A stretch of DNA of 64,000 nucleotides, taken from an uncultured bacterium (lineage in GTDB: Bacteria; UBP14; UBA6098; B30-G16). The notes beneath the pieces are model-generated. The model had not been told where the DNA came from. It ran no database searches and saw only the letters and a list, made by a program, of their open reading frames with translations. Numbering within the stretch: the first letter of the stretch is position 1; each line of letters begins with the position of its first letter. Both the position numbers and the translations under genes were made by a program. The DNA lies in the NCBI GenBank assembly GCA_965552135.1, contig CBEVQY010000011.1, positions 864 to 64,863 on the forward strand. Reading direction: 5' to 3'. This document shows positions 1-64,000 of this stretch, piece after piece.

Positions 1-1652
1 AGCTTGTGGACGAGCTTCAGCTACGCGGCGTAAGGCTCGGTCTTGACCTTAGGGGAGGGGTGCACCTTGTGATGGAGGTTGATACCACGAAGCTCCCGAC
101 CGATATGGCGGAGATACCGATAGATGAGGCTTTGGAGGTTATCCGCAGCCGCGTCGACCAGTTTGGCGTTGCGGAGCCTGTGATTCAGCGCGCCGGGCAG
201 AAGAGGATCGTCGTCGAGCTTCCGGGGATCCAGAACATCGAGAACGCGAAGAAACTCATTCAGGAGACGGCGGTTCTGGAGTTTCGGCTGATGCGCGATC
301 CCAAGGACGTTCAGCGCTTCGTAAGCAGCCTCGACAGGCTTTTGACGAACCATCCCGAGCTTTTGGAGCTTGCGCGACGCGGCGCTTCTGCGGCGGCGGA
401 GACTGCCGAAACCACGGCAGGCGAAGCCATCGCCGCTGCGGGAACGTCGGCGGCTCAGGAATCGCTGGCAACACAACCTGTGCTCACCATGGGCGAGCTT
501 ATGGCGCGCGAGTCGACCGAAACCGCCGCAGAAACAACGATCACCGGCGCCGAGATATTCGCGAAGGAGTCGACCGTCGCCGAAATACCAGAGGTCACCC
601 AAAAGCCGTTCTCGTCGATCGTGGATGTTGAGGAGAACTCGATCTTCGTTCCCGCCTCCGAGGTCGACCTCGTCGACAGGCTGCTTAAGCTGCCTGAGGT
701 CAAAAAGCTCTATCGCGGTTCCATCTTCCTCTGGAGCGCGCACTACAGGAACTACCAGGGGACGAGGGTCAAGGAGCTTTTCATGCTCAAGGACAAGGTT
801 GAGCTTACGGGTGATCACCTGACGAACGCGCGCTGGCGCTTTGGCAGCGGTTACGACCCGCGGACCGCCGGAAAACCTGTCGTCGACCTCGAGTTCGACA
901 GCAAGGGGGCGAAAATCTTTTCCCGCGTCACGGGGGCGAACATAAAGAAGCGTTTGGCAATCGTTTTGAACGACAAGGTCTACACGGCGCCCGTTATTCA
1001 GACGAAGATACGCAACGGCAGGGCGCAGATAACCGGCATAAGGCAGATAGACGAGGCGAAGATAATAGCCATCGTTTTGCGCGCGGGGTCGCTGCCCGTG
1101 CCCCTGAAGATAATCGAGGAGCGCACGGTCGGTCCTGCGCTCGGCGAGGATTCGATTCGCGCAGGCGTCCGCGCAGCCGTGGTGGGGCTTGTTATCGTTA
1201 TGATCTTTATGATCCTCTACTACCGCTTTGCCGGGATAGTTGCCTGCATCGCGCTGCTTTTGAACCTCCTCGTCCTTCTTGCGGCTATGGCGCTTTTGCA
1301 CGCAACGCTTACGCTGCCGGGGATCGCGGGTATCATCCTCACCGTCGGCATGGCTGTGGACGCGAACGTGCTTATATACGAGAGGATCCGCGAGGAGCTC
1401 CGCGCCGGAAGAACGGTCCGTATGGCGATAGAGGCGGGCTACTCCAGGGCGCTTTTGACCATAGTCGACGCGAACGTCACAACGCTTATCGCCGCGCTGG
1501 TGCTCTATTATTTCGGCACCGGTCCCATCCGCGGCTTCGCGGTGACACTGTCGCTGGGGCTCGTTATATCGATGTACACCGCCATAGTCGTCACGAGGAT
1601 GATTTTCGACTGGTACGTGGCGGCGTTCAGAAAGGAAAGTATAGCGATATAG
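1..1652 (+). CDS. secD: Protein translocase subunit SecD (5'-truncated by window edge)
   Basis: The ORF is open to the window start. It has the LGLDLRGG motif and a long periplasmic P1 domain. The C-terminal TM bundle (GVRAAVVGLVIVMIFMILYY..., LTLPGIAGIILTVGMAVDANVLIYERIRE) is typical of SecD. secF follows 22 nt downstream. Confidence 0.9.
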   Translation, partial: LVDELQLRGVRLGLDLRGGVHLVMEVDTTKLPTDMAEIPIDEALEVIRSRVDQFGVAEPVIQRAGQKRIVVELPGIQNIENAKKLIQETAVLEFRLMRDPKDVQRFVSSLDRLLTNHPELLELARRGASAAAETAETTAGEAIAAAGTSAAQESLATQPVLTMGELMARESTETAAETTITGAEIFAKESTVAEIPEVTQKPFSSIVDVEENSIFVPASEVDLVDRLLKLPEVKKLYRGSIFLWSAHYRNYQGTRVKELFMLKDKVELTGDHLTNARWRFGSGYDPRTAGKPVVDLEFDSKGAKIFSRVTGANIKKRLAIVLNDKVYTAPVIQTKIRNGRAQITGIRQIDEAKIIAIVLRAGSLPVPLKIIEERTVGPALGEDSIRAGVRAAVVGLVIVMIFMILYYRFAGIVACIALLLNLLVLLAAMALLHATLTLPGIAGIILTVGMAVDANVLIYERIREELRAGRTVRMAIEAGYSRALLTIVDANVTTLIAALVLYYFGTGPIRGFAVTLSLGLVISMYTAIVVTRMIFDWYVAAFRKESIAI

Positions 1653-1674
1653 CCGACGGAAAGGGGGAGAGGAA

Positions 1675-2607
1675 ATGGAGTTTTTCAGGGAGATCAACTG
1701 GGACTTTCTCAAATACCGCAAAATAGCCTTTGCTTTTTCGGGCGCTATGATTTTGGCGAGTTTGGTTTCCCTGATTGTGCACGGTGGTCCGCGCTACGGG
1801 ATCGATTTTACGGGCGGCAGGGTTTTGGAGGTCTCTTTCGGCAAGGCGCCCGACATAGCCCGGGTGCGCTCCGTTCTGGCGAAGGCAGGTTTTTCGGGCA
1901 TCGAGGTGCAGTCGGTCAAGGACAGACCTTGGGTGATATTCCGCGTGCCGATGGAGCTTGACGAAAAATACCCCGATTTCTCCGCGGTGATGCTCGAGAC
2001 CCTGAGGAACAACTTCACCCAACAGGCGGGCTTTACGATAGATGTGCTTTCAAACGAAAAGGTCGGTCCCAAAGTCGGTGCGGAGCTGCGGCGAAAGGCA
2101 ATATTAGCCGTGGTCCTGGCGCTTCTGGCGATGCTTGTGTACATATCGATCCGCTTCCAGTTCCGATTCGGCGTGGCGTCGGTTGTCGCACTCTTCCACG
2201 ATGCCTTCATAACCCTCGGGGTGTTCTCGATCCTGAACAAGGAGATAACGCTCCCCATAGTTGCTGCGCTTCTTACGATCGTCGGATATTCGATCAACGA
2301 CTCCATCGTCGTCTCCGACAGGATAAGGGAGAATATGGGCAAGCTCCGGAGGCTTTCGTTCTACGAGCTTGTCAACAAAAGCCTCAATCAGGTGTTCTCG
2401 AGGACGATCATAACCTCGTTTACGACTCTTGTCGTTGTGCTTTGCCTTTTGCTCTTCGGGGGAATAGTGATAAAGGACTTTGCCCTTGCGCTTTTCGTGG
2501 GCATCCTTGTGGGGACGTATTCGTCGATATACATCGTAAGCCCTCTTGTTGTTCAGTGGGAGAGGTGGTTTCCCAAGAGGGTTTCCGCTGCTCGTCGCAG
2601 CCGCTGA
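1675..2607 (+). CDS. secF: Protein translocase subunit SecF
   Basis: A GGAGAGG SD precedes the ATG. The N-terminus reads 'INWDFLKYRK...GIDFTGG'. The C-terminal TM bundle reads 'SINDSIVVSDRIRE'. The gene lies immediately downstream of secD. Confidence 0.9.
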   Translation: MEFFREINWDFLKYRKIAFAFSGAMILASLVSLIVHGGPRYGIDFTGGRVLEVSFGKAPDIARVRSVLAKAGFSGIEVQSVKDRPWVIFRVPMELDEKYPDFSAVMLETLRNNFTQQAGFTIDVLSNEKVGPKVGAELRRKAILAVVLALLAMLVYISIRFQFRFGVASVVALFHDAFITLGVFSILNKEITLPIVAALLTIVGYSINDSIVVSDRIRENMGKLRRLSFYELVNKSLNQVFSRTIITSFTTLVVVLCLLLFGGIVIKDFALALFVGILVGTYSSIYIVSPLVVQWERWFPKRVSAARRSR

Positions 2608-2619
2608 GTGCTTAGGCAG

Positions 2620-3585
2620 ATGGAGTTCGACCTCATCGAGCTTTTGAAGAGGCGCTTTCCCGACTACATCGGCGACGACTGTGCCGTTGTCCCGCCGCGG
2701 GAGGGGAGGCTCCTTGTTACCGTCGACGAGCTTTGCGAGGGGATCCACTTCTCGCTGGAGTACTTCTCCCTCTCCGACGTTGGTTACAAGTCGGTAAGTG
2801 CGGCGTGCTCCGATATAGCGGCTATGGGGGGCACGCCTGCGGGGGTTGTTTTGGCGCTTGGCTTGCCCGAGGGGTTTTCGGAGGCTGAGCTTGCAGAGCT
2901 CTACGACGGCGTCTCCGACTTCTGCGGCAGGTGGGGAATATCGGTCTACGGCGGGAACATCTCCGGCAGTCGCTGCGGCGTTCGCGTGGTGACAGCGGTC
3001 CTGGGCTTTGCGGAGGCACCGGTTATGAGGAGCGGCGCGCGTCCGGGCGACCTTATCGCCGTAACGGGCGAGCTCGGCGCCTCATCCGCCGGAATGCTTT
3101 TGCTCTCACGCGCCGTCGAGGCAAGACTTGATGACAAGCTGTTCTCCGCCCTCGCACGGAGGCACAGGCGACCCGATGCCCGCATAGACGCAGGGAAGAT
3201 CATAGCCTCTTTGGGCGCAACGGCTATGATAGATGTATCCGACGGCTTCTGGTCTGATCTTGTTCACCTGGCGCGGGCTTCGGGGGTTGGCGTTTCCGTT
3301 GACCTGGGGAGGCTCCCTTTAGCCTGCGGCGTTTCGACGGTTGCCGAGGCTTTGGGCGTTTTGCCGCAGGTGTTCGCCGCAAGAAGCGGCGAGGAGTTCG
3401 AGCTTGTCTTTACGGCGCCCGAGGATGCGATGCGCCGCATACGCTCGGAGCTTGCCGAAAGGCTTGGGCTTGCCGCAACGGTCGTCGGCGAGGTGACGTC
3501 GTCGCCGAAGCTTTGCGCAAGGCTGGAGGGCAAAAGCGTTCCCCCCGAGGAGATGCAGGGATGGCAGCATCTGAGCAAAGGTTAG
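2620..3585 (+). CDS. thiL: Thiamine-monophosphate kinase ThiL (AIR-synthase-related fold)
   Basis: The N-terminus 'MEFDLIELLKRRF...GDDCAVV' matches ThiL, and the domain layout is PurM-like. Start is taken at ATG 2620, with an alternative GTG at 2608 directly after the secF stop. Confidence 0.75.
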   Translation: MEFDLIELLKRRFPDYIGDDCAVVPPREGRLLVTVDELCEGIHFSLEYFSLSDVGYKSVSAACSDIAAMGGTPAGVVLALGLPEGFSEAELAELYDGVSDFCGRWGISVYGGNISGSRCGVRVVTAVLGFAEAPVMRSGARPGDLIAVTGELGASSAGMLLLSRAVEARLDDKLFSALARRHRRPDARIDAGKIIASLGATAMIDVSDGFWSDLVHLARASGVGVSVDLGRLPLACGVSTVAEALGVLPQVFAARSGEEFELVFTAPEDAMRRIRSELAERLGLAATVVGEVTSSPKLCARLEGKSVPPEEMQGWQHLSKG

Positions 3586-4838
3586 GGCTTTCGGCCAACG
3601 ATCCTTCCCGTAAGTGCGAGGTTTGAGGCGACATCGACCTCGACGAGAATCGTCTCCCCTCGGAAAGCCTCTCCCACAGCCTCGACGCGGAGGTAGTTTG
3701 GGCAGTGCCCGAAGGCTTTGGCGCCCTCTGTGCGCTCTACGAGGACCTCCACGACCTTCCCCACGAACCTTTCGGCGAAGGCGCGCCGGTTCTCGCGGTC
3801 GATCTCGGCAAGGAGCCTCATCCTCTCCTTCACCACCGCTGCCGGAAGGGGCGCAAGCTCCGAAGCCTTCGTTGCCGGCCGCGGCGAAAACCTGAAGAGA
3901 TGGGCGTAGGCTATCGATCCGCTCCGAAGGAGGGAGACGGTTTCTCCGAAGTCGGCTTCGGTTTCGGTGGGGAAGCCGACGATGATGTCCGTCCCAACGC
4001 ACAGGTCCTCCCTTTCGGCGCGGATATCCTCGAGTCGCTCGAGGACCTCCCCAATGCTGTAGCGAGGGCGACCCATTTCGCGCAAAAGCCTTTCGCTCCC
4101 CGACTGCAGTGGAACGTGCAGGTGCGGCGCGATCCTCCGTTGCGTCGCGATGAGCTTAGCAAGCTCGTCCGTAAGCCCCGGCGGCTCGAGCGAAGAAAGC
4201 CTCAGCCTCTGCACGTCCGTTTCGTCGAGGAGCCTCTGCAGGAGGTGGTGGAGCCTCATCTTGCCCCAGCGCCAGTCGCCGATGTCGACGCCCGTTACGA
4301 CGATCTCGGAAAAACCTTTCCTCACAAGCTCCCTCGCGTTTTCTACGATCTCGTCTGGGTTTCTGCTGCGCGACGGCCCCCGGACTATGGGTACGATGCA
4401 GTACGAGCACCTTCTGCTGCAGCCGTCCTGGATCTTGAGCCAGCAGCGCGCCCTCCTCACCCCGAACCCCTCGATCGACGGGAAGTCGTCAGCCCTCTGC
4501 GGGGGAGCGGAGGTGAGGTAGGCTGGGATGTTATATCGCCATTCCCTTCCCACGATCTCCACGCCCTCGGGCGCCGCCAAAAGCCCCTTAAGGATTGCCT
4601 GCGCGGTGCACCCCGTAAGGATGATTCGCGCCCTTTGGTTTTGGCGCCGCACCCTGCGGACGAACTGCCTCAGCTTCTGGTCGGCGCGGGCGGTGACGGT
4701 GCAACCGTTTACGACGACGACCTCCGCCTCGCGAAGCGGCGCAGGGCGAAAGCCCGCACGAAGAAAACTCTCGAAGATAACATCCCCCTCGTACTGGTTG
4801 AGCTTGCAGCCAAAGCTTTTGACGAAGAAAGTCGCCAT
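3582..4838 (-). CDS. MiaB/RimO-family radical-SAM methylthiotransferase (MtaB-like) with C-terminal TRAM domain
   Basis: The N-terminal MTTase domain has three conserved Cys (FGCKLNQYEG...NGCTVT...TGC). The radical-SAM motif is CSRRCSYC. The TRAM-like C-terminus reads 'FVGKVVEVLVE'. The gene is convergent with thiL, with a 4-nt overlap. Confidence 0.8.
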   Translation of the reverse strand: MATFFVKSFGCKLNQYEGDVIFESFLRAGFRPAPLREAEVVVVNGCTVTARADQKLRQFVRRVRRQNQRARIILTGCTAQAILKGLLAAPEGVEIVGREWRYNIPAYLTSAPPQRADDFPSIEGFGVRRARCWLKIQDGCSRRCSYCIVPIVRGPSRSRNPDEIVENARELVRKGFSEIVVTGVDIGDWRWGKMRLHHLLQRLLDETDVQRLRLSSLEPPGLTDELAKLIATQRRIAPHLHVPLQSGSERLLREMGRPRYSIGEVLERLEDIRAEREDLCVGTDIIVGFPTETEADFGETVSLLRSGSIAYAHLFRFSPRPATKASELAPLPAAVVKERMRLLAEIDRENRRAFAERFVGKVVEVLVERTEGAKAFGHCPNYLRVEAVGEAFRGETILVEVDVASNLALTGRIVGRKP

Positions 4839-4859
4839 GGCAAAACAAGAAAGGTTTCG

Positions 4860-4901
4860 GTCAAACGCCTTGCGAAATAAGTCGAGCTTAATATTATTTA
4901 T
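4860..4901 (+). promoter_or_regulatory. AT-rich putative divergent promoter region between the mtaB-like gene and the subtilase gene
   Basis: This is the only AT-rich stretch locally (cttaatattatttatttg). A TTGCGA-N16-TATTAT arrangement ends 4 nt before the ATG, so a leaderless or short-leader transcript is possible. No experimental support. Confidence 0.25.
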
Positions 4902-7900
4902 TTGATGAAGGGTCTTTATTTCAAATCACTTCTTTGCGTTTTGTGGCTTGTAGGGTGTGTTTTTTCCCAGCAAAATCCCGTTTTAATCTCGACCGTAAAC
5001 TACAAGTTCGACCCGCTTTCCGAGGAGGTCCCCGTTCCGGAAAGTCTTCGCGTCAAGCCAGAGCCCGCAGGCGAGAACTTCTACATCGTCCAGTTCGAGG
5101 GACCTGTGCTTGAGGGCTGGAAGGAGGAGCTCGAAAAGCTTGGCGTAAAGCTATACGACTACATAAACTACTTTGCCTTCATCGTCAGGGCGACCGAGCA
5201 GGAGCGGCAGAGGGTGGAGAAGCTCCCCTACGTTCGCTGGGTTGGGCTCTTCCACCCCGGCTACAAGCTCGACCCGAACCTGGGCAAGATCATATACGAC
5301 CCCACCGACAGCCTCTACAGGGTTTTGGTGTGGTTTTTCCCCGACGTCGACACGGTCTACGCCCGCAAGCAAATAGAGGCTTTGGGCGGGGAGATCGTCT
5401 ACGTCGTCTATGCGCCGAAGTACAGGATCGTCCGCTACGACGTTCGCATCGCCTTCGAGCAGGTGAAGGAACTTGCTTTTATACCGGAGGTCAAGTGGGT
5501 AACGCCTCAGGCGCGCAAGGAGCTTAAGAACCACACGACGACCTTCAACGTTCAGCACTTCGGCAGCTGCACCTTCTGCGCCGACAGAGACACGACCTGT
5601 TGGGCTAAGGGGCTGCACGGGGAGGGGCAGATAATAGGGATCTGCGACACGGGGCTCGACTACAACCACTGCGCCTTCCGCGATCCCGCCCACCTCACCG
5701 ACTTCGGTCCTTCGCACCGCAAGATCGTTCGCAACCAGGCGTACGGCACGGGCGCGGAGCTCTACGACGGCGAGACCGACGGTCACGGAACACACGTCGC
5801 CGGAACCGCCGCGGGAGACCAGTCGTACATAACGGGAAGCACCTGGAACAACGGCATAGCCTACAAGGCAAAGATATCCTTTGCCGACGTGTGCGACTGC
5901 AGCGGGAACTTCTCCAACTTCACCTTCACCACGATCCTCTCCGACGCATACAACGACGGCGCCAGGGTGCATTCGAACTCGTGGGGCTACGGAGCATCCA
6001 CAGCGGGAGATTACAACTACGAAGCCATAGATGCCGACGCGTTTATGTGGGATAACAAGGATTTTCTCATCCTTTTTGCCGCCGGCAACGACGGTCCGAC
6101 GTACGTTGTCGAGCCGCCTGCCACGGCGAAAGATATCGTCACGGTTGGAGCCACGGGCGGAACGGACAACACAAGCTACTCCAACCGAGACGAGGAGTAC
6201 ATGACCGACTATTCCTGCCCTGGACCTTGTGATGACGGGAGGCGCAAGCCGACGGTTGTTGCGCCGGGGCACTGGATAGCGTCGGTGGACAACGACGACG
6301 GCGATTGCTGTCCATCGTGCGCGGCGACGTGCGCCTACGAGAGCACGTTCGTAAGCGGCACAAGCGTATACATCTGGACGGGGACCTCCATGGCTTGCCC
6401 TGCGGCGGCGGGATGCGCCGCCCTCGTGAGGCAGTACTTCACGGAGGGATGGTATCCCTCGGGCACGAAGAACCCCGACGATGCGTTCACACCAAGCGCT
6501 GCGCTTATAAAGGCTGTTTTGGTCAACTGCGCCGACGATATGGCTGGGGAAAGCGATTGGCCGACGATGAACCAAGGCTTTGGCAGGATAGACCTCGACA
6601 ACGCCCTCTACTTTGCAGGCGACTCAAGGGTCCTTTCCGTGGTCGACGAAACCGTGGGGCTTTCAACTGGCGAGGCAGACACATACTACTACCAGGTTGG
6701 CAGCTCCGAGCCTTTGGAGATAACGCTTGTGTGGACCGACCACGAGGCGCCCGCACTGGCTGATCCGTGCATACAAAACGACCTTGATCTTACCGTGAAG
6801 ATCGGCGGCAACACGTACTACGGGAACGTCTTTTCGGGCAGGCAGTCGACGACGGGCGGCAGTCGCGACAGCCTCAACGTCGTCGAGGCGTTTTTGCTCA
6901 AAAACCCGCCCGCGGCGGAGTGCACGGTCATCGTCTCGGCGTACAACACTCCCTACAGCCCTCAGCCCTACGCCCTGTGCGTGACGGGTGATCTTCCCGT
7001 AAATCATCTTCCCGGCGCGCCTTTGGCCCGCAGGCTTTTCGACAACGAGCGCATGGGCAGCACAACACCCGTGCTTGAGTGGGATGTTCCCCCCGACGCC
7101 GACGGAGATAGTCTGCACTTCAGGGTCCAGTGGGCGACCGATGCAGACTTCTCGTCGGGATTGGTCACGGTTGAGAGCAGATACGACGCCACAGGCTTCA
7201 GCCCGACCCCGCCTTCGGCTCCCGGAGTGGGCACGTGCTCGTACACGATAGGCAGCCAGGGCGAGGGCTCCCTCTCTGATGGGACCACCTATTGGTGGCG
7301 CGTTGCGGCTTACGACGGCGTTGCCTACGGGAGCTGGTCGCAGCCGCGGAGCTTTACGGTAAACGTCGCGCAGACCGAGTCCGACTGGTTCCAAACGACA
7401 ACCGACCAGTTCGAGACCGACTCGCTTGTCGACCTTTCCGCAAGCGCCGATGCGCTGTACCTTGCGACCTTCCCCGCATACACCGAGGAGCTTTTCTGGG
7501 ACGACGGCGGCACCGAGTGCAACTACTTCTCGAACCCATATTATTTTGCGTGCCTCTTCCAGCCCGCGCAGCCTTGCAGCATACTTTCGGCAAAGTTCTA
7601 CGTGAGCCGAAGCTCCCTCAACACGGCTGCAGCCTGCTCGCTTTTCGTTTGGGAGTATTCGGGCACGACGCCCGGGGCGGTTGTTTACGGTCCCGTTGCG
7701 TTCAGACCACCGACCTCGGGATGGGTGACGGTAAACCTCCCAACACCCTACTACGACGCCGATGGGCAGTTCTGGCTCGGAGCCTTCTTCCCGAACAATC
7801 AAAACCTCTTTCGCTACCTGCGTCTGTGTTCCGAGAACAACGCGCCCATAAACGAAAAGACCTACTTCTCAAGCTCCCGCACAGGTCCGTGGAACCACGA

Positions 7901-8729
7901 TGCGGGCTACGACGACTACATCCGCGCAGTGGTCAAGTATCCCTCAAGCGACGCCGATTCAGGGAGGGTTTTCTCCACGCGTGTTGTGCTGAGCGAGAAC
8001 CCGGGCACCCCCACGGGCTGGGATAAGGTTTTGTGGACGGAGTGCGACGGCGACAGCATTTTGGTGACGGTGGAGTACCGCAGCGGCGGCGCTTGGAACA
8101 AGATAGCCGACACCGCCACAGTCATCTCCGGAACGAGCGGTCAGCTCGATATATCCTCCCTGGGGACCACCGACACGATCCGCGTTGTGGGCATTCTCTA
8201 CCGCAAGGGCGGTGCTTCGCCCTCGCTGCAGGACTGGGCGGTTGCGTGTGCTTTCGGCAACGTCGGCGTAAGACTTCTTGTGGGCGATGCTTCGGGTCCG
8301 GATTACACCGAGTGGTCGCTTGGGCTTCTTTCGGCGGGCGAGACGAGGATAATGGGCGCCGCCGACAGGGTTTACGTCAAAAACACAGGCTCGGTGCCCA
8401 TAGACATAAGCATAAAGGCGTCGCCCATCGCCTGGAGCTATTCCGATGCCCCCGGGCCGGACGAGTGCGTCCTTATGGCGCTTTTCAACGGCACTACCGT
8501 GCCCAGCGCCTCCGATTTCTCGACGCTTTACGACACGCTCGGCACGAACTTCAGGGCTGCGGGGACGTCGCCGGACGGTAAGTTCGCGGGTCCATCGAAC
8601 GACGGCGTCGGAATCCCCGCCGGCGGCGGCGAGGAACTCTACTTCTACTTCCAGGCGCCAAGCCCTAACACGATCCCGAGCCAGCAGACAATAACGGTCA
8701 CCATCCAAGCCGTTGAGCATGTGCCTTAG
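4902..8729 (+). CDS. Large secreted subtilisin-like serine protease (peptidase S8) with N-terminal I9-like propeptide and ~700 aa C-terminal extension (Fn3-like / beta-sandwich domains)
   Basis: The signal peptide reads MMKGLYFKSLLCVLWLVGCVFS|QQ. The catalytic triad motifs are D in 'GICDTGLDYNHC', H in 'HGTHVAGTAAG' and S in 'GTSMACPAAAG'. There is no T9SS CTD at the C-terminus. Confidence 0.9.
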   Translation: MMKGLYFKSLLCVLWLVGCVFSQQNPVLISTVNYKFDPLSEEVPVPESLRVKPEPAGENFYIVQFEGPVLEGWKEELEKLGVKLYDYINYFAFIVRATEQERQRVEKLPYVRWVGLFHPGYKLDPNLGKIIYDPTDSLYRVLVWFFPDVDTVYARKQIEALGGEIVYVVYAPKYRIVRYDVRIAFEQVKELAFIPEVKWVTPQARKELKNHTTTFNVQHFGSCTFCADRDTTCWAKGLHGEGQIIGICDTGLDYNHCAFRDPAHLTDFGPSHRKIVRNQAYGTGAELYDGETDGHGTHVAGTAAGDQSYITGSTWNNGIAYKAKISFADVCDCSGNFSNFTFTTILSDAYNDGARVHSNSWGYGASTAGDYNYEAIDADAFMWDNKDFLILFAAGNDGPTYVVEPPATAKDIVTVGATGGTDNTSYSNRDEEYMTDYSCPGPCDDGRRKPTVVAPGHWIASVDNDDGDCCPSCAATCAYESTFVSGTSVYIWTGTSMACPAAAGCAALVRQYFTEGWYPSGTKNPDDAFTPSAALIKAVLVNCADDMAGESDWPTMNQGFGRIDLDNALYFAGDSRVLSVVDETVGLSTGEADTYYYQVGSSEPLEITLVWTDHEAPALADPCIQNDLDLTVKIGGNTYYGNVFSGRQSTTGGSRDSLNVVEAFLLKNPPAAECTVIVSAYNTPYSPQPYALCVTGDLPVNHLPGAPLARRLFDNERMGSTTPVLEWDVPPDADGDSLHFRVQWATDADFSSGLVTVESRYDATGFSPTPPSAPGVGTCSYTIGSQGEGSLSDGTTYWWRVAAYDGVAYGSWSQPRSFTVNVAQTESDWFQTTTDQFETDSLVDLSASADALYLATFPAYTEELFWDDGGTECNYFSNPYYFACLFQPAQPCSILSAKFYVSRSSLNTAAACSLFVWEYSGTTPGAVVYGPVAFRPPTSGWVTVNLPTPYYDADGQFWLGAFFPNNQNLFRYLRLCSENNAPINEKTYFSSSRTGPWNHDAGYDDYIRAVVKYPSSDADSGRVFSTRVVLSENPGTPTGWDKVLWTECDGDSILVTVEYRSGGAWNKIADTATVISGTSGQLDISSLGTTDTIRVVGILYRKGGASPSLQDWAVACAFGNVGVRLLVGDASGPDYTEWSLGLLSAGETRIMGAADRVYVKNTGSVPIDISIKASPIAWSYSDAPGPDECVLMALFNGTTVPSASDFSTLYDTLGTNFRAAGTSPDGKFAGPSNDGVGIPAGGGEELYFYFQAPSPNTIPSQQTITVTIQAVEHVP

Positions 8730-8733
8730 GGAA

Positions 8734-9270
8734 ATGAGGCTTGCATTTTTAAAGATATTTGCCATTTTGTTAGTTGTGGGAGCGGTTTTGAGCGCGGAGG
8801 AGGCGAGCTTTTGCGTGAGGGTGACGGTGGAGTTTTTGAGCCTGAGGCTCTTGGACCTGGGGGGAGAGGAATATATCTCCTTCTACACCGCGCTCCTTGA
8901 GCCCGGCGATACCGCTACAACCGATTCCGCAGCTGGGGTTTGGCTGAAAAACGAAAGCAACGTGCCCACGGGGCTTGTTGCGTGGGCTTGTGACGACACG
9001 TTTTTCGTTTATCCCGAAAGCGTTTGGGCGGTGTGTGCTCTGCCGGGGCGCGACACATGTGCAATTGGGCTTGCGCTTTACGAAACCTCTTGCCAGCCCA
9101 ACATATCCGATGCCCATTGGCTTTCCGAAACGCCTGTCCCGGTGGCGTCGGGATTGGCGCCGGGGGAAAGCAGGTTCGGATATATCTTCTTTGTCGCGCC
9201 AACCGACAGCGCCGAGTACGGCGAACCGCAGCACAGGGTCAGGTTGACCGTAGCCGTTTTCCCCGAGTGA
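8734..9270 (+). CDS. Small secreted Cys-containing protein, paralog A (unknown family)
   Basis: A signal peptide is present. The mature protein begins 'SFCVRVTVEFLSL' and ends 'RVRLTVAVFPE'. It is a paralog of the next gene, with the same first and last beta-strand pattern and an 'AP(T)S/DSA' motif. It starts 5 nt after the subtilase stop codon. Confidence 0.6.
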   Translation: MRLAFLKIFAILLVVGAVLSAEEASFCVRVTVEFLSLRLLDLGGEEYISFYTALLEPGDTATTDSAAGVWLKNESNVPTGLVAWACDDTFFVYPESVWAVCALPGRDTCAIGLALYETSCQPNISDAHWLSETPVPVASGLAPGESRFGYIFFVAPTDSAEYGEPQHRVRLTVAVFPE

Positions 9271-9292
9271 AACCAAAAGCAGGAGGTGAGAG

Positions 9293-9835
9293 ATGAGGAG
9301 GGTGCTTTTGGGCGTTTTCGTCCTGGCGCTTTTGGGAGCGCTTTGGGCGGCTGAAGACAGCTTCAACATCACGGTGACGGTGGAGTATCTGGAGATCGAT
9401 CTCCTCACTGCCGACGGGTCGAATCCCTACCCCGGCTGGGACCTTGGGACCGTTGCGGCTGGTCAAAGCGACACGATGACCACAGGCTCCGGCGGAGATC
9501 ACGTTCTGGTCGACAACAACTGCAACACAAGCGTTGACTTTTCGGTTTACGTGACGACGTCGGCGCCAGGGGCGTGTGGCTACGGAACGCCGACAGCCTG
9601 GACACCCGCTCCGACCGCAGGAGCCGACCAGTTCGTGCTCTCGGTGGGCAAGGGAGACCTAAGCAGCCTCCCCTCAAGCTGGACGACCGTGACTGCCACC
9701 ACATCTCCCGGCGATGTGTATGCGGCTGGCGAGCCTGCGGGGACTGATCACCACTTCTACGCCGCGTTCACGGCGCCCACAAGCGTTTCGGACGGATGTC
9801 AGCACTCCATAACTGTGCACATCGTGGCGCAGTGA
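9293..9835 (+). CDS. Small secreted Cys-containing protein, paralog B (unknown family)
   Basis: An AGGAGGTG SD precedes the ATG. The signal peptide reads ...LWA|AED. The mature protein runs 'SFNITVTVEYLEIDLL' ... 'HSITVHIVAQ'. It is Thr/Ser/Gly-rich and has 4 Cys. Confidence 0.65.
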   Translation: MRRVLLGVFVLALLGALWAAEDSFNITVTVEYLEIDLLTADGSNPYPGWDLGTVAAGQSDTMTTGSGGDHVLVDNNCNTSVDFSVYVTTSAPGACGYGTPTAWTPAPTAGADQFVLSVGKGDLSSLPSSWTTVTATTSPGDVYAAGEPAGTDHHFYAAFTAPTSVSDGCQHSITVHIVAQ

Positions 9836-9845
9836 GGTTGGCGCG

Positions 9846-10652
9846 ATGAAAAAGCTTTTGTTGCTTTTGCTCGCCCTGAGCTTGTGCTGGGCGATAAGGG
9901 TTGCTCCGGGGTCGTTTTCCACGCAATATGTGCCCCTCGGTCACCCGCAGGACCTGGGCATCTCGTTGGTCTGCACGGTTGATCGGGGCAAGTTCGTTCG
10001 GGTTTCGGTCATCGGTCCCGATGCGGCGGATATGCCCCACTGCGTCGGGTATCGCCCCCTTCCCGAGGTGGAGTGGTTCGTGGTTGAGGGGGGAGACAGC
10101 CTGCCCACCGATTCGTCCGGCACGGCGCGGGCGAAGATGTGGGTCGACATCCCCGACCGACCCGAGCTCTACAACCAGCACTTCGTTGTAAGGCTCTTCG
10201 TCACCTCCCCCGCCGGCGGCATGTTCCAGGCTGCTGTGATTCCGTACTACTTCATCGAGACGCCGCCCCTTGCGGAGCCGCCCGTGCCGCCCGCAGGGAT
10301 CCTTGCCGTCGCACCCTCCGTGGTCGACATAGACCCCGCCGAGGGTGTGGGGTCGTTCGTCGTCTTCAACAACGACACCATATCCCACAGCTACACCCTC
10401 GTCGTCCGCAGGCCGCTGAGGCATTCGCGCAGGTTCCCGAACCTTTCGCCCGGCTTTGTCGCGCTGGACGACACATTGGACGTTCAGTTCTCACCGGAGG
10501 CGCTGCGCATAGACGGCGGCGGACGGAAAGAGGTTTCGGTCAGGTGGAGGGAGGCGGCATCCGCAAGGTCCCCTACTGAGGCGATCATCCTTCTGACCTC
10601 CGACGACGGCACGACGAACTTCGTGAGGGTGAAGCTCAGGGTGGGGGACTGA
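9846..10652 (+). CDS. Secreted two-domain beta-rich protein (unknown function)
   Basis: The signal peptide is MKKLLLLLLALSLCWA. A Pro-rich linker (ETPPLAEPPVPPAG) separates two ~110 aa halves. The gene is co-directional and tightly spaced with the two upstream small genes. Confidence 0.55.
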   Translation: MKKLLLLLLALSLCWAIRVAPGSFSTQYVPLGHPQDLGISLVCTVDRGKFVRVSVIGPDAADMPHCVGYRPLPEVEWFVVEGGDSLPTDSSGTARAKMWVDIPDRPELYNQHFVVRLFVTSPAGGMFQAAVIPYYFIETPPLAEPPVPPAGILAVAPSVVDIDPAEGVGSFVVFNNDTISHSYTLVVRRPLRHSRRFPNLSPGFVALDDTLDVQFSPEALRIDGGGRKEVSVRWREAASARSPTEAIILLTSDDGTTNFVRVKLRVGD

Positions 10653-10657
10653 CGCGG

Positions 10658-11284
10658 TCAGAAGAGCTTTCGCATCGCAAGGAGCTGCTCCAGAGCTTGT
10701 GGGGGTATTTTTTCGTAGCCGTTTAGGATTTCTGCGAGTATTGCCACCCTTGCGATGTGCTCCACAAGCTCCATCCTCAGGTATGCCTGCTCGAGGTCTC
10801 TGCCCACCGTTACGGCGCCGTGGTTTTTGAGGAGCGCGGCGTCGTTTTCGACGAGCGCTTTTGCCGCAGCCTCGGCTGTTTGCGGCGTTGTCGGCACCGC
10901 GTAAGGCGCCGTGGGAACAAAGCCGAGCTTTATCACCCCCTCGGAGACGAGGTCGTTTGGGAGCGTTTTGTTTGAGGATGCGAACGCCGTTGCGAAGGGT
11001 GGGTGCGCGTGCACGATCGCTCCGACGTCGCCGCGGAGGCGGTAGATGACAAGGTGCATCAGGATCTCCGACGAGGGTTTGCCTTCGCCGTCGAGGACGT
11101 GCCCGGAGCCGTCGACCACCAGAACCTGCCGCGGCTCCAAAAAACCCTTCGAGACGCCGCTTGGGGTGATGAGGAACCTGTTCCCCTCCAGGCGAACGCT
11201 TATGTTCCCGTCGCCTGCGGGAAGCATCCCCTGCTGCCAGAGGCGATTGCCCACCTCGCATATCTTGCGCCTGAGGCTGTACAT
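10658..11284 (-). CDS. Class II aldolase/adducin-family protein (fuculose-phosphate aldolase / MTRu-1-P dehydratase-like)
   Basis: It has a Zn-binding His pattern (HLVIYR...HAHPP...HG) and a length and layout typical of the class II aldolase fold. Confidence 0.75.
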   Translation of the reverse strand: MYSLRRKICEVGNRLWQQGMLPAGDGNISVRLEGNRFLITPSGVSKGFLEPRQVLVVDGSGHVLDGEGKPSSEILMHLVIYRLRGDVGAIVHAHPPFATAFASSNKTLPNDLVSEGVIKLGFVPTAPYAVPTTPQTAEAAAKALVENDAALLKNHGAVTVGRDLEQAYLRMELVEHIARVAILAEILNGYEKIPPQALEQLLAMRKLF

Positions 11285-11311
11285 CCCCTCCCTCCGCGCC
11301 TTGGGTGCAGT

Positions 11312-12451
11312 TTATCGGATAAGAAGCAACCGCCCAAGCGCCCTCCCCTTGGAGTCGACGATTATGTAGAGCCCGTTTGGCGTGGATTTGCCGGGCGTCC
11401 ACACGAAGTTTTCGGCGCCCTTCGGTATCTTCGCGACGCAGCGCCCGCCTACGTCGAGTATGGCGGATCCGCCACAGCGCTCGATAACGCACCACCTGCG
11501 GAAGGGGTTTGGGTATGCACGAACTATCCCTCCGCTTTCCCTGCGTTCGGCAAGACCCTCCGACGTCGTTTCGTACCAGAACATATTTGGCACCGAGTCG
11601 TACTCTGTGCGCCATATCTGCACGGCTTCCTGCAACGTGACCCAGCGGAGCCTTCCGGAATCGACGTATGGCGCGAGGCTGTCGAGCATGTCCTCGAACC
11701 TGTCGGTGAACTCGTGCGACAGCAAAGCCTGCGCCACAAAGACGGTGACGGTGTACATCTTGTTTGGGTCGAGCAGACCCGCCTCTGCCTTTTCGATAAG
11801 GTCCCACACGCCCTCCCACGACGACCTGTATCTGCCCACGTGTGGGAGCTTCGAGTCGTCGTGGACGAAGAAGCTGTCGGCGCACTTTGGCTTCCAGATG
11901 CCCGAAACCCAGAGCGTTTCGTCCGCTGTGTGCCATTTCGTTGCCGCGCCCCAGAGGATCTCGGCGGTCCAGACGTAACCCGGGAATGAGTCGGCTTCGA
12001 TGGGGGCGAAGAAGTGCTCAAGGACGGAGCTTTCGGGCGGCATGGCGATAAAACCCCCCACCGTGTGCGACGGCTCCACGCCAACGTCCTCGATGAAGTG
12101 GGCGACGTCGGCGTAGTTGTAAACCGTCTCGTGCGCGTGGGGGTCGATCTCGAAACCCAGGGAGTCGTGCATGTACTCGACGATGTTGAGCCCGCCCGTG
12201 CCTATGCCGCTGTCGTACAGCGCCACCGCGCCCAGGAAGTTCCACTCCGACTGCCAGTTCAGCCTTATGCCGTGCCGGTGGAGCATCCGCGCAAAGTACA
12301 GAAGCTCTGCGCGGTTGGCGTAGAAGAGGTCGGGGTTTTCGATGTAGTTTGGGTTTGTGGGCGGTTCTTCGCTGTGGCTGACTATGCTGGCGTATATCGT
12401 CGGCGCGCTTTGGGCAAAGCATGCGCCCAAAAGGAAAAGAAAAGCCGCCAT
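11312..12451 (-). CDS. Secreted protein with T9SS type-A C-terminal sorting domain (function unknown)
   Basis: The true start is MAAFLFLLGACFA|QSAP (signal peptide, with Q at +1). The upstream in-frame extension is an R-rich shadow. The C-terminus 'VRAYPNPFRRWCVIE...GLYIIV...LLLIR' matches the T9SS CTD pattern. Confidence 0.7.
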   Translation of the reverse strand: MAAFLFLLGACFAQSAPTIYASIVSHSEEPPTNPNYIENPDLFYANRAELLYFARMLHRHGIRLNWQSEWNFLGAVALYDSGIGTGGLNIVEYMHDSLGFEIDPHAHETVYNYADVAHFIEDVGVEPSHTVGGFIAMPPESSVLEHFFAPIEADSFPGYVWTAEILWGAATKWHTADETLWVSGIWKPKCADSFFVHDDSKLPHVGRYRSSWEGVWDLIEKAEAGLLDPNKMYTVTVFVAQALLSHEFTDRFEDMLDSLAPYVDSGRLRWVTLQEAVQIWRTEYDSVPNMFWYETTSEGLAERRESGGIVRAYPNPFRRWCVIERCGGSAILDVGGRCVAKIPKGAENFVWTPGKSTPNGLYIIVDSKGRALGRLLLIR

Positions 12452-12462
12452 GCCCGCCTCCT

Positions 12463-12747
12463 TCAGATTATCCTTATGCTCTTTACGACCTTTCGCCCCA
12501 GCTTTTCGTTTATTTGCTCTGCGATAAGCCCGCGGATGTTGAAGATTTCCTCGCGCCACGTGGGTTCGTCGACCGCAAGCCAAAGCTCGCCGTCCACAAG
12601 CCTGCAGGGCTTTGCGTGCTTCGCAACAGCTTCGCCCACTATCTCCGACCACTCCCGCAGAAGCCTCATCCCCAAGACGTCGTCCCAAAGCCCCGCCTCG
12701 ACGAGGACGTCCCTGAGGAGCTTTCCTATGTGTTTGGGCTCGCTCAA
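12463..12747 (-). CDS. DUF721/DciA-like protein (putative replicative-helicase loader), TTG start overlapping recF stop
   Basis: A ~94 aa protein lies immediately downstream of recF, the conserved recF-DUF721 synteny. The sequence 'LSEPKHIGKLLRDVL...LAVDEPTWREE' is DciA-like. Only a TTG start inside 'AGTTGAGC' is available, overlapping the recF TGA. The longer 181-aa ORF lies on the opposite reading of recF and is rejected. Confidence 0.55.
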   Translation of the reverse strand: MSEPKHIGKLLRDVLVEAGLWDDVLGMRLLREWSEIVGEAVAKHAKPCRLVDGELWLAVDEPTWREEIFNIRGLIAEQINEKLGRKVVKSIRII

Positions 12748-13847
12748 CTTTCCTGCTCGATTTCGCCCGCCGAGCGCAGGATGAACTTCTTCGCGCCCTC
12801 CGCCACCTCGACCTGCTCCGGATGCGGCGTTGCGACTATCGCCTGACCTATCTGCGGCAGGATTTTCATCGCCGCCTTTGCGGCTTTTGGGTCGAGTTCG
12901 GCGAAGGCATCGTCCAGAAGCAGGGTCGGCACGCGACCCGTTCGCTCGCCCAAAAGCCTCGCCGCAGAAAGATAGAGGGCAAGCGATATCATCCTCATCT
13001 GCCCCCACGACGCAAAGCTCCGCGCAGGAAGCTCCCCCAAAAGGATCTCCACATCGTCCCTGTGGGGACCGACCGTTGTCTCGAGGTGTTCGAGCTCGTA
13101 TTTCCTGCGCTCCGCAAGCTTTCGCCTGAACTCCTGGGCAAGTTCTTGGCCTTCGGGGTCGTCTGTCACGGTGCTTTTGTAGACGAGCCTGAGGGTCGGC
13201 AGGGCGCCGTCGGAGATCGCGGCAAATATATCCTGCGCTATGGGCTCGAGCCTGCGGAGGAAGTCGATTCGACCCCTTATCACCTCAACCCCCGCCGAAA
13301 TGAGCTTGTCGTCCCACGCCTCCAGAAGGACCATTCCGCCCGCGACGGTGCCCGAGCTTATCCCCCTAAGCGCTGCGTTCCGCTGGCGGAGGGAGCGGCG
13401 GTATTCGTAGAGCGAGCGTGTGTATTCGGGGTCGTACTGGCAGCGGTGCGAGTCGACGAAAAAGCGCCTCGTCTGCGGCATGCCCGCAACAACCAGTATC
13501 TGGTGCGGACCCACATAGCTTATGGGGAACTTGCCCAAAAGCTCGGAAAGCCTTGGGAGCCTTTTGCCGTTTAGCACGACCCTCTTCTCGCCGTGGGCGG
13601 TGAAGACAACCTCGACTTTGGTCCTGTCCTCGCCCGTTCCGACGACCCTTGCGAACTCTTCGCCCATCCTGACAAACTGTTGGCGTCTTCCGCGGAAGGA
13701 GTTCCCGAAGCCGCAGACGTACGCCGCCTCGAGGAGGTTCGTCTTGCCAACCCCGTTGGGACCGAAGATCACGTTCACGCCGGACGAAAACTCAAGCTGG
13801 GCGTACCCGAAGTTCCTGAAGTTTTCGAGGGAGAGGCTTTGCAGCAT
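12744..13847 (-). CDS. recF: DNA replication and repair protein RecF
   Basis: The N-terminus is 'MLQSLSLENFRNF'. The Walker A is 'GPNGVGKTNLLEA'. The ABC signature/D-loop region reads 'LLLDDAFAELD'. The first 15 codons of the ORF were trimmed. Confidence 0.9.
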   Translation of the reverse strand: MLQSLSLENFRNFGYAQLEFSSGVNVIFGPNGVGKTNLLEAAYVCGFGNSFRGRRQQFVRMGEEFARVVGTGEDRTKVEVVFTAHGEKRVVLNGKRLPRLSELLGKFPISYVGPHQILVVAGMPQTRRFFVDSHRCQYDPEYTRSLYEYRRSLRQRNAALRGISSGTVAGGMVLLEAWDDKLISAGVEVIRGRIDFLRRLEPIAQDIFAAISDGALPTLRLVYKSTVTDDPEGQELAQEFRRKLAERRKYELEHLETTVGPHRDDVEILLGELPARSFASWGQMRMISLALYLSAARLLGERTGRVPTLLLDDAFAELDPKAAKAAMKILPQIGQAIVATPHPEQVEVAEGAKKFILRSAGEIEQES

Positions 13848-13854
13848 TTTCCCT

Positions 13855-14262
13855 TTACCGATTGCGTTTTTCCGGCAGGGCAACAAGCCCAAGGTCCTCT
13901 ATCCCGCCCTCCTTTATTGCGCCAATGACCTTCATGACGGTGCCGTATTCGGTTTTCCTGTCGGCGCGCAGGGCTACGGTGCGGATATTCTTCTTTTGCC
14001 TAAGTTCCCAGATCCGCCGCGCAAGCTCGTCGAGACCAACCTCCGTCCGACCGATGTAAACCCTCCCGTCCGCCGTGACGGAGACGGTGACGGTGCTTTC
14101 GTCGGTCACGTGCGCCGCGCTGCTTCGCGGAAGCGAAAGATCAACCTGGGCGTGCATAAGCGGCGCCGTTATCATAACGATTATAAGAAGCATAAAAAGC
14201 ACGTCGACCATCGATGTGAGGTTCATCTGCGACGAAGGACCGTATCTTTCCCGCCTGCTCAT
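13855..14262 (-). CDS. exbD: Biopolymer transport protein ExbD/TolR family (orphan; no exbB/tonB adjacent)
   Basis: The segment 'MNLTSMVDVLFMLLIIVM' has a single TM, followed by a periplasmic domain of ~135 aa total. Start is taken at MSRRERYG (14262). Confidence 0.75.
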   Translation of the reverse strand: MSRRERYGPSSQMNLTSMVDVLFMLLIIVMITAPLMHAQVDLSLPRSSAAHVTDESTVTVSVTADGRVYIGRTEVGLDELARRIWELRQKKNIRTVALRADRKTEYGTVMKVIGAIKEGGIEDLGLVALPEKRNR

Positions 14263-14385
14263 ACAGTTTATTTTAACCGCAGGGGCGGACGAAGCAACAT
14301 ATTTTGCCTGTGGCGACAAATATTCCTTGACTTGTGCGGCAAAAGGTTTTTTCTGACTTTAGCGGTCATCAAAAAGGGGGGTGCT

Positions 14386-16314
14386 ATGAGGTTGACGTTT
14401 TTCGGCGTTGTTTTGTTGGGTTTTGTGGCTTTGTGTTTCGCTTTTCCGGCTGCGAAGGCGGGCGGATGCGGGGTTGACGTTGCGCCGGGTTTCGTCCCTC
14501 CCCATCCCAAGGGGGTGGCGCTTGTCGATACCGCGCTTTTCGAGAACTTCGACGAATCCGACACCATTCCCCACGGTTGGACCACAATCGACGGCGACGG
14601 CGACGGCTACCCGTGGTTCATTTATATCCATAGCCCCCACTCCGAGCCCTACAGCGCAGGCTCGATCTACAACCCAACGGGCAACGACGACTGGCTCATA
14701 ACGCCGCAAATACACATAGGAAGCAACTACTACCTCGACTTCTGGTACGCTTCGCAGGACCCCGACTGGCTCGAGACGATGGAGGTGCTCGTCTCGACGG
14801 GAGCCGCTGTCCCAGAGGATTTCACTGATCTTATCCTTACGCACGCGGAGATACCGACTGAGTGGCAACACGCCGTAATTGACCTTTCCGCCTACGAGGG
14901 GATGGACATCTACGTCGCTTTCCACAACATCTCCGTCGACGAGTTTATACTTAAGGTCGACGATGTTATGGTGGGGGAGCTTGCGCCGCACGACGTGACC
15001 GTTGAGGTTCCCGAATCGGTGGAGACCTTCTACTCGCCCGGCGATGCCTTTGTGCCTTCTGTTGTTGTTTCCAACTTCGGCGCAAGCACCGAGACGTTCG
15101 ACCTCCACTGCTGGATCGTTCACGCGGGCGACACCCTCTACCACCAGGTTATGACGGTAAGCGGGCTTTCCACCGCCGACGTTGAGGTGGTCGATTTCCC
15201 GCCCTACACGCTCGAGGGTTCGGATTGGGTTTACGAGGTTATCTTTTTCGCCGATGTTGCAGGCGACGCTACAGCCGACGACAACACCGTCTACTATTAC
15301 GTAAACACATATACGAGCACCGAGCGCAAGGTGTTCTTCCAGGAGTTTACCGCCACGACCTGCTATTACTGTCCCCGCGCGACGATGGGACTCCATATGG
15401 TCGAAAACGACTTGGGCGACGATATAATCATCGCCGCCTATCACAGCACCGACTACTTCGGCGACGACGACTTCTACCTCCCCGAGCTTGAGGAGATAGA
15501 CGACTACTACGGCATTACCGGTTATCCGACCGTTGTGGTCAACGGTTCGCTTGGCGAGGTGGTGGGTGGTTATCCGGCGTCGGACGACTACGGCTACGAC
15601 CTTTACATCGACGCATACAACGCAGCCCAGGCTTTGGCTACGGCTTACACCGTTGAGCTTGAGTTTACGAGCTTTTCCTCGGAGGGGTGCGACATACGGA
15701 CCACCGTCACAAAGACGGCTGAGGTGCCGCCCGACGCGGACCTCAGGCTGCGCTACGCGGTGGTCGAAACCGACATCCCATACGTATGGGGCACGGATAC
15801 CGACACGCCGATGGATTCGATATACGACGTCGTCCGTGACCTCGTGACCTCGCCCGACGGAGTGGCGCTTTCGGGCGATCCCGTCGAGGTCGATGAGCAG
15901 CACATCGACTTCGATCCGTCCTGGAACCTCGAGCACTGCTTCGTCATCGCCTACGTGCAGAATGACGCGACCAGAGAGATATACAACGCCGTCAAGGTTC
16001 CGCTTCCTGTGGGTGTTGCTGAGAGCGATGTCAAGCCCAGCTCGCTCAGCTTGACGTGTGCTCCAAACCCGTTCAACGCGTCGTTGGAGGTAAGCTTCGC
16101 CCTGCCTTCGGCTTGCCGCGTCAGGGTCGATGTCTGTGATCTTTCGGGCAGGGTGGTGCAGGCGCTTTTGGATGGGATGCTTTCTTCGGGGGCGCACACG
16201 TTGCGCTGGGACGGCACAGGCGCTTTGGGCGAAAGCCTGCCCTCGGGCGTGTACGTGATAAGGCTTTTTGCCGGCGGCAACGTTCTGGCGAGGCGGGTCG
16301 TTATGGTCAGGTGA
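14386..16314 (+). CDS. Secreted protein with gingipain-type 'cleaved adhesin'/choice-of-anchor-J-like N-terminal domain and T9SS type-A CTD
   Basis: An AAAAGGGGGG SD precedes ATG 14386, and the signal peptide is MRLTFFGVVLLGFVALCFAFPAAKA. The sequence 'GWTTIDGDGDGYPWF...NDDWLITPQI' resembles HA/cleaved-adhesin modules. The C-terminus 'APNPFNASLEVSF...GVYVIRLFAGG' is a CTD. The upstream 288-codon extension of the ORF is a shadow over recF/exbD. Confidence 0.7.
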   Translation: MRLTFFGVVLLGFVALCFAFPAAKAGGCGVDVAPGFVPPHPKGVALVDTALFENFDESDTIPHGWTTIDGDGDGYPWFIYIHSPHSEPYSAGSIYNPTGNDDWLITPQIHIGSNYYLDFWYASQDPDWLETMEVLVSTGAAVPEDFTDLILTHAEIPTEWQHAVIDLSAYEGMDIYVAFHNISVDEFILKVDDVMVGELAPHDVTVEVPESVETFYSPGDAFVPSVVVSNFGASTETFDLHCWIVHAGDTLYHQVMTVSGLSTADVEVVDFPPYTLEGSDWVYEVIFFADVAGDATADDNTVYYYVNTYTSTERKVFFQEFTATTCYYCPRATMGLHMVENDLGDDIIIAAYHSTDYFGDDDFYLPELEEIDDYYGITGYPTVVVNGSLGEVVGGYPASDDYGYDLYIDAYNAAQALATAYTVELEFTSFSSEGCDIRTTVTKTAEVPPDADLRLRYAVVETDIPYVWGTDTDTPMDSIYDVVRDLVTSPDGVALSGDPVEVDEQHIDFDPSWNLEHCFVIAYVQNDATREIYNAVKVPLPVGVAESDVKPSSLSLTCAPNPFNASLEVSFALPSACRVRVDVCDLSGRVVQALLDGMLSSGAHTLRWDGTGALGESLPSGVYVIRLFAGGNVLARRVVMVR

Positions 16315-16422
16315 CGATTTTGCCGCGGGATCTCCGTCTGGAGGCAGCGCGCTCTTCGTTAGCTTGGGGAGGGCGTTCGCCTTTGGGGGCGTGCTCGCCT
16401 CTTGCGGTGGCGCGCTTGTTGG

Positions 16423-18069
16423 TTATGGGATGTGCGCCTCGTGGTATATCCCTTTCGAGCGCAGGATGGTGTCGTGGCAGTAGAGGGGATCGGGATTGGG
16501 GTGGTCGGCGAGGTAGTGGAGTCCGCGGCTTTCGCGCCGAGCAAGCGCCGAACGGATCATGATCTCGGCAACGTAGGTCATGTTCCGAAGCTCAAGCACT
16601 TTCAGCCTGACGGGGTTTTTGCGGTAGAACTCGTCTATCTCGACCCACATGCTCCTTACGCGCTCAAGCGCCCTGTAGAGCCGCGATATCGAGCGGACTA
16701 TTCCCATGTAGTCCCACATTATCGACCGCAGCACCTGGTAGTTGTGACGGATCACCACCCACTCCCTTCTATCGAAGACGCCGGAGTCGTCCCAGTCGGG
16801 TATCGTCGGGAACTCCTTCGAGCCTATGCCGCGCTTTTTTATGTCTTCGTAGCAGAAGTCGCCGAATGCGAACGCCTCAAGCAGTGAGTTGCTGGCGAGC
16901 CTGTTTGCACCGTGCATCCCCGTGTGGGCTACCTCGCCGCAGGCGTAAAGGTTCTCGATGTCGGTGCGACCGTTCTCGTCGACCATAACGCCGCCGCAGA
17001 TGTAGTGCGCGGCTGGCACCACGGGAATAAGCTCCTTGGTTATGTCTATCCCCTTCCTCAGGCAGGTCTCGTATATCTGTGGGAAGCGCTTTTTGATGAA
17101 GTCAGCCCCCCTGTGGCGAATGTCGAGGTAGACGAACCTGTCGCCCGTCTCCTTGAGCTCTTGGTCGATCGCTCGGGCGACTATGTCCCTTGGGGCAAGC
17201 TCTGCCATGGGGTGATATTTGGGCATGAAGCGCTCCATGCGGGAGTTGAGCAGGATCGCCCCCTCACCTCGCACCGCCTCGGAGATCAAAAACGCCCTCT
17301 GGTCGTCGTCGGAGGGCTCGTAGAGCACCGTTGGGTGGAACTGCATGAACTCCATGTTAGCCACCCTCGCCCCTGCGCGGTACGCCATGGCGATTCCGTC
17401 GCCCGAGGCAACGTGGGAGTTCGTTGTGTGCTGATATAGTTTTCCCGCGCCGCCTGTGGCGAGTATCGTTTTGCGCGCAAGCACGGTGTGGACAACCTCG
17501 GCGTTCACGTCGAAGACGTAGGCGCCGTAGCACTCGATGTCCTCCCACGGTCTCATCGAGTAATTCGGGATGTGGTGTTGTGTGAGCAGGTCAACCGCCA
17601 TGTGGTTTTCGAGGATGGTGATGTTCGGTTCTGCGCGTGCTGCGGAAAGTAGTGCGGTTTCGACGGCTTTCCCCGTGTAGTCGGCGACGTGTACGATTCT
17701 GTTTCGCGAATGCCCACCTTCGCGCCCCAGGGCGGCTTCGCCCTCGCTGCGACGCGTAAACTCAACACCAAGCGCCCCAAGCTGCCTTATCACCTCGGGC
17801 GCGTACCTCACCACCTTCTCGACGATATCGGGCTTGCAAAGACCAGCGCCTGCGCGAAGGGTGTCCTCTATGTGCAGCTCGAATGAATCGTCGGAGCCGG
17901 GCAGGACGGCGGCTATGCCGCCCTGGGCGTAGTAGGTGCTGCCCTCAGAGGCAGCGCTTTTGGATATGACCAGAACCTTCCCAAGCTTTGCTGCCTTAAG
18001 CGCAAACGAAAGCCCCGCTATGCCCGATCCTATAACGAGAAAATCGTAGAAAAGCCTTTTTTTCTGCAT
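16423..18069 (-). CDS. nadB: L-aspartate oxidase
   Basis: An FAD Rossmann motif 'DFLVIGSGIAGLSFA' is present, together with the fumarate-reductase/succinate-dehydrogenase flavoprotein fold. Length and motifs fit NadB better than SdhA. Confidence 0.8.
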   Translation of the reverse strand: MQKKRLFYDFLVIGSGIAGLSFALKAAKLGKVLVISKSAASEGSTYYAQGGIAAVLPGSDDSFELHIEDTLRAGAGLCKPDIVEKVVRYAPEVIRQLGALGVEFTRRSEGEAALGREGGHSRNRIVHVADYTGKAVETALLSAARAEPNITILENHMAVDLLTQHHIPNYSMRPWEDIECYGAYVFDVNAEVVHTVLARKTILATGGAGKLYQHTTNSHVASGDGIAMAYRAGARVANMEFMQFHPTVLYEPSDDDQRAFLISEAVRGEGAILLNSRMERFMPKYHPMAELAPRDIVARAIDQELKETGDRFVYLDIRHRGADFIKKRFPQIYETCLRKGIDITKELIPVVPAAHYICGGVMVDENGRTDIENLYACGEVAHTGMHGANRLASNSLLEAFAFGDFCYEDIKKRGIGSKEFPTIPDWDDSGVFDRREWVVIRHNYQVLRSIMWDYMGIVRSISRLYRALERVRSMWVEIDEFYRKNPVRLKVLELRNMTYVAEIMIRSALARRESRGLHYLADHPNPDPLYCHDTILRSKGIYHEAHIP

Positions 18070-18151
18070 GGCTTTTCTCTTCGATTTGCGGAGGGGGCTC
18101 TGCGGAGCGCAGAGCCCCCGGGATCCAAACGCTGCCTGCTGCCCAGCTGCC

Positions 18152-19327
18152 TCAGAACGAGAATGTCGTCGAGACCATCGTGAAAAGGTTGTCGGCTATT
18201 CCGCTTACGACGTATCCGCCCTCATGTATAAAGTTTTCGCCAACGAACCCGTCGATGCTGACCGCGCCGTCGGCAAGCTTGAGACCAACGCCTATCGATA
18301 TCTGGTCAGGCTGCAGCCCAACGTCGGCGAGGGTTTGCGTTTCGGTCGTTTCGGTGCCGTTGCTTGTTTTGGTTTTAAAGCTTCCGAAGGCGCGTCTGTA
18401 TGCAGCGCGGGCAACAAGCCAGTCCTTTACGGGAATCTCAGCGCCAAGGTAGAGCTCGGGGAGGTAGGTGAGCGTCTGCGTTGTGGTTGTGCTTTCGCCT
18501 TCGTCCTTGGTCGAGACGTAAGCCACGCCAAGCCCGGGCGCAACCCAGCCCTCCTCAAGGACAGGGATGTTAAGCCCGCAGCGGAGGAAGAAGCCCATAG
18601 ATGAGTACTTATTGCCTTCGGTGGTCGTGCTGCCCGAGACGGTTTTGGGCGTGTACGAGAACATCGAGAACCCAAGCGAGGGCACAAGCTTTGCGTCTCC
18701 CATGGGGGCGAACGCTCGCATGTTCAGGCTAAGCCCGGTGCCGCCTTCGCTCTCCTCGGAGCTCGTTGCGCTGCCAAGGACGTCCTCGTCCTTGTACGAA
18801 TTGAGCCTAAGCTGGAAGTTCGCCTCACCCAAAAAGTCGCCGGACGTGTATGCGCCGCCGAGGGTGAACGCCATCGCCCGGGTTTTGCGGGTCGTCTCGT
18901 CGTCGCCCGAGGTCGTTTTATACGACCATCCGGCGAAGTGTGTTCCAAGCCCGAGCGCGAGGTCGCCCAGGCTGAGGCTCAGGAGGAGGTCGAAGTCGTT
19001 TTGCGGGCGCTGGAGCGTTGCGGGCAGGTAGTGGCTTATGATTTCGTCGAAGTTGTCGTTGTGCCTGAGGAGCGCCGCGCCCAGCGAAAAGCTTTCGCCA
19101 AGCGAAACAAAGCCATACCCGGATTGCCCAACAAGCCCCATTTCGCTGTATGTTCCCAGCTCGAGGACGGCGCGGTTGGCGAACGTTGGAAGCAGCGCGG
19201 GGTTTTGGATGGCGTGGGACTCGTCCAGGTAGAAGAACTGGACGCCCCCCAGCGATGCGACGCGGGCGTCGTTCGCAAACGATGCAGCCACAAAAGCCGC
19301 CAAAACCACACAAAGCGCCTTCTTCAT
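18152..19327 (-). CDS. Outer-membrane beta-barrel protein (possibly FadL/PorV-like)
   Basis: The signal peptide is MKKALCVVLAAFVAASFA and an SD is present. Amphipathic beta-strands alternate throughout. The C-terminus ends with the aromatic '...TTFSF', an OMP beta-signal. At 391 aa its size is similar to PorV, but no motif-level proof is available. Confidence 0.55.
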   Translation of the reverse strand: MKKALCVVLAAFVAASFANDARVASLGGVQFFYLDESHAIQNPALLPTFANRAVLELGTYSEMGLVGQSGYGFVSLGESFSLGAALLRHNDNFDEIISHYLPATLQRPQNDFDLLLSLSLGDLALGLGTHFAGWSYKTTSGDDETTRKTRAMAFTLGGAYTSGDFLGEANFQLRLNSYKDEDVLGSATSSEESEGGTGLSLNMRAFAPMGDAKLVPSLGFSMFSYTPKTVSGSTTTEGNKYSSMGFFLRCGLNIPVLEEGWVAPGLGVAYVSTKDEGESTTTTQTLTYLPELYLGAEIPVKDWLVARAAYRRAFGSFKTKTSNGTETTETQTLADVGLQPDQISIGVGLKLADGAVSIDGFVGENFIHEGGYVVSGIADNLFTMVSTTFSF

Positions 19328-19349
19328 CTTTCACCTCCCTGGTTTGTGC

Positions 19350-20222
19350 TTACGCCGAAAGCGCCTTTTTGACGAGATCAGGTATCTGCGAGGGTATGTC
19401 GGCGACGGCGACGCCGCAGCTGCGGAACTTCTCTATCTTTTCCGCCGCGGTGCCCTCGGAGCCCGAGATTATCGCGCCCGCGTGTCCCATCCTCTTGCCG
19501 GGGGGTGCCGTCTGACCCGCTATGAACGCAACCACGGGCTTCTTCATCTCGCTTTTTATGAACTCCGCAGCCTCCTGCTCGTCGGTGCCGCCTATCTCGC
19601 CTATCAGGACCACCGCGTCGGTCTCGGGGTCCTTCTCGAACTCCGTCAGGGTGTCGATGAAGTTCGTCCCGATTATCGGGTCGCCGCCTATGCCGATGCA
19701 GGTCGACTGACCAAAGCCGTTTCGGGTGAGGTTGAGGACGACTTCGTAGGTGAGCGTTCCAGAGCGCGATACAACGCCTATCCTGCCGGGCTTGAAGATC
19801 TGCGCAGGAAGTATCCCAACCTTCGTCTTGCCGGGGGATATGATGCCCGGGCAGTTGGGACCTATCATCCTGCTGCCGACCTTTTTGAGGAAATCGAATA
19901 CCTTCGCCTCCTCGATTGCGGGTATGCCCTCTGTGATAACGACGATAAGTTCAATCCCCGCTTCTGCGGCTTCCAGTATCGCGTCGGCGGCGAACTTGGG
20001 CGGAACGAAGACTATGGACGTGTTTGCGCCGGTTTTCTCAACAGCCTCGCGGACCGTGTTGAAAACGGGCACTCCGTGCACCTGTTGACCGCCCTTGCCG
20101 GGTGTGACGCCGGCGACGACCTTCGTGCCGTACTCGAGCATAAGCTTCGTGTGAAAGGCGCCGTCGCGACCGGTGATGCCCTGAACGACAACCTTCGTCC
20201 CCTCGTCGACGTAAATAGACAT
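19350..20222 (-). CDS. sucD: Succinyl-CoA ligase [ADP/GDP-forming] subunit alpha
   Basis: It has '[21 protein letters not shown]' (CoA-binding), 'SRSGTLTYE' and the phosphohistidine loop 'GHAGAI'. An AGGAGG SD precedes the start. The R-rich N-terminal extension of the ORF was rejected. Confidence 0.9.
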
Positions 20223-20311
20223 CACAAAACCTCCTGTGCCGCCACCTTGTAGACCAAAAGATATCCCCCCTGCGGGGTTGGGCAAGAACTTTTTTGAGGG
20301 GACGCCTCTTC

Positions 20312-21259
20312 TCAGAGGTCTATCTGCCAGGGGATATCGCCCTCTTCGGCTTTGGGCTCGGGCAGGATGAGGATGCTGTTTTGCCCCTTCTTTCTTGCGC
20401 GCTCGAGGATTTCGCACGCCCGGGCGAAGAGGGAGGCGACGTTGTCGCTTTTCCGGGCGAGGGTGCCGCCGCAGCTTATCGTGACCTTAAGCGTCCTTTC
20501 GCCTATCGTTATCGACGAGCGCAGAACGAGGTTCCTGAGGCGGTCGGCGACGATCTTAAGCTCTTTTTCGCCCACGTCGAGGACGACGACGAGGAAGAGA
20601 TCACCGTCGCACCTTGCGACGGTGTCGAAGGCGCGCACCGAGTTGCGCATCGTCATCGCAACAACCTTAAGAACCCTGTGGGCGAAGTCTTCGCCGTAAG
20701 CCTTGAGTATGCTTCCGAAGTCGTCGATCCTTATGCAGAGCACGCCGAACTGCCTTCCGTGGCGCTTGGTTTCGGCAAGGCGGGCGTGCAGCTCCTGCTC
20801 AACGTAGCGGCGATTCGCAACCTCGGTGACGGGATCATACATCGCCAGGCGCTCGAGGTGGCTGTACATCTCGTCGACAAGGGGCGCGGGCAGAACGTCA
20901 CGAATGATCTCGACCACAGACCTCTTGCCGCCCTCATCGACGCAGAAGAAACGGAGGGAAACCGCCTTCCTGAAGCCATCTCGGTGGAGCACGTAAGCTC
21001 TGCGTATCTCCACCTCGTCGGCGGCACTTGTGAAGGGGCAGGCTCTGTCGCAAAGGCTTTTGCCTCCCTCGTCGACGTAGTTTAGTATGCTTGCCTCGCA
21101 CGGCTTGCCCAAAACCTCCTCCTGTGCGAAGCCCAAAAGCCGCTCCGCAGCTTTGTTCCAGTAGCTTATCCTCTTTCTGCCGCTTTCGTCCGAGGTGACG
21201 ACGCAGACAGCGTCGTAGATGTTATCAAGAATCAGCTCGAAAAGCTTCCCTTCGGGCAT
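20312..21259 (-). CDS. PAS-domain protein with degenerate GGDEF domain (CDGDLF instead of GG[DE]EF)
   Basis: The PAS region reads '[16 protein letters not shown]...[14 protein letters not shown]'. The GGDEF-fold region reads '[25 protein letters not shown]...[13 protein letters not shown]'. Start is taken at MPEGKLF. The upstream codons of the ORF are the translated tRNA. Confidence 0.7.
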
Positions 21260-21296
21260 GCCTTCCCCCTCCGCCGAAAAATAAAAAACCAAAAAG

Positions 21297-21370
<74 letters not shown>

Positions 21371-21460
21371 CCACTATAAGTTACCGCCAGGACGACGCCT
21401 TGTCAAGACCGCAAGCAAAACTCCTTGCGCCCGACCCTTTTGAGGGTATTTTGGGGTGCG

Positions 21461-23134
21461 ATGGACAGAAGAACCGCAATCGGGATAGCTTTGATCCTTT
21501 TGATTGTGCTTCTTACGCCGCTTTACCAGCGCTGGGTTTTGCGGACGACGAGCTTGCCTGAGGGGGTGGATACGCTTTCTGTGGCTCGGTCTGAGCCGCC
21601 GGTCCGGGAGGCTGCGCCCACCAAGGCGACGATAGCCCCTCCCGATTCGCTGATGCAGCGGGCGGGGAAGACCGTCTTCGTCCGAACCGACAGGCTCGAG
21701 GTGAAGATAAGCACCGCGGGCGGGGATGTGGTTTCCGTAAGGCTTCGCGGCATCTACGACAAGGATGGTCGTGAGGTTGAGCTTGCACCCCGCCCCCTGG
21801 GCGGTCCCAACTGCGAGTTCGTTGTGCTTGCGGGCGGCAAAAGGCTTTCGACCGCCTGGGCGAACTTCATCCCCGACAAAGATTCCCTCCTGCTTTCGCC
21901 GCAAAATCCCACAGGCGCCGTCACAATGGTGGGCGTCCTGCCCGACGGGACTATGGTGCAAAGGCGGTACGAGTTCGAGTGCGGCGTTTATCACTTTCGC
22001 CACAAGCTTATGGTCGCCGTTCAGGACACGACCGTTGCCCTCACCGACGGTGTCCTTTGGTGGCGCAGCGGCTTTGTGCCAACAGAGGCGAACGCAAGCT
22101 GGGACGTGAGGGAGTTTGCCGCATACTACAGCTTCGGCGGCGAGACCGACAAGGTAAAACCGTCGAAGAGGAAGCCCACCCTCGCCCTCGACGGCGCAAC
22201 GCAGTGGCTCGGCGCAACGAGCAAGTACTTCGCGGTGGTCCTCGTTCCCGACAGGGGCTTTGGCGCCGACGGGCTTAGGGTCAACTTCGTTTGGTACGCC
22301 GACTCATCCCTCGGACGCGAACTGCCCGCCGTCCAGATCGGGCTGTACTACCACGGCGGAGAACCGAGGCTTGTTGTGTCGAACCTCGTGTACGCCGGAC
22401 CAAGGGACTACTTCATCCTCAGGCGGTACGGACGCAACATATCGAAGATAGTCGACCTTGGGTGGTGGTGGCTTGCGCCCATAACGAAGGCTTTGCTTTG
22501 GGTGTTCAGACTCCTTTACGCCGTCGTGCCCAACTACGGCTGGGTCATCGTGATATTCACCGTGCTTATGAAGCTGCTTTTCACTCCCGTCTCCCACGCG
22601 CAGCTTAAGAGCATGAAGCGGATGAGGGCGCTTCAGCCGCAGCTTCGCAGCATCCAAGAGCGATTCAGGGACGACCCGCAGCGCATGAACGCCGAGATCA
22701 TGAAGCTCTACAGGAAGCACGGCGTAAGCCCGTTTTCGGGATGTCTGCCCCTTCTTGTGCAGATGCCTGTCTTTTTCGCCCTCTACCGCGCCCTCGCCTC
22801 GGGATTCCAGTTCAGGGCAAAGCCCTTCGTCCTGTGGATAAAGGACCTGTCGCAGAAGGACCCATACTACGTACTGCCCCTCGTTATGGCTGCCACAATG
22901 TTCGTCCAGCAGAAGATCTCCACCACCGACCCAAAGCAAAAACCCTTAGCATACATAATGCCCCTTTTCTTCCTGCTTTTGTTCAAGAGCCTGCCCGCGG
23001 GGTTGGTCCTCTACTGGACGGTGTTCAACATACTCTCGGTGATACACATGCTTTGGGTGGAGCACAAATGGGAGGACGAGCTCACAAAGGGTGAGAACGA
23101 CCCGAAGGAGGCGAAAGGTGGAAAGGGGGGATGA
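21461..23134 (+). CDS. yidC: Membrane protein insertase YidC
   Basis: An N-terminal TM is followed by a large periplasmic domain. The conserved C-terminal core has 5 TMs ('MPLFFLLLFKSLPAGLVLYWTVFNILSVIH'). The C-terminus is Lys-rich. Start is taken at MDRRTAIG. Confidence 0.85.
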   Translation: MDRRTAIGIALILLIVLLTPLYQRWVLRTTSLPEGVDTLSVARSEPPVREAAPTKATIAPPDSLMQRAGKTVFVRTDRLEVKISTAGGDVVSVRLRGIYDKDGREVELAPRPLGGPNCEFVVLAGGKRLSTAWANFIPDKDSLLLSPQNPTGAVTMVGVLPDGTMVQRRYEFECGVYHFRHKLMVAVQDTTVALTDGVLWWRSGFVPTEANASWDVREFAAYYSFGGETDKVKPSKRKPTLALDGATQWLGATSKYFAVVLVPDRGFGADGLRVNFVWYADSSLGRELPAVQIGLYYHGGEPRLVVSNLVYAGPRDYFILRRYGRNISKIVDLGWWWLAPITKALLWVFRLLYAVVPNYGWVIVIFTVLMKLLFTPVSHAQLKSMKRMRALQPQLRSIQERFRDDPQRMNAEIMKLYRKHGVSPFSGCLPLLVQMPVFFALYRALASGFQFRAKPFVLWIKDLSQKDPYYVLPLVMAATMFVQQKISTTDPKQKPLAYIMPLFFLLLFKSLPAGLVLYWTVFNILSVIHMLWVEHKWEDELTKGENDPKEAKGGKGG

Positions 23135-23186
23135 TTTTCGGCTTCCCAGGAGGTTTTTCGAGTGGGCGTATCTGAAGCGTGCGCGG

Positions 23187-23759
23187 ATGATAAAAAGGCA
23201 ACTCGACGGCGAGGACGTCCACCCCAGGGAGATATTCCTCGCCTTCACGACCCACACGCCCGCCATAATTACCTGCGGCAGCGCAGGGCTCAACGGCTCG
23301 ATAAAGGGAATTGGGTTCTTGCCGAAGAGGGAGTACATCGAGGAGATCCTCGAGGTCTATCTCTCCCACATCGCCACGGCAGACCAGCCCCACTACGCCC
23401 AGAGGGGGCTTAAGATCCTCTACGAGCAGATGTGGTCCGAGGAGGCGCGTAAAAGGATCGACTTCTCCGTTTTGGGCACCCTTGAGCTCGCCAAAGCACA
23501 CACGTGGACAAACCTTCACGAAAACCCCAACGCAACGCTTTTGTTCTACGAGCCGCCCGTCGTGTCGTTCGAGGTGCGAACCGTCGCGGAAATACACACA
23601 AACGGGCTCTACCACAGGTTCCTCAACGCGCAGCACGATATGTTCCATCACCCTCACCCCGAGGCGTGGCAAAACAGACCCGCATACGTCTTCCACATAA
23701 AGGAGATTTACGACAACTCCGCCACAAAAGACGGCTTCGGGACGCCGATTTTCCCCTGA
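23187..23759 (+). CDS. Hypothetical cytoplasmic protein (possibly split-barrel/PNPOx-like)
   Basis: An ORF with coding-like composition lies downstream of yidC. Start is uncertain, either ATG 23187 (MIKRQL) or GTG 23118. No confident family assignment is possible. Confidence 0.4.
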   Translation: MIKRQLDGEDVHPREIFLAFTTHTPAIITCGSAGLNGSIKGIGFLPKREYIEEILEVYLSHIATADQPHYAQRGLKILYEQMWSEEARKRIDFSVLGTLELAKAHTWTNLHENPNATLLFYEPPVVSFEVRTVAEIHTNGLYHRFLNAQHDMFHHPHPEAWQNRPAYVFHIKEIYDNSATKDGFGTPIFP

Positions 23760-23808
23760 CGCAAAAAACTCTTGCGCTTTTGCCAGAAAGGCTTTATTTG
23801 AAAGTGCC

Positions 23809-24108
23809 ATGGCGCAGAAGCTGGAGAGGAAGCAGCCTGCTGCAAAGCGCCTGAGGGGGCGCTCGTCGAGGAGGGCTTGGCACAGCGAGCAAAAGCTCGC
23901 CCTAGGAACCGCTAACTACGTTGTCTTTGCGCTGGCTCTTTTGTGCATCGTCGTGGGGTTTGTGCTTCTGGCGAACAACTCACTGACGCTTGCGCCCCTG
24001 CTTTTGGTGATTGGATATTCGATTTTGATCCCGATATCGCTGCTTTTGGGTGTGGGCGAGGGCAAAGCCAAGGAAGCCGAAGGCGGCGAAAGACAAGAAG
24101 CTACCTGA
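23809..24108 (+). CDS. Small membrane protein (2 predicted TM helices), unknown function
   Basis: It has a basic N-terminus and two hydrophobic helices (YVVFALALLCIVVGFVLL and LAPLLLVIGYSILIPISLLL). The C-terminus is acidic. Confidence 0.45.
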   Translation: MAQKLERKQPAAKRLRGRSSRRAWHSEQKLALGTANYVVFALALLCIVVGFVLLANNSLTLAPLLLVIGYSILIPISLLLGVGEGKAKEAEGGERQEAT

Positions 24109-24132
24109 CTTTTCCCGAAGGCAATTTTTCTG

Positions 24133-24161
24133 TTGACTTGTTGGGCCTGAGCGCTAATAAT
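24133..24161 (+). promoter_or_regulatory. Sigma-70-like promoter for tRNA-Asp (TTGACT-N17-AATAAT)
   Basis: A TTGACT hexamer is followed by a 16-17 nt spacer and then TAATAA/AATAAT. The predicted TSS is ~10-15 nt upstream of the mature tRNA 5' end. Confidence 0.45.
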
Positions 24162-24177
24162 TGAAATTTGGAGCAAC

Positions 24178-24252
24178 GGGGTCGTGGTGTAGCCAGGTTA
24201 ACACGCCGGCCTGTCAAGCCGGAGAGCGCCAGTTCAAATCTGGTCGGCCCCG
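24178..24252 (+). tRNA. tRNA-Asp (anticodon GTC)
   Basis: The acceptor stem is GGGGTCG/CGGCCCC. The anticodon stem CCGGC/GCCGG closes the loop CTGTCAA. The T-arm is GCCAGTTCAAATCTGGT and the discriminator is G. It is 75 nt and is followed by a T-rich tract. Confidence 0.85.
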
Positions 24253-24301
24253 TTGTTTTTTTGTTTTTAGACTACTCTGCTATTACCAGGGAGGGGGTTA
24301 T

Positions 24302-25669
24302 ATGAGATATGGCGTTTCTGTCTTCGTGGCGCTTTTCTCTTTCCTTTTTGCCCAGCCCGAAATTGCGTGGCAGAGGTGCTTGGGCGGAAGTGGCGATGAC
24401 TACGCCCATTCCATTCAGCAAACCACAGATGGTGGCTATATCGTGGCAGGATGGACCTTATCCGACGACGGTGATGTCAGCGGGTACCACGGAGGATATG
24501 ATTTCTGGGTGGTAAAACTGAACTCATCGGGCGACATAGTCTGGCAGAAGTGCCTCGGGGGAAGTGGTGAAGATGAAGCGCATTCCATCCAACAGACCAC
24601 CGACGGCGGATACATCGTGGCAGGAGTGACCGCCTCCAACGACGGTGATGTCAGCGGAAACCGCGGAGATTATGATTTCTGGGTTGTGAAGTTGAACTCA
24701 TCTGGAGATATCGTCTGGCAAAAGTGCCTTGGTGGAAGCAATGATGATGCGGCATATTCCATTCAACAGATCACTGATGGCGGATACGTCGTGGCGGGAT
24801 ATACCGAATCCAACGACGGCGACGTCAGCGGAAACCACGGATACAGTGATTCCTGGGTGGTGAAGTTGAGCTCATCGGGAAATATAGTCTGGCAGAAGTG
24901 CCTCGGGGGAAGTAGGTGCGACAACGCGTATTCCATTCAACAAACCACCGACGGCGGATACATCGTGGCGGGATGTACCGAATCCAACGACGGCGATGTT
25001 AGCGGAAACCACGGCGGTTATGATTTCTGGGTGGTGAAATTGAACTCGTCGGGAAATATAGTCTGGCAGAAGTGCCTTGGAGGAAGTAGTTATGATGAGG
25101 TGTGTTCCATTCAACAGACCGCTGACGGCGGGTACATCGTGGCGGGAGGGACCTTATCCAACGACGGCGATGTCAGCGGAAACCATGGCTCCGCTGATTT
25201 CTGGGTTGTGAAGTTGAACTCATCTGGAGATATCGTCTGGCAAAAGTGCCTTGGTGGAAGCAATGATGATGCGGCATATTCCATTCAACAGATCACTGAT
25301 GGCGGATACGTCGTGGCGGGATATACCGAATCCAACGACGGCGACGTCAGCGGAAACCACGGCTCCGCCGATTTCTGGGTTGTGAAACTGCGCCCTGATG
25401 CCGATGATATAACCGAACCGACCGCCCCGAAGCGGGCTTCTCTTTCCGTATTCCCCAATCCCTTCAACTCCTCCTGCGCCATATTCGCGCCGCGGGGCTC
25501 CAAGGTGTCGATCTACGCGATCTCCGGCAAGTTGTTTTTCGGCGCCGAGGCTGGGGAGGGTCCGCTTGTTTGGACACCCTCCGCGGACCTTCCCTGCGGG
25601 GTTTACGTTGTTCGCGCCCGTCTCCCCGACGGCGTGGAGGTCACCGCGCGGGCGGTTCACGTAAGGTGA
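24302..25669 (+). CDS. Secreted SBBP-type beta-propeller repeat protein with T9SS type-A CTD
   Basis: A GGGAGGGGG SD precedes the ATG. The signal peptide is MRYGVSVFVALFSFLFA|QPE. It has eight to nine ~41 aa repeats of the form 'WQKCLGGSxDDxAYSIQQTTDGGYIVAG.T.SNDGDVSGNHGxxDFWVVKLNSSGDIV'. The C-terminus is 'FPNPFNSSCAIFA...GVYVVRARLPDG...VHVR'. Confidence 0.8.
   Translation: MRYGVSVFVALFSFLFAQPEIAWQRCLGGSGDDYAHSIQQTTDGGYIVAGWTLSDDGDVSGYHGGYDFWVVKLNSSGDIVWQKCLGGSGEDEAHSIQQTTDGGYIVAGVTASNDGDVSGNRGDYDFWVVKLNSSGDIVWQKCLGGSNDDAAYSIQQITDGGYVVAGYTESNDGDVSGNHGYSDSWVVKLSSSGNIVWQKCLGGSRCDNAYSIQQTTDGGYIVAGCTESNDGDVSGNHGGYDFWVVKLNSSGNIVWQKCLGGSSYDEVCSIQQTADGGYIVAGGTLSNDGDVSGNHGSADFWVVKLNSSGDIVWQKCLGGSNDDAAYSIQQITDGGYVVAGYTESNDGDVSGNHGSADFWVVKLRPDADDITEPTAPKRASLSVFPNPFNSSCAIFAPRGSKVSIYAISGKLFFGAEAGEGPLVWTPSADLPCGVYVVRARLPDGVEVTARAVHVR
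24673..25362 (+). repeat. Pair of 168-bp perfect direct repeats (24673-24840 and 25195-25362) within an array of ~123-bp in-frame coding repeats
   Basis: Direct reading shows the two 168-nt stretches are identical. They are spaced 522 bp apart, which is a multiple of the codon-phase repeat unit. They encode identical 56-aa repeat segments. Confidence 0.8.
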
Positions 25670-25945
25670 TACTTCGGGTGGGCGACCGCGATTTCCCGCC
25701 ACCGGCGCCTCCGCTTGGCGCGGCGGATTTTCGCTCACAGAACATCCCGTTGTGGCCGTAGGACTCGCATTCCAACAAGCGCGTTGTGAATCGAGACAGG
25801 ATGCTTTATTATATTCGAGGGCTTTGGGCGCGAGGCAGACGACGGGGTCTTCGCGTCTTAGGACCCATTTGAGGCTTTGGCGCTGGAACTTAGACGTGTT
25901 CGCCGAACACTACGGTGGAAAAACCTTCACATCGGGAGGGTCGAG

Positions 25946-27931
25946 ATGAGAAGCGCTGTCAGCCTGCCGACCGTTGTGTTGTTTCTGGCTCTTTGGACTT
26001 GCCCTTCGGATGCGGTCAATTTCGGCAAGATAAACCGGAATACGTGGCGCTTGTTTCTGCAACAGGTGGACAGTGGGCGCAATGCGTTCTTTCCGGTGCA
26101 TGATGAACTCTGCGCCACATTCCCTCTTTCGCCTGGTTTGTCGACCACGAGTCTGGATTCGTTTTTATATGTTGGATACTACGACCCTCACGAAACTCTG
26201 CTGATCGAGGACACATCCTGTTACTTTGCGTGCAACATAGCCGTGGTTCAAGAAGGCGTTTTGATTGTGCGAAATTCCCTTCTCCGCGTCTACGGGGGCA
26301 TTGTAGCTGCCCAGTGTGGGAACATAATCTTCGATTCCTCAGAGGTTCAGCTTATGTCGTCCTATGCGTGGCAGTTTACGATAGCCGCTCTTGATAGCGC
26401 TGAAATACGGATCACGGACAGCGAGTTCAACTATAACGGATATCCCGGTTACACATTTATCAAGGACAACGCCTCGCTGTATGTGGAGAACAGTGAGTAT
26501 CGCGCTACTACCGCTTTGTTCACCGAGAATGCCCGTGTTACGTTTATAAACGTCACAGGCGGCGGGGAGTATTCCGCGAGAGACTCGTCGGTGGTGTATT
26601 TCAAGAATGTTGGGTTTGCCGTTATCCATCTGCAGGTGCCCGAGTCGTCGTCGGTGTATATGGACTTCGGGACGGACACGTTTGAGTTCGTCGACCATTG
26701 GGAAGTGACGCCGTCTTCCCCCTTCGTTTCGGGAACAGGGTATACCTTTATTATTGACAGTTCGAATTGCGTGTTCAACCCAAGCTGTGCCTCGTTTTCG
26801 GATCTAACCTTAGAGGACAGTCAATGCGATTTGCTTGTGAGGTTTACGGGCGATGTGCGCGACACTATTTCCGGACTCGTTAATTGGACCCATTACGACG
26901 ACTGGCTTGCGCCCTTTGGTGATAGAACCATCCACCTGATAAACACGACCATTACCTGCTGGCACATGCAGATGTTCGCGACATCGAGGATATGGCTTGA
27001 AAGCTCCATTATAGGCGAATTTATATGCTTCGACTCATCGGAGGCTCATCTTACGAACTCCATCCACACCGGCACCGGTGGGCCGTTGACCGCCGCCACA
27101 AACTCGGAGGTTTCGGCATCTTATTCTGACATAAGGGCTAATACTGTCAAGGTCAAAAACAAGGGCTTGCTTGTGTTAAATGTCTGCACGGTTTGGGGCG
27201 ATGTTGTCGTATCCGATTCTGCTCTTGCGGTGCTTCTGGGAACCCTCAATCCCAACCCGATCCGCGTGTTCGACGCCGGGGCAGCCGTTGTTGCAGCTGT
27301 GAAATCCCCTGTGTCGGCGGTCGTCGGGGAAGATGTCGCCATCGTTGGCGATGCTTATATAGTGCGAACATCAGCCTCGCCGTACGATTTCGGCGCATAT
27401 CGTCTTTATTATCTATTCTACCCAATTGACACAGTCCTTACCGACTCCGACTCGCTCGAATGGACGCCTATTACGGACTGGAACCACCATCAAGTTGTGG
27501 ATGACACTCTCTGCGTGTGGAACACCTCCGGGCTCAGCGCAGGCAGATATTTTATTAAACTCGACTGGCGCGAGGCATCGACAGATTCCGTCGTCTCGAC
27601 TTATTTCATGATAAACTTGCGGGAGGAGGTGCTCGTTGAAGAAGAAACGAGACACAAGCGGCTTTCCGTCAACGTTCACCCTAATCCCTTTAACTCGTCA
27701 ACCCGAATCGACTACTGTCTACCGACCGACGCCTATGTAACGCTGGAGATTTACGATGTGTACGGGAGAGTTGTACGGGTTCTTGCGGAGGGAAAACAGC
27801 CAGCCGGTCAACACTCCGTGATCTGGGACAGGAAGGACGAGGGGCACGATATTGTGAGCTCCGGCGTATACCTTTGCCGATTGAGATCTAATGGCTTTCA
27901 GATAACCCGAAAGATGCTGGTTCTTAAGTAA
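25946..27931 (+). CDS. Secreted parallel beta-helix (pectin-lyase-fold-like) protein with T9SS type-A CTD
   Basis: A GGGAGGG SD precedes the ATG. The signal peptide is MRSAVSLPTVVLFLALWTCPSDA. Repetitive beta-helix-like rungs are rich in N/S/T/V/I. The C-terminus is 'HPNPFNSSTRIDY...GVYLCRLRSNGF...LVLK'. Base composition is visibly more AT-rich than its neighbours. Confidence 0.65.
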   Translation: MRSAVSLPTVVLFLALWTCPSDAVNFGKINRNTWRLFLQQVDSGRNAFFPVHDELCATFPLSPGLSTTSLDSFLYVGYYDPHETLLIEDTSCYFACNIAVVQEGVLIVRNSLLRVYGGIVAAQCGNIIFDSSEVQLMSSYAWQFTIAALDSAEIRITDSEFNYNGYPGYTFIKDNASLYVENSEYRATTALFTENARVTFINVTGGGEYSARDSSVVYFKNVGFAVIHLQVPESSSVYMDFGTDTFEFVDHWEVTPSSPFVSGTGYTFIIDSSNCVFNPSCASFSDLTLEDSQCDLLVRFTGDVRDTISGLVNWTHYDDWLAPFGDRTIHLINTTITCWHMQMFATSRIWLESSIIGEFICFDSSEAHLTNSIHTGTGGPLTAATNSEVSASYSDIRANTVKVKNKGLLVLNVCTVWGDVVVSDSALAVLLGTLNPNPIRVFDAGAAVVAAVKSPVSAVVGEDVAIVGDAYIVRTSASPYDFGAYRLYYLFYPIDTVLTDSDSLEWTPITDWNHHQVVDDTLCVWNTSGLSAGRYFIKLDWREASTDSVVSTYFMINLREEVLVEEETRHKRLSVNVHPNPFNSSTRIDYCLPTDAYVTLEIYDVYGRVVRVLAEGKQPAGQHSVIWDRKDEGHDIVSSGVYLCRLRSNGFQITRKMLVLK

Positions 27932-27947
27932 TCAGGAGGCAAACGCT

Positions 27948-30536
27948 ATGCAATACATAATTTTTCTCGTGGCGACTATTTTGCTGTTTTCCGGTTTCGG
28001 CGAGGCTCAACTGCCTCCTGGGCTTGGCGATATAGCGGTCTGGACGTTTAACGCAAATATATTCACGGAGGGCGCCGCGGATTCTGCGCTATATGTTCCA
28101 ACGGGTTACTGCAAGCGAAGCTGGTTCAAATACGATGGGGAACCGTATAATTATTATCCATATATTTCCTACATTCCACCGATTTTAAACGCCGGGGGTG
28201 CATTTTTTGAGGGCGGTGTTCAGGTGGCGAACGTTCGCCCCAGTGCAGGGTGGCCTCACGATAACCCCTATGACGACGACCATAGCCCCCCGTACAGAAT
28301 ACCGCCCCCCGTTTTCTATGATTTCGTTACAAGGGACGCCGATGGGAATATATATTGGATAGATAACATATATACCGATAGCGTCACGTGCGGCTCTATT
28401 GCAAACGAGAACTACATAAGCTATGTTCTTTACTGGGCTTACCAGCAGATAGATGCCAATGTAAACGCCCTTGAGTTCGACGAGATATCCGGCGGTTATC
28501 GGTTCTCGACCTGTGGTGTTGAGGGCGATAACCCCAACACCGGCTACGACGATTATGCGATTGGCACCGCCAATTTCGCCACTCGGATATCGCTTTTCAG
28601 CCGAAACGACTCGTTGTTCTGGCAGATGCCCGTGCCGAGCGCGGGGTCATTTCCCGATTCGGCTGCGAAAGCTTTCGACGATGACGCCAACACATTTTGG
28701 TGCTCCGACACATCCGACTCCCACTGGCTGCAGATAGATTTCGGCAGAGTAAGGACGATCCAGCAGGTCTACGTGAGATTTCCCGGGGAGCGAATAGCCG
28801 GCGACTTCAACATAATATATTGGGATGGAGCGAGCTGGCACGACTTTAACCCGCCGATTCGGGTTTCCGGAAATACCGACTCGATCTGCTCGTTCCTCGT
28901 TGAGCCCGCGCGGGCAGAAAGGGTTCGCTTTATATCTGTTGACAGCGTTGTGTGCGTCTCCGAGCTGCAGTTGTTCGGGCAGGGTTTCAGGCAGTTTTTG
29001 CTAAAGCGCTACTGCGTTGACTCCGGCTGGACCGCAACTGACCCGCGCTGGGAGACCGAAAAGCTCGTTGATCTTTCCGACACAGGTCAGTGTCCCGACG
29101 GCACGATGAACACATTTAATTATCGCGGTTATCTTATCAGCCACGGCTGGACGGGAAACCCGTTCGGCGGAACCATAGACGAAACGAACTTCCTCAACCC
29201 CCCAAATCCGCTGTTTTTGGACTTCCTGCCCACCCGTTATCTCAGCGCTCTGCTTGTGTACTTTTTCACCGACAGCGCGATGCTGGATACACTAAAGGCT
29301 CTGTTTGTAAAAAGTTATAGTTATCAGAGGCTGCAGAACATCTGGACGACAGTGAGGGACAGTGTTCGTGAGTATTCGGCGTCGCTTGGCAGGGACGTGT
29401 TTGTGACCACCAACGGTTCGGCAAGCGGGTTCAGAGACGGCGCCGACTACCTTCTGGACCCGCACGGCGGTCCGCCGATGCTCCCGATCTATCGCGTTGA
29501 CAATCCCGTCGATACAATGATGTACTACCTCGATGGTTCGAAAGCTATGCTCAATATATATCGTATGAAGCTTAAGTGGGCGCAAAGTTTTATGGACGAA
29601 GAAGTGCCTGTTGTAGCTTTCGTGGATTTCGGTCATCAGGGGAACTTGTTCTCCCACCTCGGCGGGCACGCTATATACGGCTTTCCCGCCGATGTGCGAG
29701 CGGAGTATCTGCGAATATTCCCAGCCGAGATGTATGCCGCGGGGATGCGGTTCTGCTACCCCATCCGTGAACCCAGCGTTAACGCCTGGCTGGACACGCT
29801 CTCCGACGGAACAAGACTGATAGACGTTATAAAACAACAGGCAGATTTTATTTATGCTCATTTCGACATATATCGTGATGTATTCGCCACTGAGCTGGAG
29901 ACGCTTGTAACTGTAAATGGCGTGGTTCCCTTCAATGGTGAATGGAATATCGTTGGCGGTCAGTTCGACTCGCATGTGAACGAATCCGGTGTAACGGTTG
30001 CCTATACCATTAAGACCGATAGTTCGCAGGGATATCTTCATATAATCAACCACAGCTGGGACAGCGCCGGGCAACGGATAGTACCGCAGGACAGCGTGCC
30101 CGTGACTTTGCCCGTGATCGATAGCTGTGTGTCTGTCAAGGTTATATCGCCCGATTTTCCCGATACGTTGTATCCCGATTTCTCCTGCGCTGGGTCGGTG
30201 GTAAGCTTCCTTCTGCCTGTCCTCGAATACTACGACGTGGTGATTCTCGACTTCGGCGAGGCGACGGTGATCACCGCAGAGGCGGATGGACGTCCCGACA
30301 AGATTAGCATATCGCTTTTCCCAAATCCCTTCAACTCCTTCTGTGTTATATCCGCGCCGCGGGGCGCTTGTGTGGGGGTCTATACGGTCACAGGCAGGCT
30401 ATTGTTCAGCGCCGAGGCGGGAGAGGGTCCGCTTGTTTGGACCCCCTCCGCGGACCTTCCATCCGGGGTTTACGTCGTTCGCGCCCGCCTCCCCGACGGC
30501 GCGGAGATTACCGCACTGGCGGCCTATGTGAGGTAA
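27948..30536 (+). CDS. Secreted protein with F5/8-type-C (discoidin) domain and T9SS type-A CTD
   Basis: An AGGAGG SD precedes the ATG. The signal peptide is ...FSGFGEA|QLPP. The discoidin-like segment reads 'AFDDDANTFWCSDTSDSHWLQIDFGRVRTIQQVYVRF'. The C-terminus is 'FPNPFNSFCVISA...GVYVVRARLPDG...AYVR'. Confidence 0.7.
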   Translation: MQYIIFLVATILLFSGFGEAQLPPGLGDIAVWTFNANIFTEGAADSALYVPTGYCKRSWFKYDGEPYNYYPYISYIPPILNAGGAFFEGGVQVANVRPSAGWPHDNPYDDDHSPPYRIPPPVFYDFVTRDADGNIYWIDNIYTDSVTCGSIANENYISYVLYWAYQQIDANVNALEFDEISGGYRFSTCGVEGDNPNTGYDDYAIGTANFATRISLFSRNDSLFWQMPVPSAGSFPDSAAKAFDDDANTFWCSDTSDSHWLQIDFGRVRTIQQVYVRFPGERIAGDFNIIYWDGASWHDFNPPIRVSGNTDSICSFLVEPARAERVRFISVDSVVCVSELQLFGQGFRQFLLKRYCVDSGWTATDPRWETEKLVDLSDTGQCPDGTMNTFNYRGYLISHGWTGNPFGGTIDETNFLNPPNPLFLDFLPTRYLSALLVYFFTDSAMLDTLKALFVKSYSYQRLQNIWTTVRDSVREYSASLGRDVFVTTNGSASGFRDGADYLLDPHGGPPMLPIYRVDNPVDTMMYYLDGSKAMLNIYRMKLKWAQSFMDEEVPVVAFVDFGHQGNLFSHLGGHAIYGFPADVRAEYLRIFPAEMYAAGMRFCYPIREPSVNAWLDTLSDGTRLIDVIKQQADFIYAHFDIYRDVFATELETLVTVNGVVPFNGEWNIVGGQFDSHVNESGVTVAYTIKTDSSQGYLHIINHSWDSAGQRIVPQDSVPVTLPVIDSCVSVKVISPDFPDTLYPDFSCAGSVVSFLLPVLEYYDVVILDFGEATVITAEADGRPDKISISLFPNPFNSFCVISAPRGACVGVYTVTGRLLFSAEAGEGPLVWTPSADLPSGVYVVRARLPDGAEITALAAYVR

Positions 30537-30667
30537 GCTTGTGTGAGCAGCTTGTAGTGCGAAGCGGGGGCTTACGGAAGGCGGCAAGGATCAGCAGTTT
30601 TTAACAAATTAAATCCCGTGCCTATAATAATTGTTTCTCGCCGGAGAGAGCAGTTCAATTGGGTCTT

Positions 30668-31600
30668 TTATGTCCTCACCTTTTCCACCGTTGTTTCGGA
30701 AAGCACCTTTTCGAAGTCTTTTTTTCGCAGGGTTGCGGTTCCGGGCGTGAGGGTGGATGCGGTTCCTGCTGCGGCACCTCTGCGGATGACCTCTTCGGTG
30801 CTCATTTTCTCTTGCAGGGCGAGGACCATTGCCGCCACGGCGGAGTCGCCTGCGCCGACTGTGCTTATGGCATCTACTTTCGGTGGTTTTGCCAGCCACA
30901 CGCCTTCGGATGTTGCGCCCAAAAGCCCCTCGGCGCCGAGTGATACCGCAACAAGCTCTGTCCACTGCAAAAGCTCCTTCGCGGCTTCGGCGACGGCGCC
31001 TATGTCGCTTAGGCTTCGACCAACGAGCTGCGAGAGCTCAAGGCGGTTCGGTTTTATCATAAACGGTGTGCTCAAAAGCCCTTTTCGCAGGGGTTCGCCG
31101 TAGGTGTCGAGGATCACTTTTGCCCCTTGTGTTTCGAATATCGACACAAGCTCCTGGTAGACGACGGGGTTTACGCCTTCGGGCGCGCTTCCCGAGATTA
31201 TGGCGAACGTGGGTTTTGGTCTCAGGTTCCTGCAGAACTCCATAAGGGTTGCAAGCTCCGCGGGCGAAACGCGCGGACCGGGCAGGTTGAACCTAAGCTC
31301 ATCCCCGCTTTCTGTGCAGTGGACGATTATGTTCGTTCGCGTTTCCTCATTTATTTTTATGAAGTTACATGCTACGCCTTCGTTTATGAGTCTTCCCTCC
31401 ATTTCAGCGCCGACGAAGCCACCTAAAAAGCCTGTTGCGATGCTTTCGCCGCCAAGGCTTTTTATCACGCGCGAGACGTCTATCCCCTTGCCGCCCGGAT
31501 AGCGCTCCTGACGGATCACACGGATGCTTTCGCGCTCCAGAAGCCTTTCGACGTATATCGTCCAGTCTAGGGCGGGGTTTAGCGTGACCGTGTAGATCAT
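30668..31600 (-). CDS. PfkB-family carbohydrate kinase (1-phosphofructokinase/tagatose-6-P kinase-like)
   Basis: 'MIYTVTLNPALD...PGGKGIDVS' forms the ribokinase-fold N-terminus. The C-terminal anion hole/catalytic motif is 'STVGAGDSAVAAM'. The start ATG overlaps the prsW-like stop (ATGA). The 236-codon N-terminal extension of the ORF was rejected. Confidence 0.8.
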   Translation of the reverse strand: MIYTVTLNPALDWTIYVERLLERESIRVIRQERYPGGKGIDVSRVIKSLGGESIATGFLGGFVGAEMEGRLINEGVACNFIKINEETRTNIIVHCTESGDELRFNLPGPRVSPAELATLMEFCRNLRPKPTFAIISGSAPEGVNPVVYQELVSIFETQGAKVILDTYGEPLRKGLLSTPFMIKPNRLELSQLVGRSLSDIGAVAEAAKELLQWTELVAVSLGAEGLLGATSEGVWLAKPPKVDAISTVGAGDSAVAAMVLALQEKMSTEEVIRRGAAAGTASTLTPGTATLRKKDFEKVLSETTVEKVRT

Positions 31601-32310
31601 CTTCCTCCTTCCTTTCTGAAGGGTGATTCTTCTTCGGCGCGGTGGATTTCGCGCCTGAGCACGAGCCAAAGCGCGAAAGTGAAGGGGAGCACGCCCAGGG
31701 CGAGGGGTATTTTCGTTGCGTTGCCGAGGACGCCTTCGGACATAAGCAGGAAGTTGAACGTTCCGTGCGCTGCGGCAGCGAGGACCAAGCCCCAGAGGGC
31801 AAGCCTTTTTGCCGCCCTGGGGTGGAATTTCCCCCTCCCAAGGCCGTATCCCCACATCGACGAGAACAGAAGGTGCGCCAGCGTTGACAGCGGTCCGCGG
31901 ACAAGAATCACGTGCGTTCCGTAGCGGTTGAGGTAGAGGAAGTTCTCCAGCGATGCGAACCCCAGCGCCGAAGCCGAGGAGTAGACTATCCCGTCCACGG
32001 GCTCGTCGAACTCCTTCGCGTAGTAGATCGCGAACAGGACGACGCCGAACTTCGCCATCTCCTCGACGAAGCCCGCGACGAACCACGACGAGCCAACGAC
32101 CTCGTAGAGCGTGTCTATTTCCCCTTCGAAGCCGAGCATGCTCGAAAGTCCCTGCTCGATGAGCGCCACGGGTATAACCGATAGCGCTCCCGTTGCGAAC
32201 ACCACCGCCACGGCGCCCAAAGGCTCGGGCTCGAAGCGATCGCTTTTGTAGATGTAGACCATCCAGAGTATCCCCGGCGCAATGCTTAGGATGAAGTTGA
32301 CGAAGCACAT
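31597..32310 (-). CDS. PrsW-family intramembrane metalloprotease
   Basis: Multiple TMs are predicted. The conserved motifs 'FVEEMAKF' (EExxK) and 'AAAHGTFNF' (FxxxH) are present. The length is ~237 aa. Confidence 0.7.
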   Translation of the reverse strand: MCFVNFILSIAPGILWMVYIYKSDRFEPEPLGAVAVVFATGALSVIPVALIEQGLSSMLGFEGEIDTLYEVVGSSWFVAGFVEEMAKFGVVLFAIYYAKEFDEPVDGIVYSSASALGFASLENFLYLNRYGTHVILVRGPLSTLAHLLFSSMWGYGLGRGKFHPRAAKRLALWGLVLAAAAHGTFNFLLMSEGVLGNATKIPLALGVLPFTFALWLVLRREIHRAEEESPFRKEGGR

Positions 32311-32320
32311 CGTAGGGTCT

Positions 32321-34378
32321 TCAGTCTTTCGGTTTCCAGCGCGTTTCGATTATCATTTCTGCCGCCATAAGCACAAGCGCCGCCCAAAGCAGCGTTCTCC
32401 ACAGCTCGACGCCGTATTTTGCCGCAAGCACCTGCCTTTCGATGCCCGCCTCCGGGTCGAGCCATCGGACGGGAAGTTTTTTCTTCACGCTTTCCTCAAG
32501 CGGCGTCAGGTCGCCCTCGCGCGGTGGCACGTTGGCGACGAAAAGGTCCAGCGTGTCGCCGTTCGACGTTATTGCGTACACCCCGGCTTTCGGCAAGAAG
32601 TCCACAAATGCGATGGCTTTTCCGCCGGCGAAGCGCGGCACCACGTACCTACCCCCGCCTCCGGGGTAGGATACCTTGAGCTTGCCCGCGCCGCTGTATC
32701 CCTCCAGGGTGCGGTATGCCTTCCCGCCGACGGGATAGCCGGTGTCGAAGTAAGCCACGTCCGAGGCGAGGTACTGGCAAACCCTGTGCGCCATTGGGAC
32801 GAAAAACCCCGAGAGGGCAAGGTCTCCCCACCTTGCGTCGACGGAGAACCCTGCGACGACGACCCTTCCGTCTCCCAGCGCAACCTCCCCCAGCGCAGCC
32901 ATCCCGTTTTCGAAGTGCAAAAACTCCCTGCCGTCCCTTATGTGGAACTCCAGCACCTTCGAGAACGAGGCTTTGGGCAGCCCCGTTTCGGCAAAGACGG
33001 AAAGGATCGGGTGGTTTAGGTCAGCTTTGCCCCACCCGAGTCGCGCGAGGCTTTGGGTGTCGCCCACGGCGGAGACGACCTCGATGGCGCCGAACGCAGA
33101 AAGCGTCCTTCGGTATTCGTCGAGCCTCCCCGCTGATCTTTCGCCGGGGATGATGAGGAGTCCGCCACCGCCGTAGACGAAGCTTCGCAGGCGCTGGAGC
33201 GTGCCCTCGGGCATCGACGCCGGGTCGAAAAGCACAATGACGTCGAACCGATCGAAAAGCATTTGCCCAAGCTTTTGCTCGTCGCAGGTTGTCACCTCAA
33301 AGAACCTCGATTCGCCCTGAGGCGCGAGGGCAAGCCTGAAGTAACGTCTTTGCGCGCGGTCTCCGCACAGAAGGACGCGGACCCGCTCGGGGATCCTAAA
33401 GGATATGTACCTTCGGTTGTCGGCGATGAGGTTGTCGGCGGATATCTCGACGTATCCCCAGTGGAAGCCTCCCGTCTCGACCTGTCCGGTCAGGTTCACC
33501 GTCTTTTTCGCGCCCGCGGGGATGTCGACCACGGTCTGCGATGCCTTGCGACCGTCGATGATAAGCGAAACCACAACGCCAGAGACCGCCTTGCGACCGT
33601 TGTTCTTCACGTCGACCGTGATGTCGAAGGGGCTTTTCGCCAAAAGAAGCTGCGCGGGAAAGTTCACAGAGGTCACCGTCAGGTTCGTCCTCCTGTCGGG
33701 CGAGAAGGGGATGACGAACACGGCGATATCCTTTGGGATGCTAAGCTTTGTCGGAGTGAGCCATCCCGTTGCCGTGGCGTCGGTGAGGACGTAAATCTCC
33801 CTCGCAAGGGACGTGTACGCCTCAAGGACCCCAGCCGCCTCGTTTATCGCCTTCGGGACGTTGGTGGACATATCCGAGAGGTTTGTTGTGTCGAGCATCG
33901 CGGAGAGATTAGAGAAGAACCTGCTTGGTTTGGGCGAAAGCCATTTTACGTTTTCGTTGAACACGCCCACCGCCGCGGCGTCGCCTTCGCGAAGGAGCGA
34001 GAGGATCTTGCGGGCAGCCGACTTTTCGTATGTGAAGACGTCGGCGTTTCCGCACACAGCGCCTGTGGAGAAGGAGTTATCGACGAGGATCGCCACAGCG
34101 GTCCGCTCGTGGTGGGCAAGCCCGCCCCACCTGACCCCCCTTATCGCCGGTCTTGTGAAGGCGCCGACGACGAAAAGGACTATGAGGGTCCTTATTGCCA
34201 GAAGGAGCCACTGCCGGAGCCGCATCCTGCGCATCCGCCTCCTGTGGATCTCGGAGAGGAAGCGCAGGTCCGAGAAGGGCTGGTCCTTGACCCTGTGCCG
34301 CGTGAGGAGGTGTATGAGCACGGGCAGCGCCGCAAGCGAAAGCGCGGGCAGAAGATATGAGTTGAGGAAGGTCAGCAT
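32321..34378 (-). CDS. BatA-like membrane protein with N-terminal double-TM domain and von Willebrand factor A domain
   Basis: The N-terminus has two TMs (LLPALSLAALPVLIHLL and WLLLAIRTLIVLFVVGAF). A VWA MIDAS motif 'VAILVDNSFST' is present. The protein has a long beta-rich body and a C-terminal TM. Confidence 0.65.
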   Translation of the reverse strand: MLTFLNSYLLPALSLAALPVLIHLLTRHRVKDQPFSDLRFLSEIHRRRMRRMRLRQWLLLAIRTLIVLFVVGAFTRPAIRGVRWGGLAHHERTAVAILVDNSFSTGAVCGNADVFTYEKSAARKILSLLREGDAAAVGVFNENVKWLSPKPSRFFSNLSAMLDTTNLSDMSTNVPKAINEAAGVLEAYTSLAREIYVLTDATATGWLTPTKLSIPKDIAVFVIPFSPDRRTNLTVTSVNFPAQLLLAKSPFDITVDVKNNGRKAVSGVVVSLIIDGRKASQTVVDIPAGAKKTVNLTGQVETGGFHWGYVEISADNLIADNRRYISFRIPERVRVLLCGDRAQRRYFRLALAPQGESRFFEVTTCDEQKLGQMLFDRFDVIVLFDPASMPEGTLQRLRSFVYGGGGLLIIPGERSAGRLDEYRRTLSAFGAIEVVSAVGDTQSLARLGWGKADLNHPILSVFAETGLPKASFSKVLEFHIRDGREFLHFENGMAALGEVALGDGRVVVAGFSVDARWGDLALSGFFVPMAHRVCQYLASDVAYFDTGYPVGGKAYRTLEGYSGAGKLKVSYPGGGGRYVVPRFAGGKAIAFVDFLPKAGVYAITSNGDTLDLFVANVPPREGDLTPLEESVKKKLPVRWLDPEAGIERQVLAAKYGVELWRTLLWAALVLMAAEMIIETRWKPKD

Positions 34379-34857
34379 CGCTTTATTCTCCTTATGATCT
34401 CGGAGGTTGATCTTCCCTCAACGAGGGGGATTCGCTCCACGCGCCCGCCCCAGCCCAAAACCTCCTTCGCGCCGACGATCTCGTCGATTTCGTAGTCGGC
34501 GCCCTTAACGAGGACGTCGGGCTTTATCAGGGTCACAAGCCTCAGTGGCGTGTCCTCCGGGAACGGTATCACAGCGTCGACGCACTCGAGCGAAGCGAGG
34601 ATGTATGCCCTGTCCTCGAGTGGTTGGATCGGGCGGCACTCGCCCTTGAGCCTGCGGACGCTCTCGTCGGTGTTCAGCCCGACGACGAGGAAATCGCCCA
34701 GCCTCCGCGCGGCAAAAAGATACTCGCAGTGCCCCCTGTGGACGATATCGAAGCAGCCGTTGGTGAAGACGAGAACCTTCCCCTGCCGCCGAAGCTCCTC
34801 CCGCCGAGGCAGGAAAGCCTCCCCGCTTTCGAAGATTTTCCTCAGGGGATCGCGCAT
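34372..34857 (-). CDS. Cytidylyl/adenylyltransferase, RfaE domain-II-like (D-beta-D-heptose 1-phosphate adenylyltransferase-like)
   Basis: It has 'VFTNGCFDIVHRGHCEYL' (HxGH nucleotidyltransferase motif), 'VVGLNTDESVRRLKG' and 'VKGADY'. Start is taken at MRDPLRK. The gene overlaps the BatA-like start by 7 nt. Confidence 0.75.
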   Translation of the reverse strand: MRDPLRKIFESGEAFLPRREELRRQGKVLVFTNGCFDIVHRGHCEYLFAARRLGDFLVVGLNTDESVRRLKGECRPIQPLEDRAYILASLECVDAVIPFPEDTPLRLVTLIKPDVLVKGADYEIDEIVGAKEVLGWGGRVERIPLVEGRSTSEIIRRIKRC

Positions 34858-34958
34858 CACGAAAATATACCTCACTTCGTCCCCGCGGGCAAAAAGGTTT
34901 CTTGACAAAAGCCCCAAGCAGGTCATTTATAAGAGGACCTGAGAGTGGGGGGTGAGAG

Positions 34959-35309
34959 ATGTCGAGGCGGACGGAGCAGGTGGCGCGCCTTCTTACCCAC
35001 ATAATAGGCGACATAGTGCTCAAGGAGCTTTCGGACCCAAGGCTTTCGGGCTTGGTGACGATAACGGGCGCCAAGGTTGCCCCTGACCTGCGGACGGCGA
35101 CGATATACTTCAGCGTTTTGGGCGACGAGGCGGACTGGACGGCTGCAACCGAAGCACTCAACGGAGCGGCGGGGTTCATCCAAAGGCTTTTGGCAAAACG
35201 CATCGTCCTCAAGGTCACGCCAAAGCTCTCCTTCGTCCCCGACAGGACGATGGAGAAGGCACAAAGGATCGAACAGATTCTTATTGACCTTCCGCGCGAA
35301 GAGGATTAA
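34959..35309 (+). CDS. rbfA: Ribosome-binding factor A
   Basis: The N-terminus is 'RTEQVARLLTHIIGDIVLKELSDPRLSGLVTITGAKVAPDLRTATIYFSV', a KH-like RbfA signature. The protein is 116 aa. Confidence 0.9.
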   Translation: MSRRTEQVARLLTHIIGDIVLKELSDPRLSGLVTITGAKVAPDLRTATIYFSVLGDEADWTAATEALNGAAGFIQRLLAKRIVLKVTPKLSFVPDRTMEKAQRIEQILIDLPREED

Positions 35310-35311
35310 GC

Positions 35312-36316
35312 TTGTCGAATCTTTTGCGCAAGGTTTTTGGGGTCGTGGCAGAGCTTGGCGACATAGTTGAGCTTATTCTGGAGAGGGAGCGCATAGCGGT
35401 TCTCTCCCACGTGGATGCCGACGGCGATTCGCTCGGAAGCTCCGTTGCGCTCCAGAGGGCGCTGGGGCAGATGGGCAAGAAGGCTTTTATACCTGCCCCT
35501 CTGGACTTTCCGCCGCGGTATTCGTTTTTGCGCAAGTACGCCAACGGCTGGGGCGCTCCGGTTGAGCCTGATCTCCTCGTCGTTTTAGATTGCTCGCGCC
35601 CCCACAGGATCGACTGGGGTGGGCTTACCCGCCCCGAGGGCGTCCCCATGATAAACATCGACCACCACGACGACAACTCCCGCTTCGGCGATCTAAACTG
35701 GGTCGACCCCGGCGCCGCTGCGGTGGGGCAGATGGTCTACAGCCTCCTCAGGGCTTTGGGCGCACCCATCGACGAGAGGACCGCAAGCGCGCTTTATGTG
35801 GCTTTAATGACCGACACAGGGAGGTTTTCCTTCGGCAACACCACCGCCGATGCGCTCTCCGTCGCCGCGGAGCTTGTGAGGCTTGGCGCCGACCCCAAAT
35901 TTCTTACCACCGAGGTCTACTTCAACTTCTCCGAGGAGTACGTGCGCAACATAGGGATCGCCCTTTTTAACTCAAAAAGCTTTTTCGGCGGTCGCGTCTT
36001 GTTTTTAACGCTTGATCGGGCGACAACGCGCAACTTCGCTACCTCAATGGACGAGGCGGAGGGGATAATAGACTTTGCGATGGCGGTAAGGTGCGTTGAC
36101 GTTGCGGCGCTTTTCCGTGAGCTTGCGCCGCGGAGGATTTCCGTTTCGCTTCGCAGCCGCCGCGGAATCGACATAAGCCAGGTGGCGAGGTTCTTCGGCG
36201 GCGGCGGACACCCAAACGCCGCAGGATGCACGATAAAAGAAAGTCTTGCCGCAGCCCAACAAGCCGTCCTCTTACAGGTCAAAAGACTTCTGGGACTTGA
36301 AAGGAAAACGGACTGA
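35312..36316 (+). CDS. DHH/DHHA1 phosphoesterase (NrnA-like nanoRNase/pAp phosphatase)
   Basis: DHH motifs are 'SHVDADGDSLGS' and 'NIDHHDDN'. The DHHA1 motif is 'GGGHPNAAG'. Confidence 0.8.
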   Translation: MSNLLRKVFGVVAELGDIVELILERERIAVLSHVDADGDSLGSSVALQRALGQMGKKAFIPAPLDFPPRYSFLRKYANGWGAPVEPDLLVVLDCSRPHRIDWGGLTRPEGVPMINIDHHDDNSRFGDLNWVDPGAAAVGQMVYSLLRALGAPIDERTASALYVALMTDTGRFSFGNTTADALSVAAELVRLGADPKFLTTEVYFNFSEEYVRNIGIALFNSKSFFGGRVLFLTLDRATTRNFATSMDEAEGIIDFAMAVRCVDVAALFRELAPRRISVSLRSRRGIDISQVARFFGGGGHPNAAGCTIKESLAAAQQAVLLQVKRLLGLERKTD

Positions 36317-36403
36317 CCTCCCTTCAGCCTAACCGAAGGGGCAGAAAAAACTTGACTTAATCTGCGTTTAGGTTAAGTTTTTCAAAAATTCGCGGAGCGG
36401 CGC

Positions 36404-37102
36404 ATGAGGGCTGGTGTGGTGGTCTTTCCGGGGTCAAACTGCGACAGGGATACGTTCTGGGCGCTAAGCCGGCAGGAGGGCTTTGAGGTACGCTACCTCT
36501 GGCACATGGACCACGAGATAGGTGATCTTGATCTTGTCGTTCTTCCGGGCGGGTTTTCGTACGGCGACTACCTTCGCACGGGCGCTTTTGCGAGGTTTTC
36601 GCCTGTGATGCGCGCCGTGGCTGACTTTGCGCGACGGGGCAGGCTCGTTTTGGGAATATGCAACGGCTTCCAGATACTGCTGGAGGCGGGTCTCCTGCCC
36701 GGTGCTATGCTCCCAAACCGCAGCCTGCGCTTCATCTGCGACTGGACCTACATCCGCGTCGAGAGAACCGACACCCCCTTCACCGCCGCGATGCGCAAGG
36801 GCGATGTGCTCAGGATACCCATCGCCCACTTCGAGGGGAACTACTTCGCCCCCCGAGACGAGCTTATGAAGCTTGAGGCGGCGGGCAGGGTCGTTTTCCG
36901 CTACTGCAACGCCGAAGGCGAGGTCACAGACGATAGCAATCCCAACGGAAGCGCCAACAACATCGCAGCCGTTGCCAACGAGGCGGGCAACGTCCTGGGG
37001 ATGATGCCACACCCCGAGAGGGCAAGCGAAAAACTTTTGGGCTCAGAGGACGGGAGGAGGATCTTCGACTCGCTTTTTGCGTGGAAGTCGAAGGCAAGCT
37101 AA
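36404..37102 (+). CDS. purQ: Phosphoribosylformylglycinamidine synthase subunit PurQ (glutaminase)
   Basis: It has '[12 protein letters not shown]' and '[10 protein letters not shown]', the nucleophile Cys in '[10 protein letters not shown]', and His/Glu in 'MMPHPER'. Confidence 0.9.
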
Positions 37103-37106
37103 TTTT

Positions 37107-37364
37107 ATGCGCAAGCTCTGGACATTTTTGGCGGCACTGGCGGTTGGCATCGTATCCGGCGCGCTCGTTTCAGAGCTTTTGAAGATGATTCTGCCAACGG
37201 GGGTCGTGAAGGATTTCTTGACGAAGGAGGTGGCGTTCGGCTTTAAACCCATAACGATAGATCTGGCAGCGTTGAAAATAACCTTCGGACTTTCGCTTTC
37301 GTTTACGGTGATATCGCTGCTTTTTGTTCTTGCTGTGGTCTACTACTTTAAATGGTGGCTTTAG
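37107..37364 (+). CDS. Small membrane protein (DUF; 2 TM), unknown function
   Basis: 'MRKLWTFLAALAVGIVSGALV' and 'LSLSFTVISLLFVLAVVYYF' are hydrophobic. The gene overlaps the purQ 3' end by a few nt. Confidence 0.4.
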   Translation: MRKLWTFLAALAVGIVSGALVSELLKMILPTGVVKDFLTKEVAFGFKPITIDLAALKITFGLSLSFTVISLLFVLAVVYYFKWWL

Positions 37365-37406
37365 CGCTTGATTTTTCGGGCTTCGGCAGGACGTATAAAA
37401 AATTGC

Positions 37407-37434
37407 TTGACTTTTTCAAGGACATTCATATTCT
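37407..37434 (+). promoter_or_regulatory. Putative sigma-70-like promoter upstream of first giant cargo gene (TTGACT-N16-TATTCT)
   Basis: A TTGACT hexamer is followed by a 16 nt spacer and a weak -10. It lies ~105 nt upstream of ATG 37539. The call is by eye only. Confidence 0.25.
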
Positions 37435-37538
37435 TAAGCAAGGGCAGTTGAACATAAGGGGCAGGTCATCAAAGTAATTTGTTGAGCGAAATTGGGTTGT
37501 TGAAGTTAAGGCAGGAAAGTCCAACAAAGGAGGAGCTG

Positions 37539-40500
37539 ATGAGACGGTGGGCTTTTGGGGTTTTTGTTGTTTTGTTTGTTTTGGGCGTTGCCGGTGCGGG
37601 CTATTGGGAGGATTACGGTCTGCGTGCCGTTGAGTATGTGACTGATCCGAGCACGCCCACCATCGGTTCACAAACCGGTCTTCTGGATCCTCTTACTGGG
37701 CTTGTTTGGGTTGAGGATTGGGGTTCTTTCCCTGCCGACACGCCCCGCGTTCAGAACGATTCTGTGGCGGGTACTTACAACGGCAGCTTTTTCTACAACA
37801 CTGCGGTGGTCGTTTTGGGTGAGGGTGCCACGGGGATCTCGACGGCTCTGGGGCATCTTGCGGTAAACTACGTCTTCCACGGCAGGGAGGATGCTGCAGA
37901 CAGCCTCGACTTCCCCGGCGCTGGTTCGGGCATTGAGCCTTGGTGGAGCAGGACGGTGCCGTTCTACAACGGATATTTCGATTTCCCAACCCGTCTGCTT
38001 GTGCCCGACGCCGCCTTCTGGAACAGGAACCCCGCCATCTCCGACTGGCCCTCGGACACGGATGAGGTCACCCTCGAGTGGATGCTTTGGGACGCCATCT
38101 ACCTCGTCTACAGCGGCGACCCGTTCTACCAGGACGAGGTCGACTCGATAATAGCGGGCATTATGGCAAGCCCGTGGTGGGATCCAACAGACAGCATCCT
38201 CCTTTCGGGGGCGCCTGATCCGTATCTCACATCCCTTTGGCTTATTCTGCTTGCCAAGTACAACGAGGTTTACGGCACGACATCCCTTCTGCGCACCACC
38301 GCTGAGGGTGACTATACGCCCGACCTTGACTACAGCTTTTACAGGCGGCTTGCGGAGAAGGCGGCGGAGTATCTTCACACAGACGGGATGAACTATCTCG
38401 TCACCAACTACGGCTCCGATGGTTGGCGCGCCTTGGGCGCGAAGGATGCCGCAGAAGGGCTTGAGAACTACGAGGCTTTGGCGTTCCTTATGGCTTTCTC
38501 CCTCGTGCACGACACCACAAACGCCTACTTCACCTTTGCCACCTACGTTCTCGACGCCGGCGCCGACAACGACGACGAGCCATGGGGGTTTGTCGCCAAC
38601 ATCGGCACCTACGCCGCAAGCCTTGGACCCGTGTACTTCCCACTCACCGATAACTGCTTCGACGGGATGTTCACCATCCTTGCGCTGAAGGAGTATCACG
38701 ATTTCGTTTTGCCCTTCGATTTCGACGAGGCGGACACCTGCGCCGACTGGATTCGCGAGATAGCCGAAAGCCTTGTTGTCAAGTACTGGGCGGACAGCGC
38801 GGGCAGGTTCATCCACGACCCGCACACGCTCACAATAGTTCCCACAAACGGCATCGCCGGCTATTCGATGCTCCAGGTGCCGAGGCTTGAGATAGTTGAC
38901 GTTGTCTCTGACCTCCCCAACGTTGGTCCTGGCGCGCCTGGTCCGGACTACTACGCCAACCGCGGGCAGAACCACACCGTTTCGGTCACCGTCGTTGCCC
39001 ATCACACCATAGCGAGCAACGAAGACACCCTTTGGCTCTACCGCACCGATTGCTTCGGTGGTCCTGCGCCCTTCACGTGGCAGGCTCTGCCCGATATGTC
39101 CCCCGGCGATACCGTTGTTCTGAGCTTTGCGGTGACGGAGCCTATGTGCGTCACCACGCCGGCGAACGACCACATTCAGGCTGTTTTGAACGGTCCACAC
39201 ACGTCGGGCTACAGCGTTGTGGACGACGACATAACGATTGAGGTCGATGCGCCTGCGCAGCTTAACGTCGACGACGTCTACGCCGTCGCCGACACGCTCG
39301 GGGTGGGGTACATGGAGCCGTACTTCACCATGGGTCAGCTCTTCTGGCTTGCGGTCGACGTTACGAACAACGGCGACGCAACCGTAAGGGACGTATCCTT
39401 CGACCTCACAAGCTCGAGCATCTACGGCTGCGCATCGAGCTTCGACCCTACCTACACCTTCGCCGACGTGAACATTCCCGCAGGGGGCAGCGCCACCTTC
39501 TACCTCCCCATAACCGCTGATCCCGACGATCACGGCGTCGTCGGCACCGACGACGAGGTGTTCACAGTTGCCGCAAGCGGCGTCGATATGAACACATCGG
39601 GACCTTGCTCGGTAACATACACCGACGACGACGACTCCATAGGCATCGTTATGCCGCCCTCGCTGAGGGTGATAGGCTGGGAGAGCTGGGCTTTGGGCTA
39701 CACCGCCGACGGCGTGCCCTGGGTTAGCGCCGATATGTTCAGCGAGTACATCGTTTGGGTTGTCTCCGACTCCGGCGACTACGCCGTCGCCGACTCGCTC
39801 TGGGAGTACGCCTCGGGGCTCGACTTCTTCTCGGGGATGTTCGACAACATGGTCGTCGTGCTCTTCGATATTATGAACCCCTCTTTCGTCACCGTCGATA
39901 CCGCTGCACCTGGCGATACGGTTGGGTTCGACTTCTGGATTTGGGCGACCAGCCCCATCGATGAGGACACCGCCGATATGGCGTTTTACGCCCACTTCCA
40001 CGACGCAAACGTCTGGACGGCGCCGGAGCCTCCCACAAGTCCCGTTGTGGACACGCTTCTGCACGCCATCGCTGTGGATGTTACTGATCCCGTTGTGTCC
40101 CCTGTGGCGCCGGCGGGGTCCGGTGATCCCTGGCCTGCGGACGACACCATCAGGGTCACCGCAACCGATAACTTCTCCGGCGTTGCCGAGGTCCGCGGGT
40201 ACATCGTGCGGGCGGACTACAGCCAGTACTGGATCCCGGACGGCTGGGGCGGATGGATGTGGGATCCGAGCTACGACGAGTTCGCGTTCGAGTACGACAC
40301 GCTCGACAACTGGAAGCTTGAGATCTATGAGCCCACGGGCGGATACAACTACTACATCGTCCTTTGGGCTGTCGACAGCGCCGGAAACACAAGCGATACC
40401 GTCCGCATTGCCAGAGGGTCGGTGGCTTACCTCAACATCTACGACGTGATAACCGGTCTTGTGAAGGAGGTTGATCCGGGCGAGAAGTGGGAGGCAGACT

Positions 40501-43500
40501 GGCAGCATTTCTACACCTGCTCCGTTCAGGTATACAACCCCAACTCCTTCGATCTTACCCGCGTCACGATAGGTTTGCGCTCGAGCTCTCCGTGGGTACA
40601 GATCTGGACGACGACGAATCCCAGCTGGGAGTACGAGGTCAACTACCTCACAGTTGCGAACATCCCCGCAGGGGCGCATGTGTGGCTCGAGTTTGAGGTT
40701 TGCGAGGCATCGTACAACTTCACCGACACGCTTGTGGCTTTCCTCTACCAGGCTGACCCGGGACCTTCGGGCGAGGCTGTGGGTCAGCAGGTAGTGGACG
40801 ACGATGCCTTTGTTGTGGTTGAGCGTCCTGCTATGGTGCTTGTGGAGAGCACTTGGGTTGATCCCTCCGATGCGCCCGTTTCCGTGGAGGATACGAACCT
40901 CGTCACCCAGCGCCAGCCGTTCACGCTTTGGGTCAGGGTTTGCCGCGGCGGCAGGGACGAGATCGACTCTGTGGGCATAGCGGTGCGAAACGGAGATATC
41001 CTCAAGTGCCAGAACCTGAGCGATACCTCCGTCGTCCTCTATCACTCCGACTTCACGACGATGTCCGTTACGTCCACAGACTTCTCCGGCAGCGACACGC
41101 TCTGGTGCGTCGACCTTCCGTTCGAGTACGTAGCCGACACCACCGACTTCGGCAACTGCAACGCAAGGCTTATGGAGGATGCGTTCCTGTCGGGCATTTG
41201 GTTCGTCGACTTCGACAACTGGATATACGACAGAACCAACGTTTCGATAGCTCAGCTTTACTACGACGACACCCTTGCCTACGTTTCGGTTCTTGAGCCG
41301 CCGCGCCTCGACATAGTTACCGCTGGCCTGAGCGGATATCAGGATACCTACACCGGGCGCTTCTGGATCAACAGCTGGGACACGCTTTTGGTCTGGGTTG
41401 AGGTTGGAAATCTTGTTTCTTCGTGTCCCGACGACGGTCGTGCCACAGCCGACAGCCTGGATGTGTACCCGATGCCTCTTGCCCTCTTCGATGCCTCGTG
41501 GACCGATATCGGCAACGGCATTGCCGGGCTTGACGCCCCTTACCTGCGCCCCGACACGCTCTACCCCGGTCAGGACTCGATGCTTGTGTACAAACTCTAC
41601 TGGGACGGGGCTACGCCGGTGTACGAGGGCTACGTCGGCTACGTCGTCGATACCGTCTACTTCCACGATATGAACTGGGCATCGCAGAGCTATCCTGCGC
41701 CTTGGCTCTTTGTCGATACGACCAGCTCGGGCGATACCGTTTGGATATCGGCTGAGATGGACACCATTTCCAAGTTCTTCCTGTTCGGCGTTGGGATAGA
41801 CGTAACAAAGCCTGTGGTGGACGTCTACGCGCCTTCGCCTGTGATGTACTCCTCGTGGACGTGGCCCGACAGCACCAAGATGCTTGCCACCGATAACTTC
41901 TCGGGCGTGGTTGTGAACTCCGTCGTGTGCCAGATAACTGATCCTGCGGGCAACTACTGGAACGGCACGAGCTGGCAGGTTTCGCCGGTTTGGCTTACGA
42001 CGGTGCATTTGGGCGGCGACACCTTCGCCTACGAACTGCCGGATGTGGCTGACCTTATCTACGATGGCTACTACACCGTCATAGCCCGCTGCAGCGACGT
42101 TGCCGGCAACGAAAGCGACGTCGATACCCTCAGGTTCCTGTACGACTCCACCAACCCCATCGCCGTCATAGACATCCCCGAGGACAGCATGTTCTTCAAC
42201 TGCACGGATTGGGGCGGCACGATAAGGGTTCACGCCTGGGATACCGTTGGCGGCGTGTACGATGTCTCCGGCGTGCGCAAGGTGTACATCGCGATAGAGG
42301 ATACCGTCAGGCACCTTTGGTGGAACGCCGCGACCTCGAGCTGGGACGTCTCAGCCACATGGATTTGGAACGAGATGACCTACGCGGGCGGCGAGATCTG
42401 GGAGTTCAGCGGATACACCCCGCCTGCGCCGTCGTATGTGTTCAGGCTCTGGACCTTCGCCGACGACAACGTGCTCAACTACGACGGACCGACGGACACC
42501 TCCCTGTTCGTCCTCGACTGTCAGGCGCCCCACTCCTACATAACCGACTACTGGTGGACCGACACACCGCCTGCATACAGCTACTTCAACGACACCCTCT
42601 GGACGAGCTACATGGGCGATGAGATCACGGGCTACGTGATAGACACCATAACCGCCGTAGACGACGTAAGGCTTGCCATCTACAGCGAGCTTGACGGCAT
42701 GTGGTGGGACGATGAGGTTGGCGCGTTTACGTCGGATGTGCCCGTTTGGTTCCAGCCCGATTGGCTCTGGAGCAGCTGGTGGTCTGCCGCCGATATGCCC
42801 GCTTTGCCCGATACGTTCAGCCTTGGCGAGTTCTTCCCGGGCTACAACCTGCACATAGTCGACACCCTCTGGTGGCATTACTTCTGGACGCCGCCTGCAA
42901 GCGGCTGCTACACCGTTTACGTCCGCGCCGTCGACGACCTGCAGAACTACGAGGCGGGAAGCGGCTGGGACACCACGGGCGCGACGGAATACAACACCTG
43001 GTCCTTCGCCTACGACAACACGGGTCCCGAGGTCCTCTACGCCTATCGCCCCGCAGACGGCGAGGTCATAACCCATCTTGATGAGTGGTGGGACACCCTT
43101 TGGGTTGCCGTTTTGGACACCTATCCCAGCTGCGGCGCCGTCGGTACCAACGACATCGACTCGGTCAAGATATCGATCCAGCACCTTATGGGCGGCATAC
43201 CGTACTGGTGGAACGGCACGAGCTGGAGCACAAGCTGGAGCTGGGTCGATATGACGCCCACGGGCGGTATGCTCTGGTACTACTACTTGCCGAGAATCGT
43301 TCTTGAGAGCGGTACCTACAACGTCCAGGTCAGGGCGTGGGATGTGTTCGGCAACCTGAAGGAGTATTACTACAACTTCACCATCTTCGGCATGACGGGG
43401 TATTTGACGATAGAGCCTTTGTGGGATCCTGTGTTTGTGGGCGAGCCGTTCCCTGTGGTTGTGACGGCGCTCAACTCCCCGGGCGACACGAACACAAGCT

Positions 43501-45524
43501 TTGCGTACGGTCTTGAGTTCGGTTCGACCTTCGGCGATCCCGACTGCATCGACCTGCCAAGCTACCCCTACTACCTCACCTACGGCTGCGATACGATCTG
43601 GGTTACGGCGAGCTGTCCGCAGCTTGGGCTTGTGTTGTGGGTCGACGCGCCCGGCTCGGGCTACGACGAGGGAACGTCCGCACCGTTCGATGTGGTATCG
43701 CCGCTTGACGAGAGCATCTACGCCGAGGTGTACGACAACCCCGACGATCAGGGCGATACCCTGTGGCTTGTCCACACCCGCTCGAGGAACGACCTGCTCT
43801 ACGAGGGCGCCGACATCGACACGCTGACGACCTACGTGGTCGAGTACACCTACTGGGTCGACACCGACCTCGGGCCGGATACGAACTGGGTGCAGATCTT
43901 CCCGATCTTCCAGTACGAGAGCGGCGACACGCTGTTCTTCAAGGTCACCAACTTCGGCGACTTCAACGCCTACCGCAGGAGCATAATCATCCACGGCAGG
44001 ACGAAGGGCGTGACGCCCGTTGACCTTTACTCCTCGAGGATACTCATTGAACCTGTGGCGCCTGTGGACAATGTGCCTCCTGCGGCGGTATCGGACCTCA
44101 GGATCCAGCAGTCCGGCGGCAACGCGCACCTGTGGTGGGATGAAGTTACCACTGGCGTCGACGGCTCGCCCGAGATAGCGCCTGCCGAAAACATCGTCTA
44201 CTACGTCTTCCGCAGCGTTGGCAACCCGTACGACATCTCGACGTACACCTTCCTGGGGATGACCGACGTTCCCGCCTACGACGATCCGCTGCCCGCTTCG
44301 CCTGTGGCGCAGCCAACCTACTACTTCGTCCTCGCATACGACCACAACTACAACCAGAGCGACACATCGGAGATAGTTGGTCGCACAAGCTACGAGTTCG
44401 GCGTTGGTTGGTCGCAGATAGCCGTTCCGTTCGACGTGGAGTACGGTTCCGAGCCGCTTTTGGCATCTGAGCTTGACTCGTACCTCGGCTCTGCCGGCAT
44501 CGTTGCGATGTATCGCTACCAGAGCGGTCACTGGACGCCCGCGTACATCGAGGGGTCGTTCAACAGCGTGATCTCCGAGGGCAGCGAGGCGCTCACCGTC
44601 TACGGCTTTACCGCCACAACGCTTTCGCTGTGCGGTGACCTCATGCCCGCGCCTGTGTTCTCGTTCGAGCACGGGTGGAACCAGTTCTTCCTGCCGCTCG
44701 ACAGGCTCGATATAGGTGACGCGATAGACCTTATGAACAGCATCGACGCTTCGGTTGGGTGTCTCAGCGTTGCCCACAGGATCCCCGGCGGCGGCTGGCA
44801 GCAGCTTGTTGAGATAGGCGGCGTCTACTACGGGAACTTCGACGTTTACGTTGGTCAGGCGTACATGGCTTGGGCGACCTCTGCGGGCAACTGGCCGCCC
44901 AGCAAGGGATACGGCTTTGGCTCGATCGTTCCCGCTGGTCAGCCCGCGGATGCCCTGCCGCTTCCGAAGGCTCTGGTGGGCGATATCGAGGGCGCCTGGG
45001 AGCCCGTGCACTTCAAGCTCACCACCAAGGACGGACAAGTTCTCGTGACGGACGACGATCCCGGCTGCGCCGTCTACGACGGCAAGTTCATCGTGCAGGT
45101 GGGCAACATCGACTGGAGCGTGGGCGACGAGTACGTCCTTGTGCTCTACGCCGACGGCGGCGATGCGGTTGAGATCCCTGTGGTCGTCGACGGCTCACCC
45201 GCGCAGTACCTCGGCAAGTACCACCTTGCCGATGTGGCTTTGCCCGCTGCGTTTGCGCTGTACGGCGCTCGACCCAACCCCTTCAACGCCGCCACACAGA
45301 TACGCTTCGACGTGCCCAGCGATTGCAGGGTCACCGTCGAGGTCTACGACGTGGACGGTCGCAGGGTTGCCACGCTGGTCGACGGCGCTGTTGAGGCGGG
45401 AACACATTCGGTTGTGTGGCGCGGCACCGACGACGACGGAAATGACCTGCCCGGCGGAGTCTACTTCTGCAGAATGAAGGCTGAGGGCTTCTCTGCTGTG
45501 GAGAAGATTCTGTTCGTGAAGTAG
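37539..45524 (+). CDS. Giant secreted multidomain adhesin-like protein (2661 aa) with Big_5/SbsA-like Ig repeats and T9SS type-A CTD
   Basis: An AAGGAGGAG SD precedes the ATG. The signal peptide is MRRWAFGVFVVLFVLGVAGA. It has at least four ~110 aa repeats of the form 'D.T.P.V...ATDNFSGV...YWNGTSW...D.AGN.SD'. The C-terminus is 'ARPNPFNAATQIRFDVPSDCRVTVEVYDVDGRRV...GVYFCRMKAEGFSAVEKILFVK'. Confidence 0.8.
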   Translation: MRRWAFGVFVVLFVLGVAGAGYWEDYGLRAVEYVTDPSTPTIGSQTGLLDPLTGLVWVEDWGSFPADTPRVQNDSVAGTYNGSFFYNTAVVVLGEGATGISTALGHLAVNYVFHGREDAADSLDFPGAGSGIEPWWSRTVPFYNGYFDFPTRLLVPDAAFWNRNPAISDWPSDTDEVTLEWMLWDAIYLVYSGDPFYQDEVDSIIAGIMASPWWDPTDSILLSGAPDPYLTSLWLILLAKYNEVYGTTSLLRTTAEGDYTPDLDYSFYRRLAEKAAEYLHTDGMNYLVTNYGSDGWRALGAKDAAEGLENYEALAFLMAFSLVHDTTNAYFTFATYVLDAGADNDDEPWGFVANIGTYAASLGPVYFPLTDNCFDGMFTILALKEYHDFVLPFDFDEADTCADWIREIAESLVVKYWADSAGRFIHDPHTLTIVPTNGIAGYSMLQVPRLEIVDVVSDLPNVGPGAPGPDYYANRGQNHTVSVTVVAHHTIASNEDTLWLYRTDCFGGPAPFTWQALPDMSPGDTVVLSFAVTEPMCVTTPANDHIQAVLNGPHTSGYSVVDDDITIEVDAPAQLNVDDVYAVADTLGVGYMEPYFTMGQLFWLAVDVTNNGDATVRDVSFDLTSSSIYGCASSFDPTYTFADVNIPAGGSATFYLPITADPDDHGVVGTDDEVFTVAASGVDMNTSGPCSVTYTDDDDSIGIVMPPSLRVIGWESWALGYTADGVPWVSADMFSEYIVWVVSDSGDYAVADSLWEYASGLDFFSGMFDNMVVVLFDIMNPSFVTVDTAAPGDTVGFDFWIWATSPIDEDTADMAFYAHFHDANVWTAPEPPTSPVVDTLLHAIAVDVTDPVVSPVAPAGSGDPWPADDTIRVTATDNFSGVAEVRGYIVRADYSQYWIPDGWGGWMWDPSYDEFAFEYDTLDNWKLEIYEPTGGYNYYIVLWAVDSAGNTSDTVRIARGSVAYLNIYDVITGLVKEVDPGEKWEADWQHFYTCSVQVYNPNSFDLTRVTIGLRSSSPWVQIWTTTNPSWEYEVNYLTVANIPAGAHVWLEFEVCEASYNFTDTLVAFLYQADPGPSGEAVGQQVVDDDAFVVVERPAMVLVESTWVDPSDAPVSVEDTNLVTQRQPFTLWVRVCRGGRDEIDSVGIAVRNGDILKCQNLSDTSVVLYHSDFTTMSVTSTDFSGSDTLWCVDLPFEYVADTTDFGNCNARLMEDAFLSGIWFVDFDNWIYDRTNVSIAQLYYDDTLAYVSVLEPPRLDIVTAGLSGYQDTYTGRFWINSWDTLLVWVEVGNLVSSCPDDGRATADSLDVYPMPLALFDASWTDIGNGIAGLDAPYLRPDTLYPGQDSMLVYKLYWDGATPVYEGYVGYVVDTVYFHDMNWASQSYPAPWLFVDTTSSGDTVWISAEMDTISKFFLFGVGIDVTKPVVDVYAPSPVMYSSWTWPDSTKMLATDNFSGVVVNSVVCQITDPAGNYWNGTSWQVSPVWLTTVHLGGDTFAYELPDVADLIYDGYYTVIARCSDVAGNESDVDTLRFLYDSTNPIAVIDIPEDSMFFNCTDWGGTIRVHAWDTVGGVYDVSGVRKVYIAIEDTVRHLWWNAATSSWDVSATWIWNEMTYAGGEIWEFSGYTPPAPSYVFRLWTFADDNVLNYDGPTDTSLFVLDCQAPHSYITDYWWTDTPPAYSYFNDTLWTSYMGDEITGYVIDTITAVDDVRLAIYSELDGMWWDDEVGAFTSDVPVWFQPDWLWSSWWSAADMPALPDTFSLGEFFPGYNLHIVDTLWWHYFWTPPASGCYTVYVRAVDDLQNYEAGSGWDTTGATEYNTWSFAYDNTGPEVLYAYRPADGEVITHLDEWWDTLWVAVLDTYPSCGAVGTNDIDSVKISIQHLMGGIPYWWNGTSWSTSWSWVDMTPTGGMLWYYYLPRIVLESGTYNVQVRAWDVFGNLKEYYYNFTIFGMTGYLTIEPLWDPVFVGEPFPVVVTALNSPGDTNTSFAYGLEFGSTFGDPDCIDLPSYPYYLTYGCDTIWVTASCPQLGLVLWVDAPGSGYDEGTSAPFDVVSPLDESIYAEVYDNPDDQGDTLWLVHTRSRNDLLYEGADIDTLTTYVVEYTYWVDTDLGPDTNWVQIFPIFQYESGDTLFFKVTNFGDFNAYRRSIIIHGRTKGVTPVDLYSSRILIEPVAPVDNVPPAAVSDLRIQQSGGNAHLWWDEVTTGVDGSPEIAPAENIVYYVFRSVGNPYDISTYTFLGMTDVPAYDDPLPASPVAQPTYYFVLAYDHNYNQSDTSEIVGRTSYEFGVGWSQIAVPFDVEYGSEPLLASELDSYLGSAGIVAMYRYQSGHWTPAYIEGSFNSVISEGSEALTVYGFTATTLSLCGDLMPAPVFSFEHGWNQFFLPLDRLDIGDAIDLMNSIDASVGCLSVAHRIPGGGWQQLVEIGGVYYGNFDVYVGQAYMAWATSAGNWPPSKGYGFGSIVPAGQPADALPLPKALVGDIEGAWEPVHFKLTTKDGQVLVTDDDPGCAVYDGKFIVQVGNIDWSVGDEYVLVLYADGGDAVEIPVVVDGSPAQYLGKYHLADVALPAAFALYGARPNPFNAATQIRFDVPSDCRVTVEVYDVDGRRVATLVDGAVEAGTHSVVWRGTDDDGNDLPGGVYFCRMKAEGFSAVEKILFVK

Positions 45525-45532
45525 AGAGTCTG

Positions 45533-45563
45533 TGAGGGGGAGGGCTTGGCGCTCTCCCCCTCA
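45533..45563 (+). terminator. Stable GC-rich hairpin (10-bp stem TGAGGGGGAG/CTCCCCCTCA, 11-nt loop) immediately after giant gene 1; possible terminator/attenuator
   Basis: Direct reading shows a perfect inverted repeat. It is followed by AAAAGC rather than a T-run, so intrinsic-terminator function is uncertain. Confidence 0.35.
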
Positions 45564-45582
45564 AAAGCGCAAGGAGGGCGCG

Positions 45583-46230
45583 ATGAGGAAGGCGGGCTTG
45601 GCTTTGGTTTTTTCGCTGTTTGTTTTGGTTTTTGGTCAGGGTACGCCCCACACCTTCACCGGTCACGTTTTTAACGGCTGCGGCACCCCTCCTGCCCCGT
45701 CTTGCCTTACCTTCATCGCCTATGTCGAGGGGAGCGTCGATACAGTGCGCTACCCCGGCGACCCGAGGGCAACTTACTCCCCCGAGCTTGGCGGCGCGTG
45801 GACAGTTACGCTCGACGCAACGGCTCTGGAGAACGGAGACCTCTTCGTCATCGTCTTCGCCAACATTTGCAGCAGCACGGCGGGAATGGACACCGCAACG
45901 GTCGATCTCTCAGGGCCGGTTCAGGACCTTGGCACAACATATCTTTCGGCAATGGGATGCGGTGAGGGTGGCAAAAAGCCCGCCCTTTCGCTTTCCGTGA
46001 CGCCAGCGGTTTCGAAGGAGGGATTTTTGATCGAGGTTTTGGGCGAGGGATTTGTCGAGGTTGAGGCGTTCAACATTTTAGGTCAGTCTTTGGGCAAGCT
46101 TTACGTTGGAAGGTGCCCCAACGGCGCATCCTTCGTTTGGAGACCTGAGGATGTTTCCGGTGGCGTTTACTTTATCAAAGCTACGGACGGCAAAAACGTT
46201 TTAGTAAGAAAGGTTTATTTCGTTCCATAG
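45583..46230 (+). CDS. Small secreted protein = shared ~100-aa N-terminal 'QG-x-PH' module fused directly to T9SS type-A CTD (215 aa)
   Basis: An AAGGAGGG SD precedes the ATG. The signal peptide is ...LVFG|QGTPHTFTGHV. The N-module is homologous to the N-termini of the next two giant genes. The C-terminus is 'VEAFNILGQSLGKLYVG...GVYFIKATDGKNVLVRKVYFVP'. Confidence 0.75.
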   Translation: MRKAGLALVFSLFVLVFGQGTPHTFTGHVFNGCGTPPAPSCLTFIAYVEGSVDTVRYPGDPRATYSPELGGAWTVTLDATALENGDLFVIVFANICSSTAGMDTATVDLSGPVQDLGTTYLSAMGCGEGGKKPALSLSVTPAVSKEGFLIEVLGEGFVEVEAFNILGQSLGKLYVGRCPNGASFVWRPEDVSGGVYFIKATDGKNVLVRKVYFVP

Positions 46231-46259
46231 GTTTGTGACATCAAACAAAGGAGGCAGAT

Positions 46260-49200
46260 ATGCGTCGGTGTGGGATTTTTGTGTTTGCGGCTTTGTTGGT
46301 TTCCGCTCTTTGGGGTCAGGGGGTTCCCCACACCCTCTCGGGAACGATTCAGCTGCAGGAGGGGATGTATCCCGAGGCGGGGTGCCTGTACATAACTGTT
46401 TCGGTTGGAGGGGACGTTTACTACATCCCCGGCGACGGCACCTACGACTCGGAAAACGGCAGATGGGTTCTGGTCGTAAGCGATGCTATTCCGGGAACTG
46501 AGGTCGTCGTCCAGGCGATAGATAGCTGCTGGTACGAGGACGGCACGATAAACGGGATGGTGTCCGACTCCTTCACCACCGATCTCGGTCTTCTTGTGCT
46601 CAGCGAGATCGAGGGCATTCGCCCCTACCTCTACGACGTCTCCGTTTCGCCCACAACGGGATACGTCGAGGATGTGTTCAGGTTCGAGGTCACCTACGAG
46701 AGTGATCCCTGGAACCGCGCTCCCTCGTTCGTTCACCTTTACATAGACGGGAGCTACTTCACCTCCGCATCCCCCGTCGATCCCGGCGACAGTGAATACC
46801 GTGACGGAGCAGACTACTTCGTCGAGTTTTCCGGAAGCCTGATCGGCAGAGGGGAACACACCTTCTTCTTCTACACCGAGGATGAGGCTGGCTTTCCTGC
46901 CTGGAGCGAGACGCTTTCGTTTGTCGTGGCGAACCATCCGCCCGTTCTGACTTCGGCTTGGCTTGAGGTAAGCCCCGAGCCGCCGACCGAGTCCTCCACG
47001 ATAACGTGCGTTGTCGGAACCGCCACCGACAGCGAGGGCGACGCCATCTCGTTCCTGTACGAGTGGTACGTCAACGGCTCCTTGGTGGGCGTTGACACAA
47101 ACTCCATCGACGGCGACTACTTCGACAAGCACGACGAGGTCTGGTGCGTCGTCACCCCGTACGACGGTCGCGACTACGGCGATCCTGTGGAGACGGAGCA
47201 CGTGATCATCGAGAACACGCCGCCCGGACCGCCGTCCATCGCCATCGATCCGCCCAGCCCGTTCGACTTCGAGGACGTGACCGCGCTTGTCGTGGTCGAT
47301 GCCCCCGACATCGACGGCGACGCTGTTTCGTACAGCTATCAGTGGCTTTTGGACGGCGCGCCTGTGGCAACGGGAAGCGTTTTGGATAACTCGCTTACGA
47401 CCACTGGTCAGAGCTGGACGCTTGTGGTCACGCCCAACGACGGCGAAGCCGACGGCGAAAGCGCCGAGCTTGAGTTCACAGTGGGCGGACCGGTCCTTTC
47501 CGACGGATATGTGTCACCGCCGAGCGGGCATCCGGGAACGACCGTGTTTACGTACTACGTCACCTACTCCAACAGCCGCAACTATCCGCCCGGCTACGTG
47601 CTTGTGGACATAGACGGCACGACGTACAACATGTATCCCGCCGACACGAGCGACGACAACTACATCGACGGCGCGGTCTACATGTATCAGACGACGCTTT
47701 CTTTGGGCAGCCACCAGTTCCGCTTCTCGGCGGTCGACGACCACGGCGACGTCGCTGTGGGGATGGAGGACTACATCTCCGGTCCCGAGATGACCAACAC
47801 GCCGCCTGTGATCGACGAGGTTTCGATAGAGCCTTCGTCGCCCACGGTGCTTGACGTTATAACCGCCTCGGTCGTTTCGTGGCACGATGACGACGGCGAT
47901 GAGGTGACCTTCACCTACAGCTGGTACGTCAACGGCACCGAGGTTCCGGGTGCGGTTTCGGCAACGCTTACGAGCGACTACTTCTCCAAGGGCGACGAGG
48001 TTTGGTGCGTGATAACGCCGCACGATCCTTACGACGACGGCGAGCCTGTGGAGACTGACCACGTCTTCGTCGTCAACGCTGCGCCTTACGCCGAGGGCGT
48101 TTCGATCGACGTTGAGCCTGCGGGCGAGGCGACGGAGCTTTCGACGCTCGTCGCCGTCGTTTCCGGCGCAGGCGACCCCGACGACGATCCACTGTCGTTT
48201 AGCTACACCTGGTACGTCAACGGCACGCCCCTCGCCCTGCCCGGAGAGACCAACTCCATCGACGGCACCTACTTCGACAGAGGCAACGACGTCTTCGTCC
48301 AGGTTGCGATCTCCGATGGCGACACCGAGATAGTCCTCACATCGGCAACAGTTACCATCGGAAACGCCCTGCCTGTGGTGGAGGACTTCGGCATAGAGCC
48401 CGAAGAGCCCTACACCGACGACGAGCTCCGCGTCCGACTCGACTACTACGACCCCGACGGCGACAGCGTGGAGGTTCAGTACCTTTGGTATCGCAACGGC
48501 GAGTTCTACGGCGAGGATCCCACCGTTTCGCCCGAGGTTACAAGCCACTTCGACGTGTGGGTTTTGGAGGTGAGGCTGCTTGACGGCTTCGTTGAGGGCG
48601 AATATGTGTCGCTTTTCGATACCGTGGAGATACAGAACTCCCTCCCCGAGGTTGGGGATTTCGTGGATACCATAACGGTTGGCGGCGCAAGCTACGTTGG
48701 TCACCTTGAGGCGAGTGATCTTGACGGCGACCCGCTTTCGTTTGCGGTGGTTGATGGACCTTCGGGCATCCACGTTGCCGCCGACGGCGCAGTGCTGTGG
48801 AACGTGCCCGAGGTCGACACCCTAACCGCGTTCGACGTCACGATAAGGGTGAGCGACGGCTACGACTACACCGACGTAAGCTTCGTGCTTTGGGTGTATC
48901 CTCTTTGGGATCCCATCTTCGCCCCCACTGATCTTGTCGCCTCTGGTGGGCACGTTGGCGTGATACCGCTTAGCTGGAATCCGCCTGCGGCGTTCTCGGA
49001 GCTGCCTTACATGCCCATCTCGTTTGTGGGCTACGAGGTTTGGCGCGCTACGAACCCCGACCCCGAGGTCGGCGACTGGACGATGCTTGCCGAAACCTTC
49101 GTGCCCAGCTATGCCGACGTCGACGTCGAGCCGTACGAGGTTTATTACTACTACGTCGTTGCGGTTTACGATTTGGGCATAGGCGCGCCATCGAACACCG

Positions 49201-52200
49201 ACCACGCGTTCTGCGTGGAGGGCGAGCTTGTGAGCTGGTTCTCGCCGTTTACGTACACCGCTCCGCCCGTCCTCGACGGCTCCATAGACGAGGCTGAGTG
49301 GACCGACGCCATGAGCTACGCCTACAGCGTCGACGGCAGAGATTTCAAGCTCTACTTCAAGCACGACAACGGTCACCTCTACATAGCCGTTGAGTGTGTC
49401 AGCGACGAGACCCTCTCGCCCGACGATATGCTTATGGTGAGCGTCGACGACGACAACAACGATCGCTGGCCTTCCACGGGTCCGAGCAGCGAGGGCGAGT
49501 ACCGCATAAAGGCGCTTTCTTACGGCGTTGAGGTGACGTTCCAGGGCATTTGGGGCACGTTCCCCGACGATATCGTCCGCGACGTTCGCGGTCCTGCGGA
49601 GGGTCTTTGGGGCGCTGCATCAGATGCCGACGGATACGTCGTCTACGAGCTTGCGATTCCTATAGGTGATGGCGCCGCCGGCATCAACATCGATGAGCTT
49701 GGCAGGTGGGTTGGTTTGCGCGTTGCGGTTTACGACGTCGACAGCTACAGCTGGATACTTCTTCTGCCCGCGGCAAGCGATCCCGAAGATCCTTCTTCGT
49801 TCGGCGAGCTTTACCTCGAAAGCGGTGCGGCGCCTGGTGTCCTCTGCATAGAGCCCGTTGAGCTTTCGATAACCCTTCGCCAGGGCGAGTCCAGATCACT
49901 TGTGCTCAACGTTTGCAACTGCGACGCGGGATACCTGAACTACACGATTCACGAGGCTTGCGCTCCCAGCGGCGGGCTTATGAGGACGGCTTCGATGAAC
50001 ATCGTCGCCTACATTGACGACGCATCACTCGTCCCGCAGGCGCTCTCTGCCCTCGGATACACCGCAGCCATCTACACCGACCCGATGGAGTTCTATAACG
50101 CCGTTTCGTCCGGGTCGTGGGACCTTGTGATAGTCTCCGCCCTCGACGTGTCTGAGCCCGCCGTTTGGAACGCTGCCCTGGGCGCATACCTTGACGGCAG
50201 CAAGCTCCTTATCCAAACCCCTGACCTCGACGCCACCTCCGACCTGGGCGTTGTGGATATGCTGGGGCTGGGTTTGGGCGAGGACCTCGGCGACCGCGGC
50301 TGCGCCCTCACATGGGACCTGCCCGCTCACCCCTTCTTCCACATACCGATGGAGGTGCCACCCTCGGTGGAGTGCATCGAGGGCGACTACGAGGACTACG
50401 GCGACAACCTGATACCCGGCGACTATACTGTCCTCGCTTCCTTCGACCTCTATCCTTATCCGAACAACGCTGCCATCGTCTTCGATCCCGAGGCTGGCGT
50501 CGTCGTGAACTCCTTCGTCCTCTCGCCCCTCAACGACAGCGACGAGGACGGGATAATAGACGGTGTTGAGCTTTTGGTGAACGAGATCTCGGGGCTTCTC
50601 CCCTGCGAGGACGTACCTTGGCTTACGGTGAATCCTGCAGGTGGGCTCCTTTCGGCTCACGACTGCGACGAAGTCGGCGTTGTCTTCGACGCCACGGACC
50701 TCACGCCAGGACACTACTACGCATACCTCATGATCCATACCAACGATCCGACCTCCCCGATGGTTGCCGTTCCGTGCCATCTGGAGGTTGTTGAGCCCGA
50801 ACCGAGGGAGCTTGTCCTAAGCTTCCCCGACAGCGTCGTTATGGGCTGCGCTGGGGATGAGGTTGTCGTTCCGGTGTATGTTGGCAGCCTCGAGGCGATG
50901 GGGATAACGACCCTGGGCATGACTGTAAGCTGCGATCCCGCGGTGGCTCAGCCCGTGGACGTCGAGGCGATGATGGGCGAACTCACATCCATCGATGCGG
51001 GTCCGGGAACGATAACCTTCGAGATATCGTCCGAGTATCCTCTCCCCGGCGGCGGTCCTCTGGCGCTTGTGCACTTCCTCATAAACGACGTGGGCGTTGG
51101 GGTGACGACGACCCTCGGCATAAGCGGGGTCACATACAACCCCGACGCATACGTCACAGATGTCTACACCTATCCCGGCGAGCTTATGGTCACAAGCTGC
51201 GAGAGGCACTGGCGGGTCACCCTCGAGTTCCAGGTTTACGGCGAGCGTGCGGATGAGATCACCATAGGCGTTGAGCCCGGCGCCACCGACGCCTTCGACG
51301 AGGAGTGGGACGAGGAGAACGTTCCGCCCGCGGAGGGTTGGTTCGACGTCTGGAGCGATATCTCCGGCTTCGACAGCGAGCATCCGCACCTTTCGGTGGA
51401 CATAAGGGATGCCGACGCCACGGAGATACACTGGTACATCGAGACGGGCGATTCGGCTGGGAAGGTCGAGTGGAGCTTCGACGACGAGGTTGATCTTTCA
51501 AGGATGGGCAGCCTGTTCCTCTACTGCGGCGATGACGTCGTCGATATGAAGCTTGCCACCTTCTACTTCTACGGCGCTGGTCAGGATATCGAGATCGTTT
51601 ACCGCATCACCGGCGAGCAGCCGTTCACGTTCCACTTCGACGCCGGCTACACGATGTTCTCGCTGCCCCTCATGCTCGACGACTACAGCGTAAACGACCT
51701 CTTCCCCGGCAATCTCGGCTGCTGGTACTACGATAACTCCCTCAACACGTGGGTTCCCGCCGATGTCCTGCAGGTTGGCGTTGGCTACATAATCCTCTTC
51801 ACCTCGCCTGCGGAGTTCACCGTTTGGGGCACGCCCGTTGAGAGCCTGGTTCTGAACCTCTCCGCCGGCTGGAACCTGATAGGCATGGTTGCAAGCCCCG
51901 TCGACTTCTCCGACCCCGACGACGATCCCGACGGCTCGATCCTGGGCTCGCCGCAGCACGCATATTACTACGATCAGGCTGCCGGAACCTACTTGCTCAC
52001 CGACGAGCTTTTGCCGGGGGTTGGGTATTTCGTTGCTGCGCTTAACCCGTGTGTCCTCTACCTGCCGGGCTCGGGCGGTATGGGCAAGGCTTCGCCTGAG
52101 GTGAAGCCCCAGTGGACGGGCAGGGCGGTTGTCGGCGACCGCGTCCTCGAGTTTGGCGTTGGCGCCTGGGACGTGGCTCCCATACCGCCTGTGCTTCCCG

Positions 52201-52694
52201 GCGGCGAGGTGCCCAAGGCGTACTTCGCCGAAGACGGTTGGGTCCTTTCGCGGTGCATAAACCCCGACGCCAGCTGGAATCTGGTATTGGCTGAGGATGC
52301 CACGGTTCGCTTCGACGTTCCGGAGGGGGTTCAGCTCGTCGTCGACGGTGAGGCTGTGTCGGGCGAGGTTGCGCTTTCGGCCGGTGAGCACAAGCTTTAT
52401 GCCCGCGCCCTGCCTGTGGAGTTTGCGCTTGAGCGAAACGTCCCCAACCCCTTCAACGCCGCAACCGAGTTCCGCTTCGCCCTTCCGGAGGATGCAGAGG
52501 TTCGCATAGATATCTTCGACCTTGCGGGGAATCACGTTCGCACGCTCGTTCGCGGCAAGCTTGAGGCGGGGTATCACTCGGTCGTTTGGGATGGCACCGC
52601 CGACGACGGCTCCGAGGCTGGCTCTGGAGTATATCTGTGCCGCATGAAGGCGGGAGGATTTTCCGCGACCAGGAAGGTCGTTTTGGCGAGGTAG
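46260..52694 (+). CDS. Giant secreted multidomain protein (2144 aa): QG-x-PH N-module, six He_PIG/cadherin-like repeats, Fn3, CBM9-like, cohesin-like domains, T9SS type-A CTD
   Basis: An AAAGGAGG SD precedes the ATG. The signal peptide is ...ALWG|QGVPHTLSGTI. Repeats of the form 'D.DGD..SF.Y.WYVNG' occur six times. A cohesin-like segment reads 'VVPVYVGSLEAMGITTLGMTVSCDP'. The C-terminus is 'VPNPFNAATEFRFALPEDAEVRIDIFD...GVYLCRMKAGGFSATRKVVLAR'. Confidence 0.8.
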   Translation: MRRCGIFVFAALLVSALWGQGVPHTLSGTIQLQEGMYPEAGCLYITVSVGGDVYYIPGDGTYDSENGRWVLVVSDAIPGTEVVVQAIDSCWYEDGTINGMVSDSFTTDLGLLVLSEIEGIRPYLYDVSVSPTTGYVEDVFRFEVTYESDPWNRAPSFVHLYIDGSYFTSASPVDPGDSEYRDGADYFVEFSGSLIGRGEHTFFFYTEDEAGFPAWSETLSFVVANHPPVLTSAWLEVSPEPPTESSTITCVVGTATDSEGDAISFLYEWYVNGSLVGVDTNSIDGDYFDKHDEVWCVVTPYDGRDYGDPVETEHVIIENTPPGPPSIAIDPPSPFDFEDVTALVVVDAPDIDGDAVSYSYQWLLDGAPVATGSVLDNSLTTTGQSWTLVVTPNDGEADGESAELEFTVGGPVLSDGYVSPPSGHPGTTVFTYYVTYSNSRNYPPGYVLVDIDGTTYNMYPADTSDDNYIDGAVYMYQTTLSLGSHQFRFSAVDDHGDVAVGMEDYISGPEMTNTPPVIDEVSIEPSSPTVLDVITASVVSWHDDDGDEVTFTYSWYVNGTEVPGAVSATLTSDYFSKGDEVWCVITPHDPYDDGEPVETDHVFVVNAAPYAEGVSIDVEPAGEATELSTLVAVVSGAGDPDDDPLSFSYTWYVNGTPLALPGETNSIDGTYFDRGNDVFVQVAISDGDTEIVLTSATVTIGNALPVVEDFGIEPEEPYTDDELRVRLDYYDPDGDSVEVQYLWYRNGEFYGEDPTVSPEVTSHFDVWVLEVRLLDGFVEGEYVSLFDTVEIQNSLPEVGDFVDTITVGGASYVGHLEASDLDGDPLSFAVVDGPSGIHVAADGAVLWNVPEVDTLTAFDVTIRVSDGYDYTDVSFVLWVYPLWDPIFAPTDLVASGGHVGVIPLSWNPPAAFSELPYMPISFVGYEVWRATNPDPEVGDWTMLAETFVPSYADVDVEPYEVYYYYVVAVYDLGIGAPSNTDHAFCVEGELVSWFSPFTYTAPPVLDGSIDEAEWTDAMSYAYSVDGRDFKLYFKHDNGHLYIAVECVSDETLSPDDMLMVSVDDDNNDRWPSTGPSSEGEYRIKALSYGVEVTFQGIWGTFPDDIVRDVRGPAEGLWGAASDADGYVVYELAIPIGDGAAGINIDELGRWVGLRVAVYDVDSYSWILLLPAASDPEDPSSFGELYLESGAAPGVLCIEPVELSITLRQGESRSLVLNVCNCDAGYLNYTIHEACAPSGGLMRTASMNIVAYIDDASLVPQALSALGYTAAIYTDPMEFYNAVSSGSWDLVIVSALDVSEPAVWNAALGAYLDGSKLLIQTPDLDATSDLGVVDMLGLGLGEDLGDRGCALTWDLPAHPFFHIPMEVPPSVECIEGDYEDYGDNLIPGDYTVLASFDLYPYPNNAAIVFDPEAGVVVNSFVLSPLNDSDEDGIIDGVELLVNEISGLLPCEDVPWLTVNPAGGLLSAHDCDEVGVVFDATDLTPGHYYAYLMIHTNDPTSPMVAVPCHLEVVEPEPRELVLSFPDSVVMGCAGDEVVVPVYVGSLEAMGITTLGMTVSCDPAVAQPVDVEAMMGELTSIDAGPGTITFEISSEYPLPGGGPLALVHFLINDVGVGVTTTLGISGVTYNPDAYVTDVYTYPGELMVTSCERHWRVTLEFQVYGERADEITIGVEPGATDAFDEEWDEENVPPAEGWFDVWSDISGFDSEHPHLSVDIRDADATEIHWYIETGDSAGKVEWSFDDEVDLSRMGSLFLYCGDDVVDMKLATFYFYGAGQDIEIVYRITGEQPFTFHFDAGYTMFSLPLMLDDYSVNDLFPGNLGCWYYDNSLNTWVPADVLQVGVGYIILFTSPAEFTVWGTPVESLVLNLSAGWNLIGMVASPVDFSDPDDDPDGSILGSPQHAYYYDQAAGTYLLTDELLPGVGYFVAALNPCVLYLPGSGGMGKASPEVKPQWTGRAVVGDRVLEFGVGAWDVAPIPPVLPGGEVPKAYFAEDGWVLSRCINPDASWNLVLAEDATVRFDVPEGVQLVVDGEAVSGEVALSAGEHKLYARALPVEFALERNVPNPFNAATEFRFALPEDAEVRIDIFDLAGNHVRTLVRGKLEAGYHSVVWDGTADDGSEAGSGVYLCRMKAGGFSATRKVVLAR

Positions 52695-52870
52695 GCGTTT
52701 GGCTACAGGTGGCGGTGGAGCTTGAGTCTAAACGAGCCTTTGGGAAGCCTTCCTTTGCGGGTATGCGGCTTGCTTTTGTGGGTCGTATACCCGCAAAGTT
52801 TATATCGTGGCGCCTTCGTGGGCGGCGCGTGCAGTTTCGGTGGAGATAGGGAGCGTTCCAGGAGGTTAAG

Positions 52871-55800
52871 ATGAGGCGAGTTTGGTTTTTGGCGCTTTTT
52901 ATGGGGATTTTGTGTTTTGCTTTCGGTCAGGGTGAGCCGCACTCGATCGTCGGTCAGGCGGAGAACTCCGATCACACCCCCATTCCCGAAGGCTGCGGCA
53001 GGTTCGTGGCGTATCCGTATCCATCCGCCTCCGACACTGTGACGCAGGACTCCGACGGCTGCGGCTTTTCGGGAAGCGACTGGTGGGTTCAGATCGCCGA
53101 CTTCGAGCTTGAGGACGGCGATACGGTCGCCATAAGGCTCGAGAACTCGTGCAACGGCGAAACGCTCCTTGTGCTTGTGGAGGTTGATCTCTCCGTGCCC
53201 GTGCAGGACGTTGGATTGGTCACGCTTGTTCCCGGCGCGCCCGTGGTGACCGTCCTTTACCCGAACGGCGGGGAGAGCTTCGAGTTCGGCGACCCGATAG
53301 TTATCCGGTGGACTGCCTCGCCGGGGATAGCTGCGGTGAACGTTCTTTTCTCCTCCGACGGCGGCGCAGGCTGGGACACCGTCGCCCTGGGCGTCGATGC
53401 GTCGTCGGGGGAGTATTCCTGGACGGCTCCCTCCGTGGGGTCTGACGAGTGTCTGGTAAAGGTCGAGGACGCCTCCGATCCTGCGGTCTACGATGTGTCC
53501 GACGGCTTCTTCTCCATTGCGCCCGCGCCCTTTGTTGATCTTACGTCGCCTGCGGGCGGCGAGCACTACTACGTTGGCGACACGGTGACGATAAGCTGGA
53601 GCGGCGGGGGGATTTCGGGCGTCGACCTGTTCTTCTCCTCCGACGGCGGCGCGACGTGGGCTTTTGTGGACAGCGGTCTTCCACCGTCGGCATCTTACTA
53701 CTGGACCGCGCCCGATGTTGTCTCCGACAGCTGCATTATACGTGCCTGGGCAACGGACGACACAACCGTCGTCGACTACTCCGGCATCTTCTCCATCGAC
53801 ACCCTCCCCGCGGTCGACAGCATTCCGCCCGACCCCGTTGTTGACCTCGCCGCCGACTCCGTCACTTACACCGCCGTGCTCCTGTCGTGGACCCTCACCG
53901 GCGACGACGGAGTCGTGGGAACGCCTTCGTCGGTGGATCTGCGCTACAGCACGTCGTACATAACCGAGCTTGGTTGGCCTTACTGCACGCCGGTTTCCGG
54001 CTTGCCGCCCGTGGATACCGCCGGCACCCGCCAGAGCGTTTGGGTGGACGGGCTTTTGCCCGGTCAAACGTACTTTTTCGCGATGAAGGTCTGCGACGAG
54101 GTCCCCAACTGCAGCGACCTTTCGAACGTCGTCGAGGTGACGCTCCCAACTCCGCCCGATACGACGCCTCCTGGGGCTTTCGAGCTTTCTGTCTCCGAAG
54201 TTGGTTGCGATAGGGCAACAATAAGCTGGGTTGCCCCCGGCGACGACGGCGACGAGGGCACCGCCGACCACTACGAATTCAGATACGCCGACTTCGAGCT
54301 TACCGCCGAAAACTTCGACTCGGGCGAGGTTGTTTCGGACGTTCCCGAGCCGCAGCCTGCGGGCACGGAGCAGAGCATCGTCATCTTTGGACTTGCGGCA
54401 TCGACGCACTATTGGGTTGCGGCGTACGCCTACGACGAGGAGGGGAACCGCTCTCCGCTTGCTGTGGTTGACTTTACGACGGGCGTTTGCGCCGACACGA
54501 TCCCGCCGGCTGCCATAACGACCCTCACGTGCAGCGACTTCAAGCCCACGGGGATACAGCTTGAGTGGATGGCGCCGGGGGACGACTTCTTCTCCGGCAC
54601 AGCCGCGGCGTACGAGGTCAGGTACTCCACCGAGCCGTTCGACGAGGAGACCTGGGTTTACGCCGACTCATACGCCCTTGCAATGCTCCCGAGCCCCGCG
54701 GGTACGCTGGAGCACGCGTGGGTTGAGGGTCTTGAGCCGGCAACTACGTATTATTTCGCCGTGTTCGCCTTCGACGAGGCAGGCAACAGGTCCCATCCTG
54801 GGATCGTCGTCGACTGCGTTACGATGGGGGTCTCTTCGCCCGTCGCGGACGTGTACACAACCGAGGATGCCTCCGATATGTTCCTCGCCGACCTCGCCGA
54901 TGTCTTCGTTCCCGGCGGGCTTGACTACTCCATCGCAAGCGGCGAGGGCGTGACGGCTTACCTGCCCGATAGCGAAGGAACCGAGGTCTGGCTCTCGCTC
55001 GAACCCGATTACAACGGCGAAACCTTCGTCATCCTCTACGCGAGCCACCTTGGCTACATCGTTGCCGACACAGTGTTGGTCCACGTTGCGCCGGTGAACG
55101 ATGCGCCGCGGTTTACCTGCGGCGTTCCCGAGTCGGTCGCTGTGCCCGGCGTCGACTTCGACTTCGTCTTCACCGCGGAGGACGTCGACGGCGATTCGAT
55201 CTGGTTCGTGCTCGCCGAAGGCGCACCGGGGATGTCACTCGCCCCAACGGGCTCCCTCCACTGGATACCTCCCGCAACCGAGGGACACTACGACGTCACC
55301 GTCTTCGTCACCGATGGGGTGGACACCGCCTACCTCGGCTTCCCCGTGAGGGTGTACAAGCTTACCGACTCGATCTTCGCCCCGCGGAACCTCGTGGCGC
55401 ACTCGGGCTACCTGGGCGCGATACCCCTCACCTGGGACGTCCCCGAGGCGGTCATTCTGGGGTTCCCCGTCCACCTGGTCGGATACCAGGTGTATCGCAG
55501 CGCGTACCCCGACTCGGAGCCCGTCTTCATCGCCTCAAGCGACGTAAACGTCTACAACGACGCATCCGTCACGTGTGGGTATGTTGAGTACTATCGGGTG
55601 AAGGCGGTTTACGACGAGCCTTCGTTCGTAAGCGCGTACTCCAACACAGACGGCGGCGCCTGCGATTACACATCCGATCGCATATACTCCTCGTGGACGC
55701 TGGAGCCTGTGCTCGTCGACGGCTCCATCGACGACGAGGCGTGGAGCAGTGCCACCGTCTTCCAGCTCGAGGACGGCTACACCCTCGGGTTCGTCAACAC

Positions 55801-57814
55801 CGCAAGCTACCTTTATGGGTTTGTTGAGTTTACCTCGGCGCCCGAGGATAGCCTTGAGTTCTCCTTCTGGTTCGACGACGACAACTCGGGCTTCTGGGAC
55901 GGCATCCCCTCCGACGAGGGCAGGATATTCTTCCGCTTTGGCGACACGGTACGCGCGTACTTCCAGCCTGTGGCGAACGTTGGCGGCGTTGCCGCGAGGG
56001 GGACGCCGACCCCTATGAGCCAAGCCACGTCGGCTTGGGCGATTGTGGGAAGCCACGCTGTGCTTGAGTACGCAATCCCCCTCGGCGACGACCAGCACTT
56101 CGGGTGCCTGCCGGGGGACTCCTCTGGCGTGATGTTTGAGGCGGAAAGCCCGAGCGTGGGGGTTTTGTTCCGCTGGCTGCCCACCTCGGACGAGCTTGCG
56201 CCAGCGACCTACGGCAGGCTCATCCTTGGATCTCCGAGCGGCGTGCCGTCTATCATAGTGGCGCCGCTTGAGTTCGAGGTCGAGCTCGAGCAGGGAACGT
56301 GGACGCAGGTTACCACCTACGCCCAGAACATGGGCGAGGGAACGGGATTTATCGCCCTCTCCAGCGCGCCGGGGTGGATATCTGTAAGCCCCGAGGAGGA
56401 GTTCCTCTACCCGGGAGTTGCCACGCCCATAAACGTAGTGATCTCCGCCGACATGGAACCGGGCGACTACATCGGCTACGTCAATTTCTACACGACGGAC
56501 CCCGTTGAGCCGCTGCGGCAGGTTGAGGTTATCCTTCACGTCACGCCCGTTGAGCCCGAAAACCACCTGATCATCTCACTTCCTGAGGTCGTTTACGCCT
56601 CTGCCGACAGCGACGTCGTCGTTCCGGTCGAGGTGGGTGAGCTCTACGATAACCTCATCACCCGCGTTCGCTTCACCGTTTTGTGCGATCCCGATGTCGT
56701 TTTGCCCGTTGGTGCTTTTGCAGGGGGCGTTTTGCCGGGCGACTGGAGCGTGGATGTGACCTCGGCGGGCGAGGATCACATAACGGTCGACGTCCACGGC
56801 ATCGAGCCTTTGCCCGCGCCGGGAGAGATCGTGAAGCTTCGCTTCTCTGTCTCACCGAGCGCTTTCCGGGGCGCGGCATCTCCGCTTGAGTTCTCGGAGC
56901 CCGTGGTCAACGACGGCTTCCCGTATCCCACCACGCAGAACGGCTTGCTCGTCGTGGGCGAGGACGTCGTTCCGTACTGGTCGGCGATGGTGACGCTCGT
57001 TCTTCCCGGCGGCGTTCGCGCCGACTCCGCATCGTTCGGCGTGCACCCGCTCGGCACCGATGGATATGATCTTGCTATCGACCGCCTCGATCCGCCAGCG
57101 CTCCCCGACGGCGCCAATGTCTTCTTCCTCGCAAGCGATTACTACCACCTCCAGCGCGATATCCGCAGCGCCGAAGACACCGTCGTAACGTTCCCGCTTG
57201 TGACGGAGCAGGCGGGATACATCGAGTGGGACGTTAACCGCGTCTGGAGCGGCTGCTATGTGGGAGACACCCTCGATATGAAGACCGTATCGTCGGTGGC
57301 GGTGAGCGCCGGCGATACCGTTGTCATCTACTACCACCGCAGCGTGCCCTTCAGGTTCGTTGTGCACCTCCTCCGCGGCTGGAACATGGTTTCGATACCC
57401 ATTGCAGGCGATGCGTTCGAGCTCTCCGAAGTCTTCCCCGACGCCATACCACCCGCATATTACTACGACCCCGAGGCTGAAACGTACGTCCCCACGACGA
57501 CGCTTGAGCCGGGGAAGGGATACTGGGTTCTCATAAACGAGGACCACGACTACGAGCTTTCGGGCGAGCCACTGCTTCGGTACGAGCTTGAGCTTCCCCC
57601 CGGCTGGTACATGATCGGTGCGCCCGCCGAGGCGGTCTATTGGTCGGAGCAGAGCATAGAACCGCCCGACGCATTCCTCGAGGGAACCCTTTTCGGACAC
57701 ATAACCTCGCCGCCGTCGTACTATGTGGCGGATGTCCTCGTTCCCGGAGAGGCGTTCTGGGTGCTTTTGCTGCGAAGCTGCACCGTAAGCGTTTCGGCGA
57801 TATACTCACACTAA
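52871..57814 (+). CDS. Giant secreted multidomain protein (1647 aa): QG-x-PH N-module, Asp-box (SxDGGxTW) repeats, 3x Fn3, He_PIG, CBM9-like, cohesin-like; no recognizable T9SS CTD
   Basis: A CAGGAGG SD precedes the ATG. The signal peptide is ...CFAFG|QGEPHSIVGQA. It has 2 repeats with 'FSSDGGAGW/FSSDGGATW'. Fn3 modules read 'TPPGAFELSVSEV...'. A cohesin-like segment reads 'VVVPVEVGELYDNLITRVRFTVLCDP'. It ends '...SAIYSH' without a PNPFN or basic tail. Confidence 0.75.
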   Translation: MRRVWFLALFMGILCFAFGQGEPHSIVGQAENSDHTPIPEGCGRFVAYPYPSASDTVTQDSDGCGFSGSDWWVQIADFELEDGDTVAIRLENSCNGETLLVLVEVDLSVPVQDVGLVTLVPGAPVVTVLYPNGGESFEFGDPIVIRWTASPGIAAVNVLFSSDGGAGWDTVALGVDASSGEYSWTAPSVGSDECLVKVEDASDPAVYDVSDGFFSIAPAPFVDLTSPAGGEHYYVGDTVTISWSGGGISGVDLFFSSDGGATWAFVDSGLPPSASYYWTAPDVVSDSCIIRAWATDDTTVVDYSGIFSIDTLPAVDSIPPDPVVDLAADSVTYTAVLLSWTLTGDDGVVGTPSSVDLRYSTSYITELGWPYCTPVSGLPPVDTAGTRQSVWVDGLLPGQTYFFAMKVCDEVPNCSDLSNVVEVTLPTPPDTTPPGAFELSVSEVGCDRATISWVAPGDDGDEGTADHYEFRYADFELTAENFDSGEVVSDVPEPQPAGTEQSIVIFGLAASTHYWVAAYAYDEEGNRSPLAVVDFTTGVCADTIPPAAITTLTCSDFKPTGIQLEWMAPGDDFFSGTAAAYEVRYSTEPFDEETWVYADSYALAMLPSPAGTLEHAWVEGLEPATTYYFAVFAFDEAGNRSHPGIVVDCVTMGVSSPVADVYTTEDASDMFLADLADVFVPGGLDYSIASGEGVTAYLPDSEGTEVWLSLEPDYNGETFVILYASHLGYIVADTVLVHVAPVNDAPRFTCGVPESVAVPGVDFDFVFTAEDVDGDSIWFVLAEGAPGMSLAPTGSLHWIPPATEGHYDVTVFVTDGVDTAYLGFPVRVYKLTDSIFAPRNLVAHSGYLGAIPLTWDVPEAVILGFPVHLVGYQVYRSAYPDSEPVFIASSDVNVYNDASVTCGYVEYYRVKAVYDEPSFVSAYSNTDGGACDYTSDRIYSSWTLEPVLVDGSIDDEAWSSATVFQLEDGYTLGFVNTASYLYGFVEFTSAPEDSLEFSFWFDDDNSGFWDGIPSDEGRIFFRFGDTVRAYFQPVANVGGVAARGTPTPMSQATSAWAIVGSHAVLEYAIPLGDDQHFGCLPGDSSGVMFEAESPSVGVLFRWLPTSDELAPATYGRLILGSPSGVPSIIVAPLEFEVELEQGTWTQVTTYAQNMGEGTGFIALSSAPGWISVSPEEEFLYPGVATPINVVISADMEPGDYIGYVNFYTTDPVEPLRQVEVILHVTPVEPENHLIISLPEVVYASADSDVVVPVEVGELYDNLITRVRFTVLCDPDVVLPVGAFAGGVLPGDWSVDVTSAGEDHITVDVHGIEPLPAPGEIVKLRFSVSPSAFRGAASPLEFSEPVVNDGFPYPTTQNGLLVVGEDVVPYWSAMVTLVLPGGVRADSASFGVHPLGTDGYDLAIDRLDPPALPDGANVFFLASDYYHLQRDIRSAEDTVVTFPLVTEQAGYIEWDVNRVWSGCYVGDTLDMKTVSSVAVSAGDTVVIYYHRSVPFRFVVHLLRGWNMVSIPIAGDAFELSEVFPDAIPPAYYYDPEAETYVPTTTLEPGKGYWVLINEDHDYELSGEPLLRYELELPPGWYMIGAPAEAVYWSEQSIEPPDAFLEGTLFGHITSPPSYYVADVLVPGEAFWVLLLRSCTVSVSAIYSH

Positions 57815-57839
57815 GGCGCGCTACGGCACGAAAAGCCTC

Positions 57840-58010
57840 TGCTTTCTGGCGGAGGGTCCTTTTCATCCCCGTGGCGCCGCGGTCCTCTTCGTCTCCTCGG
57901 CACCCGCGGGTCCTCTTCATCTTCTTGGCGCCGGGCGTTCTCCTCACCTCCCCGGCGCCCTCCTAACGGGGACCCCTCGGCTCACTAACGGGGATCCCTC
58001 GGCCCGTCAG
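57840..58010. repeat. Intergenic degenerate direct repeats between convergent giant genes (3x GGTCCT[CT]TTC[AG]TC[TC] ; 2x 19-nt CTAACGGGGA[CT]CCCTCGGC each with internal GGGRYCCC palindrome)
   Basis: Direct reading shows the repeats. They are non-coding and lie between stop 57814 (+) and stop 58066 (-). Confidence 0.5.
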
Positions 58011-58065
58011 TTGCGCGGGCTTTTTGCCGGCGTCGGTTTGCCTCGCCGCCGAACGCGGAAAGCGG

Positions 58066-61000
58066 CTACCTCATGAGCACGACCGTGCCGTCGCAGATTA
58101 TCTCGCCGCCCCGGGTGATGATGTAGACGTACAGTCCGGGCGGGAGGGGGTTGCCGTTTTTATCTCTGCCGTCCCACATGCGCAGGTCGAAGTCCTCGTA
58201 GGCGCTTATCGGTCCGATCTGACCGCGGTAGACCTCTACGTTGCGCAGGTCGAATATCCTGATTTCGGCGGGCTCGCTGAACATGTACGGGTAGTCGAAT
58301 ACGACGATGTCGTTGCGACCGTCGTCGTTGGGCGTGAACGGATTGGGGTGGATGTAGCATCCCACCTCGGGCTCCACCGAGAACCACCAGAGCGTATCGT
58401 TGCAGTTTGGGGCGCAGTAGTCGGGCGCATCGCACGCGTGCAGGCTGAGCCAAACTGTGTCACCGGGCGGGAAGACGAGCCCTGCGGCATCGCTTTGGAA
58501 GACAAGCTCGCCCGTGGCGGGATCGTACAGCACCACAGCGCCGTCGACGGAGTAGTCTATTCCGTTTACCGAGACCACGATCGAGCTAACGTCGACTCCG
58601 GCGAGGTTGTCGGAGACGTTCATCGCGATGTCGGGGGCGGTCGTTCGAACCATCATGCCCTCGCTGGGGAACACAAGGGAGAGCGCAGGCGGCTCAAGGT
58701 CGACGGCAAAGCTGAACGAAAGGGTATCCCACATCGGGTTGCCAAGCACGTCCAGAACGCCGGTGAGGCTGACGGTCACAAGCTCCTCGTTGAAGAAGTA
58801 TCCCTCCTGCGGCGTGAATATCAGCTCTTGTGCGAGTGTGTCGTAGGTTAGTCTTGGGTCGCCCCAGGCTATGGCGCTGTCGCCGACGGCAAGCGTTATG
58901 CTGGAGAGGTCGACTCCGTCGGGGTCCCAGAGGCGGATGCGGATCTGCTGGTCGTCGCAAGCCGTGATGCTCCCCGGCAGCGGCTCCAGGGGCTCGGCGC
59001 GAGGACCCGCAAGGACGGGAACGACAAAGTCCGACCACCCAAGCAGCGGGTCGGCGTCGTTGCAGAAGTCGTAGTCGCCGTCGTGGGCGAAGACGCGTAC
59101 GAGGACCGTCGTCGTGTCATCAAAAGGACCGACGTTCGCGGTGCTCACAAGCCTGCAGCACGTAAGACCCGTTATGGTGTCGGTCCAGCAGTCGGAGACG
59201 GACAGCCAAACGGTGTCGCAGCTTGCCTCGACCTCGCCGTCGGTGTCGTAAACCGCGAACGGCGCGAAGGGCTCCCCGCCCAAAACGCCGGATTCATCGC
59301 ACACGTCGACCGATATGCCGAACGACACCTGCGTGGAGACGTAGGCTGGCGAGAAGTTCGAGAAGGCGGGCGGCGTTGTGTCGTCGTCGACGACCCAGAA
59401 GCTCCACGCAAAGCTGCCCCAGTTGGGCTCGCAGTAATCGGGCTCCAGGTCGGATGCCGAGACGACAACGCTTATCGTCTCGCCCTCGGGGAAGTATATG
59501 CCGCCCACAAGCTGGCTGTCGTCGCACCAGGAGTAGTCGACGCCAAGCTCGGTGGGGTCTGCGCTGGATGGGTCGATGACGAAGGTTGTTCCGTCGAAGG
59601 CTACGGCGGGGTCGCCGTAGTGGAGCGTTACCTCCCCCGTTGCGCCGAATACACCTCCGATTGTGAGCGAGAGGCTCGTCGGCTCGACGGCGCGCAGCGA
59701 GTCGATTGCCGAAACGCTTACACTCGCCTGCGGGTTTGAGGTTGCGCCCGATGGGCTTTCGTTCCAGAAGACGGGCGGCGAAAGATCAACAAACCAGCTC
59801 CAGCAAAGCGGCAAGCCCTCCACGGGCGTTCCGGCGATGTCTGTGGCGCTGTCGAGGCAGACGTCGACAACCTGACCGTCGAGCCACGGCGAAGGAGGAT
59901 TGAAAACCAAAAGCGGCTCGCTCCACGAAAGAACGACACCGTCGACGACGTAGGTGCTCCCCTCAACCGTCAGCCTGAACGAAGCCTCGTCAAGGGGCAG
60001 ACCGCTGTCCGGAGGCGCTATCCGTATTATTATCGGCTGGTCGTCGCAGGTCGACCACGTCGACTCCAGGGGCTCCACAATCTCAGGCGTTCCCGTTGGG
60101 CAGGGCTGCGTGTGGAAGGATGGGTCAACACCGCCGGCGAAGGTATCGCCCGGCACCGTTATGACGCCGCACAGCGTGTCGACACCAAGGCTTTCGGCGT
60201 AATATCCGCACGTGTCGCCGCGGCAGTCGAGCGGCAGGCAGAGGTTGTACGACTCGACGTGCCACGTGTGCGTCTCTCCGCAGCCGAAGGGACCGACGTC
60301 GAAGCAGGTGTCGGTGATGCCCGTTGCGACGGCGGAGCCGTCAACGTAGAGGTCGAAGTAGACGGGTGCATCGCCCTCGGGCATCTCCCAGCACAGCGTC
60401 ACAGGCTCGCCGTACGCAACCGTGTCGCCTGAAGCGGGGATGTGATAGGTGAAGGGACCCGGGGCATCGTGCTCGTAGCGGACGATTATCGTATCCGAAG
60501 CGGCGCAGCCAACGCCGTCGACGACGTCGACGACAAGCACCACCGTCGACTCAGGCTCAAACGAGAAAGTCTCCTCCGTGCTGTAGACAACTCCGTCGAG
60601 GTCGTGCCACGTTATCGATACGGGCTCGATCGCGGTTCCCGAAAGCGCTGTGCATTCCAAAAGCGCAACGCCGTCAGGACAAACCGATATGTCGCCTCCT
60701 GCATCGACCTGCGGGTCGGTCACGGTGACGTAGACGGTGTCGTAGGCTGTGCAGCCGGTGGCGTCGGTGACCTGGACGATGTACTCCGTCACGCCGTAGG
60801 GCGGCACGGCAACAACGTCCTCAACGTGGCTGTCGACGCACGCATCGGGCGGTGACCAGCTGTAGCTGTATGGACCCACACCGCCCGAGACAGTGGCGTC
60901 TATCGTGAAACTAACGCTTCCGGACGGGTGGCAGATGACTGTGTCGTCCATCTCGATTGAGACCGCAAGGTCGCACTCCATTATCCAGACGAGGTAGCAT

Positions 61001-64000
61001 GTGTCGGTTTCGTTTGGCGGGCAGTAGTCGGGTTTGTCGCCTGCGTGGAGGCATATCTGGAGCGTGTCGCCGCGTTCTGGCGTTATGCCGGCGCAGGCGA
61101 GGTCGAGGGTGAAGTGGGAGCCGCTCCAGCTTACGCACGGGTCGGAGACGCCGAACACCACGCCATCAACCGAAACCCAAACGAGCGTGTCGGAGACGCC
61201 TGAGTATGCGTCGGCGATATCCACCTCGATTGTTGTGAAGTCGCCCAAAACGTGGGCGCCAGGCGATGGCGAAATTCCCGCAAGCGTTGGCGGCGAAAGA
61301 TCAACGACAAAGCTCCAGACAACGGGGGCGTCCTCAAGCGGGTTGCCGAAGACGTCGCTTGCTGAAAGGAGCGAGCAGACCACCGCCTCGCCGTCCGTCC
61401 AAAGCGAGGGCGGCGTAAACACAAGCGAATCGCTCGAAGCGTAGTAAACAAGCTCGGGGTCCGAGGTCGTGTAGTGGGTTCCGTTGACGGAGAGGAGTAT
61501 TGTGCTTTCGTCCACGCCGTCGAGGTCGGCGAGCCTGATTATGATTTTCTGGTCGTCGCACGCGGAGAAGGTTGAATCTAATGGTTCAAGCGGCGTTGCC
61601 CGCGGACCGCCCACGGGGACCGAGAAGCTCCAGCACGTATCAAGCTCGTTCGGCGGGCAGAAGTCCGGCGTGTCGGTTGCGCTTATGCAGAACTGAACGA
61701 CGTCGCCGCCTGAAAGCGTGATCCCCATTGTGGCGAAGTCGGCGCTCCAGCTTGTGCCGCTGTGGGATATGCCCGCGTCGCCCAGGGTGTAGCAGCTTGG
61801 CGCACCGCCGGAGATGCTTATGCAGATTTGAACGCTCCCCAGGGCAACGCCCGAGAGGGCGTCGACGAGGTCGAACGTCACCACGGGCGTAAGCGTGGCG
61901 ATCTCCGAACCCGGCGGCGGCCATGCGCCGGGCGGAACGTAGGGCGCAGAAAGGTCAACAGAATAGCTCCAGCTGTAGGTCGTTGCCAGGGGGTTGCCCG
62001 GGAAGTCGGTTGCCGCCGCAAGGACGACCGAGACGACCTCGCCGTCGGCGAAAAGCGATTCGGGCAAGAAGCACACGCGCTCGCCGTCGTAGGTGAGTTC
62101 CCCGTCGCCGACCGTGTGGGTGTCGCCGTTCACAAGGACGATTATGCTCGCCGGGTCGACGCCGTGCGAGATCTCGGTGTCGACGAGCTCGAAGCAGAAG
62201 CCCTGATCGGCGCAGGCTGATATGGCGCCGTCAAGCTCCCCGCCGCTTGCGGGGTCCTCAAGCCCTCCCGCCACAGGTCCGTAAAGATCAACGACGAACC
62301 AGAAGCAGTGCTCAAGCGAGTTCGCAGGGCAGTACGACGTATCGACGGCGTCGGCGGCGTAAACGCAGACGTTGACCGTGTCGTTGTGGGAGAATATCCC
62401 GTCGTAGGTTAGGGTCCAGAAGGTGAGCCCGCCGTAGGAGGAGTCGGAGACGGTCGGTGAAACTGCCGCGCCGTTTACCGTCATCGAGAGGGTCGTGGAA
62501 TCGACGCCCGAGATCGAATCGACGATGACGACCCACACGCCCGGCGATGGTGTGATTACGGTCTCGCCGCTTGCGGGTGAGAAGTCTATCACCGCGGGCG
62601 GGGTGAGATCAACGGTGAAAGTTCCGCTAAGCGGTGCGGCGAGGCTGTCGCCGAGGACGTCGTTTGCCGCAATAAGCGCCCAGCTCACTACCTCGCCGTC
62701 GCTCCACAGGGGCGAGGGGACGAACCTGAGCGTGTCGGGCGACCACGAAAGCCGCGGGTCGGATGTCCCCATCGTGTCGCCGTTGACGACAAAGCGAATC
62801 GTGCTCTCGTCTATGCCAATGCTCGACGTTATCCTGAGCAGGATCTGCTGGTCGGCGCAGGACAGGAAGACGCCGTCCTGGGGCGTAAGAAGCTCCGCAA
62901 CGGGCGCCTCTGAGGCGAGCTGGAAGCTCCAGCACGTATCAAGCTCGTTCGGCGGGCAGTAGTCGGGCATATCCGCGGCGGAGATGCAGACCTGCACCAC
63001 CTCGCCGGCGGCAAACTCGATCCCCACGTCGCTCAGGTTGACCACAAACGTTGGCGGCGACCAGCTTGCGCCAGCGTCGCCTACGCCGAACTCCTGCGTC
63101 CCACCCGACCACGTTACACTAAGCGTGATCGATGTCTCGTCCAGGCCGGAGAGCGTGTCGTCCAAGAAGCACGATATCGTTGGCGACGGGTCAGTGATGA
63201 CGGCTCCGTCGGGCGGGTTGAAGTCCCAGGCATAGGGCGGCGAGAGGTCGACCCTGAAGTACCAGCACACGGGCGCGTCGATGTGGTTGTCGTAGACATC
63301 CGCGGCGTCGACGAGGCAGACGTAAACCGACTCGCCGTCCGACCAGCCCGCAGGCGGAACGAAGACGAGCGTATCCGACGAATACGAAAGCACGACGCCG
63401 TCCACGGTAAACGTGTCGGCGTCAACGGCAAGCACGATGGACGATACGTCAACGCCGTCGGAGTCGGATATCGCGATTACGATGTTTTGGTCCACGCAGG
63501 CGCTCCACGTGCCCGCAAGCGGCTCAACAATACTTACGGAAGGACCCGAGCAGGGGAATATCGTAAAGCTCTGCGGCTCGCTCGAAGCCTCACCGCAGGC
63601 GTTTACGGCAACAACATACCACTCGTAGCTCTCCCCGCAGTCGCCGTAACCTGTGGCGGTGGTGTCGGTTGTGGTTGCCAGCGTTTCGCCGTTGACGATG
63701 ACAACGTACGTGATCGGCGCAGAGCCCGAAGAGGCGTGCCAGACGAAGCCGACGGACCCGGTCGCAAAGCTTGTGTCCGCAGGCGGGAAAATCAAAACGG
63801 GGGCATCGGGCGACGTTTGCGTGTAGAAGGTCCACACCTCGCTTGTGTCGCTTCCGCACAGGTTGCTTGCCACAACGAACCAGCTTATCGTGTCGTCACA
63901 GGCAACCGTTATGTCGAACTGATCTTCGTAGATCCCCGTTGCCACGGGCACCCCGTTGACGTAGACGTCGTACGTGAACGGTCCGCTTCCTGAGGTTGGC
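58066..64000 (-). CDS. Giant secreted protein (>1961 aa, 5' end beyond window) of tandem Big_5/SbsA-like Ig repeats with T9SS type-B-like CTD
   Basis: The ORF is open to the window end. It has at least 8 repeats of the form 'EPL.G..S.C.DQ.I.I...D.DGVD.S.I.L.V.G...DP.L.......L.F.P...W.DGE.V...L....D..GN'. The C-terminus 'CYIHPNPFTPNDDGRNDIVVFDYP...IRIFDLRNVEVYRG...GLYVYII' resembles the gliding-motility/type-B sorting domain. Confidence 0.75.
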   Translation of the reverse strand, partial: PTSGSGPFTYDVYVNGVPVATGIYEDQFDITVACDDTISWFVVASNLCGSDTSEVWTFYTQTSPDAPVLIFPPADTSFATGSVGFVWHASSGSAPITYVVIVNGETLATTTDTTATGYGDCGESYEWYVVAVNACGEASSEPQSFTIFPCSGPSVSIVEPLAGTWSACVDQNIVIAISDSDGVDVSSIVLAVDADTFTVDGVVLSYSSDTLVFVPPAGWSDGESVYVCLVDAADVYDNHIDAPVCWYFRVDLSPPYAWDFNPPDGAVITDPSPTISCFLDDTLSGLDETSITLSVTWSGGTQEFGVGDAGASWSPPTFVVNLSDVGIEFAAGEVVQVCISAADMPDYCPPNELDTCWSFQLASEAPVAELLTPQDGVFLSCADQQILLRITSSIGIDESTIRFVVNGDTMGTSDPRLSWSPDTLRFVPSPLWSDGEVVSWALIAANDVLGDSLAAPLSGTFTVDLTPPAVIDFSPASGETVITPSPGVWVVIVDSISGVDSTTLSMTVNGAAVSPTVSDSSYGGLTFWTLTYDGIFSHNDTVNVCVYAADAVDTSYCPANSLEHCFWFVVDLYGPVAGGLEDPASGGELDGAISACADQGFCFELVDTEISHGVDPASIIVLVNGDTHTVGDGELTYDGERVCFLPESLFADGEVVSVVLAAATDFPGNPLATTYSWSYSVDLSAPYVPPGAWPPPGSEIATLTPVVTFDLVDALSGVALGSVQICISISGGAPSCYTLGDAGISHSGTSWSADFATMGITLSGGDVVQFCISATDTPDFCPPNELDTCWSFSVPVGGPRATPLEPLDSTFSACDDQKIIIRLADLDGVDESTILLSVNGTHYTTSDPELVYYASSDSLVFTPPSLWTDGEAVVCSLLSASDVFGNPLEDAPVVWSFVVDLSPPTLAGISPSPGAHVLGDFTTIEVDIADAYSGVSDTLVWVSVDGVVFGVSDPCVSWSGSHFTLDLACAGITPERGDTLQICLHAGDKPDYCPPNETDTCYLVWIMECDLAVSIEMDDTVICHPSGSVSFTIDATVSGGVGPYSYSWSPPDACVDSHVEDVVAVPPYGVTEYIVQVTDATGCTAYDTVYVTVTDPQVDAGGDISVCPDGVALLECTALSGTAIEPVSITWHDLDGVVYSTEETFSFEPESTVVLVVDVVDGVGCAASDTIIVRYEHDAPGPFTYHIPASGDTVAYGEPVTLCWEMPEGDAPVYFDLYVDGSAVATGITDTCFDVGPFGCGETHTWHVESYNLCLPLDCRGDTCGYYAESLGVDTLCGVITVPGDTFAGGVDPSFHTQPCPTGTPEIVEPLESTWSTCDDQPIIIRIAPPDSGLPLDEASFRLTVEGSTYVVDGVVLSWSEPLLVFNPPSPWLDGQVVDVCLDSATDIAGTPVEGLPLCWSWFVDLSPPVFWNESPSGATSNPQASVSVSAIDSLRAVEPTSLSLTIGGVFGATGEVTLHYGDPAVAFDGTTFVIDPSSADPTELGVDYSWCDDSQLVGGIYFPEGETISVVVSASDLEPDYCEPNWGSFAWSFWVVDDDTTPPAFSNFSPAYVSTQVSFGISVDVCDESGVLGGEPFAPFAVYDTDGEVEASCDTVWLSVSDCWTDTITGLTCCRLVSTANVGPFDDTTTVLVRVFAHDGDYDFCNDADPLLGWSDFVVPVLAGPRAEPLEPLPGSITACDDQQIRIRLWDPDGVDLSSITLAVGDSAIAWGDPRLTYDTLAQELIFTPQEGYFFNEELVTVSLTGVLDVLGNPMWDTLSFSFAVDLEPPALSLVFPSEGMMVRTTAPDIAMNVSDNLAGVDVSSIVVSVNGIDYSVDGAVVLYDPATGELVFQSDAAGLVFPPGDTVWLSLHACDAPDYCAPNCNDTLWWFSVEPEVGCYIHPNPFTPNDDGRNDIVVFDYPYMFSEPAEIRIFDLRNVEVYRGQIGPISAYEDFDLRMWDGRDKNGNPLPPGLYVYIITRGGEIICDGTVVLMR

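Follow-up and report, generated by a model that had tools for sequence, protein, structure and literature searches.

Results

Organization of the locus

The window analysed here is a 64,000-nucleotide stretch of DNA from an uncultured bacterium, for which a placement in the FCB group outside the Bacteroidia is plausible. ORF calling identified five consecutive long reading frames at positions 37539-64000, equal to 41% of the window. Genes A (37539-45524, 2661 aa), B (45583-46230, 215 aa), C (46260-52694, 2144 aa) and D (52871-57814, 1647 aa) all lie on the plus strand, and gene E (58066 to beyond 64000, minus strand) is convergent to them, a reading frame of at least 1977 aa that is open at the window edge and has its 5′ end, along with the genes upstream of it, outside the window. 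GC3 across A-E ranges from 0.63 to 0.79, like that of the housekeeping genes of the window. An AGGAGG-type Shine-Dalgarno sequence stands 4-6 nt ahead of the ATG in each of A, B, C and D; the A/B, B/C and C/D spacers measure 58, 29 and 176 nt, and 250 nt separate the convergent ends of D and E. This layout agrees with the original prediction, which had described an array covering more than 40% of the window, the lengths of A, C and D together with a giant gene E, a strong Shine-Dalgarno sequence for each gene, and short spacers of which one carries a perfect hairpin.

That perfect 13-bp hairpin lies in the A/B spacer (45533-45563, plus strand) with no T-tract behind it; it folds at -33.3 kcal/mol (z -2.86, with none of 200 shuffles equally stable) and was not called by the terminator scan. 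The C/D spacer holds a larger hairpin of 20-21 bp (52753-52798, plus strand) followed by TTTATAT, which is the top-scoring site of the same scan in a spacer that folds at -67.7 kcal/mol (z -4.9), and which is terminator- or attenuator-like. Upstream of A is a conserved neighbour, an 85-aa DUF4321-type small membrane protein (37107-37364, plus strand), for which an NCBIfam search returned no match and which is 49-67% identical by tblastn to the PF14209 (DUF4321) gene directly upstream of A in four related assemblies (L001, L002, L003 and L028).

Signal peptides and sorting domains

By inspection, A-D begin with MRR or MRK, continue with a hydrophobic segment and then show a putative cleavage site at small residues; in B, C and D this site is followed by Gln. 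C-terminal sorting domains (CTDs) were judged against cut-offs of 23 bits for TIGR04183, 27 for FlgD_ig, 27 for CHU_C and 35 for TIGR04131. The type A T9SS CTDs of A (aa 2579-2661; 45273-45521, plus strand) and C (aa 2060-2144; 52437-52691, plus strand) clear both type A models, with 23.5 and 26.0 bits for TIGR04183 and 43.9 and 50.5 bits for FlgD_ig, respectively. The CTD of B scores 16.8 bits, under the cut-off; its modelled fold matches the CTD of mirolase (1.8 Å superposition) as well as PorU and PorZ, and B-like relatives clear PF18962, so that the orthologues and the structure model together offset the sub-threshold score and B probably ends in a type A CTD.

Gene D gave no Pfam or NCBIfam match to a CTD, none of the frames of the 250-nt spacer behind it encodes one, and its reading frame ends directly past the last shared module. 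Its orthologues in L001, L002 and L012 agree with it in length and C-terminal tail and likewise have no CTD, those in L005 and L010 (1885-1894 aa) retain one, and the distant D-like proteins P0157 and P0164 bear FlgD_ig CTDs; D has thus lost its CTD in the clade of the window. An origin of the shortened D as a pseudogene or assembly truncation was rejected, since the end point and tail motif are common to four assemblies with 52-60% identity over the full length. The earlier claim of five T9SS cargo proteins therefore stands clearly for A and C and with a sub-threshold score for B; D lacks the sorting domain that defines such cargo, and E carries a different, type B CTD. No T9SS machinery gene (PorK/L/M/N, SprA/Sov, PorU/V) was found within the 64-kb window, so the assignment to T9SS export is drawn entirely from the sorting domains.

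Domain architecture and paralogy

Searches of Pfam and NCBIfam detected no catalytic domain in A-D. More than 90% of the length of A, which has a signal-peptide-like start and its CTD at the end, is without a Pfam match, and the two databases returned nothing beyond weak Big_13 and the CTD. A contains three internal Big_13/OmpL47-like repeats (aa 825-953, 1401-1527 and 1873-1942). At a pI of 4.05 the protein is strongly acidic; Trp makes up 4.1% and Lys 1.0% of its residues. A pI of ~4 with 0.5-1% Lys is found throughout A, C and D and sets them apart from the window's cytoplasmic proteins. Blastp similarity between A and C is confined to the last 112 aa, the CTD, at 51% identity, and a homologue search with A returned two true relatives, the remainder matching the CTD only. 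A candidate homology between the 'GW[SN]Q' C-terminal region of A and the GWN units of C and D was dropped at an hhalign probability of 5-11%.

Gene B is the minimal member, in which a short linker joins the signal peptide and N-module to the CTD. The N-module spans the N-terminal ~105-120 aa common to B (45637-45957), C (46317-46634, aa 20-125) and D (52928-53230), all on the plus strand, with 31-37% identity and E-values of 1e-6 to 1e-15 by blastp, which confirms the predicted N-terminal module in three of the five genes. Its alignment shows invariant P, H and G and two Cys. An exhaustive HMMER profile search among 1.84e9 proteins found only 87 cluster representatives, and in nearly all of them the match sits at the protein N-terminus; the N-module is a private N-terminal beta-sandwich of B, C and D.

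From its N-terminus, C comprises a signal peptide, the N-module, about seven tandem Ig-like repeats of ~95 aa, a He_PIG-type Ig and an Fn3 module, followed by a CBM9-fold domain, an Ig, an alpha/beta insert, another Ig, a cohesin, a beta-sandwich, two 'GWN' units and the type A CTD. D runs from signal peptide and N-module through two Big_7-like Ig, three Fn3, a He_PIG-type Ig and a further Fn3 to a CBM9-fold domain, an Ig, a cohesin, a beta-sandwich and two 'GWN' units. The original prediction that these two genes share the same blocks in the same order is substantiated by two long collinear blastp alignments at ~30% identity (C 803-1277 with D 754-1213, E 1e-33; C 1440-1933 with D 1154-1639, E 1e-41). 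Ten full-length homologues of C were found at 37-100% identity. All-against-all comparison of the five proteins thus recovered the N-module of B, C and D and the C/D blocks; A shares only its CTD, with C, and E is unrelated.

Fn3 and Ig-like modules were detected by Pfam, and the description of these products as modular secreted or surface proteins tied to T9SS is supported. In the Pfam searches CBM9 had no match and the cohesin of C fell below the cut-off. The alpha/beta insert of C (50001-50615, plus strand; flavodoxin-like, GldG/DUF4350-like) is absent from D. Its strands and helices alternate over residues 446-650 of the structure model, and single orthologues gave weak matches to ABC_transp_aux (7e-4) and DUF4350 (2e-3); for the insert itself, a profile search against PDB sequences yielded nothing significant and Pfam yielded marginal matches only. 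The block formed by the post-cohesin region and the 'GWN' units likewise had only marginal Pfam matches, and its profile search against PDB sequences matched a designed Kelch protein weakly (E 3.5e-4), no stretch of that match being significant.

Cohesin, calcium loop and CBM9-type domains

Structure modelling identified a nine-stranded jelly-roll cohesin fold in C (aa ~1517-1645; 50808-51194, plus strand), with a paralogue in D (aa ~1232-1360; ~56564-56950, plus strand); each of the two proteins has one cohesin, not a tandem array. Against PF00963 the domain of C scores 22.7-23.3 bits, where the cut-off is 24.1. The cohesin HMM matches seven of 11 relatives (best 5.7e-10), and distant cassette members reach 29-41 bits, above the cut-off. 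At the end of the alpha/beta insert, C contains a single dockerin-like calcium loop (aa 1426-1437; 50535-50570; DSDEDGIIDGVE) that is kept in all six of the C orthologues with aligned sequence here, and a motif scan of all six frames found exactly this one F-hand-like loop in the window. The motif behind the earlier hint of cohesin-dockerin docking is therefore present and conserved; no window protein matches Dockerin (PF00404), and neither a two-repeat dockerin nor another cohesin ligand was identified in the window, so such docking is still conjecture. The CBM9-fold beta-sandwich of C (aa ~992-1186; 49233-49817, plus strand), with a paralogous block in D (aa ~940-1135), was recognised in a structure model of moderate confidence (mean pLDDT 68); by sequence, a nine-member profile run against PDB sequences did not find CBM9.

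Gene E

Gene E encodes at least six Ig-like (Big_5-type) repeat units of ~215 aa and one SprB repeat match, and ends in a type B CTD that scores above the cut-off for CHU_C (34.9 against 27) and below it for TIGR04131 (18.5 against 35). No gene follows E on its strand in the window, and a SprF/PorP-like partner is accordingly absent there. The original prediction counted E as part of the unit. This assignment was rejected: E has no blastp similarity to A-D, and 26 related loci yielded no tblastn match to it at E<=1e-5.

Conservation of the cassette

At least 10 other assemblies show the arrangement (purQ)-DUF4321-A-B-C-D in synteny and collinearity, at 29-63% identity. The order A-B-C-D is kept in L001-L012 and L027-L029, with purQ-DUF4321 upstream where the contig reaches, and the sources of these relatives are hydrothermal sediments at Guaymas and Auka as well as other metagenomes. 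Full-length collinear orthologues are 31-63% identical for A (29-31% in L027/L028), 38-62% for C and 35-60% for D. The least conserved part of A is its N-terminal ~450 aa, which is replaced in L002, and one clade of C orthologues has ~293 extra residues just after the N-module that we read as extra tandem Ig-like repeats; this insertion and the loss of the CTD of D are the only architecture changes reported against an otherwise stable arrangement. N-modules cluster by protein type and not by genome, with 33-74% identity within a type against 18-36% between types. Because the orthologues remain collinear and in the same order down to 29-38% identity and their N-modules group by protein type, the duplications predate the lineage, and the synteny across at least 10 other assemblies indicates that they are ancient and the cassette stable. 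A-D are thus clustered, not scattered, in related metagenome-assembled genomes.

Discussion

Giant CTD-bearing proteins are common in metagenome bins of the FCB group and are usually dismissed as 'hypothetical adhesins'. The analysis presented here points to a more defined entity, in which A-D constitute a conserved, lineage-specific cassette of huge, acidic and probably non-catalytic T9SS-type surface proteins whose role would most likely be adhesion or scaffolding. In an export model based on the T9SS biology established in Porphyromonas and Tannerella (PMC5445135, PMC10202324), Sec would carry A-D over the inner membrane, T9SS would take A, B and C through the outer membrane, and the PorU sortase would cut off their CTDs and attach them to anionic LPS by the newly made C-terminus. 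This would leave the variable N-terminal ends, the shared N-module among them, facing outward, in a long extended coat or fibre in which the CBM9-fold domain may bind glycans and the cohesin may recruit a protein partner to the surface. Since D has lost its CTD yet is otherwise conserved, its arrival or retention at the surface presumably depends on C or B as a partner that carries a CTD, which is speculation. A more specific version, which we hold to be quite unlikely as formulated, is a hetero-oligomeric appendage in which A, B and C are CTD-anchored and D is bound to them non-covalently by way of the cohesin fold or the N-module; if true, it would represent a cohesin-based surface assembly in a diderm without canonical dockerins.

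Other readings of the cassette place different weight on the same features. The S-layer of Tannerella forsythia is made of TfsA and TfsB, two large T9SS cargo proteins encoded side by side, and is missing in T9SS mutants (PMC4175972); A, C, D and perhaps B could by analogy build a regular surface layer or coat. We consider this unlikely, as searches of Pfam, NCBIfam and PDB found no similarity to known S-layer proteins, and ~20 Ig-like domains arranged as beads on a string, combined with a CBM and a cohesin, are more typical of fibres and adhesins than of lattices. The cohesin and CBM9 folds in the models and the anchoring by CTDs would also suit a cellulosome-like scaffold, with the cohesins of C and D recruiting dockerin-bearing hydrolases encoded elsewhere and the CBM9-fold domains holding the cell on polysaccharide, and a precedent exists in Ca. 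Stygibacter of the Cloacimonadota, an FCB candidate phylum, for which a CTD-anchored cohesin scaffold was proposed (PMC8542988). This reading is very doubtful given the single cohesin per protein where a scaffold would have several in tandem, the isolated F-hand loop as the closest approach to PF00404 among the window proteins, and a nearby S8 peptidase and other secreted proteins that carry CTDs or nothing, not dockerins. Non-cellulosomal cohesins are, moreover, reportedly widespread (Peer et al. 2009, as referenced by PMC8542988).

The original prediction read the array as a locus that diversifies through duplication and the exchange of modules, which could be extended to a contingency locus whose surface variation stems from recent events of this kind in five paralogous cargo genes. 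The paralogy of B, C and D, the long blocks shared by C and D, the additional residues in one clade of C, the replaced N-terminal region of A in L002 and the loss of the D CTD in one clade would all fit such a process. It is nonetheless highly improbable: orthologues are closer to one another than paralogues are, so the paralogues, at only ~30% identity, are far older than the species splits, and at least 10 other assemblies show no difference in the number of genes, their order or the order of their domains, while E is neither related to A-D nor conserved at the locus. The picture of ongoing diversification thus gives way to one of long-term stability.

What distinguishes this cassette is the combination, in a stable and deeply conserved four-gene unit, of a private N-module, a cohesin, a CBM9-type domain and a paralogue without its secretion signal. 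It provides a defined target for the study of surface building and substrate attachment in uncultured bacteria of hydrothermal sediments, and bears on the question of whether diderm bacteria use cohesins in settings other than cellulosomes. The family is new but its kind is familiar, and the cassette alone reveals no new mechanism.

Comparison with known systems places the cassette and its neighbour among several types of surface protein. Gene E resembles the SprB-type gliding adhesins, the type B cargo of Flavobacterium and Cytophaga, in being giant and repetitive with Ig-like units, a SprB repeat and a CHU_C CTD; it differs in falling under the TIGR04131 cut-off and in being followed only by the spacer and convergent D where a SprF/PorP-like gene would be expected. 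The scaffoldin-like protein of Ca. Stygibacter and the clostridial scaffoldins (PMC8542988) have in common with the cassette a giant protein in which a cohesin is joined by a module of the carbohydrate-binding type and by a T9SS CTD that attaches it to the cell, but the Stygibacter system has tandem cohesins, CBM2/CBM3 and dockerin enzymes in the genome, whereas C and D have a single cohesin each and a CBM9-type fold, and the 64 kb contain no dockerin. TfsA and TfsB (PMC4175972) are alike in being very large, non-enzymatic, T9SS-dependent surface proteins encoded by adjacent same-strand genes; they are smaller (~1200-1400 aa), without cohesin or CBM9 and with no detectable sequence relationship to A-D. 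The closest correspondence in export is with CTD-anchored type A cargo such as the gingipains of P. gingivalis and the mirolase and KLIKK proteases of T. forsythia (TIGR04183/PF18962), which likewise combine a signal peptide with a C-terminal Ig-like sorting domain of ~80 aa. Relative to these proteases, the large cargoes of the cassette are non-catalytic, multi-domain proteins of 2100-2700 aa, and they belong to a fixed four-gene cassette that includes a member without a CTD, in a host that lies, as far as can be told, outside the cultured Bacteroidota.

Gene organization and genomic setting

Positions 37539-64000 are occupied by five long ORFs: A (37539-45524, 2661 aa), B (45583-46230, 215 aa), C (46260-52694, 2144 aa) and D (52871-57814, 1647 aa) on the forward strand, and the convergent E on the reverse strand, which spans 58066 to beyond the window edge with its frame still open at 63999 (at least 1977 aa). 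GC3 is 0.63-0.79 for all five, matching the housekeeping genes of the window, and antisense ORFs show the inverted pattern. An AGGAGG-type ribosome-binding site lies 4-6 nt 5' of the ATG in each of A to D, with spacers of 58 nt (A/B), 29 nt (B/C) and 176 nt (C/D). The A/B spacer carries a perfect 13-bp hairpin (45533-45563, -33.3 kcal/mol) without a T-tract; the larger C/D hairpin (52753-52798, 20-21 bp, then TTTATAT) was the top terminator-like site of the region in a terminator scan. In the convergent D/E spacer (57815-58065), a direct repeat of ~26 nt occurs three times (57854-57933) and a 19-nt repeat, CTAACGGGGAyCCCTCGGC, twice (57963-58003).

The remainder of the window is ordinary chromosome, encoding secD, secF, thiL, a MiaB-like enzyme, recF, an FAD flavoprotein, sucD, a GGDEF protein, yidC, pfkB, prsW, batA, an nrnA-like DHH protein and purQ. 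An S8 subtilase (1275 aa, signal peptide, no detectable T9SS C-terminal sorting domain (CTD)) lies within 4902-10652, followed by three small ORFs (8713-9270, 9293-9835, 9846-10652), all of which have a hydrophobic N-terminal segment and match no family. Close upstream of A, a 685-aa BatA-N/VWA/CARDB protein (32321-34378, reverse strand) is separated from the array by cytidylyltransferase, DHH phosphoesterase and purQ genes.

Composition is extreme in A, C, D and E, with pI ~4.05 and 0.2-1.0% Lys against 2-7% in window housekeeping proteins (0.5-1% Lys and pI ~4 across A, C and D); Trp reaches 4.1% in A, and B is milder (pI 4.99, 3.7% Lys). In B, C and D, the residue after the predicted signal-peptide cleavage site is Gln (..FGQG, WGQG; 45583-45650, 46260-46330, 52871-52940), as it is in four or more further secreted proteins encoded in the window (FSQQ, FAQS, FAQP, EAQL; 4902-4990, 12688-12400 on the reverse strand, 24290-24350, 27948-28030). 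This resembles the 'Bacteroidetes Q-rule', which is notable for this lineage: according to PMC5837995, the rule applies to Bacteroidetes and does not extend to the FCB group as a whole.

Paralogy and module content

All-against-all blastp with whole proteins and 120-aa fragments upheld the paralogy described in the original prediction. The N-terminal ~120 residues are common to B, C and D (31-37% identity), and C and D share two blocks in conserved order at ~30% identity (C 803-1277 with D 754-1213; C 1440-1933 with D 1154-1639). Likeness between A and C is confined to the last 112 residues (51% identity), and E showed no similarity to A-D, its body consisting of at least six repeat units of its own, each ~215 aa.

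The earlier module calls were likewise judged good, with numerous Fn3 domains, ~seven tandem Ig-like repeats of ~95 aa in C (aa 120-800), two Big_7-like and three Fn3 domains among those of D, and three Big_13/OmpL47-like repeats in A; over 90% of A was without family assignment, including when five orthologues were scanned. The ~105-aa N-terminal module of B, C and D (N-module) is a macroglobulin/Ig-like sandwich of generic type with two conserved Cys and, at the start of the mature protein, an invariant Pro-His. The window copy of the cohesin domain scores slightly below the HMM threshold, 7 of 11 relatives match (best 5.7e-10), and distant cassette members score above threshold; the CBM9 assignment found no support at the sequence level. 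Both C and D carry two 'GWN...PG.GY' units ahead of the C-terminus; the searches run assigned these units no fold.

Between two Ig domains, C carries an extra alpha/beta, flavodoxin-like insert with marginal GldG/DUF4350-type similarity, terminating in the F-hand-like calcium loop DSDEDGIIDGVELLVNEI. This loop, the sole one of its kind in a six-frame scan of the window, is kept by the six C orthologues whose alignment covers that segment; the dockerin-like calcium motif proposed earlier is real as a single loop. A dockerin requires two F-hand repeats, and the same scan found no two-repeat dockerin in the window.

Sorting domains

The expectation of five T9SS cargo genes stands in part. A and C exceed the type A CTD model (TIGR04183, 23.5 and 26.0 bits; cut-off 23) and also pass FlgD_ig. 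B, at 16.8 bits, falls short of the same cut-off; its relatives pass PF18962 (28-36 bits), and its AlphaFold model (mean pLDDT 85.8) ends in a seven-stranded sandwich. D has no CTD by HMM, its ORF stopping right after the last module shared with C, and none is encoded in any of three frames of the 250-nt spacer 3' of it. An assembly accident was rejected because D orthologues in three related loci (L001, L002, L012) end at the same point with the same short tail. Those of a more distant clade (L005, L010) run on into a normal 'PNPFN...' CTD, which distant D-like proteins also possess. E carries a type B CTD (CHU_C 34.9, cut-off 27; TIGR04131 under its cut-off). The scores therefore describe two clear type A cargo proteins and a probable third, together with a paralogue that lacks a CTD and an unrelated cargo protein of type B; sorting domains are thus present on A and C, and probably on B, among the four cassette members.

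Upstream of the array, type A cargo is clear at 13522-16314 (27.2 bits; Cleaved_Adhesin and Omp28 domains) and 25877-27931 (37.3 bits), and slightly below threshold at 24161-25669 (21.2 bits) and 27948-30536 (22.0 bits; F5/8 type C domain), so T9SS cargo is common in this genome region and not special to the array. The C-terminal ~50 residues of the latter two are near-identical. No T9SS machinery genes were found in the 64-kb window.

Conservation across related genomes

Full-length homologues of C show 37-100% identity. Scanning one genome per GTDB species, we found seven species representatives, from Guaymas, Auka/Pescadero and co-assembly projects, with full-length C. Contigs bearing C homologues read purQ, DUF4321, A (2600-2750 aa), B (204-219 aa), C (2144-2441 aa), D, and tblastn showed the A-B-C-D order kept wherever the contig was long enough. 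Orthologues are collinear end to end (identity 31-63% for A, 30-43% for B, 38-62% for C, 35-60% for D). An exhaustive N-module profile search among 1.84 billion proteins returned only 87 cluster representatives, nearly all matching at the N-terminus. They fall into two size classes, ~200-240 aa for those resembling B and ~1600-2400 aa for those resembling C or D. Two of the more distant B-like genes (23-32% identity) are flanked by A-like and C-like giants, one with DUF4321 upstream. The gene directly downstream of D in the most distant clade encodes a 558-aa Omp85/POTRA outer-membrane protein (L003/L004 21913-24627; L005 13879-15555); D is intact in L005 (1885 aa) and split in L003 and L004 (1528 + 326 aa), probably through an assembly or frameshift difference.

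N-modules are 33-74% identical between orthologues versus 18-36% between same-genome paralogues, and the B/C/D duplications therefore predate the divergence of all these lineages. Sequence comparison indicates an architecture stable since those ancient duplications. Three changes were seen: in one clade C carries ~293 extra residues directly behind its N-module, which we read as additional Ig-like repeats in tandem; in L002 the first ~450 residues of A, a poorly conserved stretch, have been replaced; and D has lost its CTD in the clade to which the window belongs.

Discussion

On the best-supported reading, A-D form a conserved cassette whose products are very large surface proteins, acidic, poor in lysine and non-catalytic. 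The genome comparisons alter the interpretation, pointing to a stable, ancient cassette rather than a shuffling one: the proposal of a locus diversifying by duplication and module exchange is disfavoured by the synteny and collinearity of A-D, and its inclusion of E fares no better, as the conserved unit is A-D, E is dissimilar to it, and tblastn found no E homologue in any related locus. A cellulosome-like enzyme scaffold, with a proposed precedent in Ca. Stygibacter (PMC8542988), is weakened by a single cohesin per protein and the lack of dockerins in the window. The cassette proteins might alternatively form an S-layer, a rival with a precedent in TfsA/TfsB (PMC4175972).

For the conserved surface-protein cassette, the T9SS biology of Porphyromonas and Tannerella serves as the model for export and anchoring (PMC5445135, PMC10202324). 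By analogy, export of A, B and C would run through Sec and the T9SS; their processed C-termini would be attached to anionic LPS, and their N-terminal ends would point outward. We infer surface anchoring from CTD presence, and the ligands from fold: CBM9-fold domains suggest glycan binding and cohesin-fold domains protein recruitment. Our guess is that CTD-less D may reach the surface, or stay there, through capture by a partner. Should surface assembly of a new type prove to depend on the cohesin or the N-module, the significance would be more than modest; among known systems, A-D is a new family inside a well-known kind, the T9SS-dependent giant surface proteins.

Follow-up and report, generated by a model that had tools for sequence, protein, structure and literature searches.

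A transthyretin-like module marks a conserved cluster of exported, T9SS CTD-bearing surface proteins in uncultured sediment bacteria

The window, i.e., the whole 64-kb stretch of DNA analysed here, carries on its forward strand a series of genes for very large secreted proteins, interrupted by a single small gene. We refer to the first gene of this cluster as giant1, to the small one as gene A, and to the two giants that follow as genes B and C. The genes and their features are located as follows.

37479..45524, + strand: giant1, 2681 aa, secreted; opens the conserved cluster
44961..45230, + strand: divergent internal module copy of giant1, matched by a richer-profile HMM, directly before the CTD
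45267-45521, + strand: CTD of giant1 (FlgD_ig/Por_Secre_tail)
45533..45563, + strand: hairpin in the giant1-A spacer, GC-rich, 13-bp, without U-tract (dG -33.3 kcal/mol, z -3.26)
45583..46230, + strand: gene A, 215 aa (stop at 46228-46230)
45583-45636, + strand: predicted signal peptide of gene A, MRKAGLALVFSLFVLVFG, then QGTPHTFTGHV
45637..45954, + strand: module of gene A, mature residues QGTPH...LSAM
45955-45984, + strand: linker of gene A
45985-46227, + strand: CTD of gene A
46260..52694, + strand: gene B, 2144 aa
46260-46316, + strand: predicted signal peptide of gene B, ...ALWG, then QGVPHTLSGTI
46317..46610, + strand: module of gene B, from the three-way alignment and profile match
52437-52691, + strand: CTD of gene B
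52753..52798, + strand: terminator-like hairpin after gene B, 20-bp stem with T-rich tail
52871..57814, + strand: gene C, 1647 aa
52871-52927, + strand: predicted signal peptide of gene C, ...AFG, then QGEPHSIVGQA
52928..53236, + strand: module of gene C, with the C23/C78 pair and a third, lone Cys (DGCGF)

Comparison of the mature N-termini of genes A, B and C (45583-46230, 46260-52694 and 52871-57814), which begin exactly as read in the original prediction, revealed a homologous module of ~100 aa directly after the signal peptide in all three. BLASTP on the mature modules matched A to C with E=4e-14 over 104 aa and A to B with 3e-6 over 59 aa; B and C matched at 0.039 only, and their link is therefore transitive. 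The three-way alignment contains 17 invariant columns, including C23, C78, G9 and G67, and the similarity spans the whole mature module rather than the signal peptide region alone. A profile built from the three copies recovered these and none besides in a six-frame translation of the window, and an exhaustive HMMER search of 1.84 billion representative proteins gave 58 matches at E<=1e-3, of which ~50 are true relatives; P0011, P0020, P0022, P0024, P0037, P0039, P0042 and P0056 were set aside as repeated partial profile matches to unrelated or very distant repeats. About 25 of the relatives are small, at 176-236 aa including two truncated fragments, and consist of the module and a T9SS CTD, while the remaining ones are mostly giants of which the module forms the mature N-terminus. 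One distant member of the family is labelled candidate division Zixibacteria. Members are called 'hypothetical protein' in the databases, and no Pfam or NCBIfam model matches any of the 48 module sequences on which the family-wide alignments, Pfam tests and residue counts are based, in agreement with the claim that the module is unnamed; nor did any PDB sequence match the module profile below E=0.05. A word-indexed protein search returned no match for the gene A module and P0025 only for the 48-sequence profile, and the module alignment (A5) matched no genome contig, although the long alignment of gene C did find related loci. Taken as a family with the fold and distribution described here, the module is with high confidence a real new domain family.

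In ~44 divergent proteins, the predicted cleavage of the signal peptide falls 0-1 residues from where the module begins, and the motif specific to the module is G-x-P-H at the mature N-terminus; H5, G9, W55 and G67 are nearly invariant in the 48-sequence alignment. The module was first described for three genes, and the three N-terminal copies stand, but a fourth, divergent copy lies in giant1 at 44961-45230. The alignment of this pre-CTD region (A8) matches the N-module profile (A3) with an hhalign probability of 98.3% (E 2.3e-14), so that none of the four cluster genes is without a module; with the CTD alignment as control the probability was 0.2%, and the idea that the module is a diverged CTD was rejected on this basis. 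This kinship is seen at the profile level only, since BLASTP of gene A against the C-terminus of giant1 returned nothing but the CTD match. In the giant1 copy the C23/C78 pair is absent and one lone Cys remains (PGCAVY). A strictly N-terminal location, as first supposed, does not hold either: the module also directly precedes the CTD in P0051, as in giant1, and internal copies occur in P0027, P0047, P0048 and P0052, of which the first three lack G-x-P-H and reside in proteins of other lineages with dockerin-like tails. In P0058, also from another lineage, an N-terminal module is combined with a C-terminal transmembrane anchor.

Structure prediction and fold comparison, both suggested along with the original prediction, point to a transthyretin-like rather than an Ig topology: in the single-domain AlphaFold model (pLDDT 93.3), the ~100 residues form a transthyretin/prealbumin-like beta-sandwich of eight strands, superposable with prealbumin-like sandwiches of seven to eight strands. 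Foldseek searches of the PDB with the module yielded weak generic Ig matches only, and those with the full-length gene A model yielded two-domain Ig proteins (Fabs, CD4), which are uninformative for the CTD. The module matches known transthyretin-like domains (CarboxypepD_reg-like PF13620; Ole e 1, SlaB, CnaB-type) in fold class only: transthyretin-related Pfam models hit 0/48 sequences at E<=0.1, therefore it is no member of these named families, from which its N-terminal G-x-P-H, covarying Cys pair, W55 and G67 set it apart. Unlike CnaB-type pilin domains, it shows no isopeptide-type Lys/Asn pattern, with no conserved first-strand Lys in the 48-sequence alignment and no LPXTG sortase signal, the anchors being T9SS CTDs. 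Thioester or isopeptide chemistry and an N-terminal metal brace, all considered from motifs, were dropped: there is no conserved Lys, the Cys pair does not covary with H5, and thioester domains have a different fold. As for the cysteines, C23 and C78 are both present in 40 of the 48 members, both absent in the other eight and never found singly; because they come and go together, the module most likely holds one internal disulfide.

By inspection, the predicted Sec signal peptides of A, B and C show a hydrophobic core and a small residue at -1 (G|Q), and AlphaFold places a helix at residues 3-16 of gene A; giant1 begins with a signal/anchor-like N-terminus (MRRWAFGVFVVLFVLGVAGA). At least eight genes of the window end in a CTD; none of the T9SS machinery (SprA, PorK-N, PorU/V/Z) is encoded within these 64 kb. 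The CTD of giant1 scores 43.9 against FlgD_ig (cutoff 27), and that of gene B 50.5 against the same model and 26.0 against TIGR04183 (cutoff 23); gene B also has a near-threshold cohesin match (22.7 bits, cutoff 24.1). Gene C continues after its module with Big_7 and fn3 domains, and no CTD is found in it or in its orthologues, which end at the same place. In Bacteroidetes, Gln at +1 after signal peptidase I cleavage, cyclised to pyroglutamate, is known as the Q-rule (PMC5837995). Likewise, Q directly follows the predicted cleavage site not only in A, B and C but in three further secreted proteins of the window (genes at 4902, 27948 and, with an internal start, 24161). Within the family, Q occupies module position 1 in 30/48 members, and a Cys-less branch starts A|GTPH, with no Q. 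The Gln, originally counted as part of the module motif, therefore belongs to the organism's signal peptides in general, as fits the Q-rule, and is no feature of the module. Pyroglutamate is a plausible prediction for the module N-termini, and exported proteins are more stable with it according to PMC10653852.

Gene A was described at the outset as essentially the module fused to a T9SS type-A CTD, and its layout bears this out: the AlphaFold model (pLDDT 89.8 for the full-length two-domain protein) consists of the signal helix, the 8-strand module (23-122), a disordered linker (125-130) and a 7-strand domain (135-213). The window copy has a degenerate PNPFN motif in its CTD, and its TIGR04183 score of 16.8 bits stays below the cutoff of 23. 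Gene A aligns over its full length with 22 small relatives, and among the 23 full-length small relatives, which share 21-40% identity, all have signal peptide, module and CTD, and 23/23 match TIGR04183 at E<=0.01 (best 1.3e-12). In a neighbour-joining tree the small proteins mostly cluster together and apart from the B-type giants, with a few falling among C-type or other giant-borne modules. This grouping and the fixed synteny described below imply that gene A is no recent truncation; judged from these comparisons, the small gene represents a conserved paralogue of long standing that is maintained and not decaying.

The order of a giant, the small gene, giant B and C recurs across ~10 metagenomic loci. 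A giant1 with both pre-CTD copy and CTD, followed by the small gene and an N-module giant, is found in the window and in loci L003, L004, L006, L011, L012 and L013; the order is partly seen in L001, L005 and L010, and in L005 no N-module giant follows the small gene. The spacer between A and B measures 29 nt only, contains AAGGAGG and is free of hairpins, because of which A and B are probably co-transcribed. Overall, the spacer between the small gene and B is 13-65 nt and hairpin-free in 4/6 loci, being longer in L006 and L010. Strong hairpins follow both giant1 and B: the one in the giant1-A spacer has an equivalent in 8/9 related loci, and canonical terminators lie at the same place after B in L004, L006 and L009. 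No Rfam family matched positions 37000-58200. In uncultured sediment bacteria, the module is the signature of a conserved cluster for Sec-exported cell-surface proteins with T9SS CTDs.

As to what the module does, we infer an anchoring or recognition role, as did the original prediction, by which the cluster proteins probably dock with one another or bind a shared target, and tentatively put forward a protein-protein docking module that would gather the cluster products at the cell surface, an explanation that we favour over a ligand-binding tip. Once exported through the T9SS, freed of their CTD and anchored via lipid/LPS, the copies of A and giant1 would come to lie on the outer membrane as a base that could bind the N-terminal copies of B and C. 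Both giants would thereby be held by their N-termini, and C, with no CTD of its own, would gain an anchor. The product of the small gene would then be a stalk-less, surface-anchored docking partner and no degenerate giant. Consistent with this are the presence of the module in all four cluster genes, two of whose copies adjoin a CTD anchor, its placement at the predicted cleavage site in so many divergent proteins, and the retention of the N-module by C and its orthologues despite their missing CTD. The recurrence of the giant1-small-N-module giant order although the small proteins are only ~21-40% identical, the maintenance of the small gene, most of whose products group in the tree, and the short hairpin-free spacers before B, set between hairpins after giant1 and B, argue in the same direction. 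Yet a second anchor is superfluous for B, which carries a CTD itself, L005 has a small gene with no N-module giant behind it, and docking leaves unexplained how C crosses the outer membrane. Transthyretin-like sandwiches are, moreover, very often plain structural or ligand-binding domains, and the internal copies without G-x-P-H on the dockerin-tailed P0027, P0047 and P0048 do not fit readily. The N-module opposite a C-terminal anchor, as in P0058, fits a distal tip equally well.

Such a distal, ligand-binding (adhesive) tip is a possible but rather doubtful alternative: the giants would be fibrillar and C-terminally anchored, with the N-module binding a polymer, a particle or another cell, and the small protein would, with the same reserve, be the same binding domain shown without a stalk. 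This predicts neither a strictly syntenic, probably co-transcribed stalk-less paralogue nor a copy buried beside the CTD of the 2681-aa giant1, and it leaves the CTD-less C unanchored. The module matches no ligand-binding family and evolves no faster than the rest of the protein (~58% identity between C and P0002 by manual count, versus 52% for the whole protein), which is atypical for adhesive tips.

A purely structural or secretion-competence domain seems improbable to us. Here, the module would cap the chain end, with a predicted pyroglutamate, and would assume an Ig-like role beside the CTD, A being a minimal cargo or secretion cassette that possibly coats the surface in abundance or competes for the secretion machinery. 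A beta-sandwich does stand directly before the CTD in A and giant1, a contact between CTD and preceding domain is required for secretion in P. gingivalis (PMC11285876), and the organism's general use of Q at +1 would suit the stabilising effect of pyroglutamate noted in PMC10653852. In B and C, however, the module lies ~1500-2000 residues from the C-terminus, where it can have no role as neighbour of a CTD. The near-invariant, surface-type H5, G9, W55 and G67, the strict N-terminal G-x-P-H and the conserved arrangement of four genes all speak for a more specific role than that of a generic spacer.

A more specific form of the docking explanation, which we hold to be quite improbable, starts from the lone conserved Cys found in the giant1 base copy in 7/9 distinct loci and in 5/6 C-type N-modules (related loci and window), as well as in most other C-type family members. 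Homotypic docking on a T9SS-anchored base would here be completed by an intermolecular disulfide between the lone cysteines that tethers C, possibly allowing piggy-back export; if true, this would be a way, previously undescribed, for a protein lacking the CTD to be displayed on a T9SS cell surface. Gene A itself may also represent the ancestral cassette of the giants, or a decoy. That it is a remnant with no function of its own, either a recent internal-deletion derivative or a mis-called giant fragment, would fit its having B's two terminal parts (N-module and CTD), its degenerate PNPFN and its low TIGR04183 score, but seems effectively refuted by conservation and synteny, i.e., by the complete architecture of 23 divergent full-length relatives, their grouping for the most part apart from B-type giants, the small gene's fixed position in ~10 loci and the confident two-domain model.

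Among known systems, the T9SS cargo proteins RgpB and HBP35 carry an Ig-like domain before the CTD, a cargo layout set out in PMC11285876, and for P. gingivalis that paper, with its reference 27, states that the CTD contact with the preceding domain is required for secretion and that Ig-like domains stabilise the cargo. A and giant1 likewise combine a beta-sandwich, a short flexible linker and a 7-strand CTD, but the module also occurs at the far N-terminus of giants, and its topology is transthyretin-like, not Ig. With fibrillar adhesins bearing Por_Secre_tail/CHU_C anchors (PMC8286594), the giants share stalk-type repeats (fn3, Big_7), a C-terminal anchor, present in B and not in C, and, at the other end, a domain of a separate kind. 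Unlike in those adhesins, this domain fits none of the known adhesive families, it has a base-located copy and is accompanied by a conserved paralogue without a stalk, and C has no recognisable anchor. The resemblance is thus architectural only.

Whatever its function, a new family with a confident fold, a G-x-P-H motif and a covarying Cys pair makes this cluster recognisable in metagenomes. The T9SS cargo of uncultured FCB-type bacteria includes many giants with unannotated parts. Cohesin-dockerin scaffoldin clusters also encode small anchored and very large proteins, which assemble at the cell surface through complementary docking modules. The analogy concerns how such a system works: our module is unrelated in sequence to cohesin or dockerin, and the docking hypothesised here would take place between homologous modules. 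If it does, the cluster would encode an ordered surface assembly of several T9SS substrates, one of them CTD-less, and to our knowledge nothing comparable has been described for T9SS; if the module is instead a plain binding or structural sandwich, it provides a useful, ordinary annotation. Compared with what is established, it is a new domain family within a known kind of system.

Three consecutive genes of the window encode proteins that share a module of about 100 residues at the mature N-terminus:

45583-46230, +, gene A, 215 aa
46260-52694, +, gene B, 2144 aa
52871-57814, +, gene C, 1647 aa

Each has a typical signal peptide with a small residue at its end, and the mature chains start with QGTPHTFTGHV (A), QGVPHTLSGTI (B) and QGEPHSIVGQA (C). 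The shared module of the original prediction was borne out: the likeness runs for about 100 residues past the signal peptide and is not confined to it, as the mature modules alone still match in BLASTP (A versus C, E=4e-14, 38/104 identical; A versus B, E=3e-6). B and C match each other directly at E=0.039 only, and are thus related via A. The alignment of the three has 17 invariant columns, a profile built from them picks out these three copies only when the window is translated in all six frames, and their likeness far exceeds chance.

The N-terminal Gln, on the other hand, turned out not to be a hallmark of the module. It directly follows the predicted cleavage site (slash) in other proteins of the window (VFS/QQ at 4902, GEA/QL at 27948, LFA/QP in 24161), occupies +1 after six of the eight recognisable signal peptides (4902, 24161, 27948, 45583, 46260, 52871), and is missing from a Cys-less branch of the family that starts A/GTPH; it therefore belongs to the signal peptides of this organism. 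This matches the Q-rule, which is typical of Bacteroidetes and patchy in other FCB lineages (PMC5837995). Pyroglutamate formation at the putative N-terminal Gln is plausible. The module-specific motif is G-x-P-H, found at the very beginning of the mature chain and missing from internal copies of the module.

AlphaFold2, given the three window modules as sole input, predicts an eight-stranded fold (mean pLDDT 93.3, pTM 0.84). Foldseek matches are weak, and the proposed comparison with CarbopepD_reg/transthyretin-like domains stands at the fold level but not at the family level. In a 48-sequence alignment H5, G9, W55 and G67 are near-invariant, and C23 and C78 are jointly present in 40 sequences, jointly missing in eight and never single, which argues for an internal disulfide between them.

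A HMMER search of 1.84 billion representative proteins with the three-sequence profile gave 58 matches at E<=1e-3 (16 at E<=1e-10); eight multi-repeat proteins with partial profile matches only were left out of the family. With domains re-mapped, the module starts within the first ~45 residues, right behind the signal peptide, in ~44 proteins; two matches are N-terminally truncated fragments and four (P0027, P0047, P0048, P0052) carry internal copies only. Two architectures dominate. The small proteins, ~25 in number and 176-236 aa long (two are truncated fragments, and the 23 full-length ones have 204-236 aa), are composed of signal peptide, module and type IX secretion (T9SS) C-terminal sorting domain (CTD). 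The others are giants (1100-2400 aa) whose mature N-terminus is the module; 14 of these giants are complete and end in a CTD (11), in a transmembrane helix (one) or in neither (two). As originally predicted, the module is unnamed: no Pfam or NCBIfam model covers it in A, B or C, comparison of the 48 module sequences with Pfam yields nothing related at E<=0.1, and their profile has no match among PDB sequences. Source names read "hypothetical protein [bacterium]" or recognise the CTD alone; for one distant member the label is candidate division Zixibacteria.

The 48-sequence profile reveals a fourth, divergent copy in the giant gene upstream of A:

37479-45524, giant1, 2681 aa
44961-45230, divergent module copy in giant1

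This copy lies immediately N-terminal of the CTD, and giant1 orthologues carry one at the equivalent place. When the N-terminal modules were compared, profile to profile, with six of these pre-CTD segments, the probability was 98.3% (E 2.3e-14), versus 0.2% for a control with the CTD alignment, so that each gene of the four-gene cluster carries the module. The placement at the extreme mature N-terminus thus holds for A, B and C, but neither for giant1 nor for the four proteins with internal copies. Module, linker and CTD follow one another in A just as they do in the final ~200 residues of giant1. The AlphaFold model of full-length A (pLDDT 89.8) comprises a signal helix, the module (23-122), a disordered linker (125-130) and a seven-strand C-terminal sandwich (135-213), in agreement with the seven-strand CTD architecture of T9SS cargo (PMC11285876). 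The CTD of A scores below the TIGR04183 cutoff (16.8 versus 23), while TIGR04183 is matched by 23/23 and PF18962 by 21/23 of its full-length small relatives; together with the model, these matches support the reading of A as essentially module plus CTD.

At least eight genes of the 64-kb window encode a T9SS-type CTD (FlgD_ig, Por_Secre_tail or CHU_C) at their 3' end, namely 13522-16314, 24161-25669, 25877-27931, 27948-30536, 37479-45524, 45583-46230, 46260-52694 and 58066-63951(-); no T9SS machinery genes were found in the window. The otherwise unrelated secreted proteins of 24161-25669 and 27948-30536 have CTDs 70% identical over 80 aa, a similarity that suggests recent exchange or conversion; both genes lie at 24-30 kb, where GC is 0.51-0.55 versus about 0.60 elsewhere. 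The 1961-aa product of 58066-63951(-) matches SprB repeat, Big_5 and CHU_C CTD models and has no signal peptide at its listed start, so that the true start may lie past the window end or be mis-set.

The cluster recurs, in whole or in part, in about ten metagenomic loci (numbered with L). On a 118-kb JGI contig (L004), PurS, PurQ (36404-37102 in the window) and DUF4321 precede, in this order, giants of 2613, 2343 and >1877 aa, with a small gene of 214 aa between the first and the second giant. The order giant1 (pre-CTD copy and CTD), small gene, gene with signal peptide and module is found in the window, L003, L004, L006, L011, L012 and L013, and in partial view in L001, L005 and L010; B is followed by a C-type giant in the window, L004, L006 and L009. 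The sole interruption of the L006 small gene is a run of N. The small proteins share just 21-40% identity, which makes the arrangement old. Neighbour joining places the B-type modules in a single clade and most small-protein modules in a cluster apart from the B-type giants; the C-type modules split in two, interspersed with a few small proteins and other giants. This grouping rules out an origin of A by recent truncation.

Two hairpins punctuate the cluster:

45533-45563, giant1-A spacer hairpin, dG -33.3 kcal/mol, z -3.26
52753-52798, terminator-type hairpin 3' of B, 20-bp stem, T-rich tail

The first type is strong, GC-rich and without U-tract, and occurs in eight of nine loci (window, L001, L003, L004, L005, L006, L011, L013) as a perfect 10-16 bp stem with a purine-rich 5' arm past the giant1 stop codon. 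Stem sequences differ from locus to locus, and Rfam has no family for it; a possible role is attenuation or mRNA stabilisation, which would set the ratio of giant1 to the small gene. The hairpin past B, with its T-rich tail, is present in 4/4 loci (window, L004, L006, L009). In four of six loci the spacer between small gene and B is 13-65 nt long, contains a Shine-Dalgarno sequence and lacks a hairpin; it is longer in L006 (147 nt) and in L010 (211 nt). Taken together, these signals suggest that A and B form a single transcription unit, and C looks like a unit of its own.

Neither Pfam nor a family-built profile detects a CTD in C. Its orthologues (L006 12190-17178, L007 3-4895, L008 45-5090) likewise have a signal peptide and no T9SS CTD, and share with C (C-terminus at 57692-57811) and P0002, a family member, the same end, ...S-x-IYL-[HN]-P; P0045 and other C-type proteins have a CTD. 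C may carry an unrecognised sorting signal for leaving the periplasm. Across the modules of L004-L013 and the window, a third, lone Cys (G-C-x-[YFV]), without partner inside the domain, is found in most C-type modules (5/6) and in 7/9 distinct giant1 pre-CTD copies, which lack the C23/C78 pair, and in none of the B-type modules or window-type small proteins:

53054-53068, DGCGF (lone Cys) in C
45096-45113, PGCAVY (lone Cys) in giant1

This pattern may bear on how the module works: giant1 and C could conceivably be joined by an intermolecular disulfide.

An unnamed repeat of ~75-80 aa (GWN[LM][IV]..P ... Y.YD ... L.PG.GYW), without Pfam match, is located towards the C-terminus of each of the three giants:

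about 44406-44680, giant1 aa ~2310-2400
about 51645-52110, B aa 1796-1950
about 57377-57811, C aa 1503-1647

It forms the C-terminus of CTD-less proteins, and recurs in P0054 and in the 297-aa P0049, as the sole content of the latter besides the module. B also has a near-threshold cohesin match (22.7 bits, cutoff 24.1; 50847-51164, aa 1530-1635), weaker in C, and the distant P0027, P0047 and P0048, whose module copies are internal, terminate in dockerin-like D-x-D-G-D-V-D-G-S-D repeats, which hints at a possible cohesin-dockerin-style assembly among these proteins.

The domain, its fold class, its distribution and positions, and the synteny are established by these results; what the module does we infer, and we tentatively favour a docking role, in which the CTD-adjacent copies of A and giant1, beside the anchor, would bind those at the N-termini of B and C. 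Docking would explain why the small gene is conserved and coupled to B, why giant1 has a base copy and why C survives without a CTD. The main rival, which we consider somewhat less likely, is a ligand-binding tip at the distal end of fibrils that are anchored C-terminally, as is usual for fibrillar adhesins (PMC8286594). Such a tip would suit a module that lies N-terminally and is combined with further kinds of anchor, but it predicts neither the small gene nor the base copy. A purely structural or secretion-competence role would suit CTD-adjacent copies (PMC11285876) but not those 1500-2000 residues off, and seems improbable. The module family, from uncultured organisms, provides a solid, reusable annotation along with a testable assembly hypothesis. 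In layout, the cluster proteins are ordinary T9SS-type cargo, and the module folds, and would work, like the transthyretin-like sandwiches of surface proteins, yet its sequence matches none of the named families checked; new are the domain family itself, its strict mature N-terminal placement, its recurrence in every gene of a conserved four-gene cluster, and a conserved stand-alone module-CTD protein.
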